This document shows, one piece after another, positions 1 to 64,000 of a DNA stretch of 64,000 bases. Within the stretch, counting starts at the first letter, position 1. Each line of letters starts with the position of its first letter. Position numbers and translations under genes: made by a program. The notes under the pieces are model-generated. The model worked only from the letters and a program-made list of their open reading frames with translations. It made no database searches and had not been told where the DNA came from. Source of the stretch: a virus; the IMG/VR virus record IMGVR_UViG_3300027977_000027, positions 1 through 64,000 of that record; one strand, written 5' to 3'.

Positions 1-80
1 AGATATTGAAAATCATAGGTTTTACCAGTGCTGTCGTTCTACCAGTTATCACACTTGTAGTTCTTTTAGGTGTAAATTAA
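1..80 (+). CDS. 3' end of a gene with a hydrophobic C-terminus (partial)
   Basis: Frame ...ILKIIGFTSAVVLPVITLVVLLGVN* ends at TAA 78-80, followed by a terminator. Confidence 0.5.
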   Translation, partial: ILKIIGFTSAVVLPVITLVVLLGVN

Positions 81-117
81 TGCTTTAGTTATAACGTATT
101 AATTTATAATCTTAAAT

Positions 118-146
118 AAAGCCCCTAAAAGGGGCTTTTTTCTTTT
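118..146 (+). terminator. Intrinsic terminator
   Basis: aaagcccct-aaa-aggggcttt followed by T tract. Confidence 0.75.
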
Positions 147-183
147 GATAAACATATTTATATAGAAACAATTTAAAGCTATC

Positions 184-426
184 ATGAAAAAGCAAATCAA
201 AGAAACTATGTCCAAGTCCGATGTATCCAAAGAGATTAAAATCTACATGGATTCTAAAGATTTTAAAGCCAAGATTGAAAAAATTGTAAAAGATAGAATT
301 AAAAACGAAAAAGAGTTAGAGGATAAAGTTGTTGATATAACTAAAAATGTTCTAACACAATTATATAAAACCCTTTGGACAAAAAGAGCTACTTGGGTTA
401 ATAATTTAACTAATAAAAATAACTAA
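184..426 (+). CDS. Hypothetical late protein
   Basis: 80 aa ORF, ATATTTAT motif about 30 nt upstream, N-terminus MKKQIKE. Confidence 0.7.
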   Translation: MKKQIKETMSKSDVSKEIKIYMDSKDFKAKIEKIVKDRIKNEKELEDKVVDITKNVLTQLYKTLWTKRATWVNNLTNKNN

Positions 427-428
427 AA

Positions 429-2219
429 ATGAAGAGAGTCAGAATTACTGAAAGTCAAGCTAAAGCATTAGGTTTGATTAAAATTAATGAAAATAGCGGT
501 GAAGAAACTGGTATGAAAGCGGTTAGTTCGGCACTAGGCCCAAAACCTGTTAGAATTGTAATATCTGGGGACTCAGTTCCAAAACTTAAAGACATCATTA
601 TAAAGGCGATAAAAAGACAAGACCCAGAAACTAATGTTGCTTATTTTGAAGCTACTGGTAAAATAGTTGGGAACGTTAATGAATATAAATTAGAATCGGT
701 TAAAAGAGATATAAAACAAATCGATTCAATGATATCCGTAGAAAAGAAATCGTTAAATAAAGCTTTAAAAGAAAACAAAAAAAGTGTTCTAAAAATAACC
801 AAAGAGCAATACAATAAATTGGTTAAATCTGGTTTAATAAAAGAAGCAGCACAAGATGTTAAAGTAAAGGGCGGTCTAAAAAGAGTTGATAAAGCTTTTA
901 AACAAGAAATGCCAAAATTGATGAGCGAGACAAAAAATTTGATAGAATACATGTATGGTAAAACTCAAACCTTTCCACCTTTTTGGAACAAGTTTGGTTT
1001 AACTTACGAGGAGATTTGCGAAGCTTTATCAAATGAAGGTATTATTATTGAGAATGATGGCTGTTGGAAACTTTCAAAATCAATGGGTACACCAGATATG
1101 GCTATTAATACTGTTATGGAGAAACTAAATAAAATGATGAATAATGGCCGTGAGTTAGAAATGGAATCTGATAGCAATTATCTAGCTGGTACGGAATATG
1201 ATAAAAATGCACCATGGAATCAAAAGTCTGATACTACAACACCAACAAAACCAAAACAAAGAGTTTTTAATGTTGTTTATTATAATAAAGAAATATGTAT
1301 TTTAAATGATAAAGAAGGTAATCAGTATGCGTTTTTTTATGATTCAATACCTAGAGAAGACTTTGAAGAATATGCCGAAATACCTAGAGAATACATTGGG
1401 AAAGATGAAGATGGAGACCCAGAATTTGAATATAGTGATGATTGGGATGTTGATGAGGGTGTGTTGGATGGATATGTAAACAATAATTTGAATAGTTTTT
1501 CTTATGGTGTTGGTTTGGATGATTTTGAAGAAAGTAAAGATATTGTAAAAATAGATTCTGAATTAAAAGATGATTTGATGAGGGTATATGATAAAGATAA
1601 AGGTTTAATTCGTGTGCTATCAGCAGTTGAAGAAAATTATTATTCAAACCCTAAAAAAGACGATGAGTTAATGAAAAAATTTTTTGATAGTATTATAAAA
1701 GCAACGACACCACAAGGTGAAAGAAAACCAAAAACAAAAGAAGAAGTAAGACAGATGGCCATAAAATTTGCAAAATTGTATGATAAACCTGTTAAGCATT
1801 ATTTGGATAAACTAAATAAAGAATATGGTATTGAAGAAACAACTACAGCGGTATCTTCTGGCTCCTATACAGGACCTTTCTTAGGCGAACCAGCAAAGAC
1901 ACCAGAAGACCCTAATAAACTTGATGTACCAGTTGTTGGTGAAGTAACTGCTGGAAGCGGTAGTGTTGGTGCATATGACGCAAATGCTTTACCAAATATA
2001 GCTCGTGACGGTAAATTTAAAAGCAATCCAACAACCCCTAAAGCGTTTAAAAAAACACAGTATTCAAAAGGTGGGTTTGTAAAATTTAATGATTGCGTTA
2101 AATTAAATAACAAACCAGCTGGTGCTGGTTGCAGCCAAGGAGCAGTTGATAATGTTGTTAAAGTTGTTCAAACAAAAGGCAATATAAACGCACCATCTTT
2201 AGGTGAAGGAAATAACTAA
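429..2219 (+). CDS. Probable virion head internal/core protein
   Basis: 596 aa, many (I/L)xE motifs (ITE, INE, LKE, IKE, IEE) like prohead-protease-processed proteins; function inferred. Confidence 0.55.
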   Translation: MKRVRITESQAKALGLIKINENSGEETGMKAVSSALGPKPVRIVISGDSVPKLKDIIIKAIKRQDPETNVAYFEATGKIVGNVNEYKLESVKRDIKQIDSMISVEKKSLNKALKENKKSVLKITKEQYNKLVKSGLIKEAAQDVKVKGGLKRVDKAFKQEMPKLMSETKNLIEYMYGKTQTFPPFWNKFGLTYEEICEALSNEGIIIENDGCWKLSKSMGTPDMAINTVMEKLNKMMNNGRELEMESDSNYLAGTEYDKNAPWNQKSDTTTPTKPKQRVFNVVYYNKEICILNDKEGNQYAFFYDSIPREDFEEYAEIPREYIGKDEDGDPEFEYSDDWDVDEGVLDGYVNNNLNSFSYGVGLDDFEESKDIVKIDSELKDDLMRVYDKDKGLIRVLSAVEENYYSNPKKDDELMKKFFDSIIKATTPQGERKPKTKEEVRQMAIKFAKLYDKPVKHYLDKLNKEYGIEETTTAVSSGSYTGPFLGEPAKTPEDPNKLDVPVVGEVTAGSGSVGAYDANALPNIARDGKFKSNPTTPKAFKKTQYSKGGFVKFNDCVKLNNKPAGAGCSQGAVDNVVKVVQTKGNINAPSLGEGNN

Positions 2220-2259
2220 CTTTACTTAAAACTAAGATATTTATTATAAAATCAATAAA

Positions 2260-3972
2260 ATGAACAAGAAAACAATAAAAAACCACCTAGTGAAAAGATT
2301 TTTGTCTGAAGAGGTTACTCCAGGTATTTCTGTTACAAAAAATGCCTTGAACCAATCTAAGAAAATTAATGCGCAAGGTTTAAAAGATATTGAAAAGAAC
2401 ATTGCTGATTTCGAAAAAGCTGTTAGACCAGATGCTAACGCAAAAGAAATGGCGCCTAGTAAATTCAACTACGAAAACAAAGACGAAAAAACTTATCACG
2501 ACCAAATAGAAATCATGAATGGTCAAGAAATGATTCAGTATTCATCAGACCCTAGTGAAAGATTTAAAGAAAGAGCTCTAGAAGCTATTGCTGGTAGCTC
2601 TAATATGGGTAATAATCCAGAATGGGCCAATGTCTATCCAAAACAACAGGGATTTACAGGCCCAGAATTTGGTAAAAATTTGGTTAAAAGTATAAAGAAT
2701 TCTACAAAGAAAAGACAAGAAGCTGATAAAGGTCTTTATAGCTTTGGTGACGATATAGAAAATGAAACTAGAAGCAATTTAATAAATACTAAATTTTCAG
2801 CTTTATCAGAAAATAAAGATAACAATAAAACACAAATAAAAGAAACAATGAAAAGAGTAAAATTCAAAAATCCATTTAATGGTGTTGGAAATGCATTGAA
2901 ACTTATCCCAGAAGGATATAGAGTTAATAACAAAGTATTTGAAATGACTGACGGCAATGAAACATACAAAATACGTTGGGAAGGCAATTTATCAGAAGGT
3001 AGAGCAGTTGTATTGACAGCAGCTGATAAAAGTCTTGTTAACGAGGACATAACAAGAATGAAACAATTGTTTGGTTATAAGTCACACGAAACTCTTGGTA
3101 CTTTAAAGGGTAAAGAAAGAATTGATGAAAACAAAGTATTTTCTGACATTTGGAAAAAAACAAAAACTCTTTTGGAAACTGAAGACATGGAAGGTGCTGA
3201 CGCTAAAGAAGGCAATTGGGATGACGTGTCAAAAAGCGCTCCAGAAGCAACCAAGCATGTTAAAACATCTGTTAAAAAAGATGCCGCTATTGCTAAAGGA
3301 AAAGAAGGTAATCCAGAAAAAGCTGTTAAACACGCCCCAGAAGCGAAATCACCAATGAAAAGTTCAAAAGGTGTTAACATAGAATCAGACGCTGATGCTA
3401 ACGAAGGAACATGGGAAGCTGCTGCAAAACCACAAGCACCAGAAGCAAAAAAACATGTTCATTTGAAAGAATCTGAAATGGAAGAAACATATATGGACGA
3501 AGCTGAAATGGAAGAAGGTTCTTTGGTTGATGAAGGATATATGGATGAAGCAATGTTAGATGAAATGATGAAAACCGAAGGCTGGGTGAATGAAGAAGAA
3601 AATGAAGAAGATAATGAAGAAGATAATGAAGAAAAAGAAGATTCATGGGAAAAAAATGACGAAGAAGGTGATAGCGGAGAAATAGAACCAAACGCTGCTG
3701 ATATTAAAGCCGATACCCCAGTTTCTAGTAATGATGGAGAAGAAGATGATTTGGCAACCCCAACTTCCACAAACTTCAAATTATTGTTTAGTCAATCAAG
3801 CGGTGAATATTGGATTGATAACAACGGTATCAAAACCCAAGTTCCAACCAAATATTACTCAATAGCTTCTGACAAAACCAAAAAGGGTGCTGAGAAAGCA
3901 TCTAAGATTGCCGCTCTTATGGCAAAAGATGCTGAAAACGCTGCCGAAATGGGTGATGAAGAAGAAATGTAA
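2260..3972 (+). CDS. Probable prohead core/scaffold-like acidic protein
   Basis: 570 aa, ATATTTAT upstream, LSE/IKE/VNE/LKE motifs, APEA repeats, very acidic C-terminus. Confidence 0.55.
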   Translation: MNKKTIKNHLVKRFLSEEVTPGISVTKNALNQSKKINAQGLKDIEKNIADFEKAVRPDANAKEMAPSKFNYENKDEKTYHDQIEIMNGQEMIQYSSDPSERFKERALEAIAGSSNMGNNPEWANVYPKQQGFTGPEFGKNLVKSIKNSTKKRQEADKGLYSFGDDIENETRSNLINTKFSALSENKDNNKTQIKETMKRVKFKNPFNGVGNALKLIPEGYRVNNKVFEMTDGNETYKIRWEGNLSEGRAVVLTAADKSLVNEDITRMKQLFGYKSHETLGTLKGKERIDENKVFSDIWKKTKTLLETEDMEGADAKEGNWDDVSKSAPEATKHVKTSVKKDAAIAKGKEGNPEKAVKHAPEAKSPMKSSKGVNIESDADANEGTWEAAAKPQAPEAKKHVHLKESEMEETYMDEAEMEEGSLVDEGYMDEAMLDEMMKTEGWVNEEENEEDNEEDNEEKEDSWEKNDEEGDSGEIEPNAADIKADTPVSSNDGEEDDLATPTSTNFKLLFSQSSGEYWIDNNGIKTQVPTKYYSIASDKTKKGAEKASKIAALMAKDAENAAEMGDEEEM

Positions 3973-3999
3973 TTAAAATTTTTAAGAATAATTTAAAAT

Positions 4000-4030
4000 A
4001 AAAACCCCCACTTATGGGGGTTTTTTTATT
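4000..4030 (+). terminator. Intrinsic terminator
   Basis: aaaaccccca-ctta-tggggg-tttttttt. Confidence 0.75.
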
Positions 4031-4153
4031 TTATAAAGATATTTATTAACAGCAATGGTTACATAACAAAAAAGTAAATAGTTAATAACTATTTTTAAAA
4101 TTATTCAGAAAAAAAAATGAAAAATAATAACAAAAAACAATAAAAATATAAAC

Positions 4154-4771
4154 ATGACACCATTACAAAAATTACAAGAAAAGATTGGTGTAAAGCCAGA
4201 TGGTCAATTTGGACCTACTACATTAAAGGCAATGAGAGATTATTATAAATTAAGTGATGAAAAAATAGCACATTTTTGTGGACAAGTTGCACATGAAACA
4301 GGAAACTACGCAGCTTTTACTGAAAACTTAAATTACTCTGCTGATGGTTTGAAAAAAATATTTCCTAAATATTTTCCAAACAATTTAGCGGAAAGTTATG
4401 CCCGTCAACCAGAAAAAATAGCTTCCAGAGTATACGCAAATAGAATGGGAAATGGAGATGAAGCATCAAAGGAAGGATTTTTATTTAGGGGTAGAGGTGC
4501 GTTGCAAACCACTGGCAAGTCAAATTATAAAGCTCTTTCAGAGTACTTAAAGAAACCAGAGTTATTAGCAAATCCAGACTTGGTTGCAAATGATTTTGCT
4601 TTTGAATCTGCTTTGTTTTTCTTCGAAAGCAATAAGCTTTGGGTTATTACTGATAAAGGCGTTAATCCAGAAACAATTTTAGCTTTGACAAAAAGAATTA
4701 ATGGCGGAACCAATGGTTTAGACCACAGGACTGAATTGACGAATAAATTTTATGGTTGGTTGAAATCTTAA
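4154..4771 (+). CDS. Glycoside hydrolase family 19 endolysin with N-terminal peptidoglycan-binding motif
   Basis: DGQFGPTT PG-binding motif; AHFCGQVAHET, ENLNYSA, FRGRGALQTTG, TKRINGGTNGL. Confidence 0.9.
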   Translation: MTPLQKLQEKIGVKPDGQFGPTTLKAMRDYYKLSDEKIAHFCGQVAHETGNYAAFTENLNYSADGLKKIFPKYFPNNLAESYARQPEKIASRVYANRMGNGDEASKEGFLFRGRGALQTTGKSNYKALSEYLKKPELLANPDLVANDFAFESALFFFESNKLWVITDKGVNPETILALTKRINGGTNGLDHRTELTNKFYGWLKS

Positions 4772-4814
4772 GTGTTTATTTTAGTACCCTATTATGTATA
4801 TTTATCAATAGGGT

Positions 4815-5279
4815 ATGAACGAAAAACACAGAAATTTTTTAACATATATAAACAAACCAATGAGCAGAGAAAGCATCACGATGGTTTATGATGCAAACAA
4901 TGTTAAGTTTGAACGGTGTGAGCTATATAATGATTTTACGCAATCTTTATTAAGGATTGTATTTGAAACGTATATGGGTGATGAAATAACCGATTCAATT
5001 GGCAAACTAAAACACTTTAATTGGTGTTGGGATAAAAATACAAAAAATTTTAAAAGAGAAGGTATTATTTTTGAAGGGGATAAACTTTATGAGTATTTTT
5101 TAGAATACACCATTCAAGTTTTTTATTCAGCTGAAAAAAAGAACATTAATTTTTCAGATAAAGATAGTTTAAATTTGTGGGTTGATTTGTTTGATTTCTC
5201 AAAACAAAAAACAAATTCTGACATGGATACGTTTATTGAAATTTACAAAATTTTTGAGAAATCACAAAAAATAGCATAA
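4815..5279 (+). CDS. Hypothetical protein
   Basis: 154 aa ORF with ATATTTAT upstream. Confidence 0.7.
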   Translation: MNEKHRNFLTYINKPMSRESITMVYDANNVKFERCELYNDFTQSLLRIVFETYMGDEITDSIGKLKHFNWCWDKNTKNFKREGIIFEGDKLYEYFLEYTIQVFYSAEKKNINFSDKDSLNLWVDLFDFSKQKTNSDMDTFIEIYKIFEKSQKIA

Positions 5280-5329
5280 AAATTGCCACTTACTATTGAT
5301 TTTTTGTTTTATTGTAGTATAATTGTTTT

Positions 5330-5566
5330 ATGAATACTGAAAGAATATTTAAAATTGTAATGACTGATTTAAGTGGTGAAAGACTAAAATTAGAAGAAGA
5401 CTTAGAAAGAGTTATAAATTCAAATTCAGAATCTGAATTTAAAACACAACAAATTAAATCAATTGTTAGTAGAATTGTAATAGTTGATGCTAGTTTGGCA
5501 CAGTTCTCATCAATGATGAATAATAACAATACAAATAAAAACGAAACAGAAAATGGAAAAGTTTAA
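5330..5566 (+). CDS. Hypothetical protein
   Basis: 78 aa ORF in operon. Confidence 0.6.
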   Translation: MNTERIFKIVMTDLSGERLKLEEDLERVINSNSESEFKTQQIKSIVSRIVIVDASLAQFSSMMNNNNTNKNETENGKV

Positions 5567-5732
5567 TGAATTAAAAACATTGATTGCTTCTTTAGAAGAA
5601 GATGCGACAAAATTCTTTAATAAAGACAACAAAGCGGCTGGTGTAAGACTTAGAAAAGGTTTACAAGACGTTAAGACTTTAGCTCAAGCTATTAGAGTTG
5701 AAGTTTCTGACAAGAACAAAAATGGAGAGTAA
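5553..5732 (+). CDS. Histone H1-like (Hc1 family) small DNA-binding protein, missing from ORF track
   Basis: MEKFNELKTLIASLEEDATKFFNKDNKAAGVRLRKGLQDVKTLAQAIRVEVSDKNKNGE; NKAAGxRxRK motif typical of the Bacteroidota Hc1 family. Confidence 0.8.
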   Translation: MEKFNELKTLIASLEEDATKFFNKDNKAAGVRLRKGLQDVKTLAQAIRVEVSDKNKNGE

Positions 5733-5733
5733 T

Positions 5734-5946
5734 ATGCTTTTGGAGATTGTCAATAGAATATTGATAGTATTATTTTTTATGTCTTGTTTGGTAACAATCA
5801 GACATGCATACTTCTTTATTCAAGCACTAATAACATCAACCAGTGAGGAACCAAACAAGTATAGGCTTTCACCAACATCATTATTTTTTTTGTGTGTTTC
5901 AATTGCTTATGTTTTGTCAGTAATTTTTACTGGAATAAAAATATAG
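5734..5946 (+). CDS. Small two-TM membrane protein
   Basis: MLLEIVNRILIVLFFMSCL... two hydrophobic helices. Confidence 0.6.
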   Translation: MLLEIVNRILIVLFFMSCLVTIRHAYFFIQALITSTSEEPNKYRLSPTSLFFLCVSIAYVLSVIFTGIKI

Positions 5947-5950
5947 TTGA

Positions 5951-6676
5951 ATGTCAAATATACAAAAGACTTTAGATGCACTGCAACCTTATGTTATAGG
6001 CATCAGATATTTGGAAGGCACCGCAGTAGTTGATGCTGTATTTAAAGAAGGTTGGTCAGTTTTGGATGACCCTAATATTAAAAAGATAAAGGGTAATGAA
6101 GAACTTAACTATTTTATGTTTTACAGCGAATCTGCTAGTATTGGTTTGGATGAACTTCTTGGCCATGTAGATAAAGTAATAAAAGCTAACCAAGAAAGAG
6201 AAAAGAAGCATGAACTTTTGCGTGAAAAGGTTAATGAACTAAAAGAACTATTCAAAAAGAATTCTTTGAGTCGATTAACTAGATTAAAATTTGTTTTTGG
6301 TGAAGAAGACTTTGTACCGAAATTGGATGAGTTTGAAGTTGATGACACACTAGACGATTCACCAATTGTGATGCAAGAATCTTTAGTAACAGAAGAACCA
6401 AAAGTTAATAACGTGCCTTATTTAGATGGGGAAGTTAACTCTATAGACCTTACTGAAGAAGAAAAAGAAATACTAGAAGAGGAAGCTAGAGCTGAAAGAA
6501 ATAGAAAAGCTATAGCAACAAAGAAAAACACACCAGCATCTAAAATAGCTAGCAAAATAGATTTACCACCTAAGAAAAAAATAGAAATGGTGATTGCTAA
6601 TGATGATTATGATTCCGATTGTGATTGTGGACCAGAAGAAGCTTGCTCCAAGTGCATAGATAAAAAAGGTCTGTAA
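5951..6676 (+). CDS. Hypothetical coiled-coil protein with Cys-rich tail
   Basis: 241 aa, C-terminal CDC...CSKC. Confidence 0.7.
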   Translation: MSNIQKTLDALQPYVIGIRYLEGTAVVDAVFKEGWSVLDDPNIKKIKGNEELNYFMFYSESASIGLDELLGHVDKVIKANQEREKKHELLREKVNELKELFKKNSLSRLTRLKFVFGEEDFVPKLDEFEVDDTLDDSPIVMQESLVTEEPKVNNVPYLDGEVNSIDLTEEEKEILEEEARAERNRKAIATKKNTPASKIASKIDLPPKKKIEMVIANDDYDSDCDCGPEEACSKCIDKKGL

Positions 6677-6680
6677 TAAT

Positions 6681-6702
6681 AAAGCCCCATTTAGGGGCTT
6701 TT
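6681..6702. terminator. Bidirectional terminator between convergent genes
   Basis: aaagcccc-attta-ggggcttt. Confidence 0.7.
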
Positions 6703-6703
6703 A

Positions 6704-7042
6704 TTATTTTTGGTGGTGTCTTTCAAAGGCTTCTTGTATTGTGTGGGTTAACCACACACCAGCTGCCGATACCAGCCCGTTTAAAAATGTCATCAAATAA
6801 GGGTTGTCGACACCTAAAGCGCCAACTGGCGTCAAATGCCCATAACCAAAGTGAAACATTGTATAACTAACTACAAAACCCATCCATGTGCCTAAACACA
6901 TAAAACAAGTAAATAATTTATGCAAACTGTAACCCCCAGTACCAAATTTAGCTAGAAAGTTTCTCCAGCCTTCAAAAATAGAACCGTAAATCATATTATT
7001 ACAAGCTCCGTAACAAATTAAAATAAAAATAAATGTCATCAT
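6704..7042 (-). CDS. Membrane protein (DUF1360-like)
   Basis: Hydrophobic helices and LFTCFMCLGTW motif. Confidence 0.6.
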   Translation of the reverse strand: MMTFIFILICYGACNNMIYGSIFEGWRNFLAKFGTGGYSLHKLFTCFMCLGTWMGFVVSYTMFHFGYGHLTPVGALGVDNPYLMTFLNGLVSAAGVWLTHTIQEAFERHHQK

Positions 7043-7097
7043 ATGTTTTTAATTACAATAATACGACTTATCTTTAAATTAGTCAATATTTATAATC

Positions 7098-7511
7098 ATG
7101 AAAACGTTTATAAAAAAACTACTTAGAGAGTCAATTGCCAGACCTACAGCTGTTGGTGTTTTAATAAAATGCGATAAAACAGATAAAGTATTTCTTATGT
7201 TAAGAAACGATAAGAAACCAACTTGGTCATTGGTTTCTGGTGGGTTAGAAAACGGTGAAGAACCTATAGATTGTTTGAAAAGAGAAGTATCTGAAGAGTT
7301 GTCAATCGACCCAAACATTATAAGTTATAAAAAAGTTGGTGTGGAAGATATATCAAGTAAAAATTTAACATTTCATTATTATGAAGGCTTGACTTCTAAC
7401 GAATTTGTTCCTAAATTGAACCATGAAAATTTAGAATGTGGTTGGTTTGAAAAAGATAACTTACCATCACCATTGTTTATTGGAATGAGTAAAAAAATAA
7501 AAAACATATGA
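7098..7511 (+). CDS. Nudix hydrolase
   Basis: Nudix box GGLENGEEPIDCLKREVSEEL; N-terminal MKTFIKKLLRES extension. Confidence 0.9.
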   Translation: MKTFIKKLLRESIARPTAVGVLIKCDKTDKVFLMLRNDKKPTWSLVSGGLENGEEPIDCLKREVSEELSIDPNIISYKKVGVEDISSKNLTFHYYEGLTSNEFVPKLNHENLECGWFEKDNLPSPLFIGMSKKIKNI

Positions 7512-7726
7512 GTAGAGACGCTTTATCAAGGGAATTTGAACTTGTTGAAAAACAAAAGATAAATGACAAATATGTTACTGCTTTAAAGAAAGCGCAATTT
7601 GCTAATGAAATTAAAGCTGGCCTTGGGGCTAAAATAAAAGAAAACCCTAATAAAGTTATAATAATAAAGAAATCATGGGGGCAAAAAGCCTTATCATGGT
7701 TTAAAAATATTTTCACAAAGTTTTAA
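7508..7726 (+). CDS. Hypothetical protein
   Basis: 72 aa, overlaps previous stop. Confidence 0.6.
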   Translation: MSRDALSREFELVEKQKINDKYVTALKKAQFANEIKAGLGAKIKENPNKVIIIKKSWGQKALSWFKNIFTKF

Positions 7727-7727
7727 T

Positions 7728-7961
7728 ATGACATACGAACAGTTGATAGAAACCATATCCCTAATAGTTGAAACTGAAAAAATACAAAAGGTTGGTTTAA
7801 ATCTTCATTATGAATTAGATGAAAAACAGCATTTGATTTTAAACGAAGAAATATACAGAAGAACAAACCTATACTCAAATAATTTTACACCAACAGATGA
7901 GTTTGAAGTTATGATTGCTGGTATACTTGTAAAATTTACAAAAATAAAATTGCAAGCTTAA
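7728..7961 (+). CDS. Hypothetical protein
   Basis: 77 aa ORF. Confidence 0.6.
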   Translation: MTYEQLIETISLIVETEKIQKVGLNLHYELDEKQHLILNEEIYRRTNLYSNNFTPTDEFEVMIAGILVKFTKIKLQA

Positions 7962-7988
7962 AAAATTATTAGTAACTTTGCAATCGTT

Positions 7989-8489
7989 ATGAAAAAACTA
8001 TCGTTTATATTTTTACTAAGTTTTATCTTAGTAGCTTGTTCAAAAGAAGACATGACGCCTGGTAGTTATACACAAGGTCAACCGCAGCCTGAAGACACAA
8101 CTAGCTGGCAATCACTTTATGAGGATGCTGGCGTGTTACCTAGTTGGGGTAACGTTAATCAAACAAATGAGTTGGTTGGAACATCTTGGGTTTTAACACA
8201 TTTACAAATAGGTTTGACAACACAACCGTTACCAATTGATACTGTAAGGTTTATAGATAATGTTTATTATACGATTAACAGTGGTGCTGTAAGAACTTAT
8301 CAGTTATCAGTTGGTGTTGCCACTAGTAGTAAATCACTTACATTGAATTATCATTTCCCATTTGGAAGCGGAAACTATAAAGGTGAAGTGGCTTCGACAT
8401 TTGTTAGTGATGGTGTGATTTATAATTGCGAATTTTATAATACAAACACTAGCACGATGATGGTTAGAGCGTCTTTCGTAAAAATTTAA
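7989..8489 (+). CDS. Lipoprotein
   Basis: Signal peptide with lipobox ILVAC followed by SKED; TAACTTTG promoter upstream. Confidence 0.75.
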   Translation: MKKLSFIFLLSFILVACSKEDMTPGSYTQGQPQPEDTTSWQSLYEDAGVLPSWGNVNQTNELVGTSWVLTHLQIGLTTQPLPIDTVRFIDNVYYTINSGAVRTYQLSVGVATSSKSLTLNYHFPFGSGNYKGEVASTFVSDGVIYNCEFYNTNTSTMMVRASFVKI

Positions 8490-8507
8490 AAAATATTTTC
8501 AAAAATA

Positions 8508-8540
8508 CTTGACACGAGGATTAAAATTTAGTACCTTTGC
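8508..8540 (+). promoter_or_regulatory. Bacteroidota sigma70-type promoter (example of about 30 copies)
   Basis: cTTGac ... gTACCTTTGc matches TTG(-33)/TAnnTTTG(-7); repeated at ~16457, 18328, 22503, 25633, 26610, 27063, 29003, 31422, 34986, 37903, 42168, 45512, 50747, 51510, 59438, 63072 and others. Confidence 0.8.
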
Positions 8541-8566
8541 AAAACTTAATATAAAAATCAAATATT

Positions 8567-10000
8567 ATGAGTAAACTTTTAGCTGCAATGCAAACAAATG
8601 ACACGCTTACTTTGAATGGTATGCCTACAAATTCTTCAAGCCTTAACCACTGCGTTAACTTGTTTTTTCAAATAGGTGCAATGAGAGGTCAAGACAAAGT
8701 TCGTCTTATAAATGCTTTTACAAAAGCGTTTGGTGAAAACCCTTTGACAGCCATGAAACTATTATTCTGGGCACGTGACGTTCGTGGTGGTGCTGGTGAA
8801 AGACAAATCTTTAGAGATATTGTCGAATATCTTGCAAAAAACCATAAAGATGCTATGGCTAAAAACCTTCACCTTATTAGTGAATATGGTAGATGGGATG
8901 ACCTTCTAATTTTGATTGGAACGCCTTTGGAAAAACAAGCTTTAGAGCTTATCGAAAAAGGTATGACAGATAAAAACGCTTTGGTGTTTAAATGGATGCC
9001 ACGTCCAAATGTTACAAATCGTGAAAAGAAAAGATGGGCTGCTGCCGTAAGACAATACATGGGTCTTTCTCCAAAAGAATACCGTAAGTTGTTGGTTGAA
9101 AACTCTAACACCGTTGAGCAATTGATGTGTGCTAATGAGTGGTCAGCTATTCAATACTCTAAGTTGCCTTCTAAGGCTATGAGCGACTTGATGAAAGCGT
9201 TCACAAAACATGACAAAGAAAGATTTGCTGCTTACTTAGAAAGAGTAAACAAAGGGGAAGCCAAGATTAATGCTGGTGCTGTATATCCATACGACATTGT
9301 GAAAAACTTAAGATTTGGTGACAAGTCTGGGGCTAACGCACAATGGAATGCTCTTCCTAATTACCTTGAAGGTAGCAAGGAAAGATTTCTACCAGTAGTT
9401 GACGTGTCTGGTTCCATGTCATGCCCAGCTGGTAACAACCCTAACGTTACTTGTATGGATGTTGCAATCTCTTTGGGATTGTATATTTCAGAAAGAAACG
9501 TTGGTCCCTTCAAGGATGCGTTTGTTACCTTCTCAAGCGACCCTAAATTGCAAGTACTTAGCGGTAATTTGCAAGAGAGATTTAACCAACTTGCTAGAGC
9601 TGACTGGGGCATGTCAACCAATGTTGAATCGGTATTCCGTTTGATACTTGACAAAGCGAAAGCTTCTAATGTATCAGAAGAAGAAATGCCAACCATGATT
9701 CTGATTATGTCAGACATGGAGTTCAACGCTGGAACTCGTGGTAACTGGAGCCTTAGCGCTCAGCAAATGTTCGAAAGAATGTACGCTGAAGCTGGCTACA
9801 AAATGCCTAAAGTTGTTTACTGGAACATTCACTCTAAAAGTGATAACTTCCCAGTACACTTTGACAAGAGTGGCAGTGCGCTTGTGTCTGGTTTCAGCCC
9901 AGCGTTGTTAACCAACTTGTTGGGTGGTAAAGATTTGACACCAGTATCTATGATGCTGGATGTTATCAACTCAGCACGTTACTCTGCGGTAACAGTCTAA
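8567..10000 (+). CDS. Ro60/TROVE-like helical ring + vWA domain protein (DUF2828-like)
   Basis: RDVRGGAGER, YGRWDDL, KWMPR, vWA MIDAS DVSGSM, STNVESVF, ILIMSDMEF, VVYWN, ALVSGFSP. Confidence 0.85.
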   Translation: MSKLLAAMQTNDTLTLNGMPTNSSSLNHCVNLFFQIGAMRGQDKVRLINAFTKAFGENPLTAMKLLFWARDVRGGAGERQIFRDIVEYLAKNHKDAMAKNLHLISEYGRWDDLLILIGTPLEKQALELIEKGMTDKNALVFKWMPRPNVTNREKKRWAAAVRQYMGLSPKEYRKLLVENSNTVEQLMCANEWSAIQYSKLPSKAMSDLMKAFTKHDKERFAAYLERVNKGEAKINAGAVYPYDIVKNLRFGDKSGANAQWNALPNYLEGSKERFLPVVDVSGSMSCPAGNNPNVTCMDVAISLGLYISERNVGPFKDAFVTFSSDPKLQVLSGNLQERFNQLARADWGMSTNVESVFRLILDKAKASNVSEEEMPTMILIMSDMEFNAGTRGNWSLSAQQMFERMYAEAGYKMPKVVYWNIHSKSDNFPVHFDKSGSALVSGFSPALLTNLLGGKDLTPVSMMLDVINSARYSAVTV

Positions 10001-10055
10001 TTTCAAAGGGGTTTGAGTCGCATAGCGTCTCAGCCCCTTTTTTGTGTTCATAATA

Positions 10056-10184
10056 AAGGTGTATTCTGCAAAAAGAAAACCACAATTATTAATGTTCAAC
10101 TATCAATGTAGGAGCCGCTTCCTCTATTTTTTTTAAGCGGTAAAACTTCAAAACAGGGTTAGAAGTAAAAGCCCCAACACTTTG
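10056..10184 (+). ncRNA. Putative small structured RNA, helix-RUUCWGCAA family copy A
   Basis: aaggtgt-a-ttctgcaa at 10056-10071 closes with acacttt-g at 10177-10184; directly downstream of the Ro60-like gene. Confidence 0.5.
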
Positions 10185-10268
10185 ATTGAGCACAAAAAGG
10201 AAGCCCCAGAAATGGGGTTTTCTTATTTTTACTATTTACACTTATTTTTAAAATACTTAAATTTGGGT

Positions 10269-10523
10269 ATGAAAAAAATAGTAATAAAAGAAATCGACAG
10301 ACTTAATAGCACTGTCCACAAACCAAAATCAATATCTGAGTATTTAATCTATGTTATGTTAGATGATGTAAAGTTAAAAGCGTATACTGAGATAGGTGAA
10401 GCTGCTAAAAAAGAAAGAGTAAACGAACTGTTGCTTACTCATTTTATAACAGAACAAAATAACAAAATAAATACTCAAGACATGATACAAGAAATGTCTT
10501 TGGAAGAAATTAAAAAAATGTAA
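10269..10523 (+). CDS. Hypothetical protein
   Basis: ATG 10269 (MKKIVIKE...) within track ORF 10182. Confidence 0.55.
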   Translation: MKKIVIKEIDRLNSTVHKPKSISEYLIYVMLDDVKLKAYTEIGEAAKKERVNELLLTHFITEQNNKINTQDMIQEMSLEEIKKM

Positions 10524-10525
10524 TT

Positions 10526-10570
10526 ATGGAAAACAATTATCCTTTGGTTCTAGTGTTTTATTTACTCTAA
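10526..10570 (+). pseudogene. Orphaned 5' stub of the 11760 gene
   Basis: MENNYPLVLVFYLL* versus MENCKFPLVIVFYLD at 11760. Confidence 0.7.
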
Positions 10571-11347
10571 TTTGTTACGTTTAATATCCCTATTTATTTT
10601 GCTACACAATGGTTGTAAATTAGTATAATGATTTAATCTAATGACATCTTCTTCAGTGATTGCTGTTGAAGTTGGAATTATGTGGTCAATATCCCAACCA
10701 TAATTAAATTCACCATTATATTTACCATGATTATCCCAGTTCATCCATGGCTCAAAGTTTGATTCCAAATGAGTTTTTAATACTTCAAACGAACAACCTA
10801 AAATATCTATCGTTTTACATTCTTTAACGAAACCATTTCGCTTAATCATAGACCTAAAAGCATTTCTAATATTGACTTTTAGTTTAAATAGTGGGTCTGA
10901 AGAATATTTTTTAGTAAACCAAGTGTTAATTTTTTCTCTATTTTCTTGTCTATATTTATTTGCATAATCTAATGTGTATTTTTTATTTTCCGCCCTCCAT
11001 TTTTTCTGTTGCTCACTAATTAACTCTTTATTTTCTTCTCTGTATTTCTTTAATCTTTCTTTTTCTTTAGCTAAAAACTCATCATTATTTCTATAGTTTT
11101 TACTATAAGTTTTTCTATACTCAATATTATTTTCTAACCAAATTTTATGTTTTTTATTTATCTCTTCTTTGTTTAAAAAATAATATTTTTTATTGTAGTT
11201 TCTTTTTTGTTCTATATTTTCTAAATAGTTTTCTTTAACACATAATTTACAATAGTTTTTATAACCATCTTTCTGTGCCTTATTTCTACCAAATTCTGTC
11301 AATGGTTTAGTAAGTTTACATCTACTACAACGCTTATTTTCCATCAT
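10562..11347 (-). CDS. HNH homing endonuclease
   Basis: CSRC...CKLC zinc ribbon, helical repeats, WDIDHIIP...NHYTNLQPL...N. Confidence 0.85.
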   Translation of the reverse strand: MMENKRCSRCKLTKPLTEFGRNKAQKDGYKNYCKLCVKENYLENIEQKRNYNKKYYFLNKEEINKKHKIWLENNIEYRKTYSKNYRNNDEFLAKEKERLKKYREENKELISEQQKKWRAENKKYTLDYANKYRQENREKINTWFTKKYSSDPLFKLKVNIRNAFRSMIKRNGFVKECKTIDILGCSFEVLKTHLESNFEPWMNWDNHGKYNGEFNYGWDIDHIIPTSTAITEEDVIRLNHYTNLQPLCSKINRDIKRNKLE

Positions 11348-11495
11348 TTAAAGAATTAAAACGCTGCTCCAACAACCAGTTGATTAATTTGGATTTATTA
11401 ACATCTTCTATAACCATCTTATCGTAATTTTCGATGGATATGGTAACACTGAGTTTACCTTTCTTTTCTTCTAGTGATTTTGATTTTCTTCCCAT
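11334..11495 (-). CDS. Small ribbon-helix-helix-like protein, missing from ORF track
   Basis: MGRKSKSLEEKKGKLSVTISIENYDKMVIEDVNKSKLINWLLEQRFNSLNDGK; ATATTTAT upstream; overlaps HNH start. Confidence 0.65.
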   Translation of the reverse strand: MGRKSKSLEEKKGKLSVTISIENYDKMVIEDVNKSKLINWLLEQRFNSLNDGK

Positions 11496-11552
11496 ATTAG
11501 TATGTATTTATACTAATAAATATCTGTAAATAATAAAAAAGTAATAATTTTA

Positions 11553-11678
11553 TTACTTTTTTGAAAAATATTTTGTTAGCAATAAATCAATTAGTTTAGA
11601 TTTATTGAAATTACCGTCATCCAGTTTTTTGATTATTTCTGGTGATAAAGCGATTGTGATAATTTTATATTCTTTCAT
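11553..11678 (-). CDS. Second small ribbon-helix-helix-like protein
   Basis: MKEYKIITIALSPEIIKKLDDGNFNKSKLIDLLLTKYFQKK; shares NKSKLI with neighbour; ATATTTAT upstream. Confidence 0.6.
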   Translation of the reverse strand: MKEYKIITIALSPEIIKKLDDGNFNKSKLIDLLLTKYFSKK

Positions 11679-11759
11679 AGTTATAAATATAGATTAAAAA
11701 TAAATACAAGTCAATACTTGACTTTATAAAGGAGTTTTAGTATTATTGTGGTAAAAAAT

Positions 11760-12125
11760 ATGGAAAACTGTAAATTCCCTCTCGTTATTGTCTTTTACCT
11801 AGACAGCGAACTTATGAAAAACCCACAAATCATAAAACCTTTTGCTGAATCTATTGATAAGATGTTAGCTTTTAAAAAAGCTAATGCGTTGGCTTTCTTT
11901 TTACCAACAAATGGTGAAGAACGTGTTGAATGTATCAATCCAGTTACGGTTAAAGAAGAAGATATGGAAAAAGTAAATAAATTGATTCAAGACATCAAAC
12001 AAAATTTCTCTATAGGTGTTGAAATGGATTTACCAGTTGATGAAGTTGTTGTTGAAGATGAAACCGAAGGAGGTAAACCATGTGATTGTGGAAGTAACCC
12101 AGATGGAAAATGTAAATGTGATTAA
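11760..12125 (+). CDS. Hypothetical protein
   Basis: ATG 11760, Cys-rich tail. Confidence 0.65.
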   Translation: MENCKFPLVIVFYLDSELMKNPQIIKPFAESIDKMLAFKKANALAFFLPTNGEERVECINPVTVKEEDMEKVNKLIQDIKQNFSIGVEMDLPVDEVVVEDETEGGKPCDCGSNPDGKCKCD

Positions 12126-12126
12126 T

Positions 12127-12315
12127 ATGAACCATCAAGAAAAAGCAATTTTATATGATAATTGCATTCGTGAAAGCGATAGACTTCAGAGAGAAAACTC
12201 TAAATTAAAATCAGAATATGTCGCTAATATACCGCCACATATAGAGAAACAAATAAAAAACAATGATGCTAGAATTGCCGTACTTGTTGCTAGACTAGAA
12301 AGTCTTTTTAAGTAA
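12127..12315 (+). CDS. Hypothetical protein
   Basis: MNHQEKAILYDNC... coiled coil. Confidence 0.55.
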   Translation: MNHQEKAILYDNCIRESDRLQRENSKLKSEYVANIPPHIEKQIKNNDARIAVLVARLESLFK

Positions 12316-12318
12316 ACA

Positions 12319-12996
12319 ATGGATAAATCTAATATTTTAGCTTTCTTAAATAGACATTACAGAATCGAAAACGATTCTTTTTTTGATATTACGTTAGATA
12401 AAAAAGTTTATGGTTCTGACATATTGGAACATTTGAATGTGGTGTTTTCAATAGACGAAAACATAAACAAAGAATTAATAAAGGAATGGGCGTTAAAAAC
12501 AATAACATTAGAAACCTTTCAAGAAAATTGGGAATTCAATAGACCTATTCCAGAGGTTGGTAGATATGAATTAAAAAGAATGAATAGATTTATAATAACA
12601 TTTCCAGAACACTTCAACATACCACAATGGGTTGCTCTTGAAACATCTAGACCATCAGCTAGATTAATAACGAAAGATATTTTAGGTTTTAAATTGTTTA
12701 AGAAATTTGTTTGGGATGATATGATTATAAAAATGAGAGACCCAATTGGCCCATCAACATCACAATCTCTTATGGATTTAATTCATAAAAGTTTATATGA
12801 AAAAAAACAAATAATCAAAGATAAATTTGATTTAAAATTAGAAATGCTTGACCCAGTAGGTCATGTTGTTGAAAAGTGGGCTCTTTCTAATTGTGAATTT
12901 AAATCTATCCATTTTGGTGAACTATCTTACCAAATAGACGACCCAGTTGTTTGCTCTTTAGTAATTAAATTAGGTGATGTAGTACTTGAATATTAA
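12319..12996 (+). CDS. Protein with C-terminal T4 gp19-like tail tube domain
   Basis: RMNRFIITFP...RPS...WDDMIIKMRDPIGPSTSQ...LEMLDPVGHVVEKW...FGELSY resembles myovirus tail tube. Confidence 0.6.
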   Translation: MDKSNILAFLNRHYRIENDSFFDITLDKKVYGSDILEHLNVVFSIDENINKELIKEWALKTITLETFQENWEFNRPIPEVGRYELKRMNRFIITFPEHFNIPQWVALETSRPSARLITKDILGFKLFKKFVWDDMIIKMRDPIGPSTSQSLMDLIHKSLYEKKQIIKDKFDLKLEMLDPVGHVVEKWALSNCEFKSIHFGELSYQIDDPVVCSLVIKLGDVVLEY

Positions 12997-13649
12997 GGTC
13001 TAGTGCTACGTCTTCTTATTTTGGTATAAGGCCAATTTGTCTTATTGTGTATCAAGTCGTACATTCTACCTATATTAGCTTTACTGGCGGTACCCATAAA
13101 CATAAGGCTTTTTATCTTTTGTTTTTTCGCTATTTTTGCTAATGTATGATGTAGCCTTTGAGCGTCTTCCATATTTTTACATAAAACCATATCAAATTGG
13201 TCTTCATTGTATATGATTAATTTATTGTATACAACAATAATTTGCTTTACCATTTTTTTAGCGTGGGCCCCAGCAACCAACCTCTTAACAACTTCTTTTA
13301 TTGTTGGTCTTTCTTTTTTTGGGTTAAAACCGTATATCCAAAATGTTTCCTCTATTTGATATTCATCTGAATGTAGGATGGTCCAATCACCCAAAGGTGG
13401 TTCTATATATGTTCTTCCAAAGTCATCCCTAAGAGTTCTAAATGTGTCTGTTTCTTCAGTTGGTTTTGTTACACATATTTGATACTTAACTGGTTTTATA
13501 CCTTTTGTATTAATAAACTTTTGTGGAAACATCACTATATTTTCACCTTTTATTCTATGAAAATTAATGAATGCGGTTTCCCTAGTTCTACATCTATGTA
13601 GAGTTTTCTTGTAAATACCGTTTGCTATTAAAACTACTCTATATTCCAC
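12993..13649 (-). CDS. Hypothetical protein
   Basis: 218 aa ORF. Confidence 0.7.
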
Positions 13650-13706
13650 GATTTATTTGGATTGTTAAATAAATTTACGTATCTTTACAAAAAAATAAAT
13701 ACCAAT

Positions 13707-14687
13707 ATGTTTAGAAAAGACTATTACGAAATACTTGGCGTAACAAAAGAAGCTTCAGCTGAAGAAATAAAGAAAGCTTATAGGGATTTGGCAAAGAAAT
13801 GGCACCCTGACAAAAACCATAACAATGCAGAAGCTGAAGAAAAGTTTAAAGAAATATCTGAAGCGTATGAAACATTATCAGATACGGTTAAAAAACACAA
13901 ATACGATAATAATGACCGTTTTTCTGGTTTTAATTTTGATTTCTCAAGCATGGGTCGTCAAAGACCTATGAGAGTTGGGGAAAATATTAAGTTAAATTTA
14001 AAACTTACATTGGAAGAAATATTTTCTGGTGTTAAAAAATCATACAAATATAAAAGAAAAGATAGTTGTTCCTCATGCGATGGTCATGGCGGTAGTGATT
14101 CTCAAACTTGTCCAAGCTGTAACGGCACTGGAGCCGTTGTTCAAATATTTAACACACCTATAGGTCAAATTAGACAAGCCATGGAGTGTCCAACTTGCAA
14201 TGGCTCTGGTCAAACGTATAAGGATAAATGTAACGTATGTAATGGTGAAAGTGTAAAATTGGTTGAAGAAACGATTGAGCTAGAGATACCATATGGCGTT
14301 GCTGATGGGGCTACATTTGTCATGGGTGGCAAAGGTAATGCAATTAAAAGTGGTAGACACGGTGATTTATATTTTGTGGTAAATGAGTTGCCACACCATA
14401 GGTTTGTTAGAGATGGAAACAATTTAAAAATTAATTTAAAGCTATCGTACCCACAACTAGTATTGGGTGATAAGGTTGCAGTTGAAACAATTGATGGTAA
14501 CAAAATTAGAGTTAATATACCAGAGTACAGCCAATTAGATTCTAATTTAAAAGTTGTTGGTAAAGGAATGACTGAATTTAGAAGTGGTAATCGTGGTGAT
14601 ATGATAATAAATTTAGGGATAACAATACCTAAGAAGATTGATGATGAGACTAAAGAACTCTTGGAAAAATTAAAGACTAAAATTTAA
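13707..14687 (+). CDS. dnaJ: Chaperone DnaJ
   Basis: J domain KDYYEILG...HPD, four CxxCxGxG repeats, C-terminal domain. Confidence 0.95.
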
Positions 14688-14762
14688 TATGCTACTTGCA
14701 TGTCTCAAAATTATGCAGTAGATTTGCAACAAGAATAACAAAAAAAATTAAAAACAAAATTT

Positions 14763-15197
14763 ATGGCTAAGTACGAAGAACCTTTTGAGGACACACAATC
14801 ACTATTTAACGAAGTTATTGAAACAACTGGGTTAAACAACTACATGAACATTAATGTTCTTGCTGATAACAAAGCAAAAGACATTTTTAAAGTTAACAAA
14901 TCTAATGAACTTCTTAAGTACAGAACTGGTGACGATGTTAACATTATTTTAAATGAAAGTATTTTTGACAAATTAACTAACGAACAGAAACGAATCGTTG
15001 TTGAGGAAGCGATTGCTTATATCTCTTTTGATAGTGAAAAGGATAAAGTAATCATCACCAAACCAGACTTTATAGCTCACAGCGGTATTTTGCGTAAACA
15101 CACCTTCAACACTGTTGAGGTTGTAAGAGAATCTGTTAAAACTCTTTATCAAGCTCAAGAACAAGAAGAAGAAGAAAACGTACAAACAACAAATTAA
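14763..15197 (+). CDS. Hypothetical protein (phage metallopeptidase-like fold, catalytic motif degenerate)
   Basis: IILNESIFDKLTNEQKRIVVEEAIAYI...KPDF resembles the family but lacks HExxH. Confidence 0.45.
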   Translation: MAKYEEPFEDTQSLFNEVIETTGLNNYMNINVLADNKAKDIFKVNKSNELLKYRTGDDVNIILNESIFDKLTNEQKRIVVEEAIAYISFDSEKDKVIITKPDFIAHSGILRKHTFNTVEVVRESVKTLYQAQEQEEEENVQTTN

Positions 15198-15198
15198 A

Positions 15199-15456
15199 AT
15201 GACTGTAGAAGAAATACAAGAAATAAATCCAGAAGCATTAATTTGTGATGGATTTGATGAAGCAATAATAGGCATGGCTGAGAGAATTAATCTCGGCCCT
15301 GTCGTTGCTTACAGTTTTGAAAAAATACTAGACATACTAATCAATAGAGATGGAATGACATATGAAGAAGCTATTGAATATTATGAATATAATATTGTTG
15401 GTGCTTGGATGGGTGAATTCACACCTGTATTTATAACAAATTATCAAAATTATTAA
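15199..15456 (+). CDS. Conserved phage hypothetical protein
   Basis: DGFDEAIIG...EEAIEYYEYNIVGAWMGEFTP. Confidence 0.75.
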   Translation: MTVEEIQEINPEALICDGFDEAIIGMAERINLGPVVAYSFEKILDILINRDGMTYEEAIEYYEYNIVGAWMGEFTPVFITNYQNY

Positions 15457-15693
15457 ATGAAAGGATTATTATTTAACATGTTGAGGACTCAATTAGAATC
15501 TCAACGAAGCAAAGCTTTGCTAACACTACATTTACTAGCCAATCATTCAGTTGGAATTGGTGACCATTCAACTGGGGATTATTATAAAAATGCTGATGAA
15601 GCATTAACCATGTTGGCTGAAGCTAATGATAAACTTGAAACACTAGCTAAGTATGTAGAATCAGAAAGTGCAAAGTATTCAACAGAATGTTAA
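15457..15693 (+). CDS. Conserved phage hypothetical protein
   Basis: VGIGDHS motif, 78 aa. Confidence 0.7.
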   Translation: MKGLLFNMLRTQLESQRSKALLTLHLLANHSVGIGDHSTGDYYKNADEALTMLAEANDKLETLAKYVESESAKYSTEC

Positions 15694-15724
15694 CTAACTA
15701 AAGAACAATAAAAATATAATACAA

Positions 15725-16420
15725 ATGAATATCGCAAACGAGTTTAAAGATTATGCTATAAAGCATATGGGTGTTTCATCGCTGAATTTTTACCATTGGG
15801 AACAGCTTCAAGAAAAGCTGTATGGTTCCAGTGCTTCGCTGACACCATATATTTTGGAAGAAAGAGAAATGCGTGTAACACAGATGGATATTTTTTCCAG
15901 AATGATGATTGACCGCATTATATGGTTAGCTGGACCAGTTAATGATAGAATGAGTACCGTTGTTCAAGCACAACTTATGTTTTTGGATAACTTAGAAACA
16001 AAAGATATTACTTTGCATGTTGATAGTCCAGGTGGTTCTGTAAAGTCTGGCTTGTCTATCGTAGATGTTATGGATTATGTTGCGTCTGATATTGTAACTA
16101 TAAACACTGGTATGGCTGCAAGCATGGGTAGTGTTTTGCTAGGTTCTGGAACCAAAGGAAAGCGCTATAGCTTACGTTTCAGTAGAGTTATGTTACATCA
16201 AGTATCTGGAGGTGCTGAAGGGAACATTCAAGATATTCGTATTAGTTTAGCTGAAGCTGAAAAATACAATGAACTTCTTTTTGGTCTTCTTGGTAAATAT
16301 ACAGATAAAGACCCAAAACAAGTTATGGATGACGCTAGCCGTGATAAATGGCTAAATTCAGATGAAGCTCTTGCTTATGGAATAATAGACAATGTTATAA
16401 CGAATAAAAAGAAAAAATAA
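15725..16420 (+). CDS. clpP: ATP-dependent Clp protease proteolytic subunit
   Basis: DIFSRMMIDRII, DSPGGSV, AASMG (Ser), MLHQ (His), RDKWL...EALAYGIID. Confidence 0.95.
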   Translation: MNIANEFKDYAIKHMGVSSLNFYHWEQLQEKLYGSSASLTPYILEEREMRVTQMDIFSRMMIDRIIWLAGPVNDRMSTVVQAQLMFLDNLETKDITLHVDSPGGSVKSGLSIVDVMDYVASDIVTINTGMAASMGSVLLGSGTKGKRYSLRFSRVMLHQVSGGAEGNIQDIRISLAEAEKYNELLFGLLGKYTDKDPKQVMDDASRDKWLNSDEALAYGIIDNVITNKKKK

Positions 16421-16533
16421 TTTCTAAACGTACTTGCATTTTTAAAAATGATTTAGTACCTTTGCAATAGAGATAGAGATATGTGGTCTTTTTTAATAGG
16501 CCACATATTTATATCATACGTTCTTTAACTTAT

Positions 16534-16890
16534 GGGGATATAAAGGTATTGACTGAATATAGTCGTAATTGGTAAGCATGTAGTGCTAGATGGAAGCACT
16601 TTAATCTCGCTATTAACACTTTTAGATGGCAACGATTTTGTTGTATCCGAAAATTTCCTTACCGAAGCTGCTTGCAGTTTCGCTGGAGAGCTTGCTGTAG
16701 CCTAATATAGCTGATAGTGATAATTCACTTCATCGTGGTATGTTCCACGGCATGATGGTAGACCATTAGGGTCTCTTGATTTCCTTCACAAATAATCAAG
16801 ATATTTTGTTTCGTTAGAAAATGAGACTAAACATGTAGAAAGTCTTTCAAGAGTATTCAACACATGGGTTCGATTCCCATTATCTCCACC
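16534..16890 (+). ncRNA. ssrA: tmRNA
   Basis: GGGGATA 5' end pairs with TATCTCC-ACC with G3:U; T arm atgggTTCGATTcccat; tag frame 16628-16705 GNDFVVSENFLTEAACSFAGELAVA*. Confidence 0.9.
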
Positions 16891-16937
16891 GTTGACTTTT
16901 TTGTACCTTGCCGTATATTTATAATAAAAATAGATAT

Positions 16938-17765
16938 ATGGCAAGAAAAGAAAAAACGATACATTACTTATATAAAACAACTTGTTTAATAACTGGTAGG
17001 TGGTATGTAGGGATGCACAGTACATGTAACATGGATGATGGTTATATGGGTAGTGGAAAACGATTACGACATAGTATACGTAAGTATGGTGTTGATAATC
17101 ATGTTAAAGAAATATTAGAGTTCTTTGATAATAGAGAAGACTTAGCAAAACGTGAAACAGAAGTTGTTAATTACAAGTTGATTAAAGAAGAGTTTTGTAT
17201 GAATTTAACAACTGGTGGTTTAGGTGCTGGTTTTATGGATGAAGAACATATGTTAAAATGTTCTAAAGCTGGTAATAAAGCTTTTAAAGAAAAATTATTA
17301 AATGATGAAGTTTTTCGAGATAAGTTTATAAAAACAAAAAGCGATTTTTCAAAAAAAGCTATGATTGATGGAAGACTTAAATCAATTAATAAATCTTATG
17401 ATTGGACTGGTAAAAAACATTCAGACCAAACTAAGCAAAGAATCTCTGAATTAAAAATAGGGACTGGAACTGGTGAAACAAATAGTCAATACGGTACATG
17501 TTGGATTACAAAAGATGGTGTAAATAAAAAAATAAAAAAAGAAGATATTGAGACCTATCTAAACGAAGGGTGGGTTAAAGGAAGATACGCTAATATAAAA
17601 GGTGAGTTAGTTAAAAATAGTAAATTATCAAATGATGATGTTATTAAAATAAAAGAAATGTTAGATAAGAAAGAATTATCACAAAGTAAAATTAGTAAAA
17701 TTTTTAACGTTCACCAAGAAACTATAAGTAAAATTAAAAGATGTTTAATATATAAAGATATTTAA
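16938..17765 (+). CDS. GIY-YIG homing endonuclease with NUMOD3 and HTH
   Basis: HYLYKTTCLITGRWYVGMH...YMGSG, GKKHSDQTKQRIS, terminal HTH. Confidence 0.85.
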   Translation: MARKEKTIHYLYKTTCLITGRWYVGMHSTCNMDDGYMGSGKRLRHSIRKYGVDNHVKEILEFFDNREDLAKRETEVVNYKLIKEEFCMNLTTGGLGAGFMDEEHMLKCSKAGNKAFKEKLLNDEVFRDKFIKTKSDFSKKAMIDGRLKSINKSYDWTGKKHSDQTKQRISELKIGTGTGETNSQYGTCWITKDGVNKKIKKEDIETYLNEGWVKGRYANIKGELVKNSKLSNDDVIKIKEMLDKKELSQSKISKIFNVHQETISKIKRCLIYKDI

Positions 17766-17894
17766 TATTCTATAAACGATTCATTTATTAAACAAATATC
17801 ACCAGATTTACATCCGATACTTTATGCCACTGGGTGTAAAATAAAAACCCCCAGTAAATCGCTTTATTGGGGGTAATTTTGGTGTCCTTAACAC

Positions 17895-17993
17895 TTATTT
17901 ACTAGGTGTTGGAGGAGTAGTTGTGGTTGTTGTTGTTGTTGTTTGGGTTGGGTTCGGCTTACCACATCCGCATCCGTTACTAACTGAGTTCAT
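17895..17993 (-). CDS. Small GCGCG/Thr-rich peptide
   Basis: MNSVSNGCGCGKPNPTQ-(T)n-PPTPSK, 32 aa; TATTTATA upstream on minus strand. Confidence 0.5.
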   Translation of the reverse strand: MNSVSNGCGCGKPNPTQTTTTTTTTTPPTPSK

Positions 17994-18069
17994 GTTCTTT
18001 GAATTTTATTGTGTGTTATTGTTGTATATAAATACTTGACTTAATAAAAATAAGACCTTATATTTTATT

Positions 18070-18285
18070 ATGTTTAAAACAAAGTATACGGTATCATTAT
18101 TAGATAGTAAATGGAGTGTTGTTAAAAATAATGTGAAACTTTATGCACTACCAAGAAAAGATGAATATATTTTCTTTGATGGGTTGTATTATGAGGTTTT
18201 AAATGTTGTTCATTCTGTTGATAATAAACATATAATTTATGTCATTATCAATGAAGTGCCTTACCAACATAAAACAAAAAATTAA
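18070..18285 (+). CDS. Hypothetical protein
   Basis: 71 aa ORF. Confidence 0.6.
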   Translation: MFKTKYTVSLLDSKWSVVKNNVKLYALPRKDEYIFFDGLYYEVLNVVHSVDNKHIIYVIINEVPYQHKTKN

Positions 18286-18377
18286 AATTTTTTTTTGATT
18301 TTACTTGACAACTGATGATTTTTTTCGTACCTTTGCATATATATTACTAAAGCGTTCATTAACATAAATTATCCAAA

Positions 18378-18613
18378 AAGATGGGTTCTGCAAACGAACT
18401 TAAAACTACAAATTGAGCACAAAAAGTATGTAGGTCTTTTTAAAGTTCAGCTACTACAATAGGCTTGGCAACAGGACTAGTTTGTAGGAGTAACTTTAAG
18501 CTAAAACTACCATGGCGTAAGTCCATGTAAAAAAATACTTCATGACGGAGGTCATGTCAAAAAACTGCCAGGTAAACGGGAGTCCTGTAAAATAAATACG
18601 AACAGCCATCTTG
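18378..18613 (+). ncRNA. Putative structured RNA, helix-RUUCWGCAA family copy B (~236 nt)
   Basis: aagatgg-g-ttctgcaa (18378-93) closes with ccatctt-g (18606-13); internal hairpins; own TAnnTTTG promoter at ~18328. Confidence 0.55.
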
Positions 18614-18621
18614 GGATAAAT

Positions 18622-18691
18622 AGAGGAATCGTCTAAGGAAAGACACCACCCGAATGGGGTGTTGATATGAGTGCAAGGCTCATTTCCCCTA
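18622..18691 (+). tRNA. tRNA-like element with non-canonical anticodon and T loops
   Basis: agaggaa/ttcccct acceptor, gtc/gac D stem, cacc/ggtg stem, atgag-tgcaagg-ctcat T arm. Confidence 0.4.
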
Positions 18692-18750
18692 CTAAAAAGA
18701 ATCGAAACGTAATCCTTGAAACACAAGTTGTTTCTTTTCTTAACTTATAT

Positions 18751-18825
18751 TGCGGGGTAGAGCAGTGGTAGCTCGCTAGGCTCATAACCTAGAGGTAGGT
18801 GGTTCGATTCCATCCCCCGCTACCA
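18751..18825 (+). tRNA. tRNA-Met(CAT), initiator type
   Basis: Cloverleaf, loop ctCATaa, unpaired 1:72, encoded ACCA. Confidence 0.9.
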
Positions 18826-18829
18826 AAAA

Positions 18830-18887
18830 AGAATGGATTCAGCAATTTAAAAAAATTTTTTATGGAAAAAAAAACAAAACCATTCTG
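18830..18887 (+). ncRNA. Minimal helix-RUUCWGCAA family RNA, copy C
   Basis: agaatgg-a-ttcagcaa ... ccattct-g around an A/U-rich loop; terminator at 18898-18928. Confidence 0.5.
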
Positions 18888-19054
18888 TAACTAACACAAA
18901 CCCCACTTATGTGGGGTTTTCTTTTTTATACAAATTTTAAATTAATTTTTTTTAATGTTTTTATTAATTTTACTATACAATGGTTGTAAGTTAAAAATAA
19001 GTTCGTGCCAATAGTTGTTTATTTCTGATTTTATTAGTATTTTTGTATAAAAAC

Positions 19055-19678
19055 ATGAGAAAAAAAATAATTGGTTTATCTGGAAAAATAGGTAGTGGAA
19101 AAGATACCTTTGCTGAATTATTATCTAAACAATTACAAGATAAAGTTGAAAGACATGCTTTGGCTGACAAGTTAAGATTGATAACTGAGATTGTTAGTGG
19201 TGTTAGAATGACAACAACACATGAAGTGAATAAACCGTTTTGTAATGAAATACGTAACTACACACAAGACCAAAAAAACATAGTTATTAAACAATTTAAT
19301 AAGACTATTGGGGAAACATTACAACTAGTCGGTACCGAATTATTTAGAGATAATTACGATACTGATATTTGGGTTAAATCTTTATTCAATCATGAGTTAG
19401 AAAAAAAATTAAGTGATGGTAAAATAATTGTTATTCCAGATGTAAGATTTATAAATGAGGCTGATTATATAAGTAAAGAAGGTGGGTATTTAATCAGGTT
19501 AGAAGGTGACCCAATGGATGTTAGAAAAAATAGTTTACGTGATTTAAACCACGTTTCTGAAACAAATTTAGATATATATACAAATTTTGACAAAATCATT
19601 TACAATGATAAAAAAGATATTAATCATTTAAAAAATATTGTTAATGATTTAATAATTGAATTATCGTTAAATATTTAA
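19055..19678 (+). CDS. Deoxynucleoside monophosphate kinase (T4 gp1-like)
   Basis: IIGLSGKIGSGKDT, ALADKLR, LQLVGTE, IPDVRFINE, HVSE. Confidence 0.9.
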   Translation: MRKKIIGLSGKIGSGKDTFAELLSKQLQDKVERHALADKLRLITEIVSGVRMTTTHEVNKPFCNEIRNYTQDQKNIVIKQFNKTIGETLQLVGTELFRDNYDTDIWVKSLFNHELEKKLSDGKIIVIPDVRFINEADYISKEGGYLIRLEGDPMDVRKNSLRDLNHVSETNLDIYTNFDKIIYNDKKDINHLKNIVNDLIIELSLNI

Positions 19679-19722
19679 AAATTAAAATATTTTTAATACC
19701 TTTGTAAAAATATTTATTGATT

Positions 19723-20301
19723 ATGAAAGATAATATCAAACAAATTCTTAGAGAAGGACTTATTCGTGAAGAACGTATCAAGTTTGATTTACGCATACCT
19801 AGTGATATACAAGAAATAAAAGACGTGTTTAAAAAGAACGGATTTAAATTGTATGTTGTTGGTGGTGCTGTACGTGATGCACTTTTAAATAAGACACCCA
19901 AAGACTTTGATTTGGCTACTGATGCAGTTCCAGATAAGGTTGAAGAAATAATGGCCAAGGCTGGATTCAAAACCCTTCCAACAGGCAAGGCGTTTGGGGT
20001 TATAAACGTATTTACCAGTGAAGGTGAATACGAAATTGCAACTTTTAGGTCTGATGAAACTTCTGGTAGAAATCCAGAAGTTAAATTAGGAGCAACAATA
20101 GAATCGGATGCTGCTAGAAGAGATTTACGAATTAATGCATTATATTATGATTTAGATACTAATGAAATAATTGATTTAGTTGGTGGGCTTGATGATTTAA
20201 AGAATGGTGAAATTAATATGGTTGGAAACGCACAAAAACGTTTTGAAGAAGACCCACTTAGAATTTTACGTTTTTTTAGGTTTTTTTCTAGATTTAACTA
20301 A
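19723..20301 (+). CDS. CCA-adding enzyme/poly(A) polymerase, N-terminal head fragment
   Basis: VGGAVRD, DFDLAT, EIATFR, RRDLRINAL, EDPLRILRFFRF then stop. Confidence 0.9.
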   Translation: MKDNIKQILREGLIREERIKFDLRIPSDIQEIKDVFKKNGFKLYVVGGAVRDALLNKTPKDFDLATDAVPDKVEEIMAKAGFKTLPTGKAFGVINVFTSEGEYEIATFRSDETSGRNPEVKLGATIESDAARRDLRINALYYDLDTNEIIDLVGGLDDLKNGEINMVGNAQKRFEEDPLRILRFFRFFSRFN

Positions 20302-20350
20302 CTGAAGATACGTTTAGGGTTTTTCGTTATATTTATAGTAAAAGAATATT

Positions 20351-21220
20351 ATGCAAAAACTATGGAAAAAAGAAGAAATTGATTTATTGGTAAGATTATA
20401 TGAAATTGATGGTTTATCTGTTACTGAATTATTTCCACTTTTCAACGAAAAATATAATAGGCCAATTATTGGTTTACAAGTTAAAATTGGTAGACTCAAA
20501 CTAAGACATAGTAAAGAACAAATTAAAGCTATAAAGTCAAGATTAAATAGTGGTGAATTAAATGGTATGTTTGGTAAGAAATCACCTATGAAAGGGTTAA
20601 CTTCAGAAACATCGGAAATAGTTAGAATTAAATCAGATAAAACATCTAAAACCAGAAAAGAAATGTTTAAAAATGGTGAGCTACAACCATTAACTGGTTC
20701 AACAAACCCTATGTATGGTTCTATATCTTGGAACAATGGTTTAAATAAATACATGGATAAACGTATATTTAATTATGGTGAAAAGATATCTAAAATTAAA
20801 AAAAAAGAGTGGGAAAATAAAACTGAGAATGAAAAAAGGGAAACAATACTTAGGTTAAATAACGCTATGATTCAAACAAAAAAACCGACTAAAATTGAAG
20901 ATAAAATAGAAAACTTTTTAAAAGAAAATGAGGTAAAATATATTAAGAATAAACGTTACGATTTATTTATATTTGATTTCTACTTATTAGAATTTAATTT
21001 TGTGATTGAATGTGATGGTGATTATTGGCACGCAAACCCTTTATTTTATAATGGTAAAAAATTAACTGATGCACAAATAAAAAATATAGAAAGAGATAAA
21101 AGAAAAAATTTGTTATTAGAATCAAACTTAATTGATTTTGTTAGGTTTTGGGAGTTTGATATTAAAAATAATTTTGAAATAATAAAAAAAACAATATGGG
21201 AGAAATTACAAAAGAAATAG
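20351..21220 (+). CDS. Vsr/DUF559-type homing endonuclease inserted in the CCA gene
   Basis: NUMOD3-like NGMFGK/NPMYG, FDFY...IECDGDYWH...D..K...RFWE. Confidence 0.85.
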   Translation: MQKLWKKEEIDLLVRLYEIDGLSVTELFPLFNEKYNRPIIGLQVKIGRLKLRHSKEQIKAIKSRLNSGELNGMFGKKSPMKGLTSETSEIVRIKSDKTSKTRKEMFKNGELQPLTGSTNPMYGSISWNNGLNKYMDKRIFNYGEKISKIKKKEWENKTENEKRETILRLNNAMIQTKKPTKIEDKIENFLKENEVKYIKNKRYDLFIFDFYLLEFNFVIECDGDYWHANPLFYNGKKLTDAQIKNIERDKRKNLLLESNLIDFVRFWEFDIKNNFEIIKKTIWEKLQKK

Positions 21221-21798
21221 ATATTGCTTTGAAAAACACTGTTCATTTATTAAGTGGTATATCTAGTGAACGTATCCGTGATGAATTTATTAAAGGTATT
21301 GTTTCAGCAAAGTCACAAAAAGACTTTTTGGGGATGTTGGATAAGTACAAGTTATTTGATTGGATATTCAAAGGTTTGGATGTGGATATGGGATTTGTTA
21401 ACAGACTTGGTGGTTATAATCATGATGATTATATTGTATTGTTAGCAAGACTTCTTAAGAAAAACAACTTAGATTTATTGAAGAAAAAATTGAATGAATT
21501 AAAATATTCAGTTGAAGAAGTAAAAACCATAACTTTCCTTATTGCTATGTTAAAGCTAGATGTTGATACTGCTGTAACACTTAAAAGAGCTGAAAAAAAT
21601 TCTGGTGTAACTCCAGACCAAATTAGGGATTTTTGTGGTAAGGAAAATGTAAGTAGTCAATTACTAGATGCTTTTGAGGAATTTAGACTAACAGTTAGTG
21701 GTCCAGAAGTTATGGATGACTTGGGGTTAAAACCAGGACCAGAACTTGGAAAAGCAATTCAAAAGATTGAAACGGATAATTTCAAAAAACTTTTATAG
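21196..21798 (+). CDS. CCA-adding enzyme, C-terminal body/tail fragment
   Basis: LSGISSERIRDEFIK and VSGPEVMDDLGLKPGPELGKAI, typical of class II nucleotidyltransferase C-halves. Confidence 0.85.
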   Translation: MGEITKEIDIALKNTVHLLSGISSERIRDEFIKGIVSAKSQKDFLGMLDKYKLFDWIFKGLDVDMGFVNRLGGYNHDDYIVLLARLLKKNNLDLLKKKLNELKYSVEEVKTITFLIAMLKLDVDTAVTLKRAEKNSGVTPDQIRDFCGKENVSSQLLDAFEEFRLTVSGPEVMDDLGLKPGPELGKAIQKIETDNFKKLL

Positions 21799-21846
21799 TG
21801 TTTATTTTTTAATAAACCAAGATATTTATATCTATAAACAAATACT

Positions 21847-22464
21847 ATGAAAAAAAGAGAAATTATAACTGAGACCAAAAGAAAATCTTTATTAGCAGAT
21901 AGAGAAAAAGCCATCGTTGAGTCATTTGCAAAAACTTTTAACAAAATAAAAAGATTGGACGAAGCTTATGGAATGTCCTTTGAGGATGCCAAAGCCGAAG
22001 CAAAAAGAATTTCTGATGAAGAAGGTGGTGTAGCTCAACACGTAAATCAAGTTGGCGAAGATAAATTTATTGTTTCTGATTTTTTTGACGCTGACACAAC
22101 AGTGGCTAGCTTTGGAATTGGAATTGATGAAGCCGAATATTATGACGGTGACGATTATGAACAAGCTTCTAGAAGCATTGAATATGGTATTGACCCATAT
22201 GCTGAAAGACCATCATTGTTTGATGGTGTAGATAGAATATCGGTTGCTAGACCAGAATACAATGGCGCAGTAATGAATAGCATATACGGTATATATATCA
22301 TTTACAAAGATGGTAAACAAGAAAAAATACATTCAGTAGAAGAGTTTAATGATAAATTTGGTACTGATATACCATTAACAAAAGACCCAAGAGAAGTTGT
22401 TTCTTACATTGAAACAAATTACCCAGAAGTTACTGTTTATTTGGATGAATTTGATGTATCATAA
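21847..22464 (+). CDS. Hypothetical late/virion protein
   Basis: ATATTTAT upstream; ITE, IVE, LDE motifs. Confidence 0.65.
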   Translation: MKKREIITETKRKSLLADREKAIVESFAKTFNKIKRLDEAYGMSFEDAKAEAKRISDEEGGVAQHVNQVGEDKFIVSDFFDADTTVASFGIGIDEAEYYDGDDYEQASRSIEYGIDPYAERPSLFDGVDRISVARPEYNGAVMNSIYGIYIIYKDGKQEKIHSVEEFNDKFGTDIPLTKDPREVVSYIETNYPEVTVYLDEFDVS

Positions 22465-22573
22465 TTTTTTTCAAAAAGACTTGCTTTTTTAAAAAAAGTT
22501 TAGTACCTTTGCATAACTTTTATAAACAAAGACATATTTAATAGAAACAGGGGGAACCCAAAAAAGAAAAACA

Positions 22574-22675
22574 ATGAGAAACATTAACATACATATTAAT
22601 TCGATTAGCATGTGGAGACGCAATAGTAATCCACTTGAATCGGCTATGTCTGTAAGTTTCTTTAGTGACTTTTAA
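22574..22675 (+). CDS. Putative attenuator leader peptide of tRNA operon 1
   Basis: MRNINIHINSISMWRRNSNPLESAMSVSFFSDF*, between promoter (22503) and terminator. Confidence 0.75.
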   Translation: MRNINIHINSISMWRRNSNPLESAMSVSFFSDF

Positions 22676-22700
22676 AAATCACAAACAAACAATAAAGAAG

Positions 22701-22743
22701 AACCCGATTCAGAATAAAATCTAAATCGGGTTTTTTGTTTTTT
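22701..22743 (+). terminator. Attenuator terminator upstream of tRNA operon 1
   Basis: aacccgatt ... aatcgggtt + ttttgtttttt; 5' arm ccgattc also complementary to leader gaatcgg (22637-43). Confidence 0.8.
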
Positions 22744-22769
22744 GGTTCATTGACATATTGGTTAAATAC

Positions 22770-22840
22770 ACAGGACACAGGCTTGGTGTCGGTGGGCTCC
22801 CCAAAAGCTTCACGAGTTGCTTCGATTGCAACGTCCTGTG
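22770..22840 (+). tRNA. Atypical tRNA-Trp(CCA)
   Basis: acaggac/gtcctgt-G, gggct-ccCCAaa-agctt, gttgc-TTCGATT-gcaac; weak D arm, C33. Confidence 0.6.
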
Positions 22841-22845
22841 CACAT

Positions 22846-22928
22846 ACACTAGCTCATGGGCGTGACCAACAGACTCCAAATCTGTTCTTAGGATTAAATG
22901 GTTGTAGATTCGACTTCTACCTAGTGTG
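22846..22928 (+). tRNA. tRNA-Trp(CCA) with long variable region
   Basis: acactag/ctagtgt-G, acaga-ctCCAaa-tctgt, gtaga-TTCGACT-tctac. Confidence 0.7.
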
Positions 22929-22933
22929 CATAT

Positions 22934-23020
22934 GGAAGGTGCCTCGCATGGAGCGAAACTAGTCTTGAAAACTAGGGTGGCGGTGATGAGCCGTCAGGGG
23001 GTCGGGTCCTCCACCTTCCT
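22934..23020 (+). tRNA. tRNA-Ser(TGA), 8/4 fold
   Basis: ggaaggtg/caccttcc acceptor, ctagt-ctTGAaa-actag, long variable arm, 4 bp T stem. Confidence 0.8.
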
Positions 23021-23027
23021 CTTACAT

Positions 23028-23100
23028 GGTGTTAGTAGCTCAGAGGCAGAGCGCTGGTTTGTGAAGCCAGAGGTCGGGATTTCGAAATTCCTCTAACACC
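23028..23100 (+). tRNA. tRNA-His(GTG)
   Basis: G-1:C73, ctggt-ttGTGaa-gccag. Confidence 0.9.
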
Positions 23101-23209
23101 CTCTTAAAATTTAACCGTCACCAAACAATGGTTTGGACTCCATGAGTGGGATGCCAGTGAATATGATAATAAACTGGGGCGGTTTAGGGATTGGGAAAAT
23201 TAAAATAAC

Positions 23210-23291
23210 ATTGCGCCATACCGAGCGAACCTGATAAATTCGATATTCGTAGCTGGTGTTGAAAACGTGAGTTCGAGTCTCACCGTGCCTA
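23210..23291 (+). tRNA. Degenerate tRNA-Ile(GAT)-like element
   Basis: cgaac-ctGATaa-attcg, long variable region, gtgag-TTCGAGT-ctcac; 5' acceptor strand and D arm poorly formed. Confidence 0.45.
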
Positions 23292-23299
23292 CTAAACAT

Positions 23300-23381
23300 T
23301 CATAGGTAGCCTAGAGGCCAGGCAGCAGACTGTTAATCTGCGGAAGCAATTCCTACGTGGGTTCGATTCCCACCCTGTGAG
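23300..23381 (+). tRNA. tRNA-Asn(GTT) with long variable arm
   Basis: tcatagg/cctgtga-G, gcaga-ctGTTaa-tctgc, ggaa-gcaa-ttcc arm. Confidence 0.85.
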
Positions 23382-23391
23382 CAAATAATAT

Positions 23392-23478
23392 GGTGTGGTG
23401 GCAGAGAGGTCGATTTCGATAGACTCATATTCTCTTTCCTTACCAAAGGACACACAGATTCGAATCCTGTCCACGTTA
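23392..23478 (+). tRNA. Degenerate CAT-anticodon tRNA (Met or Ile2) with long variable arm
   Basis: ggtgtgg/ccacgtt with three GU pairs, aga-ctCATat-tct, acag-aTTCGAATc-ctgt. Confidence 0.45.
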
Positions 23479-23484
23479 TAACAT

Positions 23485-23557
23485 GGTTCCATAGTGTAAC
23501 GGAAACACACTTCGCTACGAACGAAGAGATTTGGGGGTTCGAATCCCTCTGGAACTA
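23485..23557 (+). tRNA. tRNA-Arg(ACG)
   Basis: cttcg-ctACGaa-cgaag, canonical cloverleaf. Confidence 0.9.
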
Positions 23558-23565
23558 CAAAATAT

Positions 23566-23637
23566 GGTCTCGGAGCATGATGGATATGCGACATCGTTCT
23601 AAGGTGTTCTATGTGGGTTCGACTCCCATCGAGACTA
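23566..23637 (+). tRNA. tRNA-Arg(TCT)
   Basis: ggtctcg/cgagact, acatc-gtTCTaa-ggtgt. Confidence 0.8.
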
Positions 23638-23641
23638 CAAT

Positions 23642-23730
23642 GGAGAATTAACTGGGCAGGGTCCCAGACTTATTTGCTAAATAATGTGTGCGTTTAAAAA
23701 ACGCATGGTTTTCAATTAACCAGTTCTCCG
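23642..23730 (+). tRNA. tRNA-Ser(GCT), 8/4 fold
   Basis: ggagaatt/agttctcc-G, ttat-ttGCTaa-ataa, long variable arm, ggtt-ttcaatt-aacc. Confidence 0.8.
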
Positions 23731-23778
23731 CTTTAAATAACCAATATGTTTTAATTTTTTATAAACATCTTTATATTT

Positions 23779-24186
23779 ATGTATAAAAAGATAAAAGAAA
23801 TGTTTATACCAAACCACCTACATTTGATAGTTAAGGGTAACTTTAAAAACCCACCAACAGAAGTTGATGTTTTAAATAAATGGTTTATCAATTTAGTTGA
23901 AAAAGTTAGAATGGTTGTAGTAGCTGGACCTACTTCAGTTTATGTACATGAAGAAGGCAATGAAGGCTTAACAGGAACCGTAACATTAGCAACTTCTCAT
24001 GGAAGTTTTCATTGTTGGGACAATACAAATCCACCAATGTTTCAATTTGATTTATATTCATGTTCTTGTTTTACTGCTGAAGAGGTTTTAGCGCACTTGG
24101 ATGAATTTGGTTTAATCAAATACGAATATATTTTAATAGATAGAAACGGAGACAAAATGGTTATCATTGAAGATGGCTCAAAATGA
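23779..24186 (+). CDS. speD: S-adenosylmethionine decarboxylase proenzyme
   Basis: GLTGTVTLATSHGSFHCW...FDLYSC. Confidence 0.8.
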   Translation: MYKKIKEMFIPNHLHLIVKGNFKNPPTEVDVLNKWFINLVEKVRMVVVAGPTSVYVHEEGNEGLTGTVTLATSHGSFHCWDNTNPPMFQFDLYSCSCFTAEEVLAHLDEFGLIKYEYILIDRNGDKMVIIEDGSK

Positions 24187-24496
24187 CGACAAAGTAGATT
24201 TTTTCCAATTTAGTTTTTGGCTTTTAAAAGATGTTTTTTGGCTTTTAAAATGGAAAATATTAGCCATGTCGATGGCTATTCCAACAGTAATCTTAACAAT
24301 CTATTTGTTGGTTAAAACAAAAAGATTAATATCTACAAATACCATATTTTCATCATGGGTAATGACAAATGTTTTTTGGATGTTACATGAATTATATGGT
24401 ACACCATTAGGCTTAGCCAAGATATTTATAGTAACAGGAATAACAACACTGGTTTTATATGTAATCAAAAACTATAAAACCCTATTAAAAAAATAG
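24167..24496 (+). CDS. Membrane protein (possible holin)
   Basis: Three to four hydrophobic helices immediately before an endolysin. Confidence 0.55.
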   Translation: MKMAQNDDKVDFFQFSFWLLKDVFWLLKWKILAMSMAIPTVILTIYLLVKTKRLISTNTIFSSWVMTNVFWMLHELYGTPLGLAKIFIVTGITTLVLYVIKNYKTLLKK

Positions 24497-24498
24497 TT

Positions 24499-25014
24499 AT
24501 GGATAACATTACGCTTCAAAGGATTCAGGTTTTACACCCTAAAGTTAGAACTGAAGTTGAAAACATTTACAAAAATCAAATAGTACCAGCTTTAACTGGA
24601 AGAGCAATATGCAGATTTGCATACACTCTTAGAACATTTGCTGAACAAGATGCTTTATATGCTCAAGGCAGAACAAGATTATTTGATGCCAATGGAAATA
24701 GATTAGGTGTGGTTACAAAAGCCAAAGGTGGTCAGTCTATTCATAATTTCGGTTTGGCTTTGGATATCGTTTTAATTAAAGATAATAAAACCGCTAGTTG
24801 GGAAGACAATGTTGATTTTGATAAAGATGGAAAAGCCGACTGGATGGAAGTGGTTGATATATTGAAAGCCAATGGTTGGTCATGGGGTGGTGATTGGAAA
24901 TCATTTAAAGATAAACCACATTTTGAAAAAACATTTGGTTATACTTGGCAACAATTATTGGCAAAACACAACGCTCGTGATTTCATTGCTGGCACCAACT
25001 ATGTGAATATTTGA
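24499..25014 (+). CDS. M15 family L-Ala-D-Glu peptidase endolysin
   Basis: RTFAEQDALYAQGRT, SIHNFGLALD, WGGDW...DKPHFE. Confidence 0.9.
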   Translation: MDNITLQRIQVLHPKVRTEVENIYKNQIVPALTGRAICRFAYTLRTFAEQDALYAQGRTRLFDANGNRLGVVTKAKGGQSIHNFGLALDIVLIKDNKTASWEDNVDFDKDGKADWMEVVDILKANGWSWGGDWKSFKDKPHFEKTFGYTWQQLLAKHNARDFIAGTNYVNI

Positions 25015-25015
25015 T

Positions 25016-25591
25016 ATGAAACAGTTAATTAAAAAATTATTAAGAGAATCTTTAAATGAAATTGTTTCTGGTGGAGAATACATTGTGTACCATGGAACAA
25101 ATTCTGACATCCAAAAATTCTCTGATGAGTTTGTTGGTAAAGAAGAAGCCACAGACCAAGAGGGACCAGGAATATATTTTACCACTTTAAAAGAAGAATC
25201 TGAAATGTATGGTAAAAATCTTTATAGTGTTAAACTAACACCAAGAAAATTAATGGATATGACACCCATTAATAAAAATAAATGGCGTTCTTTTACAACA
25301 AAAATGTTACAGTCTGCACCAGATTGGGAAGATACAGCGCAAAATTTTAATCAGAATCCTAGAAAAGGTCTTATTTTAGCTGTTGAAAGTATGATGGATT
25401 ACAACGACACAGAAAAAGACCTTGCACAACAAATTTGGTATGACTTTTATCGCTATACACCAGTCGATTTTGTTAGAAACATGGTAGATATGGGTATTGA
25501 TGGAATAATAGTGCCTAGAGAAAAGAGTAACCATATAATTGTGTACAACCCAAACATTATAGATGTTTTAGAGGTGGAAAACAAAGATTAA
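25016..25591 (+). CDS. ADP-ribosyltransferase-fold protein (ART-PolyVal-like)
   Basis: VYHGT...F...GPGIYFT...YG...GIDGII...IVYNPNII; MKQLIKKLLRESLNE leader. Confidence 0.6.
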   Translation: MKQLIKKLLRESLNEIVSGGEYIVYHGTNSDIQKFSDEFVGKEEATDQEGPGIYFTTLKEESEMYGKNLYSVKLTPRKLMDMTPINKNKWRSFTTKMLQSAPDWEDTAQNFNQNPRKGLILAVESMMDYNDTEKDLAQQIWYDFYRYTPVDFVRNMVDMGIDGIIVPREKSNHIIVYNPNIIDVLEVENKD

Positions 25592-25645
25592 AAAAATTCA
25601 GTTATTTATTTGGAAAGATAAAATATTTTTTGTACCTTTGCACTT

Positions 25646-26575
25646 ATGAAAGAAAGAATTAAAGAAATATTGCGTGAAAGTGTTGATAAAAACATACTTG
25701 GTGTTACGATTACAAGACCTAACCAAGAATTAATTGTGATGAGGGGCGTATCTGGTGCTGGAAAGAGTACCAAAGCTAAATCTTTGGTTGGTCAAGGTAA
25801 AATCCATTCAACTGATGACGTTATTGAAGCTGGCGGTGATTACCGTGAATTTTTTGCTAAGATGATTGCGTCTGGAGATTTTAGCCCACTCAGCAAGGTA
25901 CATTCTCAAAACTTAAAAGACGCTATTGAGTCAATGAAAGCTGGTATCACACCAGTTATTATTGATAACACCAATATAAAACAAAATGAGCCAAAAGCTT
26001 ATGTTAAAGCCGCTTTGGAATTAGGGTTTGCTGACAATAATATAAAATTCGTAGATGTTGGTACTGCTGGTATTGAAGCTGCACAATTAGCCGCAAGAAA
26101 CACACATGGTGTACCATTGGAGAAGATTGAGGCTATGATAGCAAGTCATACAGCGCAGGGCCCATTAACATTAAAAAGTGTGTTAGATTCAAAAGATATG
26201 TACAAATCATCAAACGTTTTATACTCGGCTGTTGTTTTAGACAAAGCTTCACATAATAAATTGCTTGACAAATTTGCATTAGAAATGCCAGAAGGTTGGA
26301 AAACGTATGCCCATCATATGACAATAACCATGGGTGAATTGAAGGATAAAACTGACATTGGTAAAGAAGTTATCCTTAAAGTAACAAAGGTTGGATTGTC
26401 TGATATGGCTATGGCTGTTCAAGTTGAAGGTTATCAGTCAAAAAATGCTATTCCTCACGTTACTTTAGCGGTAAACCCAGATGGTGGTAAGCCAGTTATG
26501 TCCAATGATATTACTACTTGGCAAGATATCAAACCATTTTTTATCACAGGGTTTGTAACAGAAGTTAAAAAATAG
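25646..26575 (+). CDS. Polynucleotide kinase + 2H cyclic phosphodiesterase (RNA end healing)
   Basis: MRGVSGAGKST, IIDNTN, RNTHGVP; HHMTI and PHVTL 2H motifs. Confidence 0.85.
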   Translation: MKERIKEILRESVDKNILGVTITRPNQELIVMRGVSGAGKSTKAKSLVGQGKIHSTDDVIEAGGDYREFFAKMIASGDFSPLSKVHSQNLKDAIESMKAGITPVIIDNTNIKQNEPKAYVKAALELGFADNNIKFVDVGTAGIEAAQLAARNTHGVPLEKIEAMIASHTAQGPLTLKSVLDSKDMYKSSNVLYSAVVLDKASHNKLLDKFALEMPEGWKTYAHHMTITMGELKDKTDIGKEVILKVTKVGLSDMAMAVQVEGYQSKNAIPHVTLAVNPDGGKPVMSNDITTWQDIKPFFITGFVTEVKK

Positions 26576-26621
26576 TTTGCGTAAACTTGGTTATTCAAAA
26601 TTAATTTAGTACCTTTGCTTT

Positions 26622-26930
26622 ATGGGTAAAAAAAATGAAAAAATAGACAGACGCATGGAGCTTAGTTCTAAGTTTTTAGAAATGGGTTGTTCACTAATTA
26701 AAGAAGGTGATGAATTAAATGATTATTCGATAACACAATCTGGTAACGTCATGATTTTGTTAGCGGGTATTATTTTGGAAGAAAAAGATAGTTTTGAATT
26801 TGCGAATTTGTGTAGTATGTTTTCGGCAAAAAAACTAATGGAAAGCATGGGTGGTTTTGGGTCAGATATTAGCAATAAAGAAATGATTAGGAAAATACTA
26901 GGGTTGGATGGTGAAGACCTAGGAATTTAA
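26622..26930 (+). CDS. Hypothetical protein
   Basis: 102 aa with host-type promoter. Confidence 0.65.
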   Translation: MGKKNEKIDRRMELSSKFLEMGCSLIKEGDELNDYSITQSGNVMILLAGIILEEKDSFEFANLCSMFSAKKLMESMGGFGSDISNKEMIRKILGLDGEDLGI

Positions 26931-26946
26931 ACCTACTTGAAAGTAT

Positions 26947-27020
26947 GGTCCCGTAGCTTAGTTGGATAGAGCAACAGATTTCTAATCTGTGGGTCAGGGG
27001 CCCGAATCCCTTCAGGTTAC
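26947..27020 (+). pseudogene. tRNA-Arg(TCT) with decayed T loop and 3' acceptor strand
   Basis: Intact 5' half and acaga-ttTCTaa-tctgt; T loop cccgaat; 3' caggtta does not pair well with ggtcccg. Confidence 0.65.
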
Positions 27021-27088
27021 AATTTTTTTTATAAAGTATTTGGAATTGTCAAAAATTTTTTATACCTTTGCGTACTAAATAAAAGGTT

Positions 27089-28213
27089 ATGTTAGCAATA
27101 CAAAAATTTATTATTGAAAATGGTTTAGCAAAAGCCATAACTGAGTTCAACCTTAAATCTAGGGTTTATGAACATAAGATTCTTTTAAAATACGACCAAT
27201 TATCAGCGCCATCATTGATGGCATTACCAGAGGTTCAAGAATGTCGTGGTCTTATCTTAGAAAGAAACTCTTGGAAAGTTATGTCGTTAGCATTTACCAA
27301 GTTCTTCAATTCCGAAGAAGGCAACGCACATAAAGTTGATTGGAACACTGCACATGTCTTAGAAAAACTTGATGGTACATGTATTCAAGTCTATTATGAC
27401 TGGAACAACATGACTTGGTATGCTGGAACAACAGGAACTGCCGATGGTGAAGGTGAGGTTAACAATAAAACTGGCACAACGTTTAACCAATTATTTTGGA
27501 AAACTATTAAAGAAAAATATAATTTAGAAGCGTCAAAATTTAACGCTGGTTACACTTATGTATTTGAATTAACAACACCTTATAATATCGTGGTTAAACC
27601 TCATGGTGAATCATCAGCCACATTATTGACTGTTAGGAATCTAGAAACTTTGGAAGAAGTTTCATTTGAAGAACTAACAACAATAGCTGAAGAATTGGGA
27701 GTACCACGTGTTAAATCTTACGATTTAAACGCTAAGAATGTTGGTGCTTTGATAAAAACGTTCGTTGGTATGGTATGGCATGACGAAGGTTATGTTGTGG
27801 TTGATGCTAACCATAACCGAGTAAAGATAAAGAACCCAGCTTATGTACATGCACATCACCTTAAAGGTAAGATGGGTAACCATCATATAATGGGGATAAT
27901 CAAGACCAACGAAATTGAAGAATTTGCTTCTACATTCCCAGAAAGAAAGAATGAATTGTATAAGTTAAAAACAAACTATGATGCGTTAATCACAAAGCTA
28001 AACTTTGTTTGGGATGAACTTAAAACTTTGCGCCCAAAGAATATAACACCAGAAGAAAAGAAAAAATATGCGCAAGCAGTATTTGAAGTTTGTGATAAAA
28101 GAGAAGTTAAAAACTTCACTGGTTTGTTTTTTGGGTTAAACGATGGAAAAGTATCTTCTGTTGAAGACTTCATGTTAAAATATGATGATAAAGCCTTGTA
28201 CAAAATCCTCTAA
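27089..28213 (+). CDS. RNA ligase, T4 Rnl1-like
   Basis: ECRGLIL, FTKFFN, EKLDGT, FEL, EGYVV, RVKIK. Confidence 0.9.
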   Translation: MLAIQKFIIENGLAKAITEFNLKSRVYEHKILLKYDQLSAPSLMALPEVQECRGLILERNSWKVMSLAFTKFFNSEEGNAHKVDWNTAHVLEKLDGTCIQVYYDWNNMTWYAGTTGTADGEGEVNNKTGTTFNQLFWKTIKEKYNLEASKFNAGYTYVFELTTPYNIVVKPHGESSATLLTVRNLETLEEVSFEELTTIAEELGVPRVKSYDLNAKNVGALIKTFVGMVWHDEGYVVVDANHNRVKIKNPAYVHAHHLKGKMGNHHIMGIIKTNEIEEFASTFPERKNELYKLKTNYDALITKLNFVWDELKTLRPKNITPEEKKKYAQAVFEVCDKREVKNFTGLFFGLNDGKVSSVEDFMLKYDDKALYKIL

Positions 28214-28267
28214 GCTTTCTTAGAGGGTTCTTGCTTCTTTAAAATTAATTTGGTAAATTTGTAAATT

Positions 28268-28594
28268 ATGAATATAAATGAAATCCTTAGAGCCAATGGT
28301 TTGTTTATGGGTAGGATGATGTCCTTCTCAAAGAGTGATTACAGGGACAGAAACCCTAACAGCGTTTGCTACTTTAATGCAAACATCGTAACTGCCAAAG
28401 AAGGTAAGATTTGGTATGGTGATTTAGACTTAACCAAAGATGGTGAAACTATTAAAGCTATTGCTGAAGAATATGGTGTCACATTGTATGTTTTGCGTGA
28501 AATGGATGCTCGATTTGAATATGAAAGTGAAGATGGGGTAAAATTAATCCAAAAAGCTGTATGGGACACAACACAAGAAATTCCGTTTATATGA
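28268..28594 (+). CDS. Hypothetical protein
   Basis: 108 aa ORF. Confidence 0.7.
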   Translation: MNINEILRANGLFMGRMMSFSKSDYRDRNPNSVCYFNANIVTAKEGKIWYGDLDLTKDGETIKAIAEEYGVTLYVLREMDARFEYESEDGVKLIQKAVWDTTQEIPFI

Positions 28595-28977
28595 CAAAAG
28601 AAGAGTTTAATAAGTATTTAGAATCTATAGGTGGGTTGGAAAGGTCATGGAGGCCAGAAAGGGGGAAGATATTAACTAGTGATTTCTTTGACATAGAAGA
28701 AGGTTGGTATGATTTGGTTAAATGTTTAATTGATGAACTTATTGCAATAGGTTGGGACAGACAAGTTAATCAAGTAAAAGAGAAATTTGGGGGTTTAAGA
28801 TTTTATGTCGAAAATTTGTCAGATGAAGGTTATAAAGTGATAGATAAATATGAAAATTTATCATATAAAACATGTGAGATATGCGGTAAAGAAGGTGTTT
28901 TAAGAAAAGGTTCTTGGTTAAAAACACTTTGTGATGAACATGCAAATGGTAGCGAACCTTTTAAATTTCCAAAATAA
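28591..28977 (+). CDS. Conserved phage protein
   Basis: QVKEKFGGLRFY, CEICG...TLCDEH. Confidence 0.75.
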   Translation: MTKEEFNKYLESIGGLERSWRPERGKILTSDFFDIEEGWYDLVKCLIDELIAIGWDRQVNQVKEKFGGLRFYVENLSDEGYKVIDKYENLSYKTCEICGKEGVLRKGSWLKTLCDEHANGSEPFKFPK

Positions 28978-29029
28978 ATTTGGTATTATCAATTTAATTC
29001 ATTACCTTTGTATGACTAAATAAAAATAC

Positions 29030-30439
29030 ATGACAATTAAAGAAATCTTCGATGAAATTGCTGCTGAATCAAGCACCAACCAAAAAATGGAAATCCTTAA
29101 AAAATATAAGGATAATGAATTGCTTAAACGTGTGCTTTATTTGGCCAATTCAAAGCGAGTTAAATTCTTCATCAAACAAATCCCAGCGTACACTCACAAT
29201 ACAATTGGTTGGACTCTAGAAGAAGCGTTGAATATGCTTATGACTATAGCTAATCGTGAGTTTACAGGTCAAAATGCTATAGATAAATTAACTATTTGGT
29301 TAGAGAATGTATCAACTGATGATGCATATATCATTGAGCGTATCATTGAAAAAGATTGCAAAATTGGTATGGGAACAACCTTCATGAACAAGGTATTCAA
29401 AGACCTTATCGAAGACACACCATACATGGGTGCAATATCGTTTGATGAGAAAAAAGCTCGTTCTATCTTTGATAATGGTGGTCGTGGTATATCTCAAATA
29501 AAAATGGATGGTCGTTATTGTAACGCTATCATTCGTTCTGGTGAAGTTGAATTGGAGAGTCGTAGTGGTGAAGCGACAATAGTAACTGGTGCCAAATTCT
29601 TGAGTGAATTAGCATCATTTCAAGATTGTGTGTTGAATGGAGAATTGACAATGGATGGCGTACCACGTTACGAATCTAATGGTATTATTGCTTCAGTTAT
29701 TGACATACAAAGCAAACGTGGTGAACGCACAGAAAAAGAAACAGCTAAGAAGCTTGAAGCTTTTGAAAAGAAACATGGTAGCTTTGAAAAAGCTTTGAAC
29801 TCTATTCGTTATACTGTATGGGATGTTATTAGTATTGATGAATATTTTAACAAACTTTCAAAAATACCTTATTTGGTACGTTTGGCTAAAGTTGAGCGTT
29901 TGATTTCCGAGTCTAACACCACTATGGTTAAGATGATTGAAAGTCGTATTGTACATTCATACAAAGAAGCTATGGACCACTTTCAAGAAGTCCTTGCAAC
30001 TGAAGTTGATGGTGTCCCACAAGAAGGGACGATTCTTAAATCTGATGCTGGGACTTGGAAAGATGGCAAACCAAACTGGCAAATCAAACTAAAAATCGAG
30101 ATGAATGTTGATTTAAAGATAGTTGGGTTTAATTATGGAACCAAAGGTACTAAAAATGAAAATGTTATTTCGTCTTTAGTATGTGAATCCTCTGACGGAA
30201 AATTGGTTACTCAACCACAAGGTTTGAAAGAATCTTATATGAAACACATAACTGAAAATCAAGATAAACTTTTAGGGTCTATAATTGAAGTTAAGTGTTC
30301 TGGTCTTTCTAATGACGTAACAGGTGCATATTCACTTATGTACCCAGCATTTAAAAGTTTTAGAGACGATAAAAATGTTGCCGATTCATTAGATGATATT
30401 ATTGCTAATGAGAAAATGATAAAGGGTGTTACTGTTTAA
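29030..30439 (+). CDS. ATP-dependent DNA ligase (T4 gp30-like)
   Basis: KMDGRY, LNGEL, VWD, EGTILK, KLK, OB-fold FKSFRDDK. Confidence 0.92.
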   Translation: MTIKEIFDEIAAESSTNQKMEILKKYKDNELLKRVLYLANSKRVKFFIKQIPAYTHNTIGWTLEEALNMLMTIANREFTGQNAIDKLTIWLENVSTDDAYIIERIIEKDCKIGMGTTFMNKVFKDLIEDTPYMGAISFDEKKARSIFDNGGRGISQIKMDGRYCNAIIRSGEVELESRSGEATIVTGAKFLSELASFQDCVLNGELTMDGVPRYESNGIIASVIDIQSKRGERTEKETAKKLEAFEKKHGSFEKALNSIRYTVWDVISIDEYFNKLSKIPYLVRLAKVERLISESNTTMVKMIESRIVHSYKEAMDHFQEVLATEVDGVPQEGTILKSDAGTWKDGKPNWQIKLKIEMNVDLKIVGFNYGTKGTKNENVISSLVCESSDGKLVTQPQGLKESYMKHITENQDKLLGSIIEVKCSGLSNDVTGAYSLMYPAFKSFRDDKNVADSLDDIIANEKMIKGVTV

Positions 30440-31196
30440 TGGCAAACCATTTAACATAATCTTTATATTGATTTAACACCTCTTTTTTTATAGTTTTACC
30501 AGTATAAATTGGTTTACCATTATTGTAGTATGATTTTCGTAATGCTTTAGTTGGTAAACCATTTTCTTTACATATAGTTTCAAAATCACCATTACAAATA
30601 AATTTTAGGTTGTTATTTGAATCGTAAATGTTTATTTTTATAGCAGCTGGGTTTTTATCTTTAACCATTTTACCTTTCATTCTATTAGACATTTTTATTT
30701 TCTCTTCATCAGAACGTTTAAGACCAGTGATAGCCTTAATAACATTTAATCTATGTGTTTCTGATTTTTTAATACCAGACATTTTTTTAGATTGTTTTTC
30801 TTTAGATTCATGAGTGCGTTTAGTACCTAATTTAGCTTGTCTCATTCGTTCTTTTGCTATTTCTGAAAAATAGTAATCTTCACGACCGCCACCACCTTTT
30901 GTCATATTATAGCCATTTACATAAGAATCAAACTTATTAATATATTTTATTTCTAATTCATTGGCTTGTTTAATATTTGTAATACCAGTTTCTAATATCT
31001 CCCAAGTAAAATTATCAATTGTGTATTTCCTAATAGCTTGATGAAACTTAAATTTACTTTCTATTTGGCTTTCATATATGTGTTCATATTTGCGGACGTT
31101 AAAATCACGGCTGGTAAGACCAATATAAGTTTTATTGTTAATTTTATTGGTAATTTTATAAATGATATATGTTTTATTTTTCACGTTTAAGTTCAT
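30429..31196 (-). CDS. GIY-YIG homing endonuclease with NUMOD3 repeats
   Basis: IIYKITNKINNKTYIGLT...GYNMTKGG. Confidence 0.88.
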   Translation of the reverse strand: MNLNVKNKTYIIYKITNKINNKTYIGLTSRDFNVRKYEHIYESQIESKFKFHQAIRKYTIDNFTWEILETGITNIKQANELEIKYINKFDSYVNGYNMTKGGGGREDYYFSEIAKERMRQAKLGTKRTHESKEKQSKKMSGIKKSETHRLNVIKAITGLKRSDEEKIKMSNRMKGKMVKDKNPAAIKINIYDSNNNLKFICNGDFETICKENGLPTKALRKSYYNNGKPIYTGKTIKKEVLNQYKDYVKWFAIKQ

Positions 31197-31326
31197 TTTC
31201 TATTAGTATTTTAATCAATTTGTTCATTGAATAACCGTGTCTATCACAATGTGATTTAAACATGTTTTTAAGTTCTTGTGACATTCTGATTGGCCAGATA
31301 ACATCTTTTTGTTTTTCTTTCTGCAT
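31174..31326 (-). CDS. Small ribbon-helix-helix-like protein, missing from ORF track
   Basis: MQKEKQKDVIWPIRMSQELKNMFKSHCDRHGYSMNKLIKILIENELKREK; overlaps endonuclease start; ATATTTAT upstream. Confidence 0.65.
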   Translation of the reverse strand: MQKEKQKDVIWPIRMSQELKNMFKSHCDRHGYSMNKLIKILIENELKREK

Positions 31327-31542
31327 AGTGTATTTCATTTGTTATACATATAAATATACCAATAAATTAGAAAAGTTAAATATTTTGTAAAATAAATTTG
31401 CAAGATTCAAAAACATTTTGTACCTTTGTATTAAAATAAACCAGTAACCCGAAAATAGTATTATAGAGTAGGGGTTTTAATTATAAATAATATGAGTTTA
31501 GTTAATTCAATGATTAATCAAATTAGACGTTAAAAAAGCATT

Positions 31543-32007
31543 ATGAAAAAACATATTTCATTCCCATCTATTGAGCAATTTAGAAATGTTGTTGGCACCG
31601 TAAATCGCCAATACAATTTTGTTGGTTTGGATGAAAATGGTGAAGCTATTTATGATTCTTCACTACCTAAACCAGTTCTAACATTTAAAGGTACCGTCAA
31701 AATTCACGGTTGTTTTGACAAGGATAGTTTAGTTATGTTAGCTAATGGCGAAGAAATACCAATATCTGAAATTAATGTTGGTGACCAAGTTTTATCTTAT
31801 GATATTGAAAATGGTAAGTTTATAGAAAAAGAAGTTTTACATACTGAAAATAAAGAGTCTGATAAAAAATGGTTAAAATTAATTTTTGATAATGATTCTT
31901 TTATTGAATGTACTGAAGACCATAAATTTTATACAATCAATAGAGGCTGGGTTGAAGCTAAAAATTTAACAGAAAATGATATTTTTTTGGAATCAATGAT
32001 GATTTAG
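31543..32007 (+). CDS. RNA ligase 2 N-extein fused to split intein N-half
   Basis: FPSIEQF...TVKIHG then CFDKDSLVMLANG...IECTEDHKFYT...WVEAKNL (intein blocks A and B) from 31711. Confidence 0.9.
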   Translation: MKKHISFPSIEQFRNVVGTVNRQYNFVGLDENGEAIYDSSLPKPVLTFKGTVKIHGCFDKDSLVMLANGEEIPISEINVGDQVLSYDIENGKFIEKEVLHTENKESDKKWLKLIFDNDSFIECTEDHKFYTINRGWVEAKNLTENDIFLESMMI

Positions 32008-32067
32008 CATTAGTTTCGTGAATACCTACATATTTATATTAAATAATAAAATATAAATAAAGGTAAA

Positions 32068-32904
32068 ATGATTCTAAAGACTTGGTGTAAATTAGTTAAT
32101 GGTCGGTTTGGTTATGTTAAGAAAATATCTATGAAAACTGAACCTATAAACGAGGTTTGTTGTGATATATGTTGTAAAATATTTGAAGAAAGAGTTAAAG
32201 ACACGTTAGAAAATGAAAATAAATGGGGTAAACAACTTTGTGGTCGGTGTCGTAAAATTGAAAATGGGAAAAATTTTGGTAAAATTGGTGGTAAAATTTT
32301 AAAATCTTTTACTAAAGAAGAAAAAAGTAAAATATCTAGTGATGCTGGTAAAATTTCACATAAGAAAAATCCAAATAATAAAGGTAAATTTAGTACTGAA
32401 AGGTGGAATAATATGAGTGAACTCCAACAAAAACAGCAAGTAACTAAAGCTAATAAAGCATTACATGATAAACTTAATAGTGATGAAAATTTAAAACGTG
32501 AACATTTTTTAAAGGTTTTTAAAAATAGTAAAATAGGTTTTACAAGTAAAGGTCATAACGAATTACATTTATTTTTAAAGGAGTTTGGTTTTAAGCAACA
32601 TGAACAAATTTTAAATATGGAAGTTGATGAATGTAATTTAAACTTAAAAATAATTATAGAATTTAATGGTGATATGTACCATTGTAATCCTAGGAAATGG
32701 AAACCTAACGATTATAATAAAGTAATTAAAATGACGGCTAGTGAAAAATGGGGAAAAGATAGAAACAGGTATTATAAATTAAAATCATTAGGTTATATTA
32801 CATTTGTCGTTTGGGAAGAAGATTGGGGTTTAAATCGTGAAAAAACTAAAGAAAAAATACTTAAATTTATAAATAAAAGAAAATATGAAATTAAAAAAAA
32901 TTGA
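32068..32904 (+). CDS. Vsr-like free-standing homing endonuclease
   Basis: Cys zinc ribbon, EVDE...IIEFNGDMYH...KD...VVWE. Confidence 0.8.
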   Translation: MILKTWCKLVNGRFGYVKKISMKTEPINEVCCDICCKIFEERVKDTLENENKWGKQLCGRCRKIENGKNFGKIGGKILKSFTKEEKSKISSDAGKISHKKNPNNKGKFSTERWNNMSELQQKQQVTKANKALHDKLNSDENLKREHFLKVFKNSKIGFTSKGHNELHLFLKEFGFKQHEQILNMEVDECNLNLKIIIEFNGDMYHCNPRKWKPNDYNKVIKMTASEKWGKDRNRYYKLKSLGYITFVVWEEDWGLNREKTKEKILKFINKRKYEIKKN

Positions 32905-33880
32905 AAAAATTGAAAATAAAAAATCATATGATATATCTGTTAAAGATACTAATTGTTTTTTTGTTAATGGTATATTGGTCCACAACTCCAACGCTGGAGT
33001 TTGTTTTAACAAGTCAGATGGTATTTGGGTTCAATCACGTGAAAACATTATCACACCATTATCAGATAATGCTGGATTTGCTTTCTTTGTTGAAACAAAT
33101 AAAACTGCTTTTTTGGAAATTTTAAATCAAATTGCTGAAAAATTTGAAATTAATTTAGATGAAAACACTATTTCGCTTTATGGTGAATGGGCTGGTTCGT
33201 CAATTCAAAAAGGTGTTGCTATCACAAACATCCCAAAATCATTTTTTATTTTTGGTATTAAAATAACACCACATGTTGAAACAGATGAAGAAAGAAAAGA
33301 AAAACCAGCATATTGGGTAGACTACACCACTTTTAAAAATGTTGAAGCGAAAATTTTCAATGTAAACGATTTTAAAACATTTGAAATCGAGATTGATTTT
33401 AAACATCCAGAATTGGTTCAAAATAAAATAGTAGAAATGACATTATCGGTTGAAGAAGAATGTCCTATTGCTAAAGAATTTGGTTTTTCTGGTGTTGGTG
33501 AGGGTATTGTCTTTACTTATGTAAATGATAAAGGTCAAAGAGTTTCTTTCAAGTCTAAAGGTGAAAAACATGCAACTGGTTCTAAAGTAAAAACAGTAAA
33601 ACCAGTTGATGATGTTAGGATTGCAAAACTTCAAGAATTAGCTGATAAAGTAACACCAGAATGGAGATTGGACCAAATGTTAACTAATACATTTAATCTT
33701 ATTAACGGTGGTGAATTAGATATTAAACGTTTAGGTGAATATATTAAAAATGTTTCGTTTGATGTTCTTAAAGAAGACGCTGATATTATTTCGGACGCTG
33801 GTTTTGAATTCAAAGATATTGTTAAGTATGTGTCAGAAATAGCTAAAAAATATTTTTTAGTTAAATATAATAATATTTAA
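32885..33880 (+). CDS. Split intein C-half fused to RNA ligase 2 C-extein
   Basis: YDISVKDTNCFFVNGILVHN|S (32885-32986), then SNAG, QSR, YGEWAG, FGIK, GEGIV, FKSKGEKH. Confidence 0.9.
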   Translation: MKLKKIEKIENKKSYDISVKDTNCFFVNGILVHNSNAGVCFNKSDGIWVQSRENIITPLSDNAGFAFFVETNKTAFLEILNQIAEKFEINLDENTISLYGEWAGSSIQKGVAITNIPKSFFIFGIKITPHVETDEERKEKPAYWVDYTTFKNVEAKIFNVNDFKTFEIEIDFKHPELVQNKIVEMTLSVEEECPIAKEFGFSGVGEGIVFTYVNDKGQRVSFKSKGEKHATGSKVKTVKPVDDVRIAKLQELADKVTPEWRLDQMLTNTFNLINGGELDIKRLGEYIKNVSFDVLKEDADIISDAGFEFKDIVKYVSEIAKKYFLVKYNNI

Positions 33881-33885
33881 TAGTT

Positions 33886-34089
33886 ATGATTAAGAACAGA
33901 GTATATAAATTAAAAAAAACGGTTGAGGTGGCGAGAGGATTGACTCTTCAAGCTGGTCAAGAAATTGAGATTGTGATGAATGTTGTTTATATGGGTGGTT
34001 TTATGCTACCTCCAGAAATGCAACCATTATTTTTAGAATGGATAAAAAATAACCCAGCGTTATTTGAAGACGACACACGTAATTGGTAA
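33886..34089 (+). CDS. Hypothetical protein
   Basis: 67 aa ORF in operon. Confidence 0.6.
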   Translation: MIKNRVYKLKKTVEVARGLTLQAGQEIEIVMNVVYMGGFMLPPEMQPLFLEWIKNNPALFEDDTRNW

Positions 34090-34550
34090 TGGAACTAGTA
34101 ACAACAAATATTTGCACCGCTAATCAGTTGGGTGTTCATTCAAATATGTTTGGTGGGGAAATGATGTCTATAATTGATTTGGCATCAGCAGCATACGCTG
34201 CCCAAATATGTGATTCGCCAAGAATGGTCACGGTAAAAATTGACGAATTAGTGTTTAAAAATCCTGTAAAAGTTGGTAATATTATTAAATGTTATGCAAC
34301 GGTAAAAGAGTTTGGTAATACATCAATAACTCTTTATGTTGAAGTGCGTAAACACAATGTTTATACTGGAAAACAAGATGTTGTTGTGCATACAAATATT
34401 AAATTTGTTCATATAGACGAAGAAGGCAACCCAATACCTATTTCACAAAGAGTAAAAAATAGGTACGCTGACAGAATGGAGAAGTACGGAAAAGGTCTTT
34501 TAAGTTTTGAAGAATTACAAACTGAAAAACAAAACAATGGCAAAACATAA
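34089..34550 (+). CDS. Acyl-CoA thioesterase (hotdog fold)
   Basis: NMFGGEMMSIID, VTVKIDELVFKNPVKVG, FVHID. Confidence 0.85.
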   Translation: MELVTTNICTANQLGVHSNMFGGEMMSIIDLASAAYAAQICDSPRMVTVKIDELVFKNPVKVGNIIKCYATVKEFGNTSITLYVEVRKHNVYTGKQDVVVHTNIKFVHIDEEGNPIPISQRVKNRYADRMEKYGKGLLSFEELQTEKQNNGKT

Positions 34551-34968
34551 ATGTGAATGTGGGAAAATGGCCGTGTGGGTCTATTTACCAGGATATTCAA
34601 ACGATTCAAACCCTTACTCTTGTGATGATTGTGTGATACACCCAGATAATAAAATTGGTTGTTCTTGTAATTGGAATTATGGGTTAGAGCAAGAAGGGTT
34701 ACCAACTGATAAACCAGAGGGTATTGAAAATAAAGATTGGAGATGGATTGAATATGAAGGTGATGAATATATAGGGCCGATTACAAAAGAAGATGGGTAT
34801 TGGGTATACTTAGATGAACGTGGTAGACCACAGCCATGTGTAGAATATCATTACAGTGAAGACGGGTTTAAAAAAGAGACTTTCATTGATAAAATGATAT
34901 TTGAAATTAGACATTATTGGTGTCTGTTAAAATACAAAGCTAGAAAATTTTTTAGAAAGATTTGGTAG
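34537..34968 (+). CDS. Cys-rich hypothetical protein
   Basis: CECG...CDDC...GCSC. Confidence 0.65.
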   Translation: MAKHKCECGKMAVWVYLPGYSNDSNPYSCDDCVIHPDNKIGCSCNWNYGLEQEGLPTDKPEGIENKDWRWIEYEGDEYIGPITKEDGYWVYLDERGRPQPCVEYHYSEDGFKKETFIDKMIFEIRHYWCLLKYKARKFFRKIW

Positions 34969-34996
34969 TTTTGATTTTTTTTAGTACCTTTGTCAA

Positions 34997-35725
34997 ATGA
35001 ATACTAATATTTTAAAAACAGGTTATGAATGGTGTTTAGAAGCTAACATCAGACTTCTTAAATTATCAGATTGGGATACAGATAGCAATGATTACCCATT
35101 TTACGAAGAAGCTTATTATGAAGAAAAAATAGACGCTGAAACCTTCAAGTCTAGAATAAGCAATTGCACGGTTAAACCTAACTCACAACCTAGAAAAACA
35201 GAGATGTTCTTAGAATATCGTATGTATGGCTTGGTAAATTATCAATTAACTGGTACTATACATGCTGGAATACAATACGGTCATGCTGTTGTTGAATATG
35301 GTCAAAATGTAAAAGGCGCTGGTAAAATAGAAAAAATTTACGATAAGTGGGCCAATAAAGATAAAACATTTATTATTCTAAATGGTGGGACGACCAACAA
35401 TAGTGAAACATATGTTGGTACGTTAAATAAACATCTAAAAGCTTTTTATGATACTGGTGTGCTTGTTTCTGCTTTTTATGAACCAGACTTAGGCAATCAA
35501 TTGACTGCATTTGTATTTTTGGTTGATGAACGAGTTTTTAATAGAACTTTGTACCCAGATTTTGTTCCTGAGACTTTACCATATAGTAGAAAAAAACCTA
35601 GTGAAAAACAATTATTAGAATTAGAAGAAAGAAATGCTAATAACTACAAACATTGGGTGGAAAAGATAGGTGGGGAAAAGAACGTTTTCTTGAGAGAATA
35701 TTTAAAACCTTTGAGGTTGGCTTAA
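34997..35725 (+). CDS. Peptidyl-tRNA hydrolase 2-like protein with N-terminal extension
   Basis: GIQYGHAVVEY, KTFIILNGG, FYEPDLGNQLTA. Confidence 0.6.
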   Translation: MNTNILKTGYEWCLEANIRLLKLSDWDTDSNDYPFYEEAYYEEKIDAETFKSRISNCTVKPNSQPRKTEMFLEYRMYGLVNYQLTGTIHAGIQYGHAVVEYGQNVKGAGKIEKIYDKWANKDKTFIILNGGTTNNSETYVGTLNKHLKAFYDTGVLVSAFYEPDLGNQLTAFVFLVDERVFNRTLYPDFVPETLPYSRKKPSEKQLLELEERNANNYKHWVEKIGGEKNVFLREYLKPLRLA

Positions 35726-36246
35726 TGCAAGACAGAATTACTATAGATGGTAAAATAAAGTTCGAACCAATAGATAGAACCAATAAGCACCGTGAACAAG
35801 CTTCGTGGAAAAGAATTGCTATGGTTATATTTGATGGTGATGTTACAGACTATTATACTTGGTTTATAAAGAAACGTTATAGTTTAGAATTAAACAAACC
35901 TTTGAGAGGCGCACACATATCCTTTATTAACGATAGCATACGTGACTTGTCACAAAATGGTAAAAAACATATTACTGAAGTTGATGCTTTATGGAACTCA
36001 TCAAAAACAAAGTGGGATAATCAAACGGTCTCGATAACTTTGTTACTAACACCATCTTTTAAAAAAGAATATTGGTGGTTAAATTTGGATGAAGAAAGCA
36101 CCAGAAATTTATTAGGGATTAGAGCTGAATTAGGTTTGGGTAAACCATTTTTTGATTTGCACATGACAATTGGTTATGCAAATGAAAAGAATTCTTTTCA
36201 CAACGAATATATCAAAAATGGAATTATTAATGGTTTTATTTGGTAA
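35725..36246 (+). CDS. 2H phosphoesterase-like protein
   Basis: AHISF and LHMTIG motifs. Confidence 0.65.
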   Translation: MQDRITIDGKIKFEPIDRTNKHREQASWKRIAMVIFDGDVTDYYTWFIKKRYSLELNKPLRGAHISFINDSIRDLSQNGKKHITEVDALWNSSKTKWDNQTVSITLLLTPSFKKEYWWLNLDEESTRNLLGIRAELGLGKPFFDLHMTIGYANEKNSFHNEYIKNGIINGFIW

Positions 36247-36274
36247 TTAGAAAAATTTTTAGTAGATTTGTATT

Positions 36275-36514
36275 ATGAAAAAATCAGAAATTTTAAAAAG
36301 ACTAAGTAACGATGAAAAAAATAAATTATCTAAATTAGGTAATCGAATCATTGATGAATTTGATTCGCCACATAGTTTTATAAATAATGAAGAATCTAAA
36401 ATTGCGTCACATATTTTTGTGATGTCAAAGTGGATAAATGAATTTGAGAGTCTTGGTTTAGATTGGGAGATAAATGTATCTGATGGTTTACCATTTATAT
36501 GCATGGTTGATTAG
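36275..36514 (+). CDS. Hypothetical protein
   Basis: 79 aa, promoter upstream. Confidence 0.55.
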   Translation: MKKSEILKRLSNDEKNKLSKLGNRIIDEFDSPHSFINNEESKIASHIFVMSKWINEFESLGLDWEINVSDGLPFICMVD

Positions 36515-36540
36515 TAAAAATTGTTGGTTGAGTAAATCGC

Positions 36541-36822
36541 AAAAGGTAAAAAAGTAAATTTTGAATTCATAGTTAAACGTAAATAAAATGGGATGGTTTG
36601 CCAGTACCAATAATTCTAGGATTAACCCCAAAAATATCAAAACAATATTGGTGGTTAACTTTGTCTGAAGAATCAAAAAATGATTTACAAGGTATCAGAG
36701 CTGAATTAGGATTAGGTAAACCATTTTTTGACTTACATATGACAATTGGCTATGCAAATGAAAAAAATATTCTTCATTCAAAATATATAGAACATTTATT
36801 TAAAATTAATTTTTTAACATGA
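36541..36822 (+). pseudogene. Chimeric duplicated gene remnants
   Basis: KGKKVNFEFIVKRK* copies the end of gene 37931; YWWL...GIRAELGLGKPFFDLHMTIGYANEKN copies the end of gene 35725. Confidence 0.7.
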
Positions 36823-37877
36823 CAACAACAACAATCCTTTCAATTTTTGGTATCGTAGCTTCAAGTATAATATCAATTTGGGCTATATTAAAATTTATCG
36901 TATCTCAAAATTATAGATTAGATGATAATGTTAGTAAAATTCTAATTAAAAAATTTCAAAATGAAGCTACTTTTAAGTTTGAACTAAATAATGAGTTTAG
37001 TGTAAATAAAAAATATCCATCGATTTATGAAATTTTTTGTTATATTGATGGTTGTTTTTTTTTATTTAAAAGAAATGAAAGGTTATTAAATGCTGGATGG
37101 CAAAGCAAAGATACTGTTTCTGAAATATATTTCTTTAGATGGCAAAAAGATAAAGTTATAAATTACATCAAAACTATTTCTAGTGTAAAAGATAGTATAA
37201 ATGTAATGCTATTAGGACCTCATGGTTCAGATAAATTAGGTGAATTACAAATATCTGAACCAACAATATCCATAGACAAAGATTTATATGAAGATATTGA
37301 AGCTGACATAAAAGATATGTTAGAAAATAAAAAATCAAAAACTGGATGTTTATTATATGGAAAACCTGGTACGGGAAAAACAAGGTTGGTAAAATATTTA
37401 TCGCAAAAATATCTATTACCAATATATACAGTATATTTAAACCCAGATTTTAGCAATTTGGACGTATTAATGATGTTTAGTTCTATACCAGAAAAATGTA
37501 TTGTTCTATTTGAAGATTTTGACAATTATTTTAATAAAAGAGATTGTACATTAAAGAATGAAAACATAAAGTTTACTTTTGATGCTATCATAAATGCTTT
37601 AGATGGAATATATAATGACTACAACCAAGTTGTTTTTATAATGACAGCTAATGATATTGACAAAATAGATGACTCAATAAAACTACGTTCATCTAGATTC
37701 AAATTTGTAAGAGAAATCACGTCACCATCATATGAAACTAGGTTAAAAATATTAGGAGATAAAACACTTGCTGAAAAAACAGAAGGTATGACAATAGACA
37801 AAATCTATTTTGTGGAATCTCTTATTGGTAAATATACTGACGACCAAATCATTGAAAAAGCAAATTTAAACGTTTAA
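36819..37877 (+). CDS. Membrane-anchored AAA+ ATPase (BCS1-like)
   Basis: N-terminal TM, GCLLYGKPGTGKT, VLFEDFD, NALDG, MTAN. Confidence 0.8.
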   Translation: MTTTTILSIFGIVASSIISIWAILKFIVSQNYRLDDNVSKILIKKFQNEATFKFELNNEFSVNKKYPSIYEIFCYIDGCFFLFKRNERLLNAGWQSKDTVSEIYFFRWQKDKVINYIKTISSVKDSINVMLLGPHGSDKLGELQISEPTISIDKDLYEDIEADIKDMLENKKSKTGCLLYGKPGTGKTRLVKYLSQKYLLPIYTVYLNPDFSNLDVLMMFSSIPEKCIVLFEDFDNYFNKRDCTLKNENIKFTFDAIINALDGIYNDYNQVVFIMTANDIDKIDDSIKLRSSRFKFVREITSPSYETRLKILGDKTLAEKTEGMTIDKIYFVESLIGKYTDDQIIEKANLNV

Positions 37878-37930
37878 ATTTGGAATAATCAATTTAATTA
37901 TGTACCTTTGTATTCACAAAATAAAATAAT

Positions 37931-38326
37931 ATGTTTTTTACACGTAAACACCTTTTAGAATACGGTTATAAAGTAATGGGGTTCGACTTTGGTAGAAATG
38001 ATACATGTAATAACTATGTAAAATATTTTCCCGAACATAACTCAATGGTTGTATTTTCAACAGTATTCAATAATAGCGTATTGGTATACCGATTGACCAA
38101 ACAACAATACGATGATTTCCAAGAAGGAAAATTTGCCTTGTCACACGATGGTAAAGGTTGGGGAAACACAGCATCTGGTTATCCAATAAAAAATTATGGT
38201 TTAACAATTGTATTTGCTGGCGGTGAAATAAGCAGAAGAAAATACTTGAAAGAAATGCTAGATGTGGCAGAAGAAATGGCACAAGGCAAAGAAATAGAAT
38301 TTGAATTCGTAATTAAAAGAAAATAA
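37931..38326 (+). CDS. Hypothetical protein
   Basis: 131 aa with promoter. Confidence 0.65.
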   Translation: MFFTRKHLLEYGYKVMGFDFGRNDTCNNYVKYFPEHNSMVVFSTVFNNSVLVYRLTKQQYDDFQEGKFALSHDGKGWGNTASGYPIKNYGLTIVFAGGEISRRKYLKEMLDVAEEMAQGKEIEFEFVIKRK

Positions 38327-38327
38327 A

Positions 38328-39344
38328 ATGGGTGGAAGGGCGCTTAAAAATACAATTACTCGTAGATACGAGATAGCAGAATTTGACAGTATCAGTATTG
38401 AACTTATGGACATATTAAGGCCAGACTTTAAACGTGTGGTCATGCCTCTATTCTATAAAAACAAACCATCATTTGGTGATGCCGACATCATCCTATCAAT
38501 GGAAGGTTTTAATGATAACATGCGTGATTATATCACTGATAAATTCAATCCAAATGAAATATTTCATAATGGGAACTGCTGGTCATTTGATTACAAAGAA
38601 CTTCAAGTAGACCTCATTACAGTTTCAGCTGAAGACTTTGACACCAATGAAATGTATCTGTCATATAATGACCTTGGTAACTTTATAGGTCGTATAGCAC
38701 AGGGATTTGGATTGAAGTACGGACAAGAAGGACTATGGTATGAACATTACTTTAAAGGTATGAACATCGCTCGTATTCCAATATCAAAGAACTATCAAGA
38801 TATATTTAAATTTCTAGGTCTTTCTTATGAAAGGTATCTTGAAGGTTTTGATGAACTGGAGGACATCTTTGAATATATTGCAACTTGTCGTTTTTTCAAC
38901 TGGAAGATGTTTCAACTGAACCAGTTGAATAAAATCAATCGTGATAGAAATGTAAAACGAAAATCATACATGACATTCCTTGAGTGGATGGATGCAAATG
39001 TTGCTGATGAGAATCACGAATACCAGTTTGATAAAACTCAAGAAGAATATAATAAAATGATTGCTGAAGCATTTCCATATGCCAATCTAGAATTAGAAAT
39101 TCGTAAAGTTGAATATGAGTACTGCAAATCTTTTTATATCAAAGCTAAATTTAATGGTGGTGATGTAATGCGTAAGTATGGTCTAGAAGGAAAAGAATTG
39201 GGTGATGCTATGTCTGGTTTCAAAATATTCATCACTAATTTAATTGGTGCTGAAACATATGAAGATTATATCATAAACAGTTCAGTTGAAAGCATATACG
39301 AAGATTTTGAATCATATAAGATTATTATTAAACATATTAAATGA
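38328..39344 (+). CDS. Nucleotidyltransferase-fold phage protein
   Basis: MGGRAL, SFGDADI, QVDLI, YNDLGN. Confidence 0.65.
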   Translation: MGGRALKNTITRRYEIAEFDSISIELMDILRPDFKRVVMPLFYKNKPSFGDADIILSMEGFNDNMRDYITDKFNPNEIFHNGNCWSFDYKELQVDLITVSAEDFDTNEMYLSYNDLGNFIGRIAQGFGLKYGQEGLWYEHYFKGMNIARIPISKNYQDIFKFLGLSYERYLEGFDELEDIFEYIATCRFFNWKMFQLNQLNKINRDRNVKRKSYMTFLEWMDANVADENHEYQFDKTQEEYNKMIAEAFPYANLELEIRKVEYEYCKSFYIKAKFNGGDVMRKYGLEGKELGDAMSGFKIFITNLIGAETYEDYIINSSVESIYEDFESYKIIIKHIK

Positions 39345-39862
39345 AAAAAATTAACAGCACTAACATTGATGAGGCCCCAACTGGCAGCATTAGAACAAAT
39401 TCTGGAACATTTGTTAATGTTTTTGACACCAACCCAGATTCAATTAAAATTGAAGATATTGCTCATGCCTTATCTCGCTTACCAAGATTTGGTGGTCATC
39501 TAAACAGACATTATTCTGTTGCTCAACATAGCGTATTATGTGCTGAAATGGCCAAAACCAAAAAGGACAAAAAAGCTGCGTTATTGCATGATGGAAGTGA
39601 AGCGTATCTGTTGGATATGCCGTCACCAATCAAAGTAAGAATGGGTGAATATAAGCAATATGAAGATAAGCTTATGGGAATTATCTTTAAAAAGTATGAT
39701 TTGGAATGGCCATTGAGTAATAACATAAAGAAAATAGATAGAAAGATGTTATTGATTGAGTGGGCTAACTTAGCAGTAATTGACAACAAAGAATTCAAAT
39801 GTTGGACTCCCAATAAAGCTAAAAAAGAGTTCATGAAACTATACAAACAGTTGTTCAAGTAA
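39341..39862 (+). CDS. HD-domain 5'-deoxynucleotidase (YfbR-like)
   Basis: IEDIAHALS, RFGGH, YSVAQHS, LLHDGSEAYLLD. Confidence 0.88.
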   Translation: MKKINSTNIDEAPTGSIRTNSGTFVNVFDTNPDSIKIEDIAHALSRLPRFGGHLNRHYSVAQHSVLCAEMAKTKKDKKAALLHDGSEAYLLDMPSPIKVRMGEYKQYEDKLMGIIFKKYDLEWPLSNNIKKIDRKMLLIEWANLAVIDNKEFKCWTPNKAKKEFMKLYKQLFK

Positions 39863-40189
39863 TTATTTAAAAAAAGGGTTGTTTTCTTTCATAAAGGTAA
39901 TTATTTCATCTGCTTTTTTACATTCTGCAATGAAGTTGGTAACTTGGTCGTCAGTCAATGTAAACCATTCGTTATCAGCTTCAGTTTTTTGTGGATGAAA
40001 ATTACCATGTAACCATTTTTCTAATTTTATATAGTTATTGGTTTCATAAGTTTTTAATAAACTAATTACGTTAGAATTCCCAGTTTGCAACTCTTTACAC
40101 CTAATATCAACATTTCTTTTGGTGATACCAATTTTATGACGTTCATTTCCGTCTTTGTCAACTTCCAATAAAAGGTATAAATAACCCAT
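39863..40189 (-). CDS. T5orf172/GIY-YIG domain protein
   Basis: YLYLL...KIGIT...R..ELQTGN...LEKWLH...EWF. Confidence 0.8.
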   Translation of the reverse strand: MGYLYLLLEVDKDGNERHKIGITKRNVDIRCKELQTGNSNVISLLKTYETNNYIKLEKWLHGNFHPQKTEADNEWFTLTDDQVTNFIAECKKADEIITFMKENNPFFK

Positions 40190-40226
40190 AGAATAACATT
40201 AATTAAATAAGATAGATAAGTAAATA

Positions 40227-40970
40227 TTAAAGCTCACTAATTGCTTTATTGATTAAACGTATTAATAAGATGCTTTTGTAAGTTAAAAACACATCAACGT
40301 GGTCATTAAACTTTGCTATTACATTTATAGGTTTGTTGTCAATTCTAATCACCTCATCTTCATGATATGCTCTAGATAGAATTTTAAAATACTTAGATTT
40401 AAAAATGAATTCGTTTGGGTTTGTCGTATATTCTAAAACAAAAGCCATTCTTAAATCTTTCGCAATAATTTCTTTTAATAGTTCTTTTCTTGCTTCTGGT
40501 GTTTGATAATCATTAAAATTAATACTACTTGCTACTTCATTTAAAATATCATGATTACCAAATATTGAAGCGGAATCAAAATTTGTTGACCAACTTTGAA
40601 CTTTGTTTCTAGCTTTATAAACATAAGGAAATGGTTTCTGAAGACTTATTGGTTGTTTTGACCTTATGAAATACTCAGCTGGTAATGTTAAACCACGGTA
40701 TACCTTTGTTTTTTCTGGTATAAGCACTTCAGGATATTGTTGCATACAACCTTTAAGATTCTTAACCACTTTTATAAAATCTGACTCAGTTGCTTCACCG
40801 TACTTGTTATCAGTAAAATCTTTTATATCATCAACATATTTGTTTTCGATTCCAGTGTTTCTTTCTTTTCCACCTAATTCATCAGCAAAAAGTTCGTTAC
40901 CAAACTTTTTAACACACGCTTCAATTTCAATCTCATTTATAAGGTTATTATATACTTCTAGGATTTTCAT
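40227..40970 (-). CDS. Putative R-S-E type ADP-ribosyltransferase
   Basis: VYRGL, QSWST, HEDEV motifs; ATATTTAT upstream; MKILEVYNNLINE leader. Confidence 0.6.
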   Translation of the reverse strand: MKILEVYNNLINEIEIEACVKKFGNELFADELGGKERNTGIENKYVDDIKDFTDNKYGEATESDFIKVVKNLKGCMQQYPEVLIPEKTKVYRGLTLPAEYFIRSKQPISLQKPFPYVYKARNKVQSWSTNFDSASIFGNHDILNEVASSINFNDYQTPEARKELLKEIIAKDLRMAFVLEYTTNPNEFIFKSKYFKILSRAYHEDEVIRIDNKPINVIAKFNDHVDVFLTYKSILLIRLINKAISEL

Positions 40971-41050
40971 TATATATAAATATTAATTTTTTGTAAAAAA
41001 CTTGATAAATTCACAAATGTTCTTTATATTTATAAATATTTATTAAAAAC

Positions 41051-41527
41051 ATGGGAAGACCATTTAACAAAAAAGCATACGATTCTTTTGATTTAAAAAA
41101 TAAAAAGGAATTGGTTAATATGATGTTAGCTAAAGGATACTCTTTGGTTGGAGCTATAGAGACTGAACATTTTAAAAAATATGATATTAAGTTTACAAAA
41201 GATGGGGGTGAGATTTCATTTGAAAATGAAACTAGAATGAATTTCGTAACCATTAGAGATGTATATTCAACCATTCATATTCCAATAAGGAAAAAAAATA
41301 CACAAGCCGATTATTATATTGTTTGGAAACCAGAACTTGATGAATTTTTTATGATTGATAAAAAAACCATAGAAAAATACAAGAAAAAAGTCGTTACAAT
41401 ATCGTGTAATGAATCACATGTGGATGATAGTTATATTGATTCTTTTATAGATATACCAAAAATAGAAGCTGTTTTATATTATAAAAAAGGTAGTAAATGG
41501 AAAATAAAAAACAAACCCCAACAATAG
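41051..41527 (+). CDS. PD-(D/E)XK nuclease-like protein
   Basis: YDIKF...FENETR pattern. Confidence 0.5.
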   Translation: MGRPFNKKAYDSFDLKNKKELVNMMLAKGYSLVGAIETEHFKKYDIKFTKDGGEISFENETRMNFVTIRDVYSTIHIPIRKKNTQADYYIVWKPELDEFFMIDKKTIEKYKKKVVTISCNESHVDDSYIDSFIDIPKIEAVLYYKKGSKWKIKNKPQQ

Positions 41528-41832
41528 TGGTTAACTTAAACAAAGAACCTTATGATGTTTACATAGGTAGAGGTTCAAAATGGGGAAACCCATATACAAC
41601 CATAAAAGATAAAGAAACTTTAGCTTGTGAAATAGTCGATTCTTCTGAAGAAGCTATTTCAAAATATAAAGAACACATCCTATCAACACCAGAACTATAT
41701 GATTCACTTCATGAATTGGAAGGGAAAACACTTGGGTGTTTTTGCAAACCAAAACCATGTCATGGGGATGTGTTATTGGAATTAATCAGTCAAAAAAACT
41801 TAAAAAATTTTTTTGTTAAAAACGTTAAATAA
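41497..41832 (+). CDS. DUF4326 family protein
   Basis: DVYIGRGSKWGNP, LEGKTLGCFCKPKPCHGDVL. Confidence 0.85.
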   Translation: MENKKQTPTIVVNLNKEPYDVYIGRGSKWGNPYTTIKDKETLACEIVDSSEEAISKYKEHILSTPELYDSLHELEGKTLGCFCKPKPCHGDVLLELISQKNLKNFFVKNVK

Positions 41833-41896
41833 CTTGCAACTATAATATCTTTTATGTACATTTGCATTATTAATAACAATTCATAAAAAAAAAATT

Positions 41897-42121
41897 ATGA
41901 GTAATACTAGAACAGAACAAAGCGTTAAAAATGGTATCAAAATTTTGAAAATCGCTATCAGACGCAACATTTCACTTTCAGAAGCATCACGCCAAGCCAA
42001 TTATGGCCGTAACTATGTTTCTGATATCAAACTTCGTTTGAGAGAAAATTATCGCAGCAAAAACGTAACGAAAGAGACTTATGCTCAGTTCAATGCGTTG
42101 ATGAAAGAATACGCTGGGTAA
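41897..42121 (+). CDS. Small basic HTH-like protein
   Basis: ISLSEASRQANYGRNYVS. Confidence 0.55.
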   Translation: MSNTRTEQSVKNGIKILKIAIRRNISLSEASRQANYGRNYVSDIKLRLRENYRSKNVTKETYAQFNALMKEYAG

Positions 42122-42238
42122 TTAAAAAAAAAGTTTGAAAAAAACTTGACAATATCAAAAAAAGTTTGTACCTTTGCATAACTTTTAAAAACAAAGACAT
42201 ATTTAATTAAAACGGGGAAACCCAAAAACAAAAAAAAA

Positions 42239-42331
42239 ATGAGAACTTTTGCTAACATATTCGATTTTGCGTTTGAATTCGCAGCCGAGGCCGATAAAAG
42301 CCTAGGGGTCAAGTATATTGTCAAAAGTTAA
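42239..42331 (+). CDS. Putative attenuator leader peptide of tRNA operon 2
   Basis: MRTFANIFDFAFEFAAEADKSLGVKYIVKS*, between promoter (42168) and terminator. Confidence 0.75.
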   Translation: MRTFANIFDFAFEFAAEADKSLGVKYIVKS

Positions 42332-42355
42332 CATAAAAGTTAAGTGTGTGATAAG

Positions 42356-42390
42356 AAGCCTGACCATAAAAAGTCAGGCTTTTTTGTTTT
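42356..42390 (+). terminator. Attenuator terminator upstream of tRNA operon 2
   Basis: aagcctgac-cataaaaa-gtcaggctt + ttttgtttt. Confidence 0.85.
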
Positions 42391-42399
42391 AAAACATAT

Positions 42400-42472
42400 G
42401 GGACGGTAGCTCAGTTGGTAGAGCAGTGGCCTGAAGAGCCACGTGTCGCTGGTTCGATTCCAGCCCGTCCCA
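42400..42472 (+). tRNA. tRNA-Phe(GAA)
   Basis: gtggc-ctGAAga-gccac, canonical. Confidence 0.92.
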
Positions 42473-42477
42473 CGCAT

Positions 42478-42549
42478 GGCACCATCGAATAGTGGTTAGT
42501 TCGTCTGGTTTTCAACCAGAAAACAGGGGTTCAATTCCCCTTGGTGCTA
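42478..42549 (+). tRNA. tRNA-Glu(TTC)
   Basis: tctgg-ttTTCaa-ccaga. Confidence 0.9.
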
Positions 42550-42597
42550 CAAAATGTTACGGTAGACTAGCCTCTAGTCAACGTTGGGTCCTTATAT

Positions 42598-42674
42598 GGA
42601 ATATTAGTAGAGTTGGTTACAATATCGCACTGTCACTGCGAAGGTCACGGGTTCGAATCCCGTATATTCCGCCA
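42598..42674 (+). tRNA. tRNA-Asp(GTC)
   Basis: tcgca-ctGTCac-tgcga, encoded GCCA. Confidence 0.92.
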
Positions 42675-42766
42675 AAAATGGTAATCGTTATTTTTGTGGT
42701 GGCCACCACGAATAATGAAAATCCATACTAAGTAACGAATGATGGCCATCAATAGTTATTTAGTTA

Positions 42767-42837
42767 GAGGATGTAGTTTAATTGGTAAAACTCTGGCGTG
42801 GAGCCAGAAGTTGTGGGTTCGAACCCCATCATCTTCC
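42767..42837 (+). tRNA. tRNA-like gene with abnormal anticodon loop (Pro TGG or His-like)
   Basis: gaggatg/catcttc, good D and T arms, tctggc-gtgga-gccaga. Confidence 0.55.
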
Positions 42838-42843
42838 AAATAT

Positions 42844-42916
42844 GGGGTGCCATGTACCAAGGCTGGCGAGAGACCTTTGCAAGGTTTCTGGTAGGATTCG
42901 ATTTCCTAGCGCTCCA
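42844..42916 (+). tRNA. tRNA-Ala(TGC)
   Basis: G3:U70, A73, agacc-ttTGCaa-ggttt; atypical D arm. Confidence 0.8.
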
Positions 42917-42976
42917 CAAAGCTCCGAAAGGGGCTTTTTTTATTTGTTTGGATATTTATGAAAAAGCAACTTTAAG

Positions 42977-45280
42977 ATGAAAATTTCAAATATATTTAAA
43001 GAAATCATTAATGAAGATTTCAAGTCGCAGACAGCTAATTTTATTAAACAAGGTTTCGATGCTAATATTGTTAAAACATATATTGATAAGTTTAAGTATA
43101 TTAGAGATAACAAGTTCAAAGAAATGTTTGATGATAAGTTAGACATTCCAGTGCCACCTCAAAAACGTAACGATATTGATGCTTATAAAGATTTCCATGA
43201 TTTGGAAAGGTTGGTTGATTATGTTGGTGGTAGAAGACAAGGTGTTTCAACACTAGGTAAGAAAGAAGATATAGAATTGGACGCAAAACCAGTATATGAA
43301 GATGACAATTTTATTGTTTACTATGCCGATACTCCAAGAGCTTGTATAAAGTATAAGGGTAGTTTTCCTTATTCATGGTGTGTAGCTAGAAGTGATTCTT
43401 CTAATATGTTTTACACATATCGTTTTAAACCTTATGAGCCAGCTTTTTATTTTGTTAAAAACAAAAAATTGACCGAAAAAGAATTTGGTGTTTGGAATAT
43501 GACTAAGAATGTTTTTAAAGGACAGTTTAAATATCCATATCACTTTTTTGTTATTCAAGTACCAAAAAACATAGACATTGAAAGTGATGAAAATGAACAA
43601 TATATTGTTACTTCAGCAAATAATGATGGTGACAAACAGATGAGTTGGAAAGATATATTAAAACTAAGTCCGAATATTGCACAAATAAAAGAAGTACTTA
43701 AACCAAAACCTTTTACAGATGAAGAAAGGGAAAAGAATAATAGATTTAAGAATGGTATAAATGACCAAGAATTTGCTAAACTAAGTTATGAAGATAAAAG
43801 AAGTTATTTGGACATTTATCCAACAATATCTAGACCAATTACAACAAAACAATTGATTGAACTTCCAGATGATTTATTAAACCTTTATGTTTCTTTTGGT
43901 ATAGGTTTAAATGACGAACAATTCGCACACATAAAACCAAAAAAAGATGTTTTAAAAAGATACACGCAAATAAGTAAAAGAAAGTTAGAAGAGTATTTAA
44001 AAAATTCTACATATGACCGTAGAAGATTAAGAATGGCATACACTGAACTTATTGTTTTGTCTGATGAAGAAATTAAGAGTTATTTAGAAACATTAGATAA
44101 AAAAGAGTTAAATAGATTTATTAAAGACAATGGTGAAGATAAAATAGAAATGTTGGAGAAACATGTTTCAGATAAATTTACCAGTGAATTTAAAGATTTA
44201 AAAACTATTGTTTTAAAAGCTAAAGACGATGACGAGGAAGCCTTGAATAAATTATATTCAATGGTACCAGAAAATGTTGATATAACTTTTTCTAACTCTG
44301 GTAATTTTATAATCATAGACACCAGCAATTACGGAAGCATATTACAAAAAAGAATGAGTAGTAACGTTTATGAATTATTAGAAAGAGTTGAAGAAGATAG
44401 ACAATGGGGTGGTAGTTATTACGATGATTATTTTTATGATGACCCAGAAAGGTTGGATGAAGAATATAAACATTATCTTACAGAATTTATAAATAACAAT
44501 AAAGATTTAAAACAAGAATTCGATTCATTTGGTTTAGAGTTTAATTTTGAAACTGTTGATGATTTATTAGAAACTTACAAAGAAAAAGATGGTATCAGAG
44601 AAACGATTAGTAGTGAATATACTTACGCTAAAGAAAAATCCGAACAAAAAGCTTGGGATAAAGTAAAAAATGAGATTAAATCTATTGTTTATTTGTATGA
44701 TGATGCTTTATACATGAAAGTTGGTCCGTTCATAATGAATTTGCTTTCTTATAAATTATTTACAACAGATGCTGAACAGTTTATAGATAATTTAGGTGAT
44801 TTTATTGATAATATGTTAAATGATAATGATTTACCTGATAATATGGATACAGTTTGGGAGGAAGTTAATGAAGCTGGTTGGAATTTTATGGATGTTGATA
44901 ATGATGAAATATATAGGACAATAAAGAGTAATATTTCAGATGCTATAGATAAGTTTTCTAACGATGAAGGTGCTCAGGATGATACTGAAGAACAACCAAA
45001 TACGGTAAAATTAAAATCAGAAATTATTACCCTTTTAAAGAATACTTTAAAAGGTTTGGGTCAAAGTCCAGATGCAAAGACGATAGAAAATGATATTGCA
45101 AGGATAGATATTGACCGCCAAAGATTTAAGTTAGATGGTAAGGTTTACATAAAAATATATGATAAACAGCAAAAAAAAGAACATGAAGGTTATGTGTTTA
45201 TCAATGATTTACCATCATATTTTAGAAACTACAAACTTTTTGAACAAGTTAGTAGAATTAAAAATTTAATGAGGTATTAA
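42977..45280 (+). CDS. Large probable virion internal protein
   Basis: 767 aa, ATATTTAT upstream, MKISNIFKEIINE start, SWCVA motif, C-terminal LFEQVSRIKNLMRY. Confidence 0.6.
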   Translation: MKISNIFKEIINEDFKSQTANFIKQGFDANIVKTYIDKFKYIRDNKFKEMFDDKLDIPVPPQKRNDIDAYKDFHDLERLVDYVGGRRQGVSTLGKKEDIELDAKPVYEDDNFIVYYADTPRACIKYKGSFPYSWCVARSDSSNMFYTYRFKPYEPAFYFVKNKKLTEKEFGVWNMTKNVFKGQFKYPYHFFVIQVPKNIDIESDENEQYIVTSANNDGDKQMSWKDILKLSPNIAQIKEVLKPKPFTDEEREKNNRFKNGINDQEFAKLSYEDKRSYLDIYPTISRPITTKQLIELPDDLLNLYVSFGIGLNDEQFAHIKPKKDVLKRYTQISKRKLEEYLKNSTYDRRRLRMAYTELIVLSDEEIKSYLETLDKKELNRFIKDNGEDKIEMLEKHVSDKFTSEFKDLKTIVLKAKDDDEEALNKLYSMVPENVDITFSNSGNFIIIDTSNYGSILQKRMSSNVYELLERVEEDRQWGGSYYDDYFYDDPERLDEEYKHYLTEFINNNKDLKQEFDSFGLEFNFETVDDLLETYKEKDGIRETISSEYTYAKEKSEQKAWDKVKNEIKSIVYLYDDALYMKVGPFIMNLLSYKLFTTDAEQFIDNLGDFIDNMLNDNDLPDNMDTVWEEVNEAGWNFMDVDNDEIYRTIKSNISDAIDKFSNDEGAQDDTEEQPNTVKLKSEIITLLKNTLKGLGQSPDAKTIENDIARIDIDRQRFKLDGKVYIKIYDKQQKKEHEGYVFINDLPSYFRNYKLFEQVSRIKNLMRY

Positions 45281-45315
45281 TTGTAAAAACCAATTTTTTT
45301 TAGTAGTTTTATTTT

Positions 45316-45473
45316 ATGAAAAAGAAAATATTACAGTACTTTGCTAATCTCATACTAGATTTAGCTAAAAAAGTTATGGATGATAATGAATCTAAAGCTT
45401 TTCAGAATATTTATAATTTTGGTATTTGGTATGATACCATGTGTGTCTATTATTTTGATGTTGAATTACAATA
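45316..45473 (+). CDS. Small hypothetical protein
   Basis: MKKKILQYFANLILDLAKK... about 52 aa. Confidence 0.4.
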
Positions 45474-45610
45474 ATTTTTTAAAAACACTTGCATGGTATG
45501 AATTTATTTAGTACCTTTGCGTTATCGAAATAAGTTGTTTGACCAAACAATGAGTAGGGTGGTGGATTGGAGAGGCGTTTCTCTAGGTACGCACTAAGGT
45601 AAAAGCATAT

Positions 45611-45734
45611 TGGGAGGTGGCCAAATTGGTAAAGGCAGCGGTAATGCAAAAAGTTTAATCTGTATAAGATTAAGTTCAGCAAAAAAAAAGCTAATGGAAA
45701 CCGCCATTTGTAGGTTCGAGTCCTACTCTCCCAA
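45611..45734 (+). ncRNA. tRNA-scaffold RNA whose anticodon loop is a 57 nt insert carrying the helix-RUUCWGCAA motif (copy D)
   Basis: tgggagg/tctccca, gcc/ggc D arm, gcggt/accgc stem, gtagg-TTCGAGT-cctac; insert holds ttaatct-g-tata-agattaa-g-ttcagcaa. Confidence 0.7.
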
Positions 45735-45923
45735 CAAAAAAGGACATACTTGTGTAACACTAGGTTGGCTCCCTTTCCCACATTTGGGATATAACCAAAA
45801 AGAGCTATGGCTGACCATGGGCAACCGATGAATTTAAAATGATTCATATACAGGGGGTGAGATAGTGTGAACGATTTCTAGGGTCTAGGTAAAATCCCCA
45901 CAAGTCCCTGTTCTTATTAAAAT

Positions 45924-46166
45924 ATGAAAAACTTTATAGAATTTTATTTTTACGGTGAAATGCTTGAAAAAACTTATTGGGAGGTACAATTGTTAGCACC
46001 CATAAGGTCTTTTAAAGATGGTATAACCTTTTTTAAATTTGATATAAATTTGGATAGATATAAAAGCGAACACACCCCAGCTTTTCAAATTGAATTCACT
46101 TTATTTAACCTATACAACCATCTGTTGATATATCAAAACAATTTTGAAGATGAACTTGACGATTAA
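45924..46166 (+). CDS. Hypothetical protein
   Basis: 80 aa ORF. Confidence 0.6.
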   Translation: MKNFIEFYFYGEMLEKTYWEVQLLAPIRSFKDGITFFKFDINLDRYKSEHTPAFQIEFTLFNLYNHLLIYQNNFEDELDD

Positions 46167-46258
46167 GTCTTTTATTAGTATATTTGTATAACGAATATAT
46201 TTATAAAGGCCGTGGTCCTTACACCAACAAATAACGATTAAATTTAAAAAAACATAGA

Positions 46259-46420
46259 ATGAAAAAAATGTTTATAGGTTTGAGTCTAGTGGTTCTTTTA
46301 GCTTCTTGTGGTAGCAATAGCACTAATGTCGAAGTTCCAGCTCCAGCTTCAGATTCAACAGCAACTAGTGTTTATACTGGTGTAGCACCATCTGTTGATA
46401 CAACAAAAGTTGTAAAATAG
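46259..46420 (+). CDS. Small lipoprotein, missing from ORF track
   Basis: MKKMFIGLSLVVLLASCGSNSTNVEVPAPASDSTATSVYTGVAPSVDTTKVVK; lipobox LASC. Confidence 0.7.
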   Translation: MKKMFIGLSLVVLLASCGSNSTNVEVPAPASDSTATSVYTGVAPSVDTTKVVK

Positions 46421-46566
46421 TTTTCAATTAACGAGATGTTGATTCGTCTCGTTTATTCTAGGTAAAACCATAAGAACATTGTTATATGATAACTATGTTG
46501 TGACTAAATGTAAAATAATGGACAGTGGTGAATGTAATAAACAGGAAAATACTGGGGACAGTATGT

Positions 46567-47484
46567 CTAGCGTAAAATAACACCTAATAGTTCATCAATC
46601 TTATTTAATTCATTAAATTTAACCCTAATTAAGTTAGGGTTTTCTTTTTGGTCACAATACAATGTTTTAATTTTATCTCGTTTCTTTATTAATGCCAAAT
46701 TATTGTTCTTATTATTAAAAACACTAACCTCTTTAAAATGTTGTTCTCCATCATATTCTATACATACATTATATTCTGGTAAATAAAAATCAAACGGTAA
46801 TGGTCGAATATCACGACAGTCTGAGAATTTATGTTGTCTATTGTAGTGAATCTTATGTGTATCCAACCATTTAGCTATTTCACGTTCACCCTTAGATTCA
46901 CGACATATTGGACAACCATTTTTATTTGATATATGGTCATTTGGTGTCTGCTCAAACTCACCATGTTCTGGACATATAATGGTAACTTTTTTATTTATTT
47001 TTTCATAAACTACCTTAGAGTAATCATAAAAATTACCATGTACCTCAATTGATTTTTTTATGAAATATTCATTATTTTTAGTTCTATTATTAGACCTAGT
47101 TAGTAACCCACATGCTTGACATCCATAACCAAATAAATGATTGGATACCGTTTGCTCAAACTCACCGTGTTCTGGACAACCTATTTTTATTTTCTCACTA
47201 GTTTTGTCAAACGTGACTTTAGAGTAGTCATACTTGTTATTATGTTTTTTATTTGCTTTTAATAGGAATGCTGCTAAATTTATTTTTACACCACCGTTAC
47301 ATTTAGGGCAACCGTGATTTCTAACATGACTATCTGGTGTCTGCTCAAACTCACCATGCTCTGGACATATTATGGTAACTTTAACGTGTGGTCCTAGATA
47401 GACTACTTTAGAATAATCGTATTTAGTACCATGACTTTTTATTGCTCTAGCGATAAAATTCTTTTGTTTAGTTTCTTGATTCAT
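46567..47484 (-). CDS. Homing endonuclease with three Cys/His zinc repeats and Vsr-like nuclease domain
   Basis: 3x YDYSKV...ICPEHGEFEQ...H...GCPxC; PFDFY...IEYDGEQH. Confidence 0.85.
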   Translation of the reverse strand: MNQETKQKNFIARAIKSHGTKYDYSKVVYLGPHVKVTIICPEHGEFEQTPDSHVRNHGCPKCNGGVKINLAAFLLKANKKHNNKYDYSKVTFDKTSEKIKIGCPEHGEFEQTVSNHLFGYGCQACGLLTRSNNRTKNNEYFIKKSIEVHGNFYDYSKVVYEKINKKVTIICPEHGEFEQTPNDHISNKNGCPICRESKGEREIAKWLDTHKIHYNRQHKFSDCRDIRPLPFDFYLPEYNVCIEYDGEQHFKEVSVFNNKNNNLALIKKRDKIKTLYCDQKENPNLIRVKFNELNKIDELLGVILR

Positions 47485-47950
47485 ATATTATAAATATCTG
47501 TCATTTTATTAAAAAACATTTTTTTAACAAAATACTTTCGAATTTTTAAAAACACTTGCATAATAGAAAAAAAATTTGTACCTTTGTGTGTAATTTAAGA
47601 ATAGAAAAATTTATGGATGTGATTGAATATATTGTAACTGATATTTTTGAAGGAAAATATAATAACGTTTATGATTTGGAAAACAAATTTTATGATGACA
47701 TTAAACTTCGTCTAAGAAATGAGTCTGAAAAAAATATTTTTTTTTAGAAAGATTAAGAACTTCTATTATTTCAGAAGGTGAAAATTATATAAGAAAATGC
47801 AATTGTGGTAAGGCCAGCTGTGGGTATGTATCTATGAAAAATAGTTCAATAAAAATTATAGATGCTTTAATTATGGAATTAAAAGAATAGTCGGTGATAT
47901 TGAAAGAAGAGGTAAATTTATTTACATAACAGGAACAAAAGAATAAAAAC

Positions 47951-48277
47951 ATGACAGAAATTAAATTTAATTTAACGCTTAATTTTAACCCAGATGCATC
48001 TGGGTCACCTAGACCAACAATAATTAACTTACCAGAAAACACTGATGGTGGTTTGACATATATCTTTGATGAAGTAATCATACCACACTCAAAAGAGTAT
48101 TTAAAAGAAATAGAAAAAAATGATTTTACTGATTTTTATTACTACATACTAGAAAATATTACATTTAGGGATAGTAACGGTAAATTTCAACATTTTAAAG
48201 GTATTGATTACGAAGCTATTATTGAATCAACAGAGGAAAAGACCGTATACAAAAATTTTAAAATTATTTATGAATAA
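47951..48277 (+). CDS. Hypothetical protein
   Basis: 108 aa ORF. Confidence 0.6.
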   Translation: MTEIKFNLTLNFNPDASGSPRPTIINLPENTDGGLTYIFDEVIIPHSKEYLKEIEKNDFTDFYYYILENITFRDSNGKFQHFKGIDYEAIIESTEEKTVYKNFKIIYE

Positions 48278-48327
48278 GTAATATTTACTTATAAATAAAA
48301 GTGTATTATAATTAATTATGGATAAAG

Positions 48328-48762
48328 GTGAGAGTACCAACAAGGAAGAAGATAGGTACCATTTGTTTGGCCGTGGCCAGTTTCCTAAACCCTTTTGGGT
48401 TCGATATTTTAGTTTACAAATTAATGTCATTAACCAACGACTATTGGACCACAATGCATATATTATATGTATCTGCGGCCCTATTCTTTGGGGTCTCTTA
48501 TATTTCATTTAAGTTAGGTAAAAAAATACTGGCAAATGTTACCATGACTATGGCTTTATTTTTAAATCCTTTTGGTTACGATTTGATAGTTTTCTTTATA
48601 AATGAAATGACTCATAGTTATTGGGTTACCATGTCTGTTATGTATTTAATGTCTGGGTTGTTTTTTTCTGGTTTTATGTTTTTTTACAATATAAACCTAA
48701 TAAACGTTTTAAAAAACAATATTTATCAATATATAAAAAAAAAATTAATCAAAAATGGATAA
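48328..48762 (+). CDS. Four-TM membrane protein with internal duplication
   Basis: FLNPFGFD...YWTTM and FLNPFGYD...YWVTM. Confidence 0.7.
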   Translation: MRVPTRKKIGTICLAVASFLNPFGFDILVYKLMSLTNDYWTTMHILYVSAALFFGVSYISFKLGKKILANVTMTMALFLNPFGYDLIVFFINEMTHSYWVTMSVMYLMSGLFFSGFMFFYNINLINVLKNNIYQYIKKKLIKNG

Positions 48763-49234
48763 AACATTTGATGACTTGTTCAATGAGTTCTTAAAAAGAA
48801 ACAAAGAAACAATGGGTGGCGACCCTATGAGTGCTTTTAAAAATGAAGCAAAAAAGTTAATTGACATGATTAAGAATTTTGAGAGCGTTGATGATGTAGG
48901 TGATGAATTAGAGAAAAAAATGGATGTAACATTAGGTAAACCAGATAGAATAGAAACATACTTAGATGGTATTTTCTTCTTTGAAAAAAGAATCTGGTAC
49001 ACACCAAATGGTGAGATAGTAAAGATAACTGCATCTGATAACCCAAATAAAATCAAACCCCAAGAAACTGAAAAAAGTCTGGAAGAACAATTAAAATATG
49101 CTATTTCAGAAGAAAATTATGAAAAAGCCGCTGAAATAAGAGACAAAATAAAAATGCTTGAAGCCAAGCCAGACAAGGCTTCTGGACAAAAAATCAAAAA
49201 AAGTAAAAAAAAATCTAAAGCCAAACATGTCTAA
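48755..49234 (+). CDS. UVR (UvrB/C) domain protein
   Basis: LKYAISEENYEKAAEIRDKIK. Confidence 0.75.
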   Translation: MDKTFDDLFNEFLKRNKETMGGDPMSAFKNEAKKLIDMIKNFESVDDVGDELEKKMDVTLGKPDRIETYLDGIFFFEKRIWYTPNGEIVKITASDNPNKIKPQETEKSLEEQLKYAISEENYEKAAEIRDKIKMLEAKPDKASGQKIKKSKKKSKAKHV

Positions 49235-49373
49235 AAAATATATCAAAAAGTTTAATAATTTGGCTGAACTTGAACCAAAAGTCAGTCACATGGTATATTC
49301 CAAAGTTGATGGGTCAAAAAATAAATATCGTTTTGACTAAACGCTAAACGTTGAATATTTATAGTAAAAAAAC

Positions 49374-50498
49374 ATGAAACAGTTTATCAAAAAAATATTA
49401 ACAGAAAATCTTAACACTATATATGAGATTGACCTTCAAGGGGCGTTTAAAGATGTATCTTTTAAACAGTTAACTGTTGATGAAGCCAGAGAATATTTGG
49501 AGAGAGTAATCGCAAATTGCGAGAAAAAACCAGCTGAAAGAGAAAAACTAGCGACAAATAAACCTTATATACATGGAAAAACAATTCCAAAAGGTGTTGA
49601 AGGAGAAATAGATATGGATGCGTTCATTAAGAATATAACTTCTATGCCAAAAGAAATTTTGAGCGTAAACGCTAAAATGGAAAAATCGACTGCTGATAAT
49701 TCTCTTACTGTTAATATTGGTATACCAGCTTTAAGAGGTTTGGTTTATGATTTGGAAGCTGGTGTTTTTTATATCGTTAATACGTGTCCAGGGGCTGGAG
49801 CCTGTGCTTTATTTTGTTATGCAAGACAAGGTAGTTACGTAATGTTTCCAGGGGTTTTTGTTAAACAAACCAGAATCTTAAATTTGCTTCTTAATTTCCC
49901 AGAGAGATTTGAGAAATTACTATTAAGAGAATTAGAAGCTGTTGCGTTGAAGAATCCAGACAAATCAATAAAGATGAGGTGGAATGATGCTGGTGATTTT
50001 TTCAGCCAAGAATATTTTAACATAGCTTATAGAATAACCAAACAATTAAAAACTGATGGTTATGATGTAACTTCATATGCATATAGCAAGATGGCCAATG
50101 TAGCCAACTTAGAAGACGAAGATTTTGTTGTCAATGTATCTGGAGATATCAATGTAAAACAGTCTACGCAGATAAAAGACATTGAAAGCAAAAAGAATCA
50201 AGTTACGGTACCTAAAGTTTTATTTGATGATTTATTGGTAAAAGACAAAAAAGAATATGCGGTAGATGAAAAAGGCAAAGTTATATTTAAACAAGGAAAA
50301 GATGGTGTTGATACTTTGAAGAAAAGAATTTCTTTAAAATATGACGTTCCAGATGAAACACTTTTGACTTATGATGAAATGTTGAAGACACCAAAAGGTG
50401 AAAAGAACCAGTATAACGTAGTGATAATGCCAAAAGGTGATGGGGATGTAGCGGCACAAAGAACAGATGTAAAAACCAGTTTCTTATTAATCCACTAA
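49374..50498 (+). CDS. Gp88-like Fe-S (radical-SAM-like) protein
   Basis: TCPGAGACALFCYA, RWNDAGDF, YAYSK; MKQFIKKILTENL leader. Confidence 0.7.
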   Translation: MKQFIKKILTENLNTIYEIDLQGAFKDVSFKQLTVDEAREYLERVIANCEKKPAEREKLATNKPYIHGKTIPKGVEGEIDMDAFIKNITSMPKEILSVNAKMEKSTADNSLTVNIGIPALRGLVYDLEAGVFYIVNTCPGAGACALFCYARQGSYVMFPGVFVKQTRILNLLLNFPERFEKLLLRELEAVALKNPDKSIKMRWNDAGDFFSQEYFNIAYRITKQLKTDGYDVTSYAYSKMANVANLEDEDFVVNVSGDINVKQSTQIKDIESKKNQVTVPKVLFDDLLVKDKKEYAVDEKGKVIFKQGKDGVDTLKKRISLKYDVPDETLLTYDEMLKTPKGEKNQYNVVIMPKGDGDVAAQRTDVKTSFLLIH

Positions 50499-50565
50499 TG
50501 ATAACGATAGCTTTAATCACATTACTAATTAAAATATTGAAAAAGCGTAGTATCTCTTGTGTACG

Positions 50566-50700
50566 TTATCTACCTTGACCTCTGTACTTTTTTGGTTTTT
50601 CGGCTTTAGGTCCGAATTTTTTTTTAGCTTTACCTTTGCATTTCTTTTTACCAAATGTGATAACTGATGAAACAGACGATTTTAAATCTTTTTTTGCCAT
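50566..50700 (-). CDS. Small basic phage protein ending KKYRGQGR
   Basis: MAKKDLKSSVSSVITFGKKKCKGKAKKKFGPKAEKPKKYRGQGR. Confidence 0.7.
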   Translation of the reverse strand: MAKKDLKSSVSSVITFGKKKCKGKAKKKFGPKAEKPKKYRGQGR

Positions 50701-50765
50701 TTTGTGTTTTTATTAATAAATAGTTGCTTTTTTAAAAAAATTATAGTACCTTTGGGAAAACCAAT

Positions 50766-51017
50766 ATGAAAAATTTAATTATTATAGACATCGACACTGA
50801 AAGAGAACAGGTGGTCAAAATAAACAAACCAACTGATTTTGTAATGCCCACCACACCAGATGAGGCTAAAAAGATGATAACTGATGATATATCTTGCACA
50901 CTTGAGGCGTTGTGTACGTTGATTTATGTTTGTGAACAAAACAATTACGGAAACAAAAAAGACTTGGTTAACACATGTATAAAATATTTAAATGACTTGT
51001 CAAACCAAAATAAATAA
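50766..51017 (+). CDS. Hypothetical protein
   Basis: 83 aa with promoter. Confidence 0.6.
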   Translation: MKNLIIIDIDTEREQVVKINKPTDFVMPTTPDEAKKMITDDISCTLEALCTLIYVCEQNNYGNKKDLVNTCIKYLNDLSNQNK

Positions 51018-51076
51018 ATCAAATAATTTGCTAAATCGATATTAATTTTGTACCTTTGCTTGAAACAAAAAAAAAT

Positions 51077-51268
51077 ATGGTTGAAAAATGCGTTGCAGTT
51101 ATAGATTCTTGTTCAACACAAGAGCAGTTGAAAAGTGCTGTAAACTATGTGTGGTTGGCTTATAACTATATAAAGGATAGTTGTATTCATGATGAGTTAA
51201 TTAAATTGATAAAATTAAAAGAGAGAGTGTTAAATTATGAGCAAATTAAGAAAGGAAATAATAGGTGA
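51077..51268 (+). CDS. Hypothetical protein
   Basis: VIDSCSTQEQL motif. Confidence 0.55.
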   Translation: MVEKCVAVIDSCSTQEQLKSAVNYVWLAYNYIKDSCIHDELIKLIKLKERVLNYEQIKKGNNR

Positions 51269-51449
51269 TGAGCTTTATCTTTTTAACGAAAAAAACGAAT
51301 TAATATTTAAACGTTGGTTAAAGTGGGGATATTCTAAAGTGTTTGATGTTATGACATATGGTAAAAACGATACCTATGTTTCTGTTACTGATAACGGTTT
51401 AAAATACAAAGATAAACAAGTTATCAATAGTCGTAGCGACATCAAATAA
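51237..51449 (+). CDS. Hypothetical protein
   Basis: 70 aa ORF. Confidence 0.55.
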   Translation: MSKLRKEIIGDELYLFNEKNELIFKRWLKWGYSKVFDVMTYGKNDTYVSVTDNGLKYKDKQVINSRSDIK

Positions 51450-51586
51450 TCTTGTTATTAACAAGGACAAAAAGTTTCTTAAATACTTGTTAGTTTTAAA
51501 ATAATTTAGTACCTTTGTGATTCAATCAATGAGTAGCAAAAGAAAAAAATATCATATCATTATTATTTGGTAATTAAAAAATTAAT

Positions 51587-52018
51587 ATGACATTAAAAGA
51601 AAAAATTAACAATGATTTCATGGAAGCTTACAAAGCTAAAGACATGGAACGGAAAAATTTTTTGGGTCTTATAAAAGGCACGATTCAAACGCAAGAAGGT
51701 AAGATGGTGGAATCGACAGATGAAAACGTTTTAAAGGTTCTAAAAGCTTTAGAAAAAGGTTTGGTTGACACATTAGAAGCTAAAGAAAAATTAGGTCAAG
51801 ATTTAACCAAAGTTAAAAAAGAACTATCTTATTTAACACCATATCTACCAGTTCTAATGAGCGAAGAAGAAATTAATTCTATAGTGAGTGAATTGATGAC
51901 TAGAAATAACGTTAATAAAAACCAAGGCTTCCTAATGGGGTTGTTTAACAAAGAACAAAAAGGAAAAGCTTTTGACAATAAAACGGTGAGTAAAATTATA
52001 TCTGAAAAATTAGTTTAA
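51587..52018 (+). CDS. GatB/YqeY domain protein
   Basis: LKEKINNDFMEAYKAKD, YLPVLMSEEEI, GKAFDNK. Confidence 0.85.
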   Translation: MTLKEKINNDFMEAYKAKDMERKNFLGLIKGTIQTQEGKMVESTDENVLKVLKALEKGLVDTLEAKEKLGQDLTKVKKELSYLTPYLPVLMSEEEINSIVSELMTRNNVNKNQGFLMGLFNKEQKGKAFDNKTVSKIISEKLV

Positions 52019-52096
52019 TGAGTTTAACGTTAATATTTTCTATATTTTTCATGCATTGATTTTTAACTTTTTATTTGCTAACTTAATTAATAATAT

Positions 52097-52681
52097 ATGA
52101 CAACAGAACAAATCCATGCGAGCTTGGACAATATGCTTGGCAATCCAAAATCTAAAAACTTTTTAAACCACTTGGTTAGGTCTTATGTACCTGTGAGCAA
52201 TGTTGATAAAGTTTGGAAAAAACCAGAGGGTGATTTTAAATGTTCAATAACAAAAGAGCCGTTGATTTCTGCACAAGAAATTATGGATGGTATCCAAACT
52301 GAAGAGTTCAAAACAGATTTCATGAATAATGTTAAATCTATATTTGACGAAAACTATTATAAGACATCACCATTTGCCAAACTTATAGGTGATAAAAAGT
52401 TAGGTGTCACTGGAAAGGATACGACAACATTTATGTCATATTCTGTGTATCAAGAATTTTTTAATTGGGTGATTACCAAGTCACTTAAGGGTGATAAACA
52501 TATCAATTGGTTATTGGGTTCAATAAAACGTGAGACTTTTGTTGAACGTGCCTCAGAGATAGAGGATAAAGAAGTGAAAGAAAAAGCGCAAAAACTGAAA
52601 AAAAATAGTGGTAGTGCAACCTATACAATAGGAGATGCTAGCGATGTTCTATTAAAATTAAAAGAAAAATTTAATAAATAA
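52097..52681 (+). CDS. Hypothetical protein
   Basis: 194 aa ORF. Confidence 0.7.
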   Translation: MTTEQIHASLDNMLGNPKSKNFLNHLVRSYVPVSNVDKVWKKPEGDFKCSITKEPLISAQEIMDGIQTEEFKTDFMNNVKSIFDENYYKTSPFAKLIGDKKLGVTGKDTTTFMSYSVYQEFFNWVITKSLKGDKHINWLLGSIKRETFVERASEIEDKEVKEKAQKLKKNSGSATYTIGDASDVLLKLKEKFNK

Positions 52682-52686
52682 GCAAA

Positions 52687-53988
52687 ATGGGTAGAGGAAA
52701 AACAATTAAGTCAGAAATAATCACTAAAATACTTGAAGATTTAGAAGATGAAGCTATTCAACCGATTGATATTGAAATTGATGATTTTGGTATCATAGTA
52801 CGAGAACCAGAAATAGAAGAAGACGAGGATTATTTGTCAAATTCGTTGACTGATGACATTACCTTCATTGAGTTTGCAATAGTAAATGCATTTTTGCATT
52901 CTTCATATAAGAACAAACAAAAAAGTATTGAAATTACGTCATATGGGAATGTTGATAATGTTGGTAGAGTTAGTTTTGGTGGTATATATGAAGTTACTGG
53001 TTCTTATTGGTATGCTGCTAAATTAAAAAATGATGAGGATGAGTACATCATTCAAACTAGAATGTTCCAAGACAACAGAAATGATGTCTGCACTCAATTG
53101 ACTATTAGTAGCAAAAAGGGTAATACACATAGTAACTTTGAAAAATTATTTAAAGATATTATTTCACTGGCGTTTAACAATTCCGAGTACAAAGGTAAGT
53201 GTATAAAAGTTAAACTTAGAGAAGGTCGTTTTACAAGTATTGAAATCATCAATATTGAAGAATCAAAAAATGAACTAATACTAAATGATGTTCAGAAAAA
53301 ATTTATTGAACATTTTATAACACGTGTGTCTAAAGGTGGTTATGCACGTTACTTGTTGAATGGTGAACCAGGAACTGGTAAAACTGAAAGTATACGTGAA
53401 ATTGCGAGAAGACTTATTCCACAAGTTACTTTTATTATACCAGAGTTTGTCGATACTAACGACCTTACTCTTATCTTGGAAGCTTGTGAAATTTTTGAAA
53501 ACGGAGTTATCATAATGGATGATATAGATTTATATCTGGGTTCACGTGACAATGGGAGTTACACTCGCTTATTAGGTCAATTCTTATCATTCTTTGATGG
53601 TGTCAAGAAAAGAAAAATAAGTTTGTTGGCTTCAACAAATGATAAGGGATTGGTTGATAAAGCAGCTGAAAGGCCAGGTCGCTTTAATTTCACTTTGGAC
53701 TATAGTTTCTTAAACGAAGAACAAATTGTTAAAGTTTGTGATATCCACTTATCGGAAAAATGGAGAATAAAAGAAGTTTATGATGCATTAACTGGTACAA
53801 TAAATGGTAAAAAAGTAAATATAACTGGTGCCTTCATCGCTAACTTGGCCGATAACTTGAAAGAAATGTCTGATGGTGATGATAACTGGGGTATTGATGA
53901 TACAGTTTCTTTAATAAAAGAATCGTACAAGGGATTCTACGCCAGTCAATTAGAAAAAGAAAAACAAACCTTGGGGTTCAAAGTATAA
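52687..53988 (+). CDS. AAA+ ATPase
   Basis: GEPGTGKT, IIMDDID, ASTN, ERPGRF. Confidence 0.88.
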   Translation: MGRGKTIKSEIITKILEDLEDEAIQPIDIEIDDFGIIVREPEIEEDEDYLSNSLTDDITFIEFAIVNAFLHSSYKNKQKSIEITSYGNVDNVGRVSFGGIYEVTGSYWYAAKLKNDEDEYIIQTRMFQDNRNDVCTQLTISSKKGNTHSNFEKLFKDIISLAFNNSEYKGKCIKVKLREGRFTSIEIINIEESKNELILNDVQKKFIEHFITRVSKGGYARYLLNGEPGTGKTESIREIARRLIPQVTFIIPEFVDTNDLTLILEACEIFENGVIIMDDIDLYLGSRDNGSYTRLLGQFLSFFDGVKKRKISLLASTNDKGLVDKAAERPGRFNFTLDYSFLNEEQIVKVCDIHLSEKWRIKEVYDALTGTINGKKVNITGAFIANLADNLKEMSDGDDNWGIDDTVSLIKESYKGFYASQLEKEKQTLGFKV

Positions 53989-53999
53989 AATACTAATGT

Positions 54000-54341
54000 A
54001 TGAATGTAGCGGTTATTGGTAGCCGAAGTTTTAAAAACTTCGAATTGTTAAAGAATACATTATCCAAAATTGAGATTAGTTTGATTATTTCTGGTGGTGC
54101 TGATGGTGCTGACTCTATGGCAGCGCTTTATGCAAAAGAACATTCCATACCAACAAAAATATTTTTACCTGATTGGAAAAAATATGGTAAATCAGCTGGC
54201 ATGATAAGGAACACAGATATAATAAATGAGTCTGATATTGTTGTTGCTTTTTGGGACAATCAGTCAAGAGGAACGTTTGACGGTATAGAAAAAGCGAAAA
54301 AATTAAACAAAAAATTAATTTTGATAACCTTTGAAAATTGA
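54000..54341 (+). CDS. SLOG family protein (DUF2493/YspA-like)
   Basis: IGSR, ISGGADGAD, GKSAGMIRN, AFWDNQSRGT. Confidence 0.85.
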   Translation: MNVAVIGSRSFKNFELLKNTLSKIEISLIISGGADGADSMAALYAKEHSIPTKIFLPDWKKYGKSAGMIRNTDIINESDIVVAFWDNQSRGTFDGIEKAKKLNKKLILITFEN

Positions 54342-54378
54342 AATAAAAACAGTATATTTGCAATTATAAATTATAAGT

Positions 54379-54573
54379 ATGAGTAAACAAACGATTAGTG
54401 TTGGCGTAGCCAATGAAAAAGAAAAGAACATTGAAGTTGAAGAACTAAAAACATGGACACCTAAAAACATCAGTTATTTTAGTGACACCGTGTACTTTAA
54501 ACATGATGGCACTTATTTTTCCATGAAAAGATTAGATTACGACAAAATATTTAACCAAAAAATGGATAAGTGA
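54379..54573 (+). CDS. Hypothetical protein
   Basis: 64 aa with promoter. Confidence 0.55.
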   Translation: MSKQTISVGVANEKEKNIEVEELKTWTPKNISYFSDTVYFKHDGTYFSMKRLDYDKIFNQKMDK

Positions 54574-54574
54574 T

Positions 54575-54880
54575 ATGAAAAAACTAAATTTATTTTTAAT
54601 TTTTGGTATGTTGGTTGTTTTATCAATGTCTGGCTGTGCAGATGCTATTAATGTTAAAGATTGTATTGAACCATCTGAACATGTTTATGGTTTTTGGGGT
54701 GGTACATGGCATGGGGTCATTAGTGGGTTTTCATTCATTGGTAGTTTGTTTAGTGATGATATTGCTGTATATGCTATTAACAATAACGGTAGCTGGTATA
54801 ACTTTGGTTTTGTGGGTGGTTTGTTTCTTATTTTAAGAATATTTGCACAGATAATAAAAAGCTTAAGTAAAATAAAATAA
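54575..54880 (+). CDS. Membrane lipoprotein
   Basis: Lipobox MSGC, GFWGGTWHG, NNGSWYNFGF. Confidence 0.75.
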   Translation: MKKLNLFLIFGMLVVLSMSGCADAINVKDCIEPSEHVYGFWGGTWHGVISGFSFIGSLFSDDIAVYAINNNGSWYNFGFVGGLFLILRIFAQIIKSLSKIK

Positions 54881-54887
54881 TATTAAT

Positions 54888-55247
54888 ATGAGTGTAATTA
54901 AGTTTGATTTAAAAAAAGAGCATGTGCTTTTACTAAAAAATTTACGTTGGAGCGTAAATCATCAAGGCATAATTAGTGGTGTTGCCGATGAGGGTGATGA
55001 AACTGCGCCACCATTTGGTGAATATAATATTCACGATGCTATCAATTTAATATTGAATGGTAAACCTAAAGATATTGATTTGTTGACACACGATTCTTTT
55101 TTTACATATAAGGATGAAGAAATTGCTGAATGGGATAAGTTATATTCAGAACTACCAACGGCTTTAGAAATAATTTTATTCAATGGTAATTTTGAGTTAG
55201 GTACATATAAAACAAAATTCCATCTTCGTGATTGGAAAAAACTATAA
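54888..55247 (+). CDS. Hypothetical protein
   Basis: 119 aa ORF. Confidence 0.65.
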   Translation: MSVIKFDLKKEHVLLLKNLRWSVNHQGIISGVADEGDETAPPFGEYNIHDAINLILNGKPKDIDLLTHDSFFTYKDEEIAEWDKLYSELPTALEIILFNGNFELGTYKTKFHLRDWKKL

Positions 55248-55259
55248 AAAAAAACTTTT

Positions 55260-55466
55260 ATGAGTGAAAATAAAAAATCATATGCTATCGTAAAAACTTT
55301 CAATCTAGTTGATAAATTAGATACTGTTTTGCTGGTTGATATACATTCTGAAATTTGGGAATTTGATAATTTTGATGAAGCACAAGCGATAGCTGACATA
55401 TTAACAAAAAACTCTGATTATGGTTGTGTTTATTTTGTAAGGTCTATAAATAATATTGAACAATAA
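55260..55466 (+). CDS. Hypothetical protein
   Basis: 68 aa ORF. Confidence 0.55.
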   Translation: MSENKKSYAIVKTFNLVDKLDTVLLVDIHSEIWEFDNFDEAQAIADILTKNSDYGCVYFVRSINNIEQ

Positions 55467-55541
55467 AATATACCGTTTAGATTTGCTATATATAATTTTT
55501 TAGTATATTTGCAAAATAACATTTTATAAATAAAATTATTG

Positions 55542-57122
55542 ATGAAATTTAAAGAATTAACTAATGAAACAATTGATAAAGCTAGATTGATTTATCTAGA
55601 CAAATCATTATCGTGGGATAACAGAATGAAATTATTGATGGATTTGTTTGACCGCTCTGAGCGAACTGTCCGTAAATGGTGTAGTGAAAAACTTTCATTC
55701 AAAGAAAAAGTTGATGTTGAACCAGAACAATATGTTAAAGCACAACAAAGACAATTCAACCCAAATAAATCTAGATTTATTATAACATGGGCTCAAAATG
55801 ATACGCATATTCATAAAGGGTTTTTAAAGAACATAGAAGCGTATGCTAATGAGATTGATGCTGATATTCATATAATACTTGGTCGATACAAGAATCCGAC
55901 ATCTGTTTTTACTGACAAAGACCATGAGACATGGGACCCAGATGTTATAAAATATTCTGATGCCAACAGACACAACATTCACAAATATGTGTCAATAATG
56001 TCCGATATTAAAATTCAACCAACTGCAACCAACCCAATGAGTGGTATGCAAGGCATGAGTGGTGTTAACTCTTCTATTTTTGGTTCACCAAAGGTTCAGT
56101 TAGAAATGATACCAGTTCTTGATGAGAGTAAGCCAAAAATGATGCTAACAACTGGCGCTGTTACTCTTAAAAACTATACTGACTCAAAAGCTGGCAAGAA
56201 AGGTGAATTTCACCACACATTTGGTTTTGTTATCGTTGAGATAAAAGATAAAGATGTTTTCTTTGTCAGACAAGTAACCGCTGATGACAAAACTGGTTCT
56301 TTTAGTGATTTGTATTACAGAGTTGAAAATGGTTCCGTTAACAGAAATGAATCAATTGAAGCGTTGATTCTAGGAGATGTTCATTTCGGTCATCATGACC
56401 AAGAAGTGATGAATAAAACATTTGAGCTAACCAGTGTTTTATCACCAAAACATGTTGTGTTGCATGACGTATTTGATGGCGATTCAATCTCGCACCACCA
56501 ATTAAAAGACCCATTCGTTCAATACGGTAAAGAGGTAAACGGCACAAACGATTTAAACAAGGAAATTGGTGTGTTGCTAGAATGTTTAAAACCATTCGAG
56601 AATTTTGAGAATGTGGTTATAGTGAGAAGCAACCATGATGACTTTTTAGATAGATGGTTAAAAAATGAGGATTGGAAGAAACAACCTACTTTTAAAAACT
56701 CTAGATTGTATATGCAATTATCCGATATATTGTTGGAACAATACGCTAACAATCATCAAAACGTTAAAGGTGTGATACCAGCTTTAATAAATAAAACATA
56801 TCCTAATTTTATAACATTGGATAGACGTTCATCTTATAAAGTTAAAGGTGGGTGGGAATTAGGTCAGCATGGTGATATTGGTTCTAATGGTAGTAGAGGT
56901 TCTTTGCTTCAATTCAGAAGATTAAACACAAAAATAGTTGTTGGCCACTATCACACTCCAGGTCGTAAAGATGGAGCGATTGCTGTTGGTACATCCACTA
57001 GTCTACGTGTAGGTTATAATTTAGGCCCAAGCACTTGGTTACAATCACATGTTATAATCCACAATGATGGTAGAGCTCAACATGTTAATTTTATAAATGG
57101 AGAATATACAACTTTTAAATAA
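55542..57122 (+). CDS. HTH + calcineurin-like metallophosphoesterase
   Basis: RSERTVRKW HTH; GDVH, HDVFD, SNHD, QHGD, GHYH. Confidence 0.8.
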   Translation: MKFKELTNETIDKARLIYLDKSLSWDNRMKLLMDLFDRSERTVRKWCSEKLSFKEKVDVEPEQYVKAQQRQFNPNKSRFIITWAQNDTHIHKGFLKNIEAYANEIDADIHIILGRYKNPTSVFTDKDHETWDPDVIKYSDANRHNIHKYVSIMSDIKIQPTATNPMSGMQGMSGVNSSIFGSPKVQLEMIPVLDESKPKMMLTTGAVTLKNYTDSKAGKKGEFHHTFGFVIVEIKDKDVFFVRQVTADDKTGSFSDLYYRVENGSVNRNESIEALILGDVHFGHHDQEVMNKTFELTSVLSPKHVVLHDVFDGDSISHHQLKDPFVQYGKEVNGTNDLNKEIGVLLECLKPFENFENVVIVRSNHDDFLDRWLKNEDWKKQPTFKNSRLYMQLSDILLEQYANNHQNVKGVIPALINKTYPNFITLDRRSSYKVKGGWELGQHGDIGSNGSRGSLLQFRRLNTKIVVGHYHTPGRKDGAIAVGTSTSLRVGYNLGPSTWLQSHVIIHNDGRAQHVNFINGEYTTFK

Positions 57123-57123
57123 T

Positions 57124-57150
57124 ATGTTTATTTGTGTAGATTTTGACGGA
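57124..57150 (+). pseudogene. Orphaned 5' stub of the 57856 HAD phosphatase
   Basis: MFICVDFDG versus IVVCVDFDGT at 57856. Confidence 0.7.
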
Positions 57151-57197
57151 AAGCGGATTTTTTATAAAAATGATGATATTTATAATAAAATATCATT

Positions 57198-57866
57198 ATG
57201 GAAACAAAATCAGGGGTCTATTGTATAGAAAACAAAATCAACGGAAAAAAGTATATTGGCTCATCTCAAGATGTTTATAAAAGAAGAAATAGACATTTTA
57301 GTGAGTTAAAAAACAGAAAACACAAAAACATTAAACTTCAAAACTCATATAATAAACATGGTAAAGGTGCCTTTCAATTTTATGTTTTAGAATTTGTTGA
57401 AGTAAAAGATTTATTAATAGACCGAGAACAATATTATATCAATAAAGAAAAACCTCGATATAATATTAATATGATAGCTAACTCATCTTTAGGTGTTAAA
57501 CGTAGTGAAGAGACTAAAGAAAAAATTAGACAAGCAAATTTAGGTTTAAAACATCCAGAATGGCGTAATGAAATAAAAAGCGAAGCACAAGGTGGTGATA
57601 ATCATTGGACTAAGAAAAAAGAATTTAGTGATGACGCTAAGAAAAAAATGAGTGAAACACATAAAAAATTGTTTGAGAATGGATATAAAAACCCAGTTGG
57701 TAAAGAGGTTATAGAACTTGATAATGAAGGTAATGAAATAAATAGATGGCCAAGCTTAATACAAGCTGGTAAATATTATAAAGTTGATGCTATGACAATT
57801 TTTAATATTATTAAAGGTAAAAAAAGTCGTAAGTTAAAAGAAAAAATTTTTAAACATGTCGAATAA
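57198..57866 (+). CDS. GIY-YIG homing endonuclease (NUMOD3/NUMOD1)
   Basis: SGVYCIENKINGKKYIGSS...R...H...REQYYI...YNI. Confidence 0.9.
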   Translation: METKSGVYCIENKINGKKYIGSSQDVYKRRNRHFSELKNRKHKNIKLQNSYNKHGKGAFQFYVLEFVEVKDLLIDREQYYINKEKPRYNINMIANSSLGVKRSEETKEKIRQANLGLKHPEWRNEIKSEAQGGDNHWTKKKEFSDDAKKKMSETHKKLFENGYKNPVGKEVIELDNEGNEINRWPSLIQAGKYYKVDAMTIFNIIKGKKSRKLKEKIFKHVE

Positions 57867-58302
57867 AAATAGTATTGTTGTGTGTGTGGATTTTGACGGC
57901 ACGTGTGTTACGCACGATTACCCAAATGTTGGTCATGATATAGGTGCAGCACCTATATTAAGGAGATTGGTTGCCGAAGGACATCAATTAATACTTTGGA
58001 CAATGAGATGTGATAGTGGTGTGGAGTCTGGTAAATTTAAAAGTGGTTTAACAGATGCGGTTAATTGGTTTAAAGAAAATAATATTCCACTTTATGGCAT
58101 ACAAAGAAACCCAACCCAAGATAATTGGACAAAATCACCTAAAGCCTATGCTCAATTATATATTGATGATGCTGCTCTAGGGGCACCGCTTAAGTATGAC
58201 AACAGCATTTCAGATAGACCTTTTATAGATTGGGTAATTGTTGAAAAATTAATGTTAAGAATGGGGTTTTTAACATATGAAAATAATCAACCCCAAAATT
58301 AA
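57856..58302 (+). CDS. HAD-superfamily phosphatase (BT0820-like)
   Basis: VDFDGT, LILWTMR, SPKAYAQLYIDD. Confidence 0.85.
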   Translation: MSNKNSIVVCVDFDGTCVTHDYPNVGHDIGAAPILRRLVAEGHQLILWTMRCDSGVESGKFKSGLTDAVNWFKENNIPLYGIQRNPTQDNWTKSPKAYAQLYIDDAALGAPLKYDNSISDRPFIDWVIVEKLMLRMGFLTYENNQPQN

Positions 58303-58339
58303 AACACTCAGTTAATTTAGATATTTATAATAAAAAATT

Positions 58340-58528
58340 ATGGAAGTCACAAAAAAAATAGACTTTGGTGAATATTTGATTATTGCGGTGTATGATGATG
58401 TCAGTGGGTCTTTAGAGATTAGTGTTTTAGATGAATTAGAAGAATTGATAGAAAGCATTCAAGTCACAAACGATGACGAAGACAATTCTGAAGAAAACGA
58501 TACTTTTACCAAACCTAGTTTAAATTAA
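58340..58528 (+). CDS. Hypothetical acidic protein
   Basis: 62 aa with ATATTTAT upstream. Confidence 0.55.
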   Translation: MEVTKKIDFGEYLIIAVYDDVSGSLEISVLDELEELIESIQVTNDDEDNSEENDTFTKPSLN

Positions 58529-58559
58529 TTTATGGATAAACAAATAGAGGTAAAAAATC

Positions 58560-58920
58560 ATGGTGGGATGGTAAAAAACATTCTGAGGAAACTAAACAAA
58601 AGATAAGTAAGTCAAATAAAGGTAAAACTTTATCTGACGAAACTAAAAGAAAAATGTCTGAATCTCATAAAAATAATGAATCATGGTGGAAAGGTAAGGT
58701 CCGTTCTAACAATACAAAATCAAAAATCAGTAATTCATTAAAAAAAGTAATTTATCAAATTATTGATGGTGAGGTTTTTAATAGTTGGAAATCTAGCGAA
58801 GAAGCGTTAAATGAATTAAAAATATCTAGTAAAACAATTGGTAATTATTGTAGACAAAAAGACCATACAAAAAATAAATTAGGTTTGATTTATAAAATAG
58901 ATTATGAAAAAACAAAATAG
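58560..58920 (+). pseudogene. NUMOD3/NUMOD1 remnant of a homing endonuclease
   Basis: GKKHSEETKQKIS, GKTLSDETKRKMSESH repeats with no nuclease domain. Confidence 0.6.
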
Positions 58921-59413
58921 GAAAGAAAAATTAAATAAAGAAATTAAAATTCAAAAAATAAGATTAGTTGGGGCTTTTAATGGTGAAATAGTTACTTTAA
59001 AAGATGCTTTAATTAAGTCAGAAGAAATGGGTTTGGATTTAGTTTTGATTTCTGAAAATAATGATATAGGCGTTTGTAAAATAATGAGCTATGAAAAGTT
59101 CTTATATGAGCAAATGAAGAAGGAAAAAGAAAAACAAAAATTCTTGGATGTAAAAGAAATAAAAGTAGGACCAAACACCTCTGAAAACGACTTAGATTAC
59201 AGAGTAAAACATATGTGTGAATTCTTACAAAAAGGCCATAAAGTAAAAATAACCATGCAGTTTAAAGGTCGTGAAATGGCTTTTGTTAGCAAAGGAGAAC
59301 AACTTATGTTAAACCTTATTTTAAAACTTACAGATTTTGGTACAGCTGAAGCTATGCCAAAACTTGAAGGTAAAAAAATGTTCGTTAATATCAAACCAAA
59401 AATCAAAAACTAA
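58904..59413 (+). CDS. infC: Translation initiation factor IF-3
   Basis: LNKEI...IRLVG, GLDLVLIS, VCKIMSYEKFLYE, KEIK, FLQKGHKVK, FKGRE, MPKLEGKKM. Confidence 0.93.
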   Translation: MKKQNRKEKLNKEIKIQKIRLVGAFNGEIVTLKDALIKSEEMGLDLVLISENNDIGVCKIMSYEKFLYEQMKKEKEKQKFLDVKEIKVGPNTSENDLDYRVKHMCEFLQKGHKVKITMQFKGREMAFVSKGEQLMLNLILKLTDFGTAEAMPKLEGKKMFVNIKPKIKN

Positions 59414-59451
59414 TTTGGAATTATGAAAAGAAAATTGTACCTTTGTATAAT

Positions 59452-59790
59452 ATGAAATTTAACATTCTTGCTAATAAACATGAAAAATTAAAAAATACGC
59501 TTAAAGATAAACTTTTACACAGAGTTGTCGGTGACAGTGAGATTGATAAAATAATAGATTTGTTTGAACAATATGAAAGTGAAAACTTACAGACTATTGA
59601 AAAATTAACTAGGAATAAAACGGTAGTAGTCAGAAAAATAAGTGGTGCATTAAAACAAACAATAAATGTTCATGGGCCGATAACAAAAGTGTTGATTGGT
59701 TCTGCGACAAAAAGAATATATGGTGCTTTGCTTGAACCAAAAGTTAAGTTAGGTTTTTGGCAAAGTATTTTAAAATGGTTTAAATTATGA
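59452..59790 (+). CDS. Hypothetical protein
   Basis: GALKQTINVHGPITK motif. Confidence 0.65.
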   Translation: MKFNILANKHEKLKNTLKDKLLHRVVGDSEIDKIIDLFEQYESENLQTIEKLTRNKTVVVRKISGALKQTINVHGPITKVLIGSATKRIYGALLEPKVKLGFWQSILKWFKL

Positions 59791-60308
59791 AAAACGTTAC
59801 AAAACTATCTGTCTTCGATTTTGATGGTACTTTGATAGACACACCACTACCAGACTCTGGAAGAAAACTATACCAAGAGAAAACTGGTAAACCTTGGCCT
59901 TATCAAGGTTGGTGGGGTAGAGAAGAGTCTTTGGATTCATCAATATTTGATATGAAACCAATTGCTAGTGTTATGGCTGATTACAAAGCTGAGAAAGCTA
60001 AAGAAAATACAGCTGTTATCATGTTAACTGGTAGAATTTCAAGATTGGCCAATAAAGTTGAATCGATTTTGAGTGAAAAAGGTTATTCATTTGATGGTTA
60101 CTATTACAACAGAGGTGGTAGCACAGACGTTGAAAAGATAAAGACGTTGAATGAGATTTTAGAAAAATACCCGTTTATAAAAATTGTGGAACAATGGGAT
60201 GACCGTTTAGAACACATCCCAACATTCGAACGATGGGGAAAAACAAAAGTAGAAGAAGGGCGTTTAAAAGACTTTCAAGTAAATGTAGTGTTGTCAAATC
60301 ATCACTAA
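59787..60308 (+). CDS. HAD phosphatase, Swiss-army-knife RNA-repair-like
   Basis: FDFDGTLIDTP, GWW, MLTGR, K, WDDR. Confidence 0.8.
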   Translation: MKNVTKLSVFDFDGTLIDTPLPDSGRKLYQEKTGKPWPYQGWWGREESLDSSIFDMKPIASVMADYKAEKAKENTAVIMLTGRISRLANKVESILSEKGYSFDGYYYNRGGSTDVEKIKTLNEILEKYPFIKIVEQWDDRLEHIPTFERWGKTKVEEGRLKDFQVNVVLSNHH

Positions 60309-60376
60309 TCAGAAACCCACAAAAATTTGTGGGTTTTTTGTTGTATAATAACATAAAAAATAGTATATTTGTGAAA

Positions 60377-62299
60377 ATGATAAAATTAAACAATATTATA
60401 GAAGGACGCATGAGCATGAATGCTAGTGGTTCTGCGTACCTAGTAAACAATGACTTACCAAAAGACATATACATTAGCAAGAATAATACAAATAAAGCAT
60501 TACACTTAGACACCGTAAAGGTTAAAATAATTCAAGGCACTGGCCGTTCAATTGAAGGTGAAGTAATAGAGATAATAGAACGTTTTAGGACGGAGTTTGT
60601 AGGAACAATTCAAATATCTCCACGCTATGCTTTTTTCATCCCAGATAGCAATAAACTACCAATAGATTTTTTTATTCCGATATCAAAATCAATGGGGGTA
60701 AAAGATGGGCAAAAAGTTGTTGCCAGACTGGTAGAATGGAAAGATGATGCCAAGAACCCTAATGGTGAAATCATTCGTGTTATAGGTGACGCTGGTGAGC
60801 ATGAAACAGAGATTCACTCAATCCTTGAAGAGTATGGGTTACCATATGATTTTGATTCTGATGTAATCGCTGAATCAGAAGCCATCCCAGAAATTATTCC
60901 GCAATCAGAAATTGATAAGCGTAGAGATATGCGTAATGTTCTTACCTTTACCATTGACCCAGCCGATGCCAAAGACTTTGATGATGCCTTGAGTGTTGAA
61001 TGGGTAAATGGAGAATTATATGTTGGTGTTCATATCGCTGATGTAAGCCATTATTTGCGTCCTGACACTGAATTAGACAAAGAAGCGTATAATAGGGGTA
61101 CCAGCGTTTATCTTGTGGATAGATGCGTTCCTATGCTTCCAGAGAGGCTTTCTAATGGCTTATGTAGTCTTAGACCACACGAAGATAAGCTTTGCTTCTC
61201 AGCGGTGTTTAAATTGGACCATAATGGTCATGTATTGGAAGAATGGTATGGAAGAACTGTAATTAATTCAAATCACCGATTTACTTATGAGGAAGCACAA
61301 GAGGTTATAGAACTTGAAAAGCTACCAGAACCTAATAATGGTCCTTTTAGTGAGTTATTCAACGCTATCATTCATTTGGATAAGATAGCCAAGAAGATGC
61401 GTAAAACACGTTTATCGAAGGGTAGTATATCTTTTGATAAACAAGAGGTTCGTTTCAAATTGGATTCCAATAATAAACCAACCGATATTATATTCAAAGT
61501 TGGTAAGGATTCAAATAAATTGATTGAGGAATATATGTTGTTGGCAAACAGACACGTTGCTCAATTCCTTAATTCCAAAGCCATAGCAAGTGTTAACCGT
61601 GCACATGATAAACCTAACGAAGAAAAATTAAACAACTTAAAAGAGTTTATCAAGCAATTTGGTTATGATATCAAAACACAAGACCCAGTTGAAATCACAA
61701 AAACTCTTAATAAATTGTTTGAGGATGTGAAAGGCAAACCAGAAGAAAACATGATTGACAATCTTGTTGTTCGTACCATGCAAAAAGCAGATTACAGAAC
61801 CAAGAACATTGGTCATTATGGTTTAGGATTCAAAGACTACACACATTTCACCAGTCCAATAAGACGTTATCCAGACGTAATGGTTCACAGATTATTGGCT
61901 AGAGTATTGGAAGGAAAGGCAGCGCCTAAACTGGAGAAGCTTGAAGCCAAGTGTGTTTATTTATCAGAAAGAGAAAAGAAAGCACAAAAAGCCGAACGTG
62001 ATTCTATAAAGTACATGCAATGCATTTACATGTCAAAAAATGTTGGTAAAATATATAAAGGAATCGTAACATCAGTTGCTGAATATGGTTTGTTTGTTGA
62101 AATACAAGAGAACAAATGTGAGGGGTTGATTAGATTGTCAGATATTGGTGGAGATACTTATGTTGCAGATGTTAATAACTATTGTGTTAAAGGATTTAAT
62201 ACAGGTCAAACAATAAAACTTGGGGACGAAGTAATGATTGTTGTTAAGTCAGTAGACGTTGAAAAGAAAAATATAAATCTAACATTATTAAGACTATGA
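60377..62299 (+). CDS. rnr: Ribonuclease R
   Basis: Cold-shock domains, TIDPADAKDFDDAL, HFTSPIRRYPD, C-terminal S1. Confidence 0.95.
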   Translation: MIKLNNIIEGRMSMNASGSAYLVNNDLPKDIYISKNNTNKALHLDTVKVKIIQGTGRSIEGEVIEIIERFRTEFVGTIQISPRYAFFIPDSNKLPIDFFIPISKSMGVKDGQKVVARLVEWKDDAKNPNGEIIRVIGDAGEHETEIHSILEEYGLPYDFDSDVIAESEAIPEIIPQSEIDKRRDMRNVLTFTIDPADAKDFDDALSVEWVNGELYVGVHIADVSHYLRPDTELDKEAYNRGTSVYLVDRCVPMLPERLSNGLCSLRPHEDKLCFSAVFKLDHNGHVLEEWYGRTVINSNHRFTYEEAQEVIELEKLPEPNNGPFSELFNAIIHLDKIAKKMRKTRLSKGSISFDKQEVRFKLDSNNKPTDIIFKVGKDSNKLIEEYMLLANRHVAQFLNSKAIASVNRAHDKPNEEKLNNLKEFIKQFGYDIKTQDPVEITKTLNKLFEDVKGKPEENMIDNLVVRTMQKADYRTKNIGHYGLGFKDYTHFTSPIRRYPDVMVHRLLARVLEGKAAPKLEKLEAKCVYLSEREKKAQKAERDSIKYMQCIYMSKNVGKIYKGIVTSVAEYGLFVEIQENKCEGLIRLSDIGGDTYVADVNNYCVKGFNTGQTIKLGDEVMIVVKSVDVEKKNINLTLLRL

Positions 62300-63040
62300 C
62301 AGACGAGTATTTGGTAAAATCTTTCTTGGATAAAAATTATTTTTTAAAAGCTTCATATGTAAATTATTATGTTGTTGAAAAACAAACAGAGAAACAATTT
62401 AGTGAAAAGTTTTTCGATGATGAAATATCTAGTATCTTTGGTCATATAAGCGGATTAAAAATCTATTTTGAAGAATGGTTTTATAATAAAAAAGCTGAAT
62501 TATTAAAAGAAATTTATGATGAGTTTGGTTCTTTAGAATTTAATAAAAAGAGTATCGAACTGATGACTTTTTTATGTGAATTAGAGGTGTCCAAAAAATA
62601 TGATAAACCATTCACTGTACAGACTTTTGAAGATTACTATTTTAACTATGTTTTAAAAGATAAAGTTAAAACGTTCATAGATGAAACTTATGAGGAAAAA
62701 AAAAACGAGTAGTTCTGATTTAATTAGATTGTCTTCAGTTATGTTTAGCGGAGAAACACCAAGTATAATTGAAAAGGGTGAGGCGATAATTAATGAGTGG
62801 TATTTTGACAATGTGTTTTCAAAAAAAATAGATTCGTTCTTCAAAGAAGCTAAGCTAATTTTAGGACCATACAATTGGATAGTAATACATCCATATTATG
62901 GAAAAATAAATACATATAAATTAAGTAAAAATTTTCCAGAAGAAACTCCTTATCAAACATCTGTTTTAAATAAACAGTATGATGATTGGTATAACGAAAA
63001 AATTTTGGAAGTGTCTGAGAAAATGATGAAAGAATTCTAA
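62296..63040 (+). CDS. Hypothetical protein split in two frames at an A10 tract
   Basis: ORFs 62296-62712 and 62681-63040 overlap at A10 (62696-62705) and share EWY/EWF repeats. Confidence 0.5.
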
Positions 63041-63094
63041 TCAGAAACTTGTTTATATCGATTTATTTTTGTACCTTTGCTCAAAACATTTAAC

Positions 63095-63517
63095 ATGACA
63101 GAAGAAAATAATTACCCAGTTGAAGAATTTCAAAACCTGCTTTCAACATTTATTAGAAGGAACATAAAAGGTTATCATTTCATTGCCGATGCAATTGACA
63201 ACGCTGAAGCAACTGAACGTTCAATCTTATCTGAATTAAAATGGAATGCTGATGATTTGCATGAAGCCTTGGGTGGCGATGCGCCTAACGTTTCAGATTT
63301 AGAAGACGAAGTTTCAGAACTAGAATATGAGATACGTAATTTAGAGGAAGAAAATGACAGACTAGAACAAGAGTTGAAAGGAGCAAAACTAACTTTTGGT
63401 GGGACTTTAAATGACGAATACAAAATTCAATTCTTTACTGAACACCATGAAAAATACACACCGTGGGAAATTGAAGAACTTTTAATAAATGGTAGAGAAT
63501 TACTTAAGAGAAAATGA
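63095..63517 (+). CDS. Hypothetical coiled-coil protein
   Basis: Heptad acidic coil, promoter upstream. Confidence 0.6.
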   Translation: MTEENNYPVEEFQNLLSTFIRRNIKGYHFIADAIDNAEATERSILSELKWNADDLHEALGGDAPNVSDLEDEVSELEYEIRNLEEENDRLEQELKGAKLTFGGTLNDEYKIQFFTEHHEKYTPWEIEELLINGRELLKRK

Positions 63518-64000
63518 AAATAATCTGTATATCCGATACCCACACAAAGCACAATCAAATACCTAGTCAGTATATTGATAACGCAGATGGAAGCATTGAC
63601 ATGATTATACATGCTGGTGATGTTTCTAGTCGTGGATATAAAACTGAAGTTATAAATTTTTTGAATTGGTATAATGATTTAAATTTTAAATACAAAATAC
63701 TAATTGCTGGAAATCATGACTTTTATTTCGAAGAAGCTAAACCAGAAGAGATAAAAGAAACGTTATTGGAATTTCCGAATATTATTTATCTTAATGATAG
63801 TGGTGTTGAGATAGAAGGTTTTAAAATTTGGGGTAGTCCAGTTCAACCATGGTTTTACAATTGGGCTTTTAACAGGACTTCATCAATGATTAATGAACAC
63901 TGGGAAAAGATACCCATAGATACCAACATACTTATTACACACGGACCTATGAGAGGCTATCTAGACTTAACAGATAGAGGTGAACCAGTTGGTTGTCCTC
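63514..64000 (+). CDS. Metallophosphoesterase (partial, runs off window)
   Basis: MKIICISDTH, IHAGD, IAGNHD, ITHGP. Confidence 0.88.
   Translation, partial: MKIICISDTHTKHNQIPSQYIDNADGSIDMIIHAGDVSSRGYKTEVINFLNWYNDLNFKYKILIAGNHDFYFEEAKPEEIKETLLEFPNIIYLNDSGVEIEGFKIWGSPVQPWFYNWAFNRTSSMINEHWEKIPIDTNILITHGPMRGYLDLTDRGEPVGCP

Follow-up and report, generated by a model that had tools for sequence, protein, structure and literature searches.

Recurring N-terminal peptides on unrelated enzymes of a jumbo phage: candidate head-loading propeptides

Why should unrelated enzymes encoded by one phage begin with the same short peptide? The question arises from a 64,000-nucleotide stretch of viral DNA (the window), whose source is a 73,020-bp contig with 30% GC, a fragment of the genome of a huge uncultured phage. 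CheckV estimates the contig to be about 21% complete, the whole genome being that of a jumbo phage of about 350 kb. The host is presumably a member of Bacteroidota, because the promoters include the TAnnTTTG type. The leader peptides described here are real, specific for N-termini, under selection at the protein level, located outside the protein folds, modular and widespread. We propose, as the probable though far from certain explanation, that they are propeptides, portable and cleavable, by which a T4-like jumbo phage loads its head.

The original prediction listed eight genes as carriers of one recurring peptide, MKxxIKxxLxE. All eight N-termini were found in the sequence at their positions, and five of them indeed share this peptide, here called class a (MKxxIKxxL(R/T)E). 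These five genes, all on the plus strand, code for a Nudix protein (gene 7098-7511; leader MKTFIKKLLRES at 7098..7133), the head fragment of a CCA-adding enzyme (19723-20301; MKDNIKQILREG at 19723..19758), an ART-PolyVal protein (25016-25591; MKQLIKKLLRES at 25016..25051, with a second site, LNE, after the leader), a polynucleotide kinase / 2H phosphoesterase, or kinase-2H (25646-26575; MKERIKEILRES at 25646..25681), and a GP88-domain protein (49374-50498; MKQFIKKILTEN at 49374..49409). A sixth class-a gene, with the start MEKTKIKELLRET, is located beyond the window at genome position 67648. The other three listed genes carry different leaders. Class b (MKIxxIFxxIINE; general form MKIxxIFxxhhxE) is common to a 767-aa protein (plus strand, gene 42977-45280; MKISNIFKEIINE at 42977..43015) and a 247-aa protein (minus strand, gene 40227-40970; MKILEVYNNLINE at 40932..40970), and a 570-aa protein (plus strand, gene 2260-3972) opens with a variant, MNKKTIKNHLVKRFLSE, at 2260..2310. 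This variant and two class-c-like starts on the plus strand, belonging to a 596-aa protein (429..2219; MKRVRITESQAKAL, with an ITE site) and a 205-aa protein (21847..22464; MKKREIITETKRK), represent a third or variant leader type; class c itself reads MKKIIITE, then SQL.

The enzyme labels of the original prediction were mostly borne out by Pfam, which recognises NUDIX, the PolyA_pol head of the CCA-adding enzyme, ART-PolyVal, AAA_33 with tRNA_lig_CPD in the kinase-2H, and GP88. The label "ART" was not borne out for the 40970 protein: no Pfam family was found in it, and the sole hint of an ART is an Atlas lead to DRAT (rank 16, score 0.92). Searches of Pfam and PHROG found no family for the 42977 protein. 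In the complete 362-kb record G002, which has collinear matches to 74 of the 120 contig ORFs, the orthologue of the latter protein opens with MKLSHIFKDLLNE; the variant leader of the 2260 protein is likewise conserved there as MDKKIIKDFLVERFLNE. In another relative, G003, the homologue of the 40970 protein opens with MKLVTLYKTIIKE and has the late motif.

Could AT-rich codons and selection at translation starts by themselves yield such Lys/Ile-rich N-termini? In this genome of 30% GC, MK starts and A-rich codons near the start are frequent. However, the regular expression IK..[LIVM][RKT]E has eight matches when all six frames of the contig (73,020 bp) are read, and six of these sit 4-6 residues past the first Met of a gene, whereas codon shuffles (n=20) averaged 0.05 N-terminal matches. 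When the 12-mers at the N-termini were compared by BLOSUM in an unbiased way, 19 pairs reached a score of at least 28, against one at offset 30 and none at offset 45; the largest cluster contains the six class-a leaders and one spurious member. Residues are kept while synonymous codons vary among leader copies (Ser TCA/TCT/AGT, Arg AGA/CGT, Leu CTT/TTA/TTG), so the leader is not a DNA repeat, and it is conserved in orthologues of 50-70% identity. Scanning IMG/VR with an exact DNA pattern for MKxxIKxx[LF]RE yielded at least 123 matches in at least 122 stretches, and a permuted control pattern, found in 29 stretches, was at least four times rarer. Among the 123 matches listed, 111 stay open for at least 50 codons, and in 105 the Met is the first one to follow a stop; the 38 residues that follow form 57 clusters among the matches listed. 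Contradicted by the shuffle, codon, permuted-pattern and orthologue controls, an origin in chance or base composition is barely credible.

The peptide might instead have been part of the conserved fold, an observation that would have spoken against the original prediction. This is not so: Pfam domain starts, solved homologues and AF2 models all place the leaders outside. Pfam domains begin at residue 15 in the Nudix protein, about 43 residues in for the CCA-adding enzyme and at residue 99 in the GP88 protein; ART-PolyVal (48.7 bits) covers residues 22-182 of a single-domain protein of 191 aa, and in the kinase-2H AAA_33 and tRNA_lig_CPD span residues 29-168 and 213-291. Alignments with solved homologues begin only at residue 14-36 (14-26 for Nudix, 20-36 or later for 16 CCA/poly(A) enzymes), and distant cultured-phage kinases align to the kinase-2H only from residue 18-27. 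In the AF2 models a detached helix of low confidence precedes a domain with pLDDT above 90. In the Nudix model this helix comprises residues 2-12 (pLDDT 55 for residues 1-10) and the confidently modelled domain begins near residue 17; in the ART model the helix comprises residues 2-13, the first two ten-residue blocks have mean pLDDT of 50 and 48, and the confident domain starts at residue 22.

The leader is kept on the CCA-adding enzyme in orthologues of L004, L006, L026 and L017, and on the kinase-2H in those of L005, L010, L011, L013, L014, L026 and L029; in the CCA orthologue of G002 the leader is degenerate, MKTIIKEILKKNL, and the LRE site is missing. Leaders are also exchanged. ART homologues carry class a, b, c or none, class c (MKKIIITESQLK..) standing in for class a on P0038, P0043, P0046, P0054 and P0061. 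In some ART and Nudix homologues the leader is missing or is followed by an inserted Zn-ribbon, and two-domain ART relatives retain it as an internal linker. A [LI]xE site is present in the pre-domain segment of 68 of 70 ART homologues (34.7 expected from shuffles) and 19 of 26 Nudix homologues (8.3 expected).

A promoter-like motif, ATATTTAT, was said to precede most of the listed genes, and it does stand within 45 nt upstream of six of the eight. The copy at 7086..7093 lies 4 nt ahead of the Nudix ATG; further plus-strand copies are located at 19710-19717, 49355-49362 (GP88 gene), 42952-42959 (gene 42977), 2237-2244 (gene 2260), 21822-21829 (gene 21847) and 154-161, and a minus-strand copy at 40976-40983 lies upstream of the 40970 gene. 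Gene 25016 has only a copy with one mismatch, ATATTTGA. The kinase-2H gene is preceded, in the contig as in G002, by a host-type TAnnTTTG promoter of early type and no ATATTTAT; in the window this box is TACCTTTG at 25633-25640. Although intergenic DNA makes up 13% of the contig, 28 of its 35 ATATTTAT copies are intergenic, and four of the six class-a genes have the motif in front, compared with 16 of the other 114 genes (Fisher p = 0.007). It stands before 55 of the 123 IMG/VR leader matches listed, compared with 2 of 29 controls. In G002 it stands at the head of the operons for protease, terminase, core and tail; there it lies within 45 nt of only five of ten regular-expression matches, one of the ten being a false match.

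The link to a head module runs through relatives 25-85% identical rather than through the window's own contig, where no head gene and no S77 match was found. BLASTP with T4 gp20, gp21 and gp23 as queries located portal, S77 protease and capsid protein in both G002 and G003, arranged as in T4. Of 14 tested records with a leader or an ART, 8 have a Peptidase_S77 match above the Pfam cut-off, among them every near-complete one (all 4 with completeness of at least 86%). Class-a genes also occur near head genes: a coiled-coil-like protein of 259 aa comes after the capsid-protein gene inside the G002 head module, and in G011-G013 the distance between a class-a gene and the protease gene is 3.5-7 kb. 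When 50,697 phage records were searched by tblastn with the kinase-2H, this 259-aa protein and the GP88 protein, only distant matches or none were obtained, and no cultured relative emerged.

Class a resembles the propeptide of the T4 vertex protein gp24, whose start is MAKINELLRES and whose first 10 residues are cut off by gp21 (PMC9958956). Length class and the spacing I-x-x-L-L-R-E/S (the slash marks the cut) are the same: T4 has MAKINELLRE/S and the window MKTFIKKLLRE/S and MKQLIKKLLRE/S, where cleavage is predicted. A class-a PSSM placed gp24 top among 566 T4 ORF N-termini (11.9), a T4 membrane protein being nearly equal (11.7). In T4 the propeptide occurs on one shell protein, whereas here it occurs on at least six unrelated, mostly enzymatic proteins of one phage; to our knowledge, the 10-residue peptide of the shell protein gp24 is a cleavage product with no reported targeting role. 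Class a is also like the predicted capsid-protein maturation sites of the relatives (LLTE/STT, LLNE/STT): T4 gp23 LTE65 aligns with SSLLTE60/STT in G002, and G003 has SHLLNE/STT. The P1' residue is Glu in 18 of the first 80 IMG/VR matches tabulated and is thus not always small.

Another likeness is to the capsid targeting sequence (CTS) carried by T4's internal proteins IPII/IPIII and IPI and by Alt, reportedly described by Mullaney and Black in 1996 (cited in PMC5694885 and PMC3012670); both are short N-terminal peptides on otherwise unrelated proteins, ending in (I/L)xE. T4 IPII/IPIII open with MKTYQEFIAEA and Alt with MELITE. Class b (MKISNIFKEIINE) resembles the former, cut as MKTYQEFIAE/A, and class c (MKKIIITE) the latter, and an ADP-ribosyltransferase is among the carriers, as is Alt in T4; BLASTP of T4 Alt against G002 gave nothing significant. 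Unlike the T4 cargo, the putative cargo here comprises a CCA-adding enzyme, kinase/2H phosphoesterase, Nudix, GP88 and ART-PolyVal proteins, with at least three leader types of putative targeting function in one genome. We know of no precedent for the packaging of a CCA-adding enzyme or polynucleotide kinase.

Cleavage of T4 Alt takes place at ITE-6, according to PMC5694885, where it is also stated that the SPN3US head proteins gp53 and gp54 (diverged paralogues) share the conserved start MANFVKSKLARESVE and that their phiKZ homologue gp93 is cut at SLE-13 by a gp21-related protease. The SPN3US start resembles class a. The proteases of these giant phiKZ-like phages favour (S/A/G)xE, and the full propeptides of their head and ejection proteins exceed 100 residues, in contrast to Leu/Ile at P3 and leaders of about 12 residues here. 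Iyer et al. (2017, PMC5512222) defined the ART-PolyVal domain on polyvalent proteins, for which packaging and injection are predicted; these are fusions of 2-15 domains or MuF/portal fusions, whereas the window ART is a single-domain protein with its own leader. Foldseek ranks two matches highest for it, one to an anti-CRISPR protein and one to a chain from a cyanophage pre-ejectosome, a packaged structure. A distant ART homologue of phage CBB, CBB_455, is absent from the 55 virion proteins found there by mass spectrometry.

Because the leader looks like the clip-off tags of T4 head proteins, the enzymes behind it are probably loaded into the virus head. Residues 2-12, a short amphipathic helix, would dock on the assembling prohead core. 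After shell closure, a gp21-family (Peptidase_S77) prohead protease would cut at the (L/I)-x-E site and release the mature enzyme into the interior of the head, from which it would be expelled together with the DNA when the next cell is infected. The three leader types are exchangeable, class a resembling the gp24 propeptide, b the IPII/IPIII CTS and c the ITE-6 site of Alt. The lineage has both a T4-type protease and a matching predicted cleavage site in its capsid protein. The original prediction is supported in part: its T4-like cleavable targeting signal has several independent lines of support in silico, from folds, class exchange, T4 likeness, the relatives' predicted capsid-protein site, S77 and promoter. 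We infer core binding, cleavage, virion presence, ejection and a counter-defence role; tRNA-repair enzymes, Nudix proteins and ARTs may be packaged and injected to counter defences.

The same amphipathic, detached helix might, uncleaved and unpackaged, dock on a partner other than the capsid, for example on a chaperone, on the ribosome or on a complex that repairs RNA. Several carriers have RNA or nucleotides as substrates (CCA-adding enzyme, kinase-2H, Nudix, ART), the kinase-2H gene has its early-type promoter, and the phage encodes DnaJ and ClpP. We regard this as unlikely: the 57 carrier clusters among the IMG/VR matches listed are mostly without a recognisable link to RNA, the leader classes have little in common except the [LI]xE site, most leader genes carry the motif of structural operons, and the likeness to gp24 and to the capsid site of the lineage would be a coincidence. 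Genes for a full-length ClpP (Pfam 1.2e-56), DnaJ, tmRNA and SmpB are present on the contig and would also suit an N-terminal degradation or timing tag limiting protein lifetime, for example through phage ClpP and a host unfoldase. Such a tag is very unlikely, as the motif fits sites of the gp21 type and two-domain ARTs retain the leader between their domains, where an N-degron could not act.

Head loading for counter-defence has also to be weighed against a use within the head itself, in which the carriers would be true prohead-protease substrates serving assembly (as core, scaffold or spacer) or removal from the cell, and not ejected effectors. Nine of ten G002 class-a proteins searched have no Pfam family, the coiled-coil-like 259-aa carrier stands within the head module, and the T4 core proteins gp22, gp67 and gp68 are likewise gp21 substrates (PMC5694885). 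This reading is nevertheless quite improbable, since Alt and IPI, the precedents in T4, are both effectors and since intact Nudix, ART, kinase-2H and CCA head domains are kept behind the leader in many relatives; such conservation of catalytic domains points to enzymatic use after release.

Five genes of the window start with the peptide MKxxIKxxL[RT]E, which we call class a: those for a Nudix hydrolase (7098), the head of a CCA-adding enzyme (19723), an ART-PolyVal protein (25016), a polynucleotide kinase/2H phosphoesterase (kinase-2H, 25646) and a GP88-domain protein (49374). A sixth class-a start, MEKTKIKELLRET, lies at genome position 67648. A short N-terminal peptide is in this way common to unrelated proteins of one phage, with six class-a carriers, as it is in targeting and propeptide systems of the T4 type. 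All eight N-termini listed in the original prediction were found in the sequence, and five of its enzyme labels are borne out by Pfam; its assignment of gene 40970 to the ADP-ribosyltransferases (ARTs) found no confirmation in Pfam or ESM Atlas. Neither the 247-aa nor the 767-aa protein could be given a usable family by ESM Atlas searches.

The pattern IK..[LIVM][RKT]E occurs eight times in the six frames of the contig, and six of these occurrences are at gene N-termini, where codon shuffling produced a mean of 0.05 (20 shuffles). When N-terminal 12-mers were compared all against all, 19 pairs scored at least 28, versus 1 and 0 at internal offsets. The largest cluster is class a, with six true members and one spurious; the comparison also pairs 42977 with 40970, both of class b (MKIxxIFxxIINE type), and 429 with 21847, which resemble class c (MKKIIITE type). 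Two short ORFs in the class-b cluster are taken as chance members. Synonymous codons vary among the class-a copies, which argues for selection on the peptide, and the leader was rejected as a DNA repeat or mobile promoter cassette on the same ground. Class-b matches in DNA ligases (MKIKEIFDEIAAE.., including window gene 29030) and class-a matches in RNA ligases (MLAIQKY..) were dropped as false positives, on the view that these N-termini belong to the ligase folds.

The 73,020-bp virus contig, whose first 64 kb form the window, has a GC content of about 30% and carries 11 tRNA genes and one tmRNA. It encodes ClpP, DnaJ, IF3, RNase R, YqeY, RNA and DNA ligases, a split CCA-adding enzyme and several homing endonucleases, with a sigma factor gene and, by sequence reading, a putative SmpB gene just past the window end. 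TAnnTTTG boxes, presumably the Bacteroidota -7 promoter element, are located upstream of many of its genes. No structural genes are recognisable on the contig, whose CheckV completeness is 21%. The complete 362,018-bp record G002 is matched by 74 of the 120 contig ORFs, with 25-85% identity and in collinear order; together with the completeness estimate, this makes the window about one fifth of a jumbo phage of about 350 kb. No close cultured relatives were found: megablast of 8 kb returned a tRNA match only, and tblastn with the kinase-2H, the GP88 protein and a 259-aa protein of G002 gave distant matches or none. A T5 A1-like protein was discarded as a lineage marker, being too widespread to place the phage.

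The possibility, raised in the original prediction, that the peptide lies inside a conserved fold is contradicted by Pfam, by solved homologues and by AF2 models. Pfam domains start at residue 15 (NUDIX), 22 (ART-PolyVal), 29 (AAA_33), about 43 (PolyA_pol) and 99 (GP88), and alignments begin at query residue 14-26 for solved Nudix proteins and at 20-36 or later for solved CCA/poly(A) enzymes. AF2 modelling gave a mean pLDDT of 88 for the ART (alignment of 38 sequences) and a pLDDT of 91 for the Nudix protein (25 sequences); in both models, the first 10-20 residues form a low-confidence helix (2-12 or 2-13) apart from a domain with pLDDT above 90. The domains also occur with different leaders or with none. 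Ahead of the domain, the 95 ART homologues have class a, class b (MKIGKIFETLVDE..), class c (MKKIIITESQLK..) or no leader, as in P0079, which starts MVFYHGS; some of 46 Nudix homologues have a Zn-ribbon between leader and domain, and some lack the leader. Irrespective of leader class, an [LI]xE site stands ahead of the domain: 68 of 70 ART homologues have it, where shuffles predict 34.7, and so do 19 of 26 Nudix homologues, where 8.3 would be expected. The window ART (25016-25591) matches ART-PolyVal (PF18760) with 48.7 bits against a cut-off of 31.2, and its AF2 model matches an anti-CRISPR protein, MbcT and PARP catalytic domains. Polyvalent proteins contain 2 to 15 disparate domains per polypeptide (Iyer 2017), whereas the window ART consists of one domain and the leader. 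Two-domain ARTs are present only in relatives (P0017-P0033 and G002 33067-33999), and these forms, the G002 orthologue included, keep the whole leader as an interdomain linker, ..NKFLIKTLLRENLLPE...

The leaders end in LRE, LTE, INE, LSE or ITE, and all of these fit the (L/I)-x-E rule of gp21-type substrates; in T4, gp21 sites are LRE10 in gp24, LTE65 in gp23, IAE10 in IPII and IPIII and ITE6 in Alt. The N-terminus of T4 gp24 is MAKINELLRES, and its first 10 residues are removed by gp21 according to PMC9958956, which places the cut between LLRE and S. The spacing I-x-x-L-L-R-E-S is identical in gp24 and class a. When a class-a profile (72 distinct 10-mers) was run against the N-termini of 566 T4 ORFs, gp24 ranked first, by a narrow margin (11.9 vs 11.7 for a small membrane protein). 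Since gp24 is a shell protein, its peptide is proven as a cleavage product and not as an address. The same source states that gp23 loses 65 residues to gp21; its residues 63-65 are LTE, and in a pairwise alignment (second HSP, E = 2e-6) they face SSLLTE60, followed by STTAG, of the G002 capsid protein. The counterpart in the capsid protein of G003, a further relative, is SHLLNE followed by STTAD. Among T4 internal proteins, IPII and IPIII start with MKTYQEFIAEA and Alt with MELITE. PMC5694885 describes the entry of such proteins into the core via a targeting sequence, cut sites of Alt at ITE-6 and LTE-619, a common start MANFVKSKLARESVE in SPN3US head proteins gp53 and gp54, and cleavage of their phiKZ homologue at SLE-13.

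Peptidase_S77, the family of T4 prohead protease gp21, has no match in the 73-kb contig, which is 21% complete. G002 (gene 215512-216237) scores 91.7 bits and G003 75.2 bits for this family, both over the Pfam cut-off, and it is present in 8 of 14 leader- or ART-bearing records tested, including all four that are at least 86% complete; the six records without it are 27-71% complete. BLASTP with T4 gp20, gp21 and gp23 retrieved G002 and G003 proteins with E values of 3e-17 to 9e-27. The G002 head module runs portal, small core ORFs, protease, acidic scaffold-like protein, capsid protein, homing endonuclease and a 259-aa class-a protein, and corresponds to the T4 order 20-67-68-21-22-23-seg-24. 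A class-a gene is located 3.5-7 kb from the protease gene in three fragmentary relatives. Immediately downstream of the 259-aa protein, on the minus strand of G002 (about 210,464-210,580), there is a 37-codon ORF whose class-a leader (MKRLIKKLLRENLTND..) is perfect. It represents a leader gene that has either decayed or undergone a frameshift.

Many leader genes are preceded by the motif ATATTTAT, typically 12-17 nt from the ATG. It is largely intergenic: 28 of 35 copies in the contig (13% of sequence intergenic) and 117 of 187 in G002 (9.8%). As it heads the protease, terminase, core-protein and tail/baseplate operons of G002, we read it as a putative late promoter. On the contig it stands before 20 of 120 ORFs, among them four of six class-a genes (Fisher p = 0.007), and it is likewise found upstream of 2260, 21847 and the two class-b genes. 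Of the 10 regular-expression matches in G002, 5 have it upstream, versus 82 of 485 other genes (p = 0.018), and two more class-a genes follow a motif-bearing gene with no gap. Upstream of the kinase-2H gene, the contig and G002 alike have a host-type box. At some genes (window 7086-7097, 19710-19722, 40971-40983) the motif ends only 4-5 nt from the ATG, and in nine G002 genes the spacing is 4 nt exactly; were the motif a -10-like element, such transcripts would have almost no untranslated leader or none. The phage sigma-70-family factor at genome 66343-67239 (3343-4239 of record L001) is a candidate for recognising the motif.

We propose that the leader helix would carry its protein to the assembling prohead core, that the S77 protease would cut after the leader Glu when the shell has closed, and that the trimmed enzyme would remain in the head and exit with the DNA. 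Taken as one joint mechanism, these steps seem to us fairly probable from sequence comparison and analogy. In T4, the prohead protease is active only within the assembled prohead, as PMC9958956 reports. Set against loading are the lack of head genes on the contig (21% complete), the host-type box of the kinase-2H gene and the degenerate leader of the CCA orthologue in G002. ART homologues of Rak2-like jumbo phages (19 records, 32-37% identity) carry other leaders, MEMKKLMEDISAIME followed by G in CBB and ..SVIVE followed by G in XaC1, and the 55 virion proteins of CBB (PMC5259590, Table 4) do not include its homologue, CBB_455. This is weak counter-evidence, from a distant phage with a different leader.

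Four other, less probable explanations compete with this mechanism. If the likeness of the leaders were due to chance, a permuted pattern should be about as frequent; the exact DNA pattern for MKxxIKxx[LF]RE (Lys fixed as AAA, Arg as AGA) matches at least 122 IMG/VR stretches, and the permuted control MKxx[LF]RxxIKE 29 in total. Among the 123 matches listed, 111 are open for at least 50 codons, 105 begin at the first Met after an in-frame stop, and the 38 residues after the leader form 57 clusters; ATATTTAT precedes 55 of the 123 listed, versus 2 of 29 controls. The leader might also be a degradation tag, or a docking helix for a non-capsid partner; a helix apart from the domain would suit the docking reading, and the gp24-like site points to prohead loading. 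Finally, the carriers may be head-internal proteins without an effector role; the catalytic domains behind the leader (Nudix, ART, kinase-2H, CCA head) point to an enzymatic use.

With prohead loading, the system would work like T4 targeting and propeptides and like the propeptides of phiKZ-like phages. A wider reading, which we offer tentatively and with considerable doubt, is that a clade of about 350-kb phages pre-loads its capsids with RNA-repair and nucleotide/NAD enzymes (CCA-adding enzyme, polynucleotide kinase/2H phosphoesterase, Nudix hydrolase, ADP-ribosyltransferase) through interchangeable T4-like leaders, to act before phage gene expression. If so, these enzymes could repair tRNA and RNA that host abortive-infection nucleases have damaged, and modify host proteins, as soon as infection begins. 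The injected proteome, the first wave of counter-defence, normally escapes notice unless virions are analysed by proteomics; as an address code, the leader set would make it predictable from sequence alone in uncultured T4-like and giant phages. Small inhibitors, ADP-ribosyltransferases and RNA polymerases are among the cargo known from phage heads, and RNA-repair enzymes and a Nudix hydrolase would widen this range. New here are the predicted cargo (RNA-repair enzymes, Nudix, GP88, ART-PolyVal), the putative use of a gp24-type peptide as a portable leader, three apparently interchangeable leader types side by side, and the lineage of uncultured phages of about 350 kb. The literature searched yielded no account of leaders of this kind in uncultured or Bacteroidota jumbo phages, and a term search of a comparative jumbo-phage paper (PMC7824862) found no mention of capsid targeting or propeptide. 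The likeness to the gp24 propeptide makes T4 and E. coli usable as a direct test system, and the leaders could also be used to direct foreign proteins into capsids.

Several other features of the region deserve mention. DnaJ (13662-14687), a metallopeptidase, full-length ClpP (15725-16420) and tmRNA (16534-16890) form a phage-borne set for protein quality control and trans-translation, completed by the putative SmpB at genome 65828-66271, outside the window; translation and RNA genes include YqeY (51587-52018), IF3 (58904-59413) and RNase R (60233-62299). An HNH homing-endonuclease gene (20351-21220) interrupts the gene for the CCA-adding enzyme, leaving a head ORF (19723-20301) and a body ORF (21196-21798). 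In relatives the enzyme is intact (391-397 aa), and in G002 the endonuclease gene adjoins the CCA gene and is not inserted. The Rnl2-type RNA ligase gene (31543-33880) is in three parts: N-extein with the Hint N-half (31543-32007), then an endonuclease gene that stands free and has a ATATTTAT motif of its own (32068-32904), and lastly the intein C-half with the ligase (32885-33880). The arrangement resembles a split intein whose homing endonuclease is encoded separately; the G002 orthologue of the ligase is a single 358-aa ORF. A 59-aa histone H1-like Hc1 protein (5553-5732, Pfam 5.6e-21), kept in G002, belongs to a block (184-5279) with ATATTTAT before three genes, two large proteins without known family and a GH19/PG-binding lysozyme. 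Amid the RNA-repair genes lies that for a 477-aa DUF2828 and DUF7788 protein (8567-10000), which matches phrog_850, 'RNA-binding protein', at 2e-155.

Follow-up and report, generated by a model that had tools for sequence, protein, structure and literature searches.

A putative leader-peptide attenuator with codons matched to the tRNA genes downstream in a freshwater phage

Genes for tRNAs are common in phages, but little is known about their expression and its timing. To our knowledge, published work treats them as constitutively or temporally expressed and describes no sensor ahead of them, and we know of no tRNA genes in general that are subject to leader-peptide attenuation. The 64,000 nt of DNA analysed here (the window), part of the ~73-kb genome of a freshwater phage (IMG/VR record IMGVR_UViG_3300027977_000027), raise the question of what controls the first of its tRNA arrays, which is preceded by a short open reading frame (ORF) and a terminator. 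A first-pass annotation had proposed an attenuator built like those of the trp and his operons, with sensing codons that the tRNAs of the array itself would read. That proposal is supported in silico by conservation, antiterminator covariation, variant codons that stay within the matched set, the lack of an internal promoter motif and the existence of paralogous families. With a probability of about 0.78, the array is headed by a ribosome-mediated (leader-peptide) attenuator, which would couple its transcription to decoding speed; this is our best reading of the locus.

Leader, tRNA array and codon match

The promoter (given earlier as 22503), 33-codon ORF, strong terminator and following tRNAs are all present where they had been placed (Table 1). 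The promoter motif TTG-20 nt-TAccTTTG, which we take to be of the Bacteroidota type, occurs at 46 plus-strand sites genome-wide. The ORF begins 63 nt past the promoter -7 element and has an A-rich pre-ATG context, while the small 5'-UTR hairpin upstream is common to a second cassette in the same genome and absent from L005-type relatives. The first tRNA-like gene starts just 25 nt after the T tract. Transcription of the tRNAs from a promoter downstream of the terminator would speak against attenuation; in the window no promoter motif occurs between 22511 and the next downstream site at 25610, and of 24 related loci, 19 have none within the array and five have promoter-like motifs there. A near-motif, TAtaTTTA, lies 3' of array 1.

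The claim of a ten-member array stands in part. Canonical tRNAs were defined by an ARAGORN default cloverleaf or an Rfam RF00005 score of at least 29 bits. Five elements (His, Asn, CAT and both Arg) are called by ARAGORN default and four by Rfam, three more (Trp, Ser(TGA) and Ser(GCT)) are called at the relaxed threshold only, the second CCA element is a sub-threshold match to the tRNA-Sec model with no ARAGORN call, and the Ile(GAT) element has no gene call. The first Trp-CCA element has 91% identical copies in loci L013 and L106 and canonical Trp-CCA counterparts in relatives, and relatives have Ser-GCT as a default call at the corresponding place in their arrays. For the Ile(GAT)-like remnant, even relaxed ARAGORN gives neither a cloverleaf nor an Ile call and Rfam gives a partial match at 23248-23294 only; a homology break lies at 23208/23209.

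Codons 2-19 of the leader, here called the roster, read exactly as first listed, and all lie within the set read by the nine array anticodons: Arg AGA and CGC, Asn AAY, Ile AUU and AUA, His CAU, Ser UCG and AGY, Met AUG and Trp UGG. In 78 long ORFs, taken as background, 27.7% of codons belong to this set. The score of 18/18 is the genome-wide maximum among 54,319 stop-free 18-codon segments in six frames of the 73-kb genome; segments scoring at least 15/18 all overlap the leader ORF, and the best elsewhere scores 14/18. The match drops to 11/18 if only the window's five default-called tRNAs are counted. Lys, Leu, Glu, Asp, Phe and Tyr, common in this genome's proteins, are missing from the roster.

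Table 1. Features of the two leader cassettes and their tRNA arrays
Feature	Coordinates	Strand	Basis
Bacteroidota-type promoter: TTG (22481-22483), 20 nt, TAccTTTG (22504-22511)	22481-22511	+	Sequence; kept in relatives
Small 5'-UTR hairpin GGG-GGAA-CCC, then A-rich stretch before ATG	22550-22559	+	Predicted folds
Leader ORF, 33 codons, MRNINIHINSISMWRRNSNPLESAMSVSFFSDF	22574-22675	+	ORF list
Region 1, 5' strand of 1:2 (anti-antiterminator) helix, within roster codons	22576-22610	+	Minimum-energy fold, full transcript
Roster, codons 2-19: AGA AAC ATT AAC ATA CAT ATT AAT TCG ATT AGC ATG TGG AGA CGC AAT AGT AAT	22577-22630	+	18/18 read by array anticodon set
Small hairpin GTGGA...TCCAC between regions 1 and 2	22612-22634	+	Folds
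Region 2, pairs with region 1; first 9 nt (22635-22643, TTGAATCGG) alternatively with terminator 5' arm	22635-22662	+	Constrained folds
Intrinsic terminator, regions 3 and 4: 13-pair hairpin (22701-22732) and T tract; hairpin followed by TTTTGTTTTTT	22701-22745	+	Sequence, folds
tRNA-like, anticodon CCA (Trp), C at position 33	22770-22841	+	ARAGORN, relaxed threshold only
Second tRNA-like element, CUCCAAA loop (CCA)	22845-22928	+	Rfam tRNA-Sec model, 30.8 bits (below cut-off 47)
tRNA-Ser(TGA), non-canonical T arm	22934-23021	+	ARAGORN relaxed; Rfam tRNA-Sec model, 32.9 bits (sub-cut-off)
tRNA-His(GTG)	23029-23101	+	ARAGORN default; Rfam 55.1 bits
Ile(GAT)-like remnant: hairpin with CUGAUAA loop, T arm, 3' acceptor strand	23210-23299	+	Seen in sequence
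tRNA-Asn(GTT), 83 nt, long variable region	23300-23382	+	ARAGORN default; Rfam 54.5 bits
tRNA with anticodon CAT (Met, or Ile if lysidine-modified), 89 nt	23391-23479	+	ARAGORN default; Rfam 26.1 bits (cut-off 29)
tRNA-Arg(ACG)	23485-23558	+	ARAGORN default; Rfam 61.4 bits
tRNA-Arg(TCT)	23566-23638	+	ARAGORN default; Rfam 41.6 bits
tRNA-Ser(GCT)	23642-23731	+	ARAGORN relaxed only
Paralogous cassette (leader 2): promoter 42146-42176, leader ORF 42239-42331 (MRTFANIFDFAFEFAAEADKSLGVKYIVKS), terminator ~42355-42392	42146-42392	+	Sequence, motif, folds
Array 2: Phe-GAA, Glu-TTC, Asp-GTC, Pro-TGG, Ala-TGC; terminator 42920-42942	42400-42942	+	ARAGORN, Rfam

Alternative folds and covariation

The fold stability of the leader has a z score of -5.06, with none of 200 shuffled sequences as stable. 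Terminator prediction lists the 22701-22732 hairpin under the minus strand only; a terminator is found in all 33 distinct leaders, with double changes at 9 of 12 pairs (32 rows). Within the leader, the claimed complementarity of GAATCGG (22637-22643) to CCGATTC (22704-22710) in the terminator 5' arm was confirmed, and constrained folds give an antiterminator pairing of 22635-22643 with 22704-22712. A further TTCTTTA/TAAAGAA helix, proposed to nest with it, exists as complementarity (22658-22664 with 22693-22699) but the minimum-energy fold does not have it as the nested pairing, and locus L049 does not keep it. Folds with the codons masked and unmasked differed: nascent RNA with the roster masked adopts the 2:3 helix, in leader 1 as in leader 2, whereas the full transcript adopts the 1:2 helix plus terminator. 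In leader 2 it is GGUCA (42307-42311) that pairs with the terminator 5' arm once codons 1-20 are masked. The minimum-energy fold of nascent leader 1 prefers the antiterminator (2:3) even without a ribosome, so that the basal state hangs on kinetics. Across relatives the 1:2 helix has invariant core pairs (its ACATA/TATG pairs are unchanged in 32 rows), 62-73% of cells paired and few double changes, which neither supports nor contradicts it; the small hairpin between regions 1 and 2 has double changes at one pair and 68.8% of cells paired (32 rows).

The antiterminator, by comparison with shuffled and foreign sequences, covaries. In each locus codons 21-24 can pair with the 5' arm of that locus's terminator, and at least nine different sequence versions of the pairing were made out by eye. 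Duplexes of region 2 with its own arm, calculated with RNAduplex, average -13.5 kcal/mol over the 33 distinct leaders, against -6.8 +/- 2.4 kcal/mol for 421 pairings with dissimilar foreign arms, and in 25 of the 33 no foreign arm matches the leader's own. In an unrefined MAFFT alignment, double changes are seen at 5 of the 9 antiterminator pairs, and the covariation score of 0.251 compares with 0.162 +/- 0.014 for shuffles (0/500 reach it) and with at most 0.186 when the pairing is slid. Since a plain terminator needs no covariation with a segment of an ORF, these data count against a terminator without a switch. Such a terminator would belong to an independent small gene or small RNA, the array being served by leaky read-through or an unrecognised promoter and the codon match arising from composition bias. 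The promoter-like motifs inside the array in five related loci, the near-motif after array 1 and the natural richness of AT-rich ORFs in Asn, Ile and Ser can be cited in its favour. Opposed to it, in addition to the covariation, are the short distance from T tract to first tRNA-like gene with no promoter motif before 25610, the failure of composition to yield more than 14/18 elsewhere, the six amino acids absent from the roster and the use by leader 2 of a complementary codon set, and we consider this explanation very improbable.

Related and paralogous leaders

A joint-pattern search for the leader returned 42 IMG/VR contigs, and a half-pattern added 13 more real ones, for a total of more than 50; the loci of this family (family 1) share one ancestor, so their agreement represents one evolutionary event and not 50. 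Among the 32 loci with at least 2 kb of downstream DNA, the same His/Trp/Ser/Ile/CAT/Asn/Arg/Arg/Ser array follows the leader in 27, with at least seven of the nine core anticodons in 20 loci and five or six in 7. Of the tRNA calls in related arrays, 267/287 are for Arg, Ser, Asn, Ile, His, Trp or Met. In three of the 32 loci (L051, L059, L068) no array is present within 2.7-4.7 kb, and the leader precedes kinase-CPD and Rnl1 genes.

Homologous leaders lacking an ORF, which the first-pass annotation had named as evidence that would refute it, were not encountered: the frame is open in 33/33 distinct homologs, with indels in multiples of three, and the ATG, open frame and stop are all retained even though the 3' halves are unrelated. 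This conservation, with the A-rich context before the ATG, argues against an RNA-only sensor, a T-box analogue with many specifiers in which mature tRNAs would pair through their anticodons with the codon list itself and no translation would be involved. The listed triplets are by construction complementary to the downstream anticodons, and T-boxes do sense tRNA by codon-anticodon pairing in a leader RNA. However, no T-box or other known Rfam family was matched in the window at the gathering threshold, or in 22450-23800 at E <= 10; Ser is retained in relatives across a switch between the AGC and TCG codon families; and in the fold with the terminator the 1:2 helix hides the triplets. We regard an RNA-only sensor as hardly credible.

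Variation within the roster bears on whether codons or peptide are under selection. Comparison of 30 distinct rosters over codons 4-18 gives 29 variant codons, of which 24 are still members of the set (47% expected, p = 8e-5), and in 17 of these 24 the amino acid is altered non-conservatively (I/N/M/S/R/H), which fits selection on set membership, or codons, and not on the peptide. The fine-scale co-variation of leader and array predicted within the family was not seen: of the 30 distinct rosters, 18 have Thr ACA as codon 3, yet tRNA-Thr(TGT) is called in one array only (L042), and L106 lacks a His codon although its array includes a His-like tRNA. Arg-CCT and Ser-GGA are extra array members without a codon in their leaders. 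Nascent-peptide arrest of the ribosome is known from the TnaC, Erm and MsrD leaders, and a conserved nascent peptide (…NIH..SI..WRRNS) could similarly arrest it in response to a small molecule or general translation stress, the codon match being secondary. W-R-R-N-S (codons 14-18) is indeed invariant in each of 42 contigs brought up by a pattern that left it free, and the three array-less loci and the inexact match at Thr and His point the same way. Against these stand the in-set changes of amino acid, the genome-wide extreme of the codon match and the unrelated peptides of leaders 2 and 3, which share the architecture and each fit their own array; peptide arrest is, in our view, unlikely.

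Leader 2, in the same genome, has a 5' UTR near-identical to that of leader 1 and is rich in Phe, Ala, Asp and Glu ahead of its Phe/Glu/Asp/Pro/Ala array. Tested against codon sets 1 and 2, the two leaders differ with p = 2.8e-6 (Fisher test). Under strict wobble leader 2 matches at 11/18, short of the genome maximum (13 elsewhere), and it becomes that maximum (14/18) only with Ala and Pro treated as four-codon boxes. Its homologs sit ahead of Phe/Glu/Asp/Ala arrays, and in related contigs a Leu/Val/Cys-rich leader family, matched to TTA/TTG/CTA/GTC, sits ahead of Cys/Val/Leu arrays. In a leader-by-array matrix of four families, a leader typically fits the arrays of its own family at 9-17 of 17 codons (6-10 in family 3 and 4-5 in family 4), against an average of 2.3 for arrays of other families. 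Two or three paralogous families, with differing codon sets that each fit their own array, are independent replicates of the codon match.

Proposed mechanism and known systems

Codons matched to the downstream tRNAs, together with a switchable stop, suggest that the tRNAs are probably made only when those codons are decoded slowly. Under the attenuator reading, RNA polymerase would start at the promoter and transcribe the ORF. With fast decoding of all roster codons, the ribosome would advance over region 2, or regions 1 and 2 would re-pair; the terminator would then form and transcription end before the array. Slow decoding of any one roster codon would leave the ribosome on region 1 and the antiterminator strand free to pair with the terminator 5' arm, so that polymerase reads through into the tRNA genes. 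The end of the roster (codon 18-19) falls approximately where a stalled ribosome would start covering region 2. The outcome would be negative feedback through an OR gate with about nine isoacceptor classes as inputs: shortage of its tRNAs, or of their charging, would turn the array on, and abundance would turn it off. We infer translation of the ORF, ribosome stalling, the direction of control and its physiological trigger from the observed anatomy, conservation, covariation and codon match.

Leader-peptide attenuators are well known from amino-acid biosynthetic operons (trpL, hisL, pheL, leuL and the multivalent thrL and ilvL). The phage leader resembles the trpL/hisL type in its promoter-proximal short ORF, sensing codons in region 1, predicted mutually exclusive 1:2, 2:3 and 3:4 helices and intrinsic terminator, and thrL and ilvL in its mixture of several amino acids. 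One account (PMC3082878) deals with pheL. Unlike these, the phage leader would regulate tRNA genes and not enzymes; it draws on seven amino acids and about nine isoacceptor classes, each 1-4 times, in place of a run of one or two; it is phage-borne, in a family of re-programmed cassettes, one per array; and its product would feed back directly on the sensed quantity. Its sensing codons correspond to the product of the regulated genes (18/18, the four-family matrix and 24/29 variants).

In Escherichia coli, pheST, encoding phenylalanyl-tRNA synthetase, is attenuated by the pheM leader peptide. There too a leader peptide controls a component of the translation apparatus by the supply of charged cognate tRNA, but that system is bacterial, senses one amino acid and regulates a protein gene (the synthetase), not tRNA genes. 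T-box riboswitches are likewise leader RNAs with alternative terminator and antiterminator that report on the status of a specific tRNA; they work without translation, uncharged tRNA itself docking on the leader by a single specifier codon and by the T-box sequence, whereas the phage element has the marks of a translated ORF. Anabaena PCC 7120 is reported to have an inducible supernumerary tRNA array, the trn operon, under the repressor TrcR (PMC8421152, PMC10272220). Like the phage array as proposed here, it is an extra set of tRNAs silent by default and turned on when translation is impaired; it lies on a bacterial megaplasmid and uses a ribbon-helix-helix repressor and a global stress response, in contrast to a cis-acting codon-matched leader. 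In the literature searched we found no published account of trp-operon-style leader-peptide control of tRNA genes, in agreement with the first-pass annotation, which knew of no attenuator-controlled phage tRNA array.

Phage tRNA sets and T4-type tRNA repair (Pnkp plus Rnl1) are answers to host tRNA depletion and anticodon nucleases. As in T4-type repair, the present genome has a kinase-CPD healing enzyme and an Rnl1-family ligase near its arrays, accompanied by a CCA-enzyme fragment and a tmRNA. It is this context that speaks for the possible anticodon-nuclease trigger suggested in the first-pass annotation. A more tentative proposal, possible but on balance doubtful, is that the codon-matched attenuators are the sensing arm of an inducible counter-defence. 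Host tRNA loss, by an anticodon nuclease or other tRNA-depleting immunity, would stall the leader ribosome and elicit replacement tRNAs from the phage, each array acting as a separately triggered 'replace on demand' module. The unusual bodies of many of these tRNAs, with long variable arms and odd anticodon loops, may escape the nuclease, and in some relatives the leader might directly turn on heal-and-seal enzymes (kinase-CPD, Rnl1). If so, the leaders of a phage would together be a record of the host tRNAs that come under attack in its hosts.

The attenuator, if confirmed, would have wider uses: as a natural, compact and programmable sensor of tRNA availability for synthetic biology, and as an annotation rule by which a short ORF and terminator upstream of an array predict the content of the array. 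It would also make testable whether phage tRNAs serve codon-usage demand, offset host tRNA decay or counter anticodon nucleases. For the phages themselves, it would constitute a cis element that reads how fast just the codons served by the array are decoded and so links the transcription of single tRNAs to their supply in translation, for about nine isoacceptors at once and with a codon list re-programmed for each array, and the leaders would name the tRNAs that the phage monitors.

Codon content of leader 1 and the tRNAs that follow it

The promoter, short ORF and terminator that the first-pass annotation had placed ahead of array 1 were all recovered in sequence, ORF calls, terminator call and folds (see table), as was the proposed antiterminator complementarity between GAATCGG (22637-22643) in the leader and CCGATTC (22704-22710) in the terminator 5' arm. 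The 191-nt leader stretch folds far more stably than shuffled versions (z = -5.06; 0 of 200 shuffles). Rfam assigned the leader to no known RNA family, the best scores, for PyrG_leader (24 bits, E 1.8), the trpB motif (19.3) and Thr_leader (18.2), being far below the cut-offs.

Features of the two leader-array cassettes and of nearby genes (window coordinates)
Feature	Position	Strand	Basis or remark
Promoter, leader 1	22481-22511	+	sequence motif
Leader 1 ORF, 33 codons, A-rich stretch before it	22574-22675	+	sequence
Terminator hairpin, 13 pairs, then TTTTGTTTTTT	22701-22732	+	sequence, terminator call, fold
ADP-ribosyltransferase, ART-PolyVal family	25016-25591		
Kinase + tRNA_lig_CPD fusion (kinase-CPD)	25646-26575		own promoter motif
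Rnl1-family ligase, RNA_lig_T4_1	27089-28213		own promoter motif
Array 2: Phe, Glu, Asp, Pro, Ala	42400-42917	+	tRNA calls

The list of tRNAs was upheld in part. His-GTG, Asn-GTT, the CAT tRNA, Arg-ACG and Arg-TCT are called by ARAGORN at default settings, four of the five also passing Rfam. The remainder are weaker: Trp-CCA (22770-22841), Ser-TGA and Ser-GCT are called at the relaxed ARAGORN threshold only, and the second CCA element is a sub-threshold Rfam match. The supposed Ile(GAT)-like gene was not confirmed, since no cloverleaf was found around its anticodon-like hairpin and T arm; it sits just after a break in homology at 23208/23209 and may be a remnant. The Asn (83 nt) and CAT (89 nt) tRNAs at 23300-23479 belong to normally class I kinds but have long variable regions, which are also seen in related arrays (a relaxed His call of 90 nt at locus L106 and an Ile of 85 nt at L002).

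Nine array anticodons, namely GTG, CCA, TGA, GAT, CAT, GTT, ACG, TCT and GCT, read with ordinary wobble and with CAT taken as ATG or ATA, define a readable set of 18 codons that makes up 27.7% of the codons in 78 long ORFs. Codons 2-19 of leader 1, here termed the roster, fall in this set at 18 of 18 positions, bearing out the earlier claim that the leader lists the anticodons downstream. Among 54,319 stop-free 18-codon windows in the six frames, a score of at least 15 occurs only where the window overlaps the leader 1 ORF, the best elsewhere being 14. Restricted to the five firm tRNAs of the window, leader 1 scores 11/18. Counting the four weaker anticodons as well is legitimate because canonical genes for them occupy the same array positions in relatives.

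Related loci and re-programmed leaders

The genome holding the window is a single 73,020-bp virus contig of 31% G+C. Almost all its genes lie on the + strand behind the motif TTG-N(17-23)-TAnnTTTG, which we take to be the Bacteroidota promoter consensus and which has 46 sites on the + strand and nine on the - strand. The DNA datasets containing the stretch are lake and freshwater metagenomes. Searches for a close relative among annotated phages found none: when 21800-24500 was compared by blastn with 50,697 phage records, only tRNA-sized matches appeared (29 records, none covering 80%), and tblastn with the upstream 205-aa protein gave no match. Cellulophaga phi38:1 was rejected as a relative, its region having only a tRNA-Arg in common with the locus. 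Strain contigs, from two runs labelled RNA-Seq (probably DNA) and two DNA runs, are mosaic, with breaks just past the terminator (22741-22763) and at 23208/23209.

Relatives were instead gathered from IMG/VR, first by searches with flanking proteins and afterwards by using the leader itself as a DNA pattern, which yielded more than 50 contigs (5.8 to 369 kb). Related contigs have the promoter, the ORF and the terminator, and the 5' half of the leader ORF retains 83-88% nucleotide identity even beside a neighbouring protein of only 29-77% identity. Thirty-two loci have 2 kb or more of downstream sequence; of these, 20 carry at least seven of the nine core anticodons of array 1, seven carry five or six, two carry one to four and three carry none. 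Within 6 kb of leaders of the same codon type (family 1), 267 of 287 tRNA calls are for Arg, Ser, Asn, Ile, His, Trp or Met. The records of L059, L068 and L038, in which an array was sought elsewhere, are fragments 5-15% complete with one or two tRNA matches each. In bacterial genomes the leader pattern was found only in two short MAG contigs (L077 and L078), taken as phage fragments in MAG bins, with no host copy.

The arrays are mosaic. Between terminator and tRNAs, relatives often have an ORF of about 65 aa or a homing-endonuclease-like ORF. The former (M.EELVR.LG.VK…GYNGDLRFKKE; in L005, L006, L008, L009, L012 and others, roughly 155-370 nt past the leader ATG) has no Pfam match and is absent from the window. 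Endonuclease-like ORFs are scattered among the tRNAs, and L034 has two family-1 leaders in tandem along one array.

A paralogous cassette precedes array 2, in which a promoter and 5' UTR nearly identical to those of leader 1 are followed by the ORF MRTFANIFDFAFEFAAEADKSLGVKYIVKS (leader 2) and a terminator. Of the 18 codons scored in each leader, none in leader 1 belongs to the set read by array 2, whereas three in leader 2 belong to that read by array 1. The match of leader 2 to its own array is weaker, at 11/18 under strict wobble, which is not the genome maximum; taking Ala and Pro as four-codon boxes raises it to 14/18, which is. Homologs of leader 2 in L073, L080/81, L088 and L091 lie before Phe/Glu/Asp/Ala arrays; of the 13 matches to the leader-2 pattern, nine lay in GC-rich protein genes and were discarded as spurious. 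Scanning all retrieved loci generically for the succession of promoter, short ORF and terminator brought out a third leader family (MKNLSLQIVLVLCLLV…, MKTLSLQLVLVLCLLLV…) before Cys/Val/Leu arrays, matching them down to TTA, TTG, CTA and GTC, and a weaker fourth. In the leader-by-array matrix, scores within a family are typically 9-17 of 17 (6-10 for family 3, 4-5 for family 4), as against a mean of 2.3 with other families.

Whether the codons or the peptide are conserved was assessed through two half-patterns, each leaving the other half of the leader free, which gave 30 distinct rosters after L092, L094 and L099 were dropped as spurious. At positions 4-18, 24 of 29 variant codons remain in the set (47% expected, p = 8e-5; L039, with a 3-nt deletion, left out of the count), and in 17 of these 24 the amino acid is altered, among I, N, M, S, R and H. 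Codon 12 preserves Ser across the switch between AGC and TCG. Such variation fits selection on which tRNAs are called, rather than on the peptide or the bare RNA. Codons 2 and 3 are looser, with Thr (ACA) at codon 3 in 18 of the 30 rosters and a tRNA-Thr(TGT) in one array only. The finer co-variation predicted within family 1, a codon lost together with its tRNA, was not borne out at L106: this candidate for joint loss was rejected, having no His codon yet a His-like tRNA in its array (relaxed ARAGORN).

Predicted alternative pairing of leader and terminator

The leader 3' halves fall into several sequence types unrelated to one another. In every type, codons 21-24 hold a segment complementary to the terminator 5' arm of its own locus, as seen by eye in GAATCGG/CCGATTC, GAGTCGG/CCGACTC, GTCGGG/CCCGAC, GAGACG/CGTCTC, GGTCAAGG/CCTTGACC, GAATTCGG/CCGAATTC and GGTTCGGGT/GCTCGAATC and, with gaps, in GCTA-CGGGT/ACCCGATAGC and TAG-CAGGT/ACCTGACTA. 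Measured without an alignment, pairing energy with the own arm is -13.5 kcal/mol, compared with -6.8 +/- 2.4 in 421 pairings with dissimilar arms. The own arm is the best match for 25 of 33 leaders, the other eight having one to four foreign arms equally good.

Both-side changes occur in five of the nine antiterminator pairs, with a covariation score reached by none of 500 shuffles and above all slid versions; the terminator helix has them in nine of 12 pairs. These counts come from a MAFFT alignment that was left unrefined and has the L032-type leaders shifted by two columns, so they understate the antiterminator. The predicted helix between region 1 (22576-22610, inside the roster) and region 2 (22635-22662, of which 22635-22643 is the antiterminator part) is conserved mostly at bases that do not vary, and these count neither for nor against it. 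Constrained folds, with and without the roster masked, behave as the switch envisaged in the first-pass annotation would require: full RNA adopts the 1:2 helix and the terminator, and nascent RNA with the roster masked pairs region 2 with the terminator 5' arm. The exception is leader 1, whose nascent RNA favours the latter pairing even without masking.

A predicted attenuator of tRNA genes and its gene context

On the best-supported reading, leader 1 would be a ribosome-mediated attenuator of the classical kind, applied here to tRNA genes. If any roster codon were decoded slowly, the ribosome would stay on region 1, leaving region 2 free for the terminator 5' arm and allowing polymerase into the array; where tRNA is ample, the terminator would form. 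About 10 nt separate the end of the roster from region 2, and, judging by geometry, this is where a stalled ribosome would begin to cover region 2. The quantity sensed could be the level of a tRNA, its charging or the amino acid. The window has no promoter motif between 22511 and 25610, and the array interior is free of the motif in 19 of 24 related loci. Array 1 is followed at 23779-25014 by genes for an AdoMet_dc-like protein, a membrane-like product of 109 aa and an M15 peptidase that is probably an endolysin. No strict promoter motif occurs ahead of position 25610, and read-through may place these genes on the array transcript.

The gene context, comprising the kinase-CPD enzyme and the Rnl1-family ligase (see table), a CCA-enzyme fragment and a tmRNA, fits a concern with tRNA damage, without showing one. 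In L059 and L068 a family-1 leader stands directly upstream of the kinase-CPD and Rnl1 genes. The CCA-adding enzyme is represented by its C-terminal domains alone (PolyA_pol_RNAbd, tRNA_NucTran2_2), in ORF 21196-21798; the end of a 289-aa ORF, weakly matching DUF559/DUF6831 (endonuclease-like), overlaps this ORF (region 20351-21798), and the enzyme gene may have been split by a mobile endonuclease. A phage tmRNA (16534-16891; Rfam 76.5 bits; ARAGORN tag peptide GNDFVVSENFLTEAACSFAGELAVA) has its own promoter at 16434. Immediately ahead of tRNA-Met (18751-18825), the stretch 18305-18750 holds a promoter, a short ORF of 11 codons (MGSANELKTTN) and some 340 nt that are richer in G+C and have no Rfam match; it may be a further structured RNA or a different sort of leader. 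A second tRNA-Arg(TCT) (26953-27021; Rfam 41.4 bits, ARAGORN at the relaxed threshold only) stands alone between a 102-aa ORF and the Rnl1 promoter, a placement shared by L011. Finally, a 124-nt tRNA-like gene at 45611-45735 is called by ARAGORN as Ser(GGA) with an anticodon loop enlarged by a 52-nt insert (43.6 bits with the Rfam tRNA model).

Full-text searches of one literature library turned up no description of tRNA genes controlled by leader-peptide attenuation. The nearest system found in print is the Anabaena trn array, which is induced under translational stress through the repressor TrcR (PMC8421152, PMC10272220). The class of mechanism predicted here is a known one; its target (the tRNA genes), the roster of multiple tRNAs and the re-programming of the leader for each array are new as far as these searches show.

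What the first reader, a model, noticed from the sequence alone, without database searches (positions are those of the whole stretch)
42168..42916. tRNA operon 2 has an independent leader peptide rich in F/A/E/D matching its Phe, Ala, Glu and Asp tRNAs
Seen: ORF 42239-42331 MRTFANIFDFAFEFAAEADKSLGVKYIVKS; 14 of codons 4-19 are Phe (5), Ala (5), Glu (2) or Asp (2); then terminator 42356-42390 and tRNAs Phe, Glu, Asp, an abnormal tRNA and Ala. The peptide shares almost no sequence with leader 1 but has the same layout: sensing codons up to 19, then ggtca (42307-11) complementary to tgacc (42361-65) in the terminator and ttgtca/tgataa nested inside. Two different codon sets each matching their own array is an internal replicate, making chance unlikely. 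Mechanism is inference.
Basis: partly seen in the sequence, partly recalled or inferred. Interest (0 to 1): 0.94.

Follow-up and report, generated by a model that had tools for sequence, protein, structure and literature searches.

The report
Leader-peptide attenuator gating phage tRNA operon
A giant lake phage puts a tiny test gene, written in Phe, Ala, Glu and Asp codons, and a switchable transcription stop in front of its Phe, Glu, Asp and Ala tRNA genes, so it probably makes these tRNAs only when ribosomes decode those codons slowly.

Summary
ORF 42239-42331 has 14 F/A/E/D codons among codons 4-19. It is followed by an intrinsic terminator and, 9 nt later, by tRNAs Phe, Glu, Asp, an odd UGG tRNA and Ala. 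Only 1 of 145,946 six-frame 16-codon windows of the record reaches 14: the leader itself.

Relatives keep it. 13 of 14 related loci with a Phe/Glu/Asp/Ala array carry the leader (11 distinct coding sequences with the window's). Variable sites in the sensing block fall 1/2/8 on codon positions 1/2/3. Three other array classes (Cys/Val/Leu; Pro/Gln/Tyr/Thr/Gly/Lys; Trp/Ser/His/Ile/Asn/Met/Arg) each have their own matching leader, and one 306-kb relative has all four.

ORF codons 23-29 pair either with codons 4-10 or with the terminator's 5' strand, with covariation. This is the classic 1:2 / 2:3 / 3:4 layout.

Best reading: a ribosome-mediated attenuator that gives on-demand tRNA synthesis. There are no RNA or bench data.

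Ten literature searches found no published account. Earlier agents of this scan noted the same design on other phage DNA.

The parts
42146..42176 (+). Bacteroidota-type promoter: TTG (42146-42148), a 20-nt spacer, then the -7 box TAccTTTG (42169-42176). The predicted transcription start is near 42181.
   Evidence: Read. TAnnTTTG is the sigma-A -7 box at -12 to -5 in flavobacteria (passage of PMC9723704). The same box precedes leader 1. The start site is inferred.
42181..42238 (+). 5'UTR, nearly identical to that of leader 1. It holds ATATTTAAT, a small GGG..CCC hairpin (42214-42223), and 14 A among the 15 bases before the ATG.
   Evidence: A-content before the ATG is 0.93, against a mean of 0.47 for 97 long ORFs, none of which reaches it.
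42239..42331 (+). Leader ORF of 30 codons plus TAA.
   Evidence: Homologues occur in 13 of 14 related loci with this array.
42248..42295 (+). Sensing codons 4-19 (14 of 16 are F/A/E/D). The core block, codons 8-19 (FDFAFEFAAEAD), is 12 of 12.
42250..42266 (+). Region 1 (codons 4-10). It pairs with region 2 when no ribosome covers it.
42307..42323 (+). Region 2 (codons 23-29): GGUCA, GU and UUGUCA. It pairs with region 1 or with region 3.
42349..42365 (+). Region 3: UGAUAA, GC and UGACC. It overlaps 6 of the 7 core 5'-strand bases of the terminator stem.
42353..42390 (+). Intrinsic terminator (regions 3:4). The core stem is 42356-42364 with 42373-42381, followed by a T tract. It ends 9 nt before the first tRNA.
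42400..42473 (+). tRNA-Phe (GAA)
   Evidence: 73.3 bits.
42478..42550 (+). tRNA-Glu (UUC)
   Evidence: 66.6 bits.
42598..42674 (+). tRNA-Asp (GUC)
   Evidence: 63.9 bits.
42767..42837 (+). Odd tRNA with anticodon UGG, G at position 33 and a G3-U70 pair. The leader has no matching codon.
   Evidence: (55.2 bits). The relative L027 also has a UGG tRNA in this array.
42844..42917 (+). tRNA-Ala (UGC) with G3-U70.
   Evidence: ARAGORN only. Rfam did not report it at E <= 1.
42918..42945 (+). Terminator that closes the operon.

Best explanation
This is a ribosome-mediated (leader-peptide) transcription attenuator that gates tRNA operon 2 of a giant phage whose promoters are of the Bacteroidota type.

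Transcription starts at the promoter at 42146-42176. A ribosome loads on the A-rich 5'UTR and translates the 30-codon leader. Three outcomes follow.

- Slow decoding. If Phe, Asp, Ala or Glu codons (codons 4-19) are read slowly because the matching charged tRNAs are scarce, the stalled ribosome covers region 1 (codons 4-10). Region 2 (codons 23-29) then pairs with region 3 as it emerges. This takes up 6 of the 7 core bases of the terminator's 5' strand, and polymerase reads through into the Phe, Glu, Asp, (UGG) and Ala tRNA genes.
- Fast decoding. The ribosome runs on to the stop codon and covers region 2. The terminator forms and the tRNAs are not made.
- No translation. Regions 1 and 2 pair and the terminator forms.

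The products of the operon relieve the stall, so the loop is negative feedback: tRNA supply on demand.

Shown here: the anatomy, the statistics, the conservation, the coding-type substitution pattern, and the conserved, covarying alternative folds. Inferred: that the ORF is translated, that stalling changes read-through, and that tRNA shortage rather than amino-acid shortage is the natural signal.
For: (1) Codon enrichment. 14 of 16 codons are F/A/E/D, and only 1 of 145,946 windows of the record reaches that.

(2) No separate promoter is likely. The terminator's T tract ends 9 nt before tRNA-Phe. The array must therefore be transcribed through the terminator.

(3) Conservation. 13 of 14 related loci with a Phe/Glu/Asp/Ala array carry the leader. 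With the window there are 11 distinct coding sequences. In the 12-codon block of 10 alignable sequences, variable sites fall 1/2/8 on codon positions 1/2/3, and the indel is exactly one codon. In L018 the order is reshuffled but the same four amino acids remain. Downstream of codon 19 the frame is not kept: L027 is shifted by one base, yet GGAAGGTCA is kept at the RNA level.

(4) Replicates. In all 20 distinct leaders examined, the own tRNA set has the highest count among four sets in codons 2-20. One 306-kb relative (86% complete) has all four leader-gated arrays, and their sets cover the 20 amino acids.

(5) Antiterminator. In 20 of 20 leaders the nascent RNA pairs ORF codons about 19-29 with the terminator's 5' strand. 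The own region 2 x region 3 duplex averages -13.9 kcal/mol against -8.3 for 270 cross-class swaps (Mann-Whitney p = 2e-10). The window's leader 2 scores -13.6, better than all 11 swaps. On the raw alignment of 9 leaders of this class, 78.6% of cells pair against at most 39.2% for slid controls. The covariation score is 0.24 against 0.15 (0 of 500 shuffles reach it), and 4 pairs change on both sides.

(6) Anti-antiterminator. Region 2 pairs with codons about 4-13 in 19 of 20 leaders.

(7) Ribosome masking in this leader, on nascent RNA. The probability of GGUCA:UGACC is 0.02 without a ribosome, 0.98-0.99 with the A site at codons 5-14, and 0.01 at the stop codon.

(8) Energetics. The antiterminator state is 1.2 kcal/mol above the best state that includes the terminator.

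(9) Host plausibility. Leader-peptide attenuation of amino-acid operons has been inferred in a flavobacterium (passage of PMC9723704).
Against: - No transcript data. No RNA run holds the stretch, and the runs that were laid are DNA contigs.
- When the whole leader including the U tract is folded at equilibrium, the terminator has probability 1.00 under every ribosome mask. The switch would therefore have to be kinetic.
- The window's outer antiterminator helix is only 5 exact pairs, which is no more than the null mean. Its support comes from position, the nested helices and covariation.
- With the A site at codons 16-18 my simple mask lets regions 1 and 2 re-pair around the ribosome. I judge this physically implausible but did not model it.
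- The match is not complete. The UGG tRNA has no codon in the leader, and Asn and Ile codons sit within the sensing window.
- L026, the most distant relative, has this array without a leader.
- In L011 and L022 a homing-endonuclease gene sits between the terminator and the tRNAs, so the leader there also gates a protein gene.
- The peptide block NIFDFAFFAAE is more conserved than composition alone would require.
- The host is unknown.
Confidence: 0.75

Rival explanations
1. The attenuator is real but not codon-specific. The leader and terminator set a fixed or generally translation-coupled level of read-through, for example a timer that opens when overall host translation slows. The F/A/E/D composition would then be inherited baggage or serve RNA structure.
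For: All four leader classes share a promoter, a 5'UTR and opening codons, so they are paralogues. The peptide block is more conserved than composition alone needs. At equilibrium the terminator always wins.
Against: Four paralogous leaders diverged to four different codon sets, and each matches its own array in 20 of 20 leaders. Change in the block is mostly synonymous or stays within the set. L018 reshuffled the order but kept the set.
Confidence: 0.1
2. This is an RNA-only switch that is not translated. The structured leader would bind a protein, or tRNAs directly as a T-box does, and the open frame would be incidental.
For: The leader is strongly structured (z = -6.1 against shuffles). The 3' half is conserved as RNA across a frame shift.
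Against: Variable sites fall 1/2/8 by codon position, and there is a one-codon indel. ATG and a stop are kept in every relative, at 22-36 nt from the terminator. The pre-ATG context is A-rich. No T-box or other Rfam cis-regulatory family matches at E <= 1, apart from two weak chance-level reverse-strand hits to a plastid 5'UTR family that lie over the tRNA genes.
Confidence: 0.07
3. This is an independent small gene, for a short peptide or a small RNA, with its own terminator. The tRNAs would be made by leaky read-through or from an unrecognised promoter.
For: The promoter-ORF-terminator unit is complete in itself. The Cys/Val/Leu-class leaders look like hydrophobic membrane peptides.
Against: Only 9 nt separate the T tract from tRNA-Phe, and 2-15 nt in most relatives. 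A membrane-peptide reading cannot explain the acidic F/E/D/A leader or the other two classes. The region 2 / region 3 complementarity that overlaps the terminator would have no purpose.
Confidence: 0.05
4. Chance: a random small ORF next to a terminator.
For: AT-rich DNA has many small ORFs: 610 of 18-45 codons in this record. One unrelated low-complexity ORF reaches 16 of 16 for another set.
Against: Only 1 of 145,946 windows reaches the count. The ORF is conserved in 13 of 14 related loci, and three other classes replicate the design.
Confidence: 0.01

Closest known systems
Multivalent leader-peptide attenuators of enterobacterial amino-acid operons: the ilvGMEDA leader (Ile/Leu/Val) and thrL (Thr/Ile). 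Also the single-amino-acid leaders trpL, hisL, pheL and leuL. All are recalled from textbook knowledge. pheL is also described in the abstract of PMC3082878.
   Same: A short translated ORF enriched in several regulatory codons. An intrinsic terminator before the regulated genes. Mutually exclusive 1:2, 2:3 and 3:4 helices. A ribosome stalled on the regulatory codons selects the antiterminator.
   Different: The regulated genes are tRNA genes, not biosynthetic enzymes, so the output directly replaces the sensed molecule. The element is phage-borne. Its expression signals are of the Bacteroidota type and lack a Shine-Dalgarno sequence. It occurs as four paralogous leaders that divide the 20 amino acids among them. 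It matches no Rfam leader family.
The pheST (Phe-tRNA synthetase) attenuator with its Phe-rich pheM leader in E. coli (recalled; no call).
   Same: A leader peptide rich in Phe codons controls a gene of the translation apparatus rather than a biosynthetic pathway.
   Different: There the target is the synthetase of one amino acid in a cell. Here it is a multi-tRNA array in a phage.
T-box riboswitches (recalled).
   Same: tRNA status decides between terminator and antiterminator upstream of genes of the translation apparatus.
   Different: A T-box binds uncharged tRNA directly, without a ribosome or an ORF. There is no T-box match here at E <= 1, and the element shows coding-type evolution.
The silent long tRNA array (trn operon) of Anabaena PCC 7120, induced under translational stress (PMC8421152; PMC10272220).
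   Same: An accessory tRNA operon that is switched on when translation is impaired.
   Different: According to the abstract of PMC10272220, control is by the protein repressor TrcR. The main text of PMC8421152 has 0 occurrences of 'leader peptide', 'attenuat' or 'terminator'.

Membership tests
Ribosome-mediated leader-peptide transcription attenuator (trpL/hisL/ilvL type) | A promoter, then a short ORF with start and stop upstream of the regulated genes, with no room for another promoter. | tested here: met
   -7 box TAccTTTG at 42169-42176, ORF at 42239-42331, and a T tract ending 9 nt before tRNA-Phe.
Ribosome-mediated leader-peptide transcription attenuator (trpL/hisL/ilvL type) | Enrichment of regulatory codons in the leader. 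| tested here: met
   14 of 16 codons are F/A/E/D. 1 of 145,946 windows reaches that count. Binomial P is 1.3e-7.
Ribosome-mediated leader-peptide transcription attenuator (trpL/hisL/ilvL type) | An intrinsic terminator between the leader and the regulated genes. | tested here: met
   Stem at 42353-42384 plus a T tail. It is present in every homologous leader.
Ribosome-mediated leader-peptide transcription attenuator (trpL/hisL/ilvL type) | An antiterminator (2:3) that excludes the terminator and is conserved. | tested here: met
   Found in 20 of 20 leaders. 78.6% of cells pair against at most 39.2% for slid controls, and 4 pairs covary. The energy gap is 1.2 kcal/mol. With the U tract included, the terminator wins at equilibrium.
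Ribosome-mediated leader-peptide transcription attenuator (trpL/hisL/ilvL type) | An anti-antiterminator (1:2) whose region 1 is covered by a ribosome stalled on the regulatory codons. | tested here: met
   Region 1 is codons 4-10. Seen in 19 of 20 leaders. This test is in silico only.
Ribosome-mediated leader-peptide transcription attenuator (trpL/hisL/ilvL type) | The regulated genes make or charge the sensed amino acid. | tested here: not met
   The downstream genes are tRNAs. The element therefore works like the family but is a new variant of it.
Ribosome-mediated leader-peptide transcription attenuator (trpL/hisL/ilvL type) | Read-through responds to the supply of the cognate charged tRNA. 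| not testable with these tools
   No RNA holder was listed. This needs bench work.
Rfam leader families (Trp, His, Leu, Thr and Phe leaders) and T-box (family names recalled) | A match to the curated covariance model. | tested here: not met
   cmscan of 42140-42990 at E <= 1 gives, besides the tRNAs, only weak sub-threshold hits (E 0.04-0.57): sRNA families, mascRNA-menRNA, and two reverse-strand hits to the cis-regulatory Plastid-ycf2 5'UTR family lying over the tRNA genes. There is no leader or T-box hit.
Repressor-controlled accessory tRNA array (Anabaena TrcR type) | A TrcR-type ribbon-helix-helix repressor and its binding sites. | not tested
   I made no search for TrcR. The abstract of PMC10272220 was read.

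The most novel reading that the evidence does not exclude
These giant Bacteroidota-type phages carry a complete four-channel gauge of decoding capacity. Four paralogous leader peptides together spell all 20 amino acids, and each gates the tRNA block that reads its own codons. The phage would thus detect which host tRNAs are failing and replace exactly those. The tRNAs could fail because of host anticodon nucleases or other tRNA-targeting defences, because of the phage's own attack on the host, or because of a codon-usage mismatch. This would be a ribosome-read, self-correcting counter-defence circuit, and the first case of leader-peptide attenuation acting on tRNA genes.
Probability: 0.3. Interest if true: 0.95.

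Novelty: new variant of a known kind. Interest (0 to 1): 0.85.

Why it matters
Phage tRNA genes are usually discussed as passive codon-usage supplements, or as replacements for tRNAs that host defences destroy. How their expression is controlled is largely unknown.

A leader-peptide attenuator in front of a tRNA array would mean the phage measures decoding speed codon by codon and makes a tRNA set only when it is needed. It would extend a textbook mechanism to a new class of targets, genes whose product is the sensed molecule itself. It would also extend it to viruses and to a phylum with unusual expression signals.

It gives a directly testable handle on when and why giant phages need their own tRNAs. 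It also offers a compact natural design for synthetic sensors of tRNA supply.

Tried and rejected
- Nearest cultured phage. blastn of 41800-43000 against 50,697 phage records gave only tRNA-sized hits covering at most 12% of the query. tblastn with the 767-aa downstream protein gave one uncultured 595-kb record. No tRNA lies within 20 kb of that match, so it was uninformative.
- A single-protein scan of viral contigs found no relatives. An alignment of 26 homologues did.
- Exact-pattern scans with the shared 5'UTR found only leader-1 relatives: L004, L005, L009 and L010. Four other hits were chance matches.
- RNA evidence. No RNA holder was listed.
- Laying contigs of four runs gave fragmentary cover and no information on transcripts. 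One of the runs was labelled RNA-Seq but is probably DNA. The only variant in the sensing block was 42262 C>T, which is synonymous (TTC to TTT).
- Pfam on six neighbouring proteins gave only DUF4326 and T5orf172/MUG113, so there is no functional context.
- Ancestry of the odd UGG tRNA. An alignment with Ala and Pro tRNAs of relatives was inconclusive.
- A poly-Thr small ORF that scores 16 of 16 for another codon set is low-complexity and has no tRNA array behind it. I rejected it as a leader.
- I did not build a covariance model. The covariation counts are on a raw MAFFT alignment and on per-sequence folds, and per-sequence folds lean towards finding pairs.
Table S7 of PMC9723704 (structured 5' regions of a flavobacterium) may list host-type leader peptides, and I could not see it.
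- Claims that nothing is in print rest on ten full-text searches. Subscription-only papers were not searched.
Full report
WHAT THE WINDOW IS. The window is the first 64 kb of a 73,020-bp IMG/VR virus record that CheckV rates 21% complete. It is therefore a fragment of a giant phage. GC content is 31%. The window holds a tmRNA and two tRNA arrays. Promoters have the TTG ... TAnnTTTG form. TAnnTTTG is the sigma-A -7 box of flavobacteria, which also lack Shine-Dalgarno sequences (passages of PMC9723704). A Bacteroidota host is thus inferred, not shown. DNA runs that hold the stretch are lake or freshwater metagenomes. No cultured relative was found among 50,697 phage records.

THE OBSERVATION. 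It is correct at the stated coordinates.
- ORF 42239-42331 reads MRTFANIFDFAFEFAAEADKSLGVKYIVKS. Codons 4-19 hold Phe 5, Ala 5, Glu 2 and Asp 2, plus Asn and Ile.
- A terminator follows at 42353-42384 with a T tail. It ends 9 nt before tRNA-Phe.
- The array is Phe(GAA), Glu(UUC), Asp(GUC), an odd tRNA with anticodon UGG, and Ala(UGC). A second terminator closes it at 42918-42937.
- The Ala tRNA is called by ARAGORN only. Rfam did not report it at E <= 1.

CHANCE. F, E, D and A make up 0.237 of the residues in 97 long ORFs, so binomial P(>=14 of 16) is 1.3e-7. Of 145,946 six-frame 16-codon windows of the record, one reaches 14, and it is the leader. Of 610 small ORFs of 18-45 codons, the next best reaches 10. 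One unrelated poly-Thr ORF reaches 16 of 16 for another set. Low-complexity runs can therefore mimic the signal, but rarely.

THE TWO LEADERS ARE PARALOGUES. Leader 1 (22574-22675) and leader 2 share a 39-nt promoter/5'UTR stretch that differs at one position (2 matches, 0 expected). They also share the opening ATG AGA A, and then diverge. Leader 1's codons 2-19 are all R/N/I/H/S/M/W. Its array holds tRNAs with anticodons CCA, UGA, GUG, GUU, CAU, ACG and UCU. The relative L010 shows Ile(GAU) at the corresponding place.

RELATIVES. The 767-aa protein downstream has 319 homologues among 8,000 scored candidates. An alignment of 26 of them retrieved 30 viral loci.
- 14 loci carry a Phe/Glu/Asp/Ala array. 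13 of them have a homologous leader plus terminator upstream.
- In L011, L012 and L022 a homing-endonuclease gene is inserted between the terminator and the tRNAs.
- L026, the most distant relative (41% protein identity), has the array directly behind a promoter with no leader.
- With the window there are 11 distinct leader coding sequences.

CODING SIGNATURE. In the 12-codon block that follows Asn-Ile, 10 alignable sequences vary at 1, 2 and 8 sites in codon positions 1, 2 and 3. The only indel is one whole codon, GAA. The window was compared with 8 other leaders.
- Codons 4-19: 70 identical, 29 synonymous, 7 within-set and 14 out-of-set differences.
- The remaining codons: 38 identical, 17 synonymous and 55 non-synonymous differences. 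These comparisons are pairwise and not independent.

L018 has a reshuffled block (DFRFETAAFED) that keeps the same four amino acids. After codon 19 the frame is not conserved: L027 is shifted by one base, yet GGAAGGTCA is kept as RNA. The 5' half therefore evolves like codons and the 3' half like structure.

FOUR CLASSES. Relatives show three further array classes, each with its own leader and terminator.
- Cys/Val/Leu, for example MKNLSNILVLLLCLLVVDGMGYVC: 6 distinct leaders.
- Pro/Gln/Tyr/Thr/Gly/Lys, for example MMTTKTYQKQYQPKGGTPQG...
- Trp/Ser/His/Ile/Asn/Met/Arg, which is leader 1.

In 20 of 20 distinct leaders the own set has the highest count in codons 2-20. One relative of 306 kb, 86% complete, has all four leader-gated arrays. 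Its leaders and arrays together cover the 20 amino acids. That genome also has tRNAs outside such arrays.

ALTERNATIVE FOLDS. The leader RNA is strongly structured (z = -6.1).
- In all 20 leaders the nascent RNA, cut before the terminator's 3' strand, pairs ORF codons about 19-29 (region 2) with the terminator's 5' strand (region 3). In the window 6 of the 7 core bases are taken.
- The longest exact helices average 6.45 pairs against 4.95 in cross-class and shuffled controls. Seven leaders have 8 pairs. The window's own helix is 5 pairs, which alone is not above the null.
- Duplex energies are -13.9 kcal/mol for own pairs against -8.3 for 270 cross-class swaps (p = 2e-10). The window's -13.6 beats all 11 swaps.
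- Within the Phe/Glu/Asp/Ala class the three nested helices covary. Examples are AGGUCA:UGACCU against AGGGUC:GACCCU, the middle pairs GU:GC, CU:AG, AC:GU and GC:GC, and UUGUCA:UGAUAA against UGUUGC:GUAACA.
- On the unfitted MAFFT alignment 78.6% of cells pair against at most 39.2% for slid partners. The covariation score is 0.24 against 0.15 (0 of 500 shuffles reach it).
- Region 2 also pairs with codons about 4-13 (region 1) in 19 of 20 leaders.

SIMULATION FOR THIS LEADER. On RNA ending at 42372, the probability of GGUCA:UGACC depends on where the ribosome sits.
- No ribosome: 0.02.
- A site at codons 5-14: 0.98-0.99.
- A site at codon 22, codon 26 or the stop codon: 0.01 or less.

With a 3' footprint edge about 15 nt from the P site (an assumed value), codon 19 is the last A-site position that leaves region 2 free. 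That matches the end of the sensing codons.

Two cautions apply. First, with the A site at codons 16-18 the simple mask allowed regions 1 and 2 to pair around the ribosome. Second, when the full leader with the U tract is folded at equilibrium, the terminator has probability 1.00 under every mask. If only the RNA between a stalled ribosome and the end of the terminator stem is considered, the antiterminator state is 1.2 kcal/mol above the best state. It is within 2.3 kcal/mol in 16 of 20 leaders. The choice would be kinetic, as I recall it is for trp.

MECHANISM. The best explanation is a classical 1:2 / 2:3 / 3:4 attenuator whose output is the tRNA array itself. Slow decoding of Phe, Asp, Ala or Glu codons opens the operon, and the new tRNAs close it again. 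Which natural event causes the shortage is inference. Candidates are tRNA cleavage by host defences, phage attack on host RNA, codon-usage mismatch and amino-acid starvation. tRNA-targeting defences and phage tRNAs as counter-measures are described in abstracts listed.

COMPARISON AND NOVELTY. The element works like the multivalent enterobacterial leaders (recalled). It fails one family feature, because its targets are tRNA genes. It matches no Rfam leader or T-box model. The nearest case in print that I found is the stress-induced tRNA operon of Anabaena. That operon is controlled by the repressor TrcR (abstract), and the earlier paper on it never mentions leader peptides, attenuation or terminators. 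Ten full-text searches found no account of leader-peptide control of tRNA genes.

Earlier agents of this scan reported the same design on other phage genomes. Those are unchecked AI notes and are not counted as evidence here. I class the finding as a new variant of a known kind.

VERDICT. My confidence in ribosome-mediated attenuation is 0.75. Interest is 0.85.

Noticed in passing
window 42767-42837: An odd tRNA with anticodon UGG, G instead of U at position 33, and a G3-U70 acceptor pair, which I recall as the Ala identity mark. The relative L027 has a UGG tRNA with normal U33 at the same place in its array. Its charging identity is unclear.
   Followed up: partly
window 22845-23478: Array 1 holds tRNAs with unusually long variable arms for their anticodons: a CCA tRNA at 22845-22928, Asn at 23300-23381 (82 nt), and a CAU tRNA at 23392-23478 (87 nt). 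The stretch 22760-22840 is unassigned but has acceptor-like ends.
   Followed up: partly
window 17993-17895 (-): A small ORF, MNSVSNGCGCGKPNPTQTTTTTTTTTPPTPSK, with a run of nine Thr, followed by a G+C-rich inverted repeat and T run that looks like an intrinsic terminator (read by eye; no scan run). No tRNA array lies behind it.
   Followed up: no
L016:7839-7930, L018:9592-9669, L020:3526-3601, L028:987-1065, L041:4307-4380, L022:3382-3455, L020:8092-8168: Relatives carry suppressor-type tRNAs (anticodons UUA, UCA, CUA) and tRNAs that ARAGORN reads with four-base anticodons (agac, ttcg). These hint at stop-codon or frame recoding in this phage group.
   Followed up: no
L011:450-842, L022:1416-1814, L009:886-1578: ORFs that look like homing endonucleases (my reading of the printed translations; L009 read by eye from the DNA; no family search) are inserted between a leader terminator and the first tRNA, or between tRNAs. 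In those genomes the attenuator would also gate a protein gene.
   Followed up: partly
window 42196-42207 with 42337-42349: In the ribosome-free fold the conserved 5'UTR stretch GACAUAUUUAAU pairs with the spacer just before region 3. This closes the whole ORF in one domain. The ATATTTA(T/A)T motif recurs in the 5'UTRs of all leader classes and before the next gene (about 42953). It may be a phage-specific promoter or UTR signal.
   Followed up: no
window 42129-42244: Contig depth in four lake and freshwater runs is far higher over the promoter/5'UTR than over the leader body. This fits a stretch that is repeated within and among related phages.
   Followed up: no
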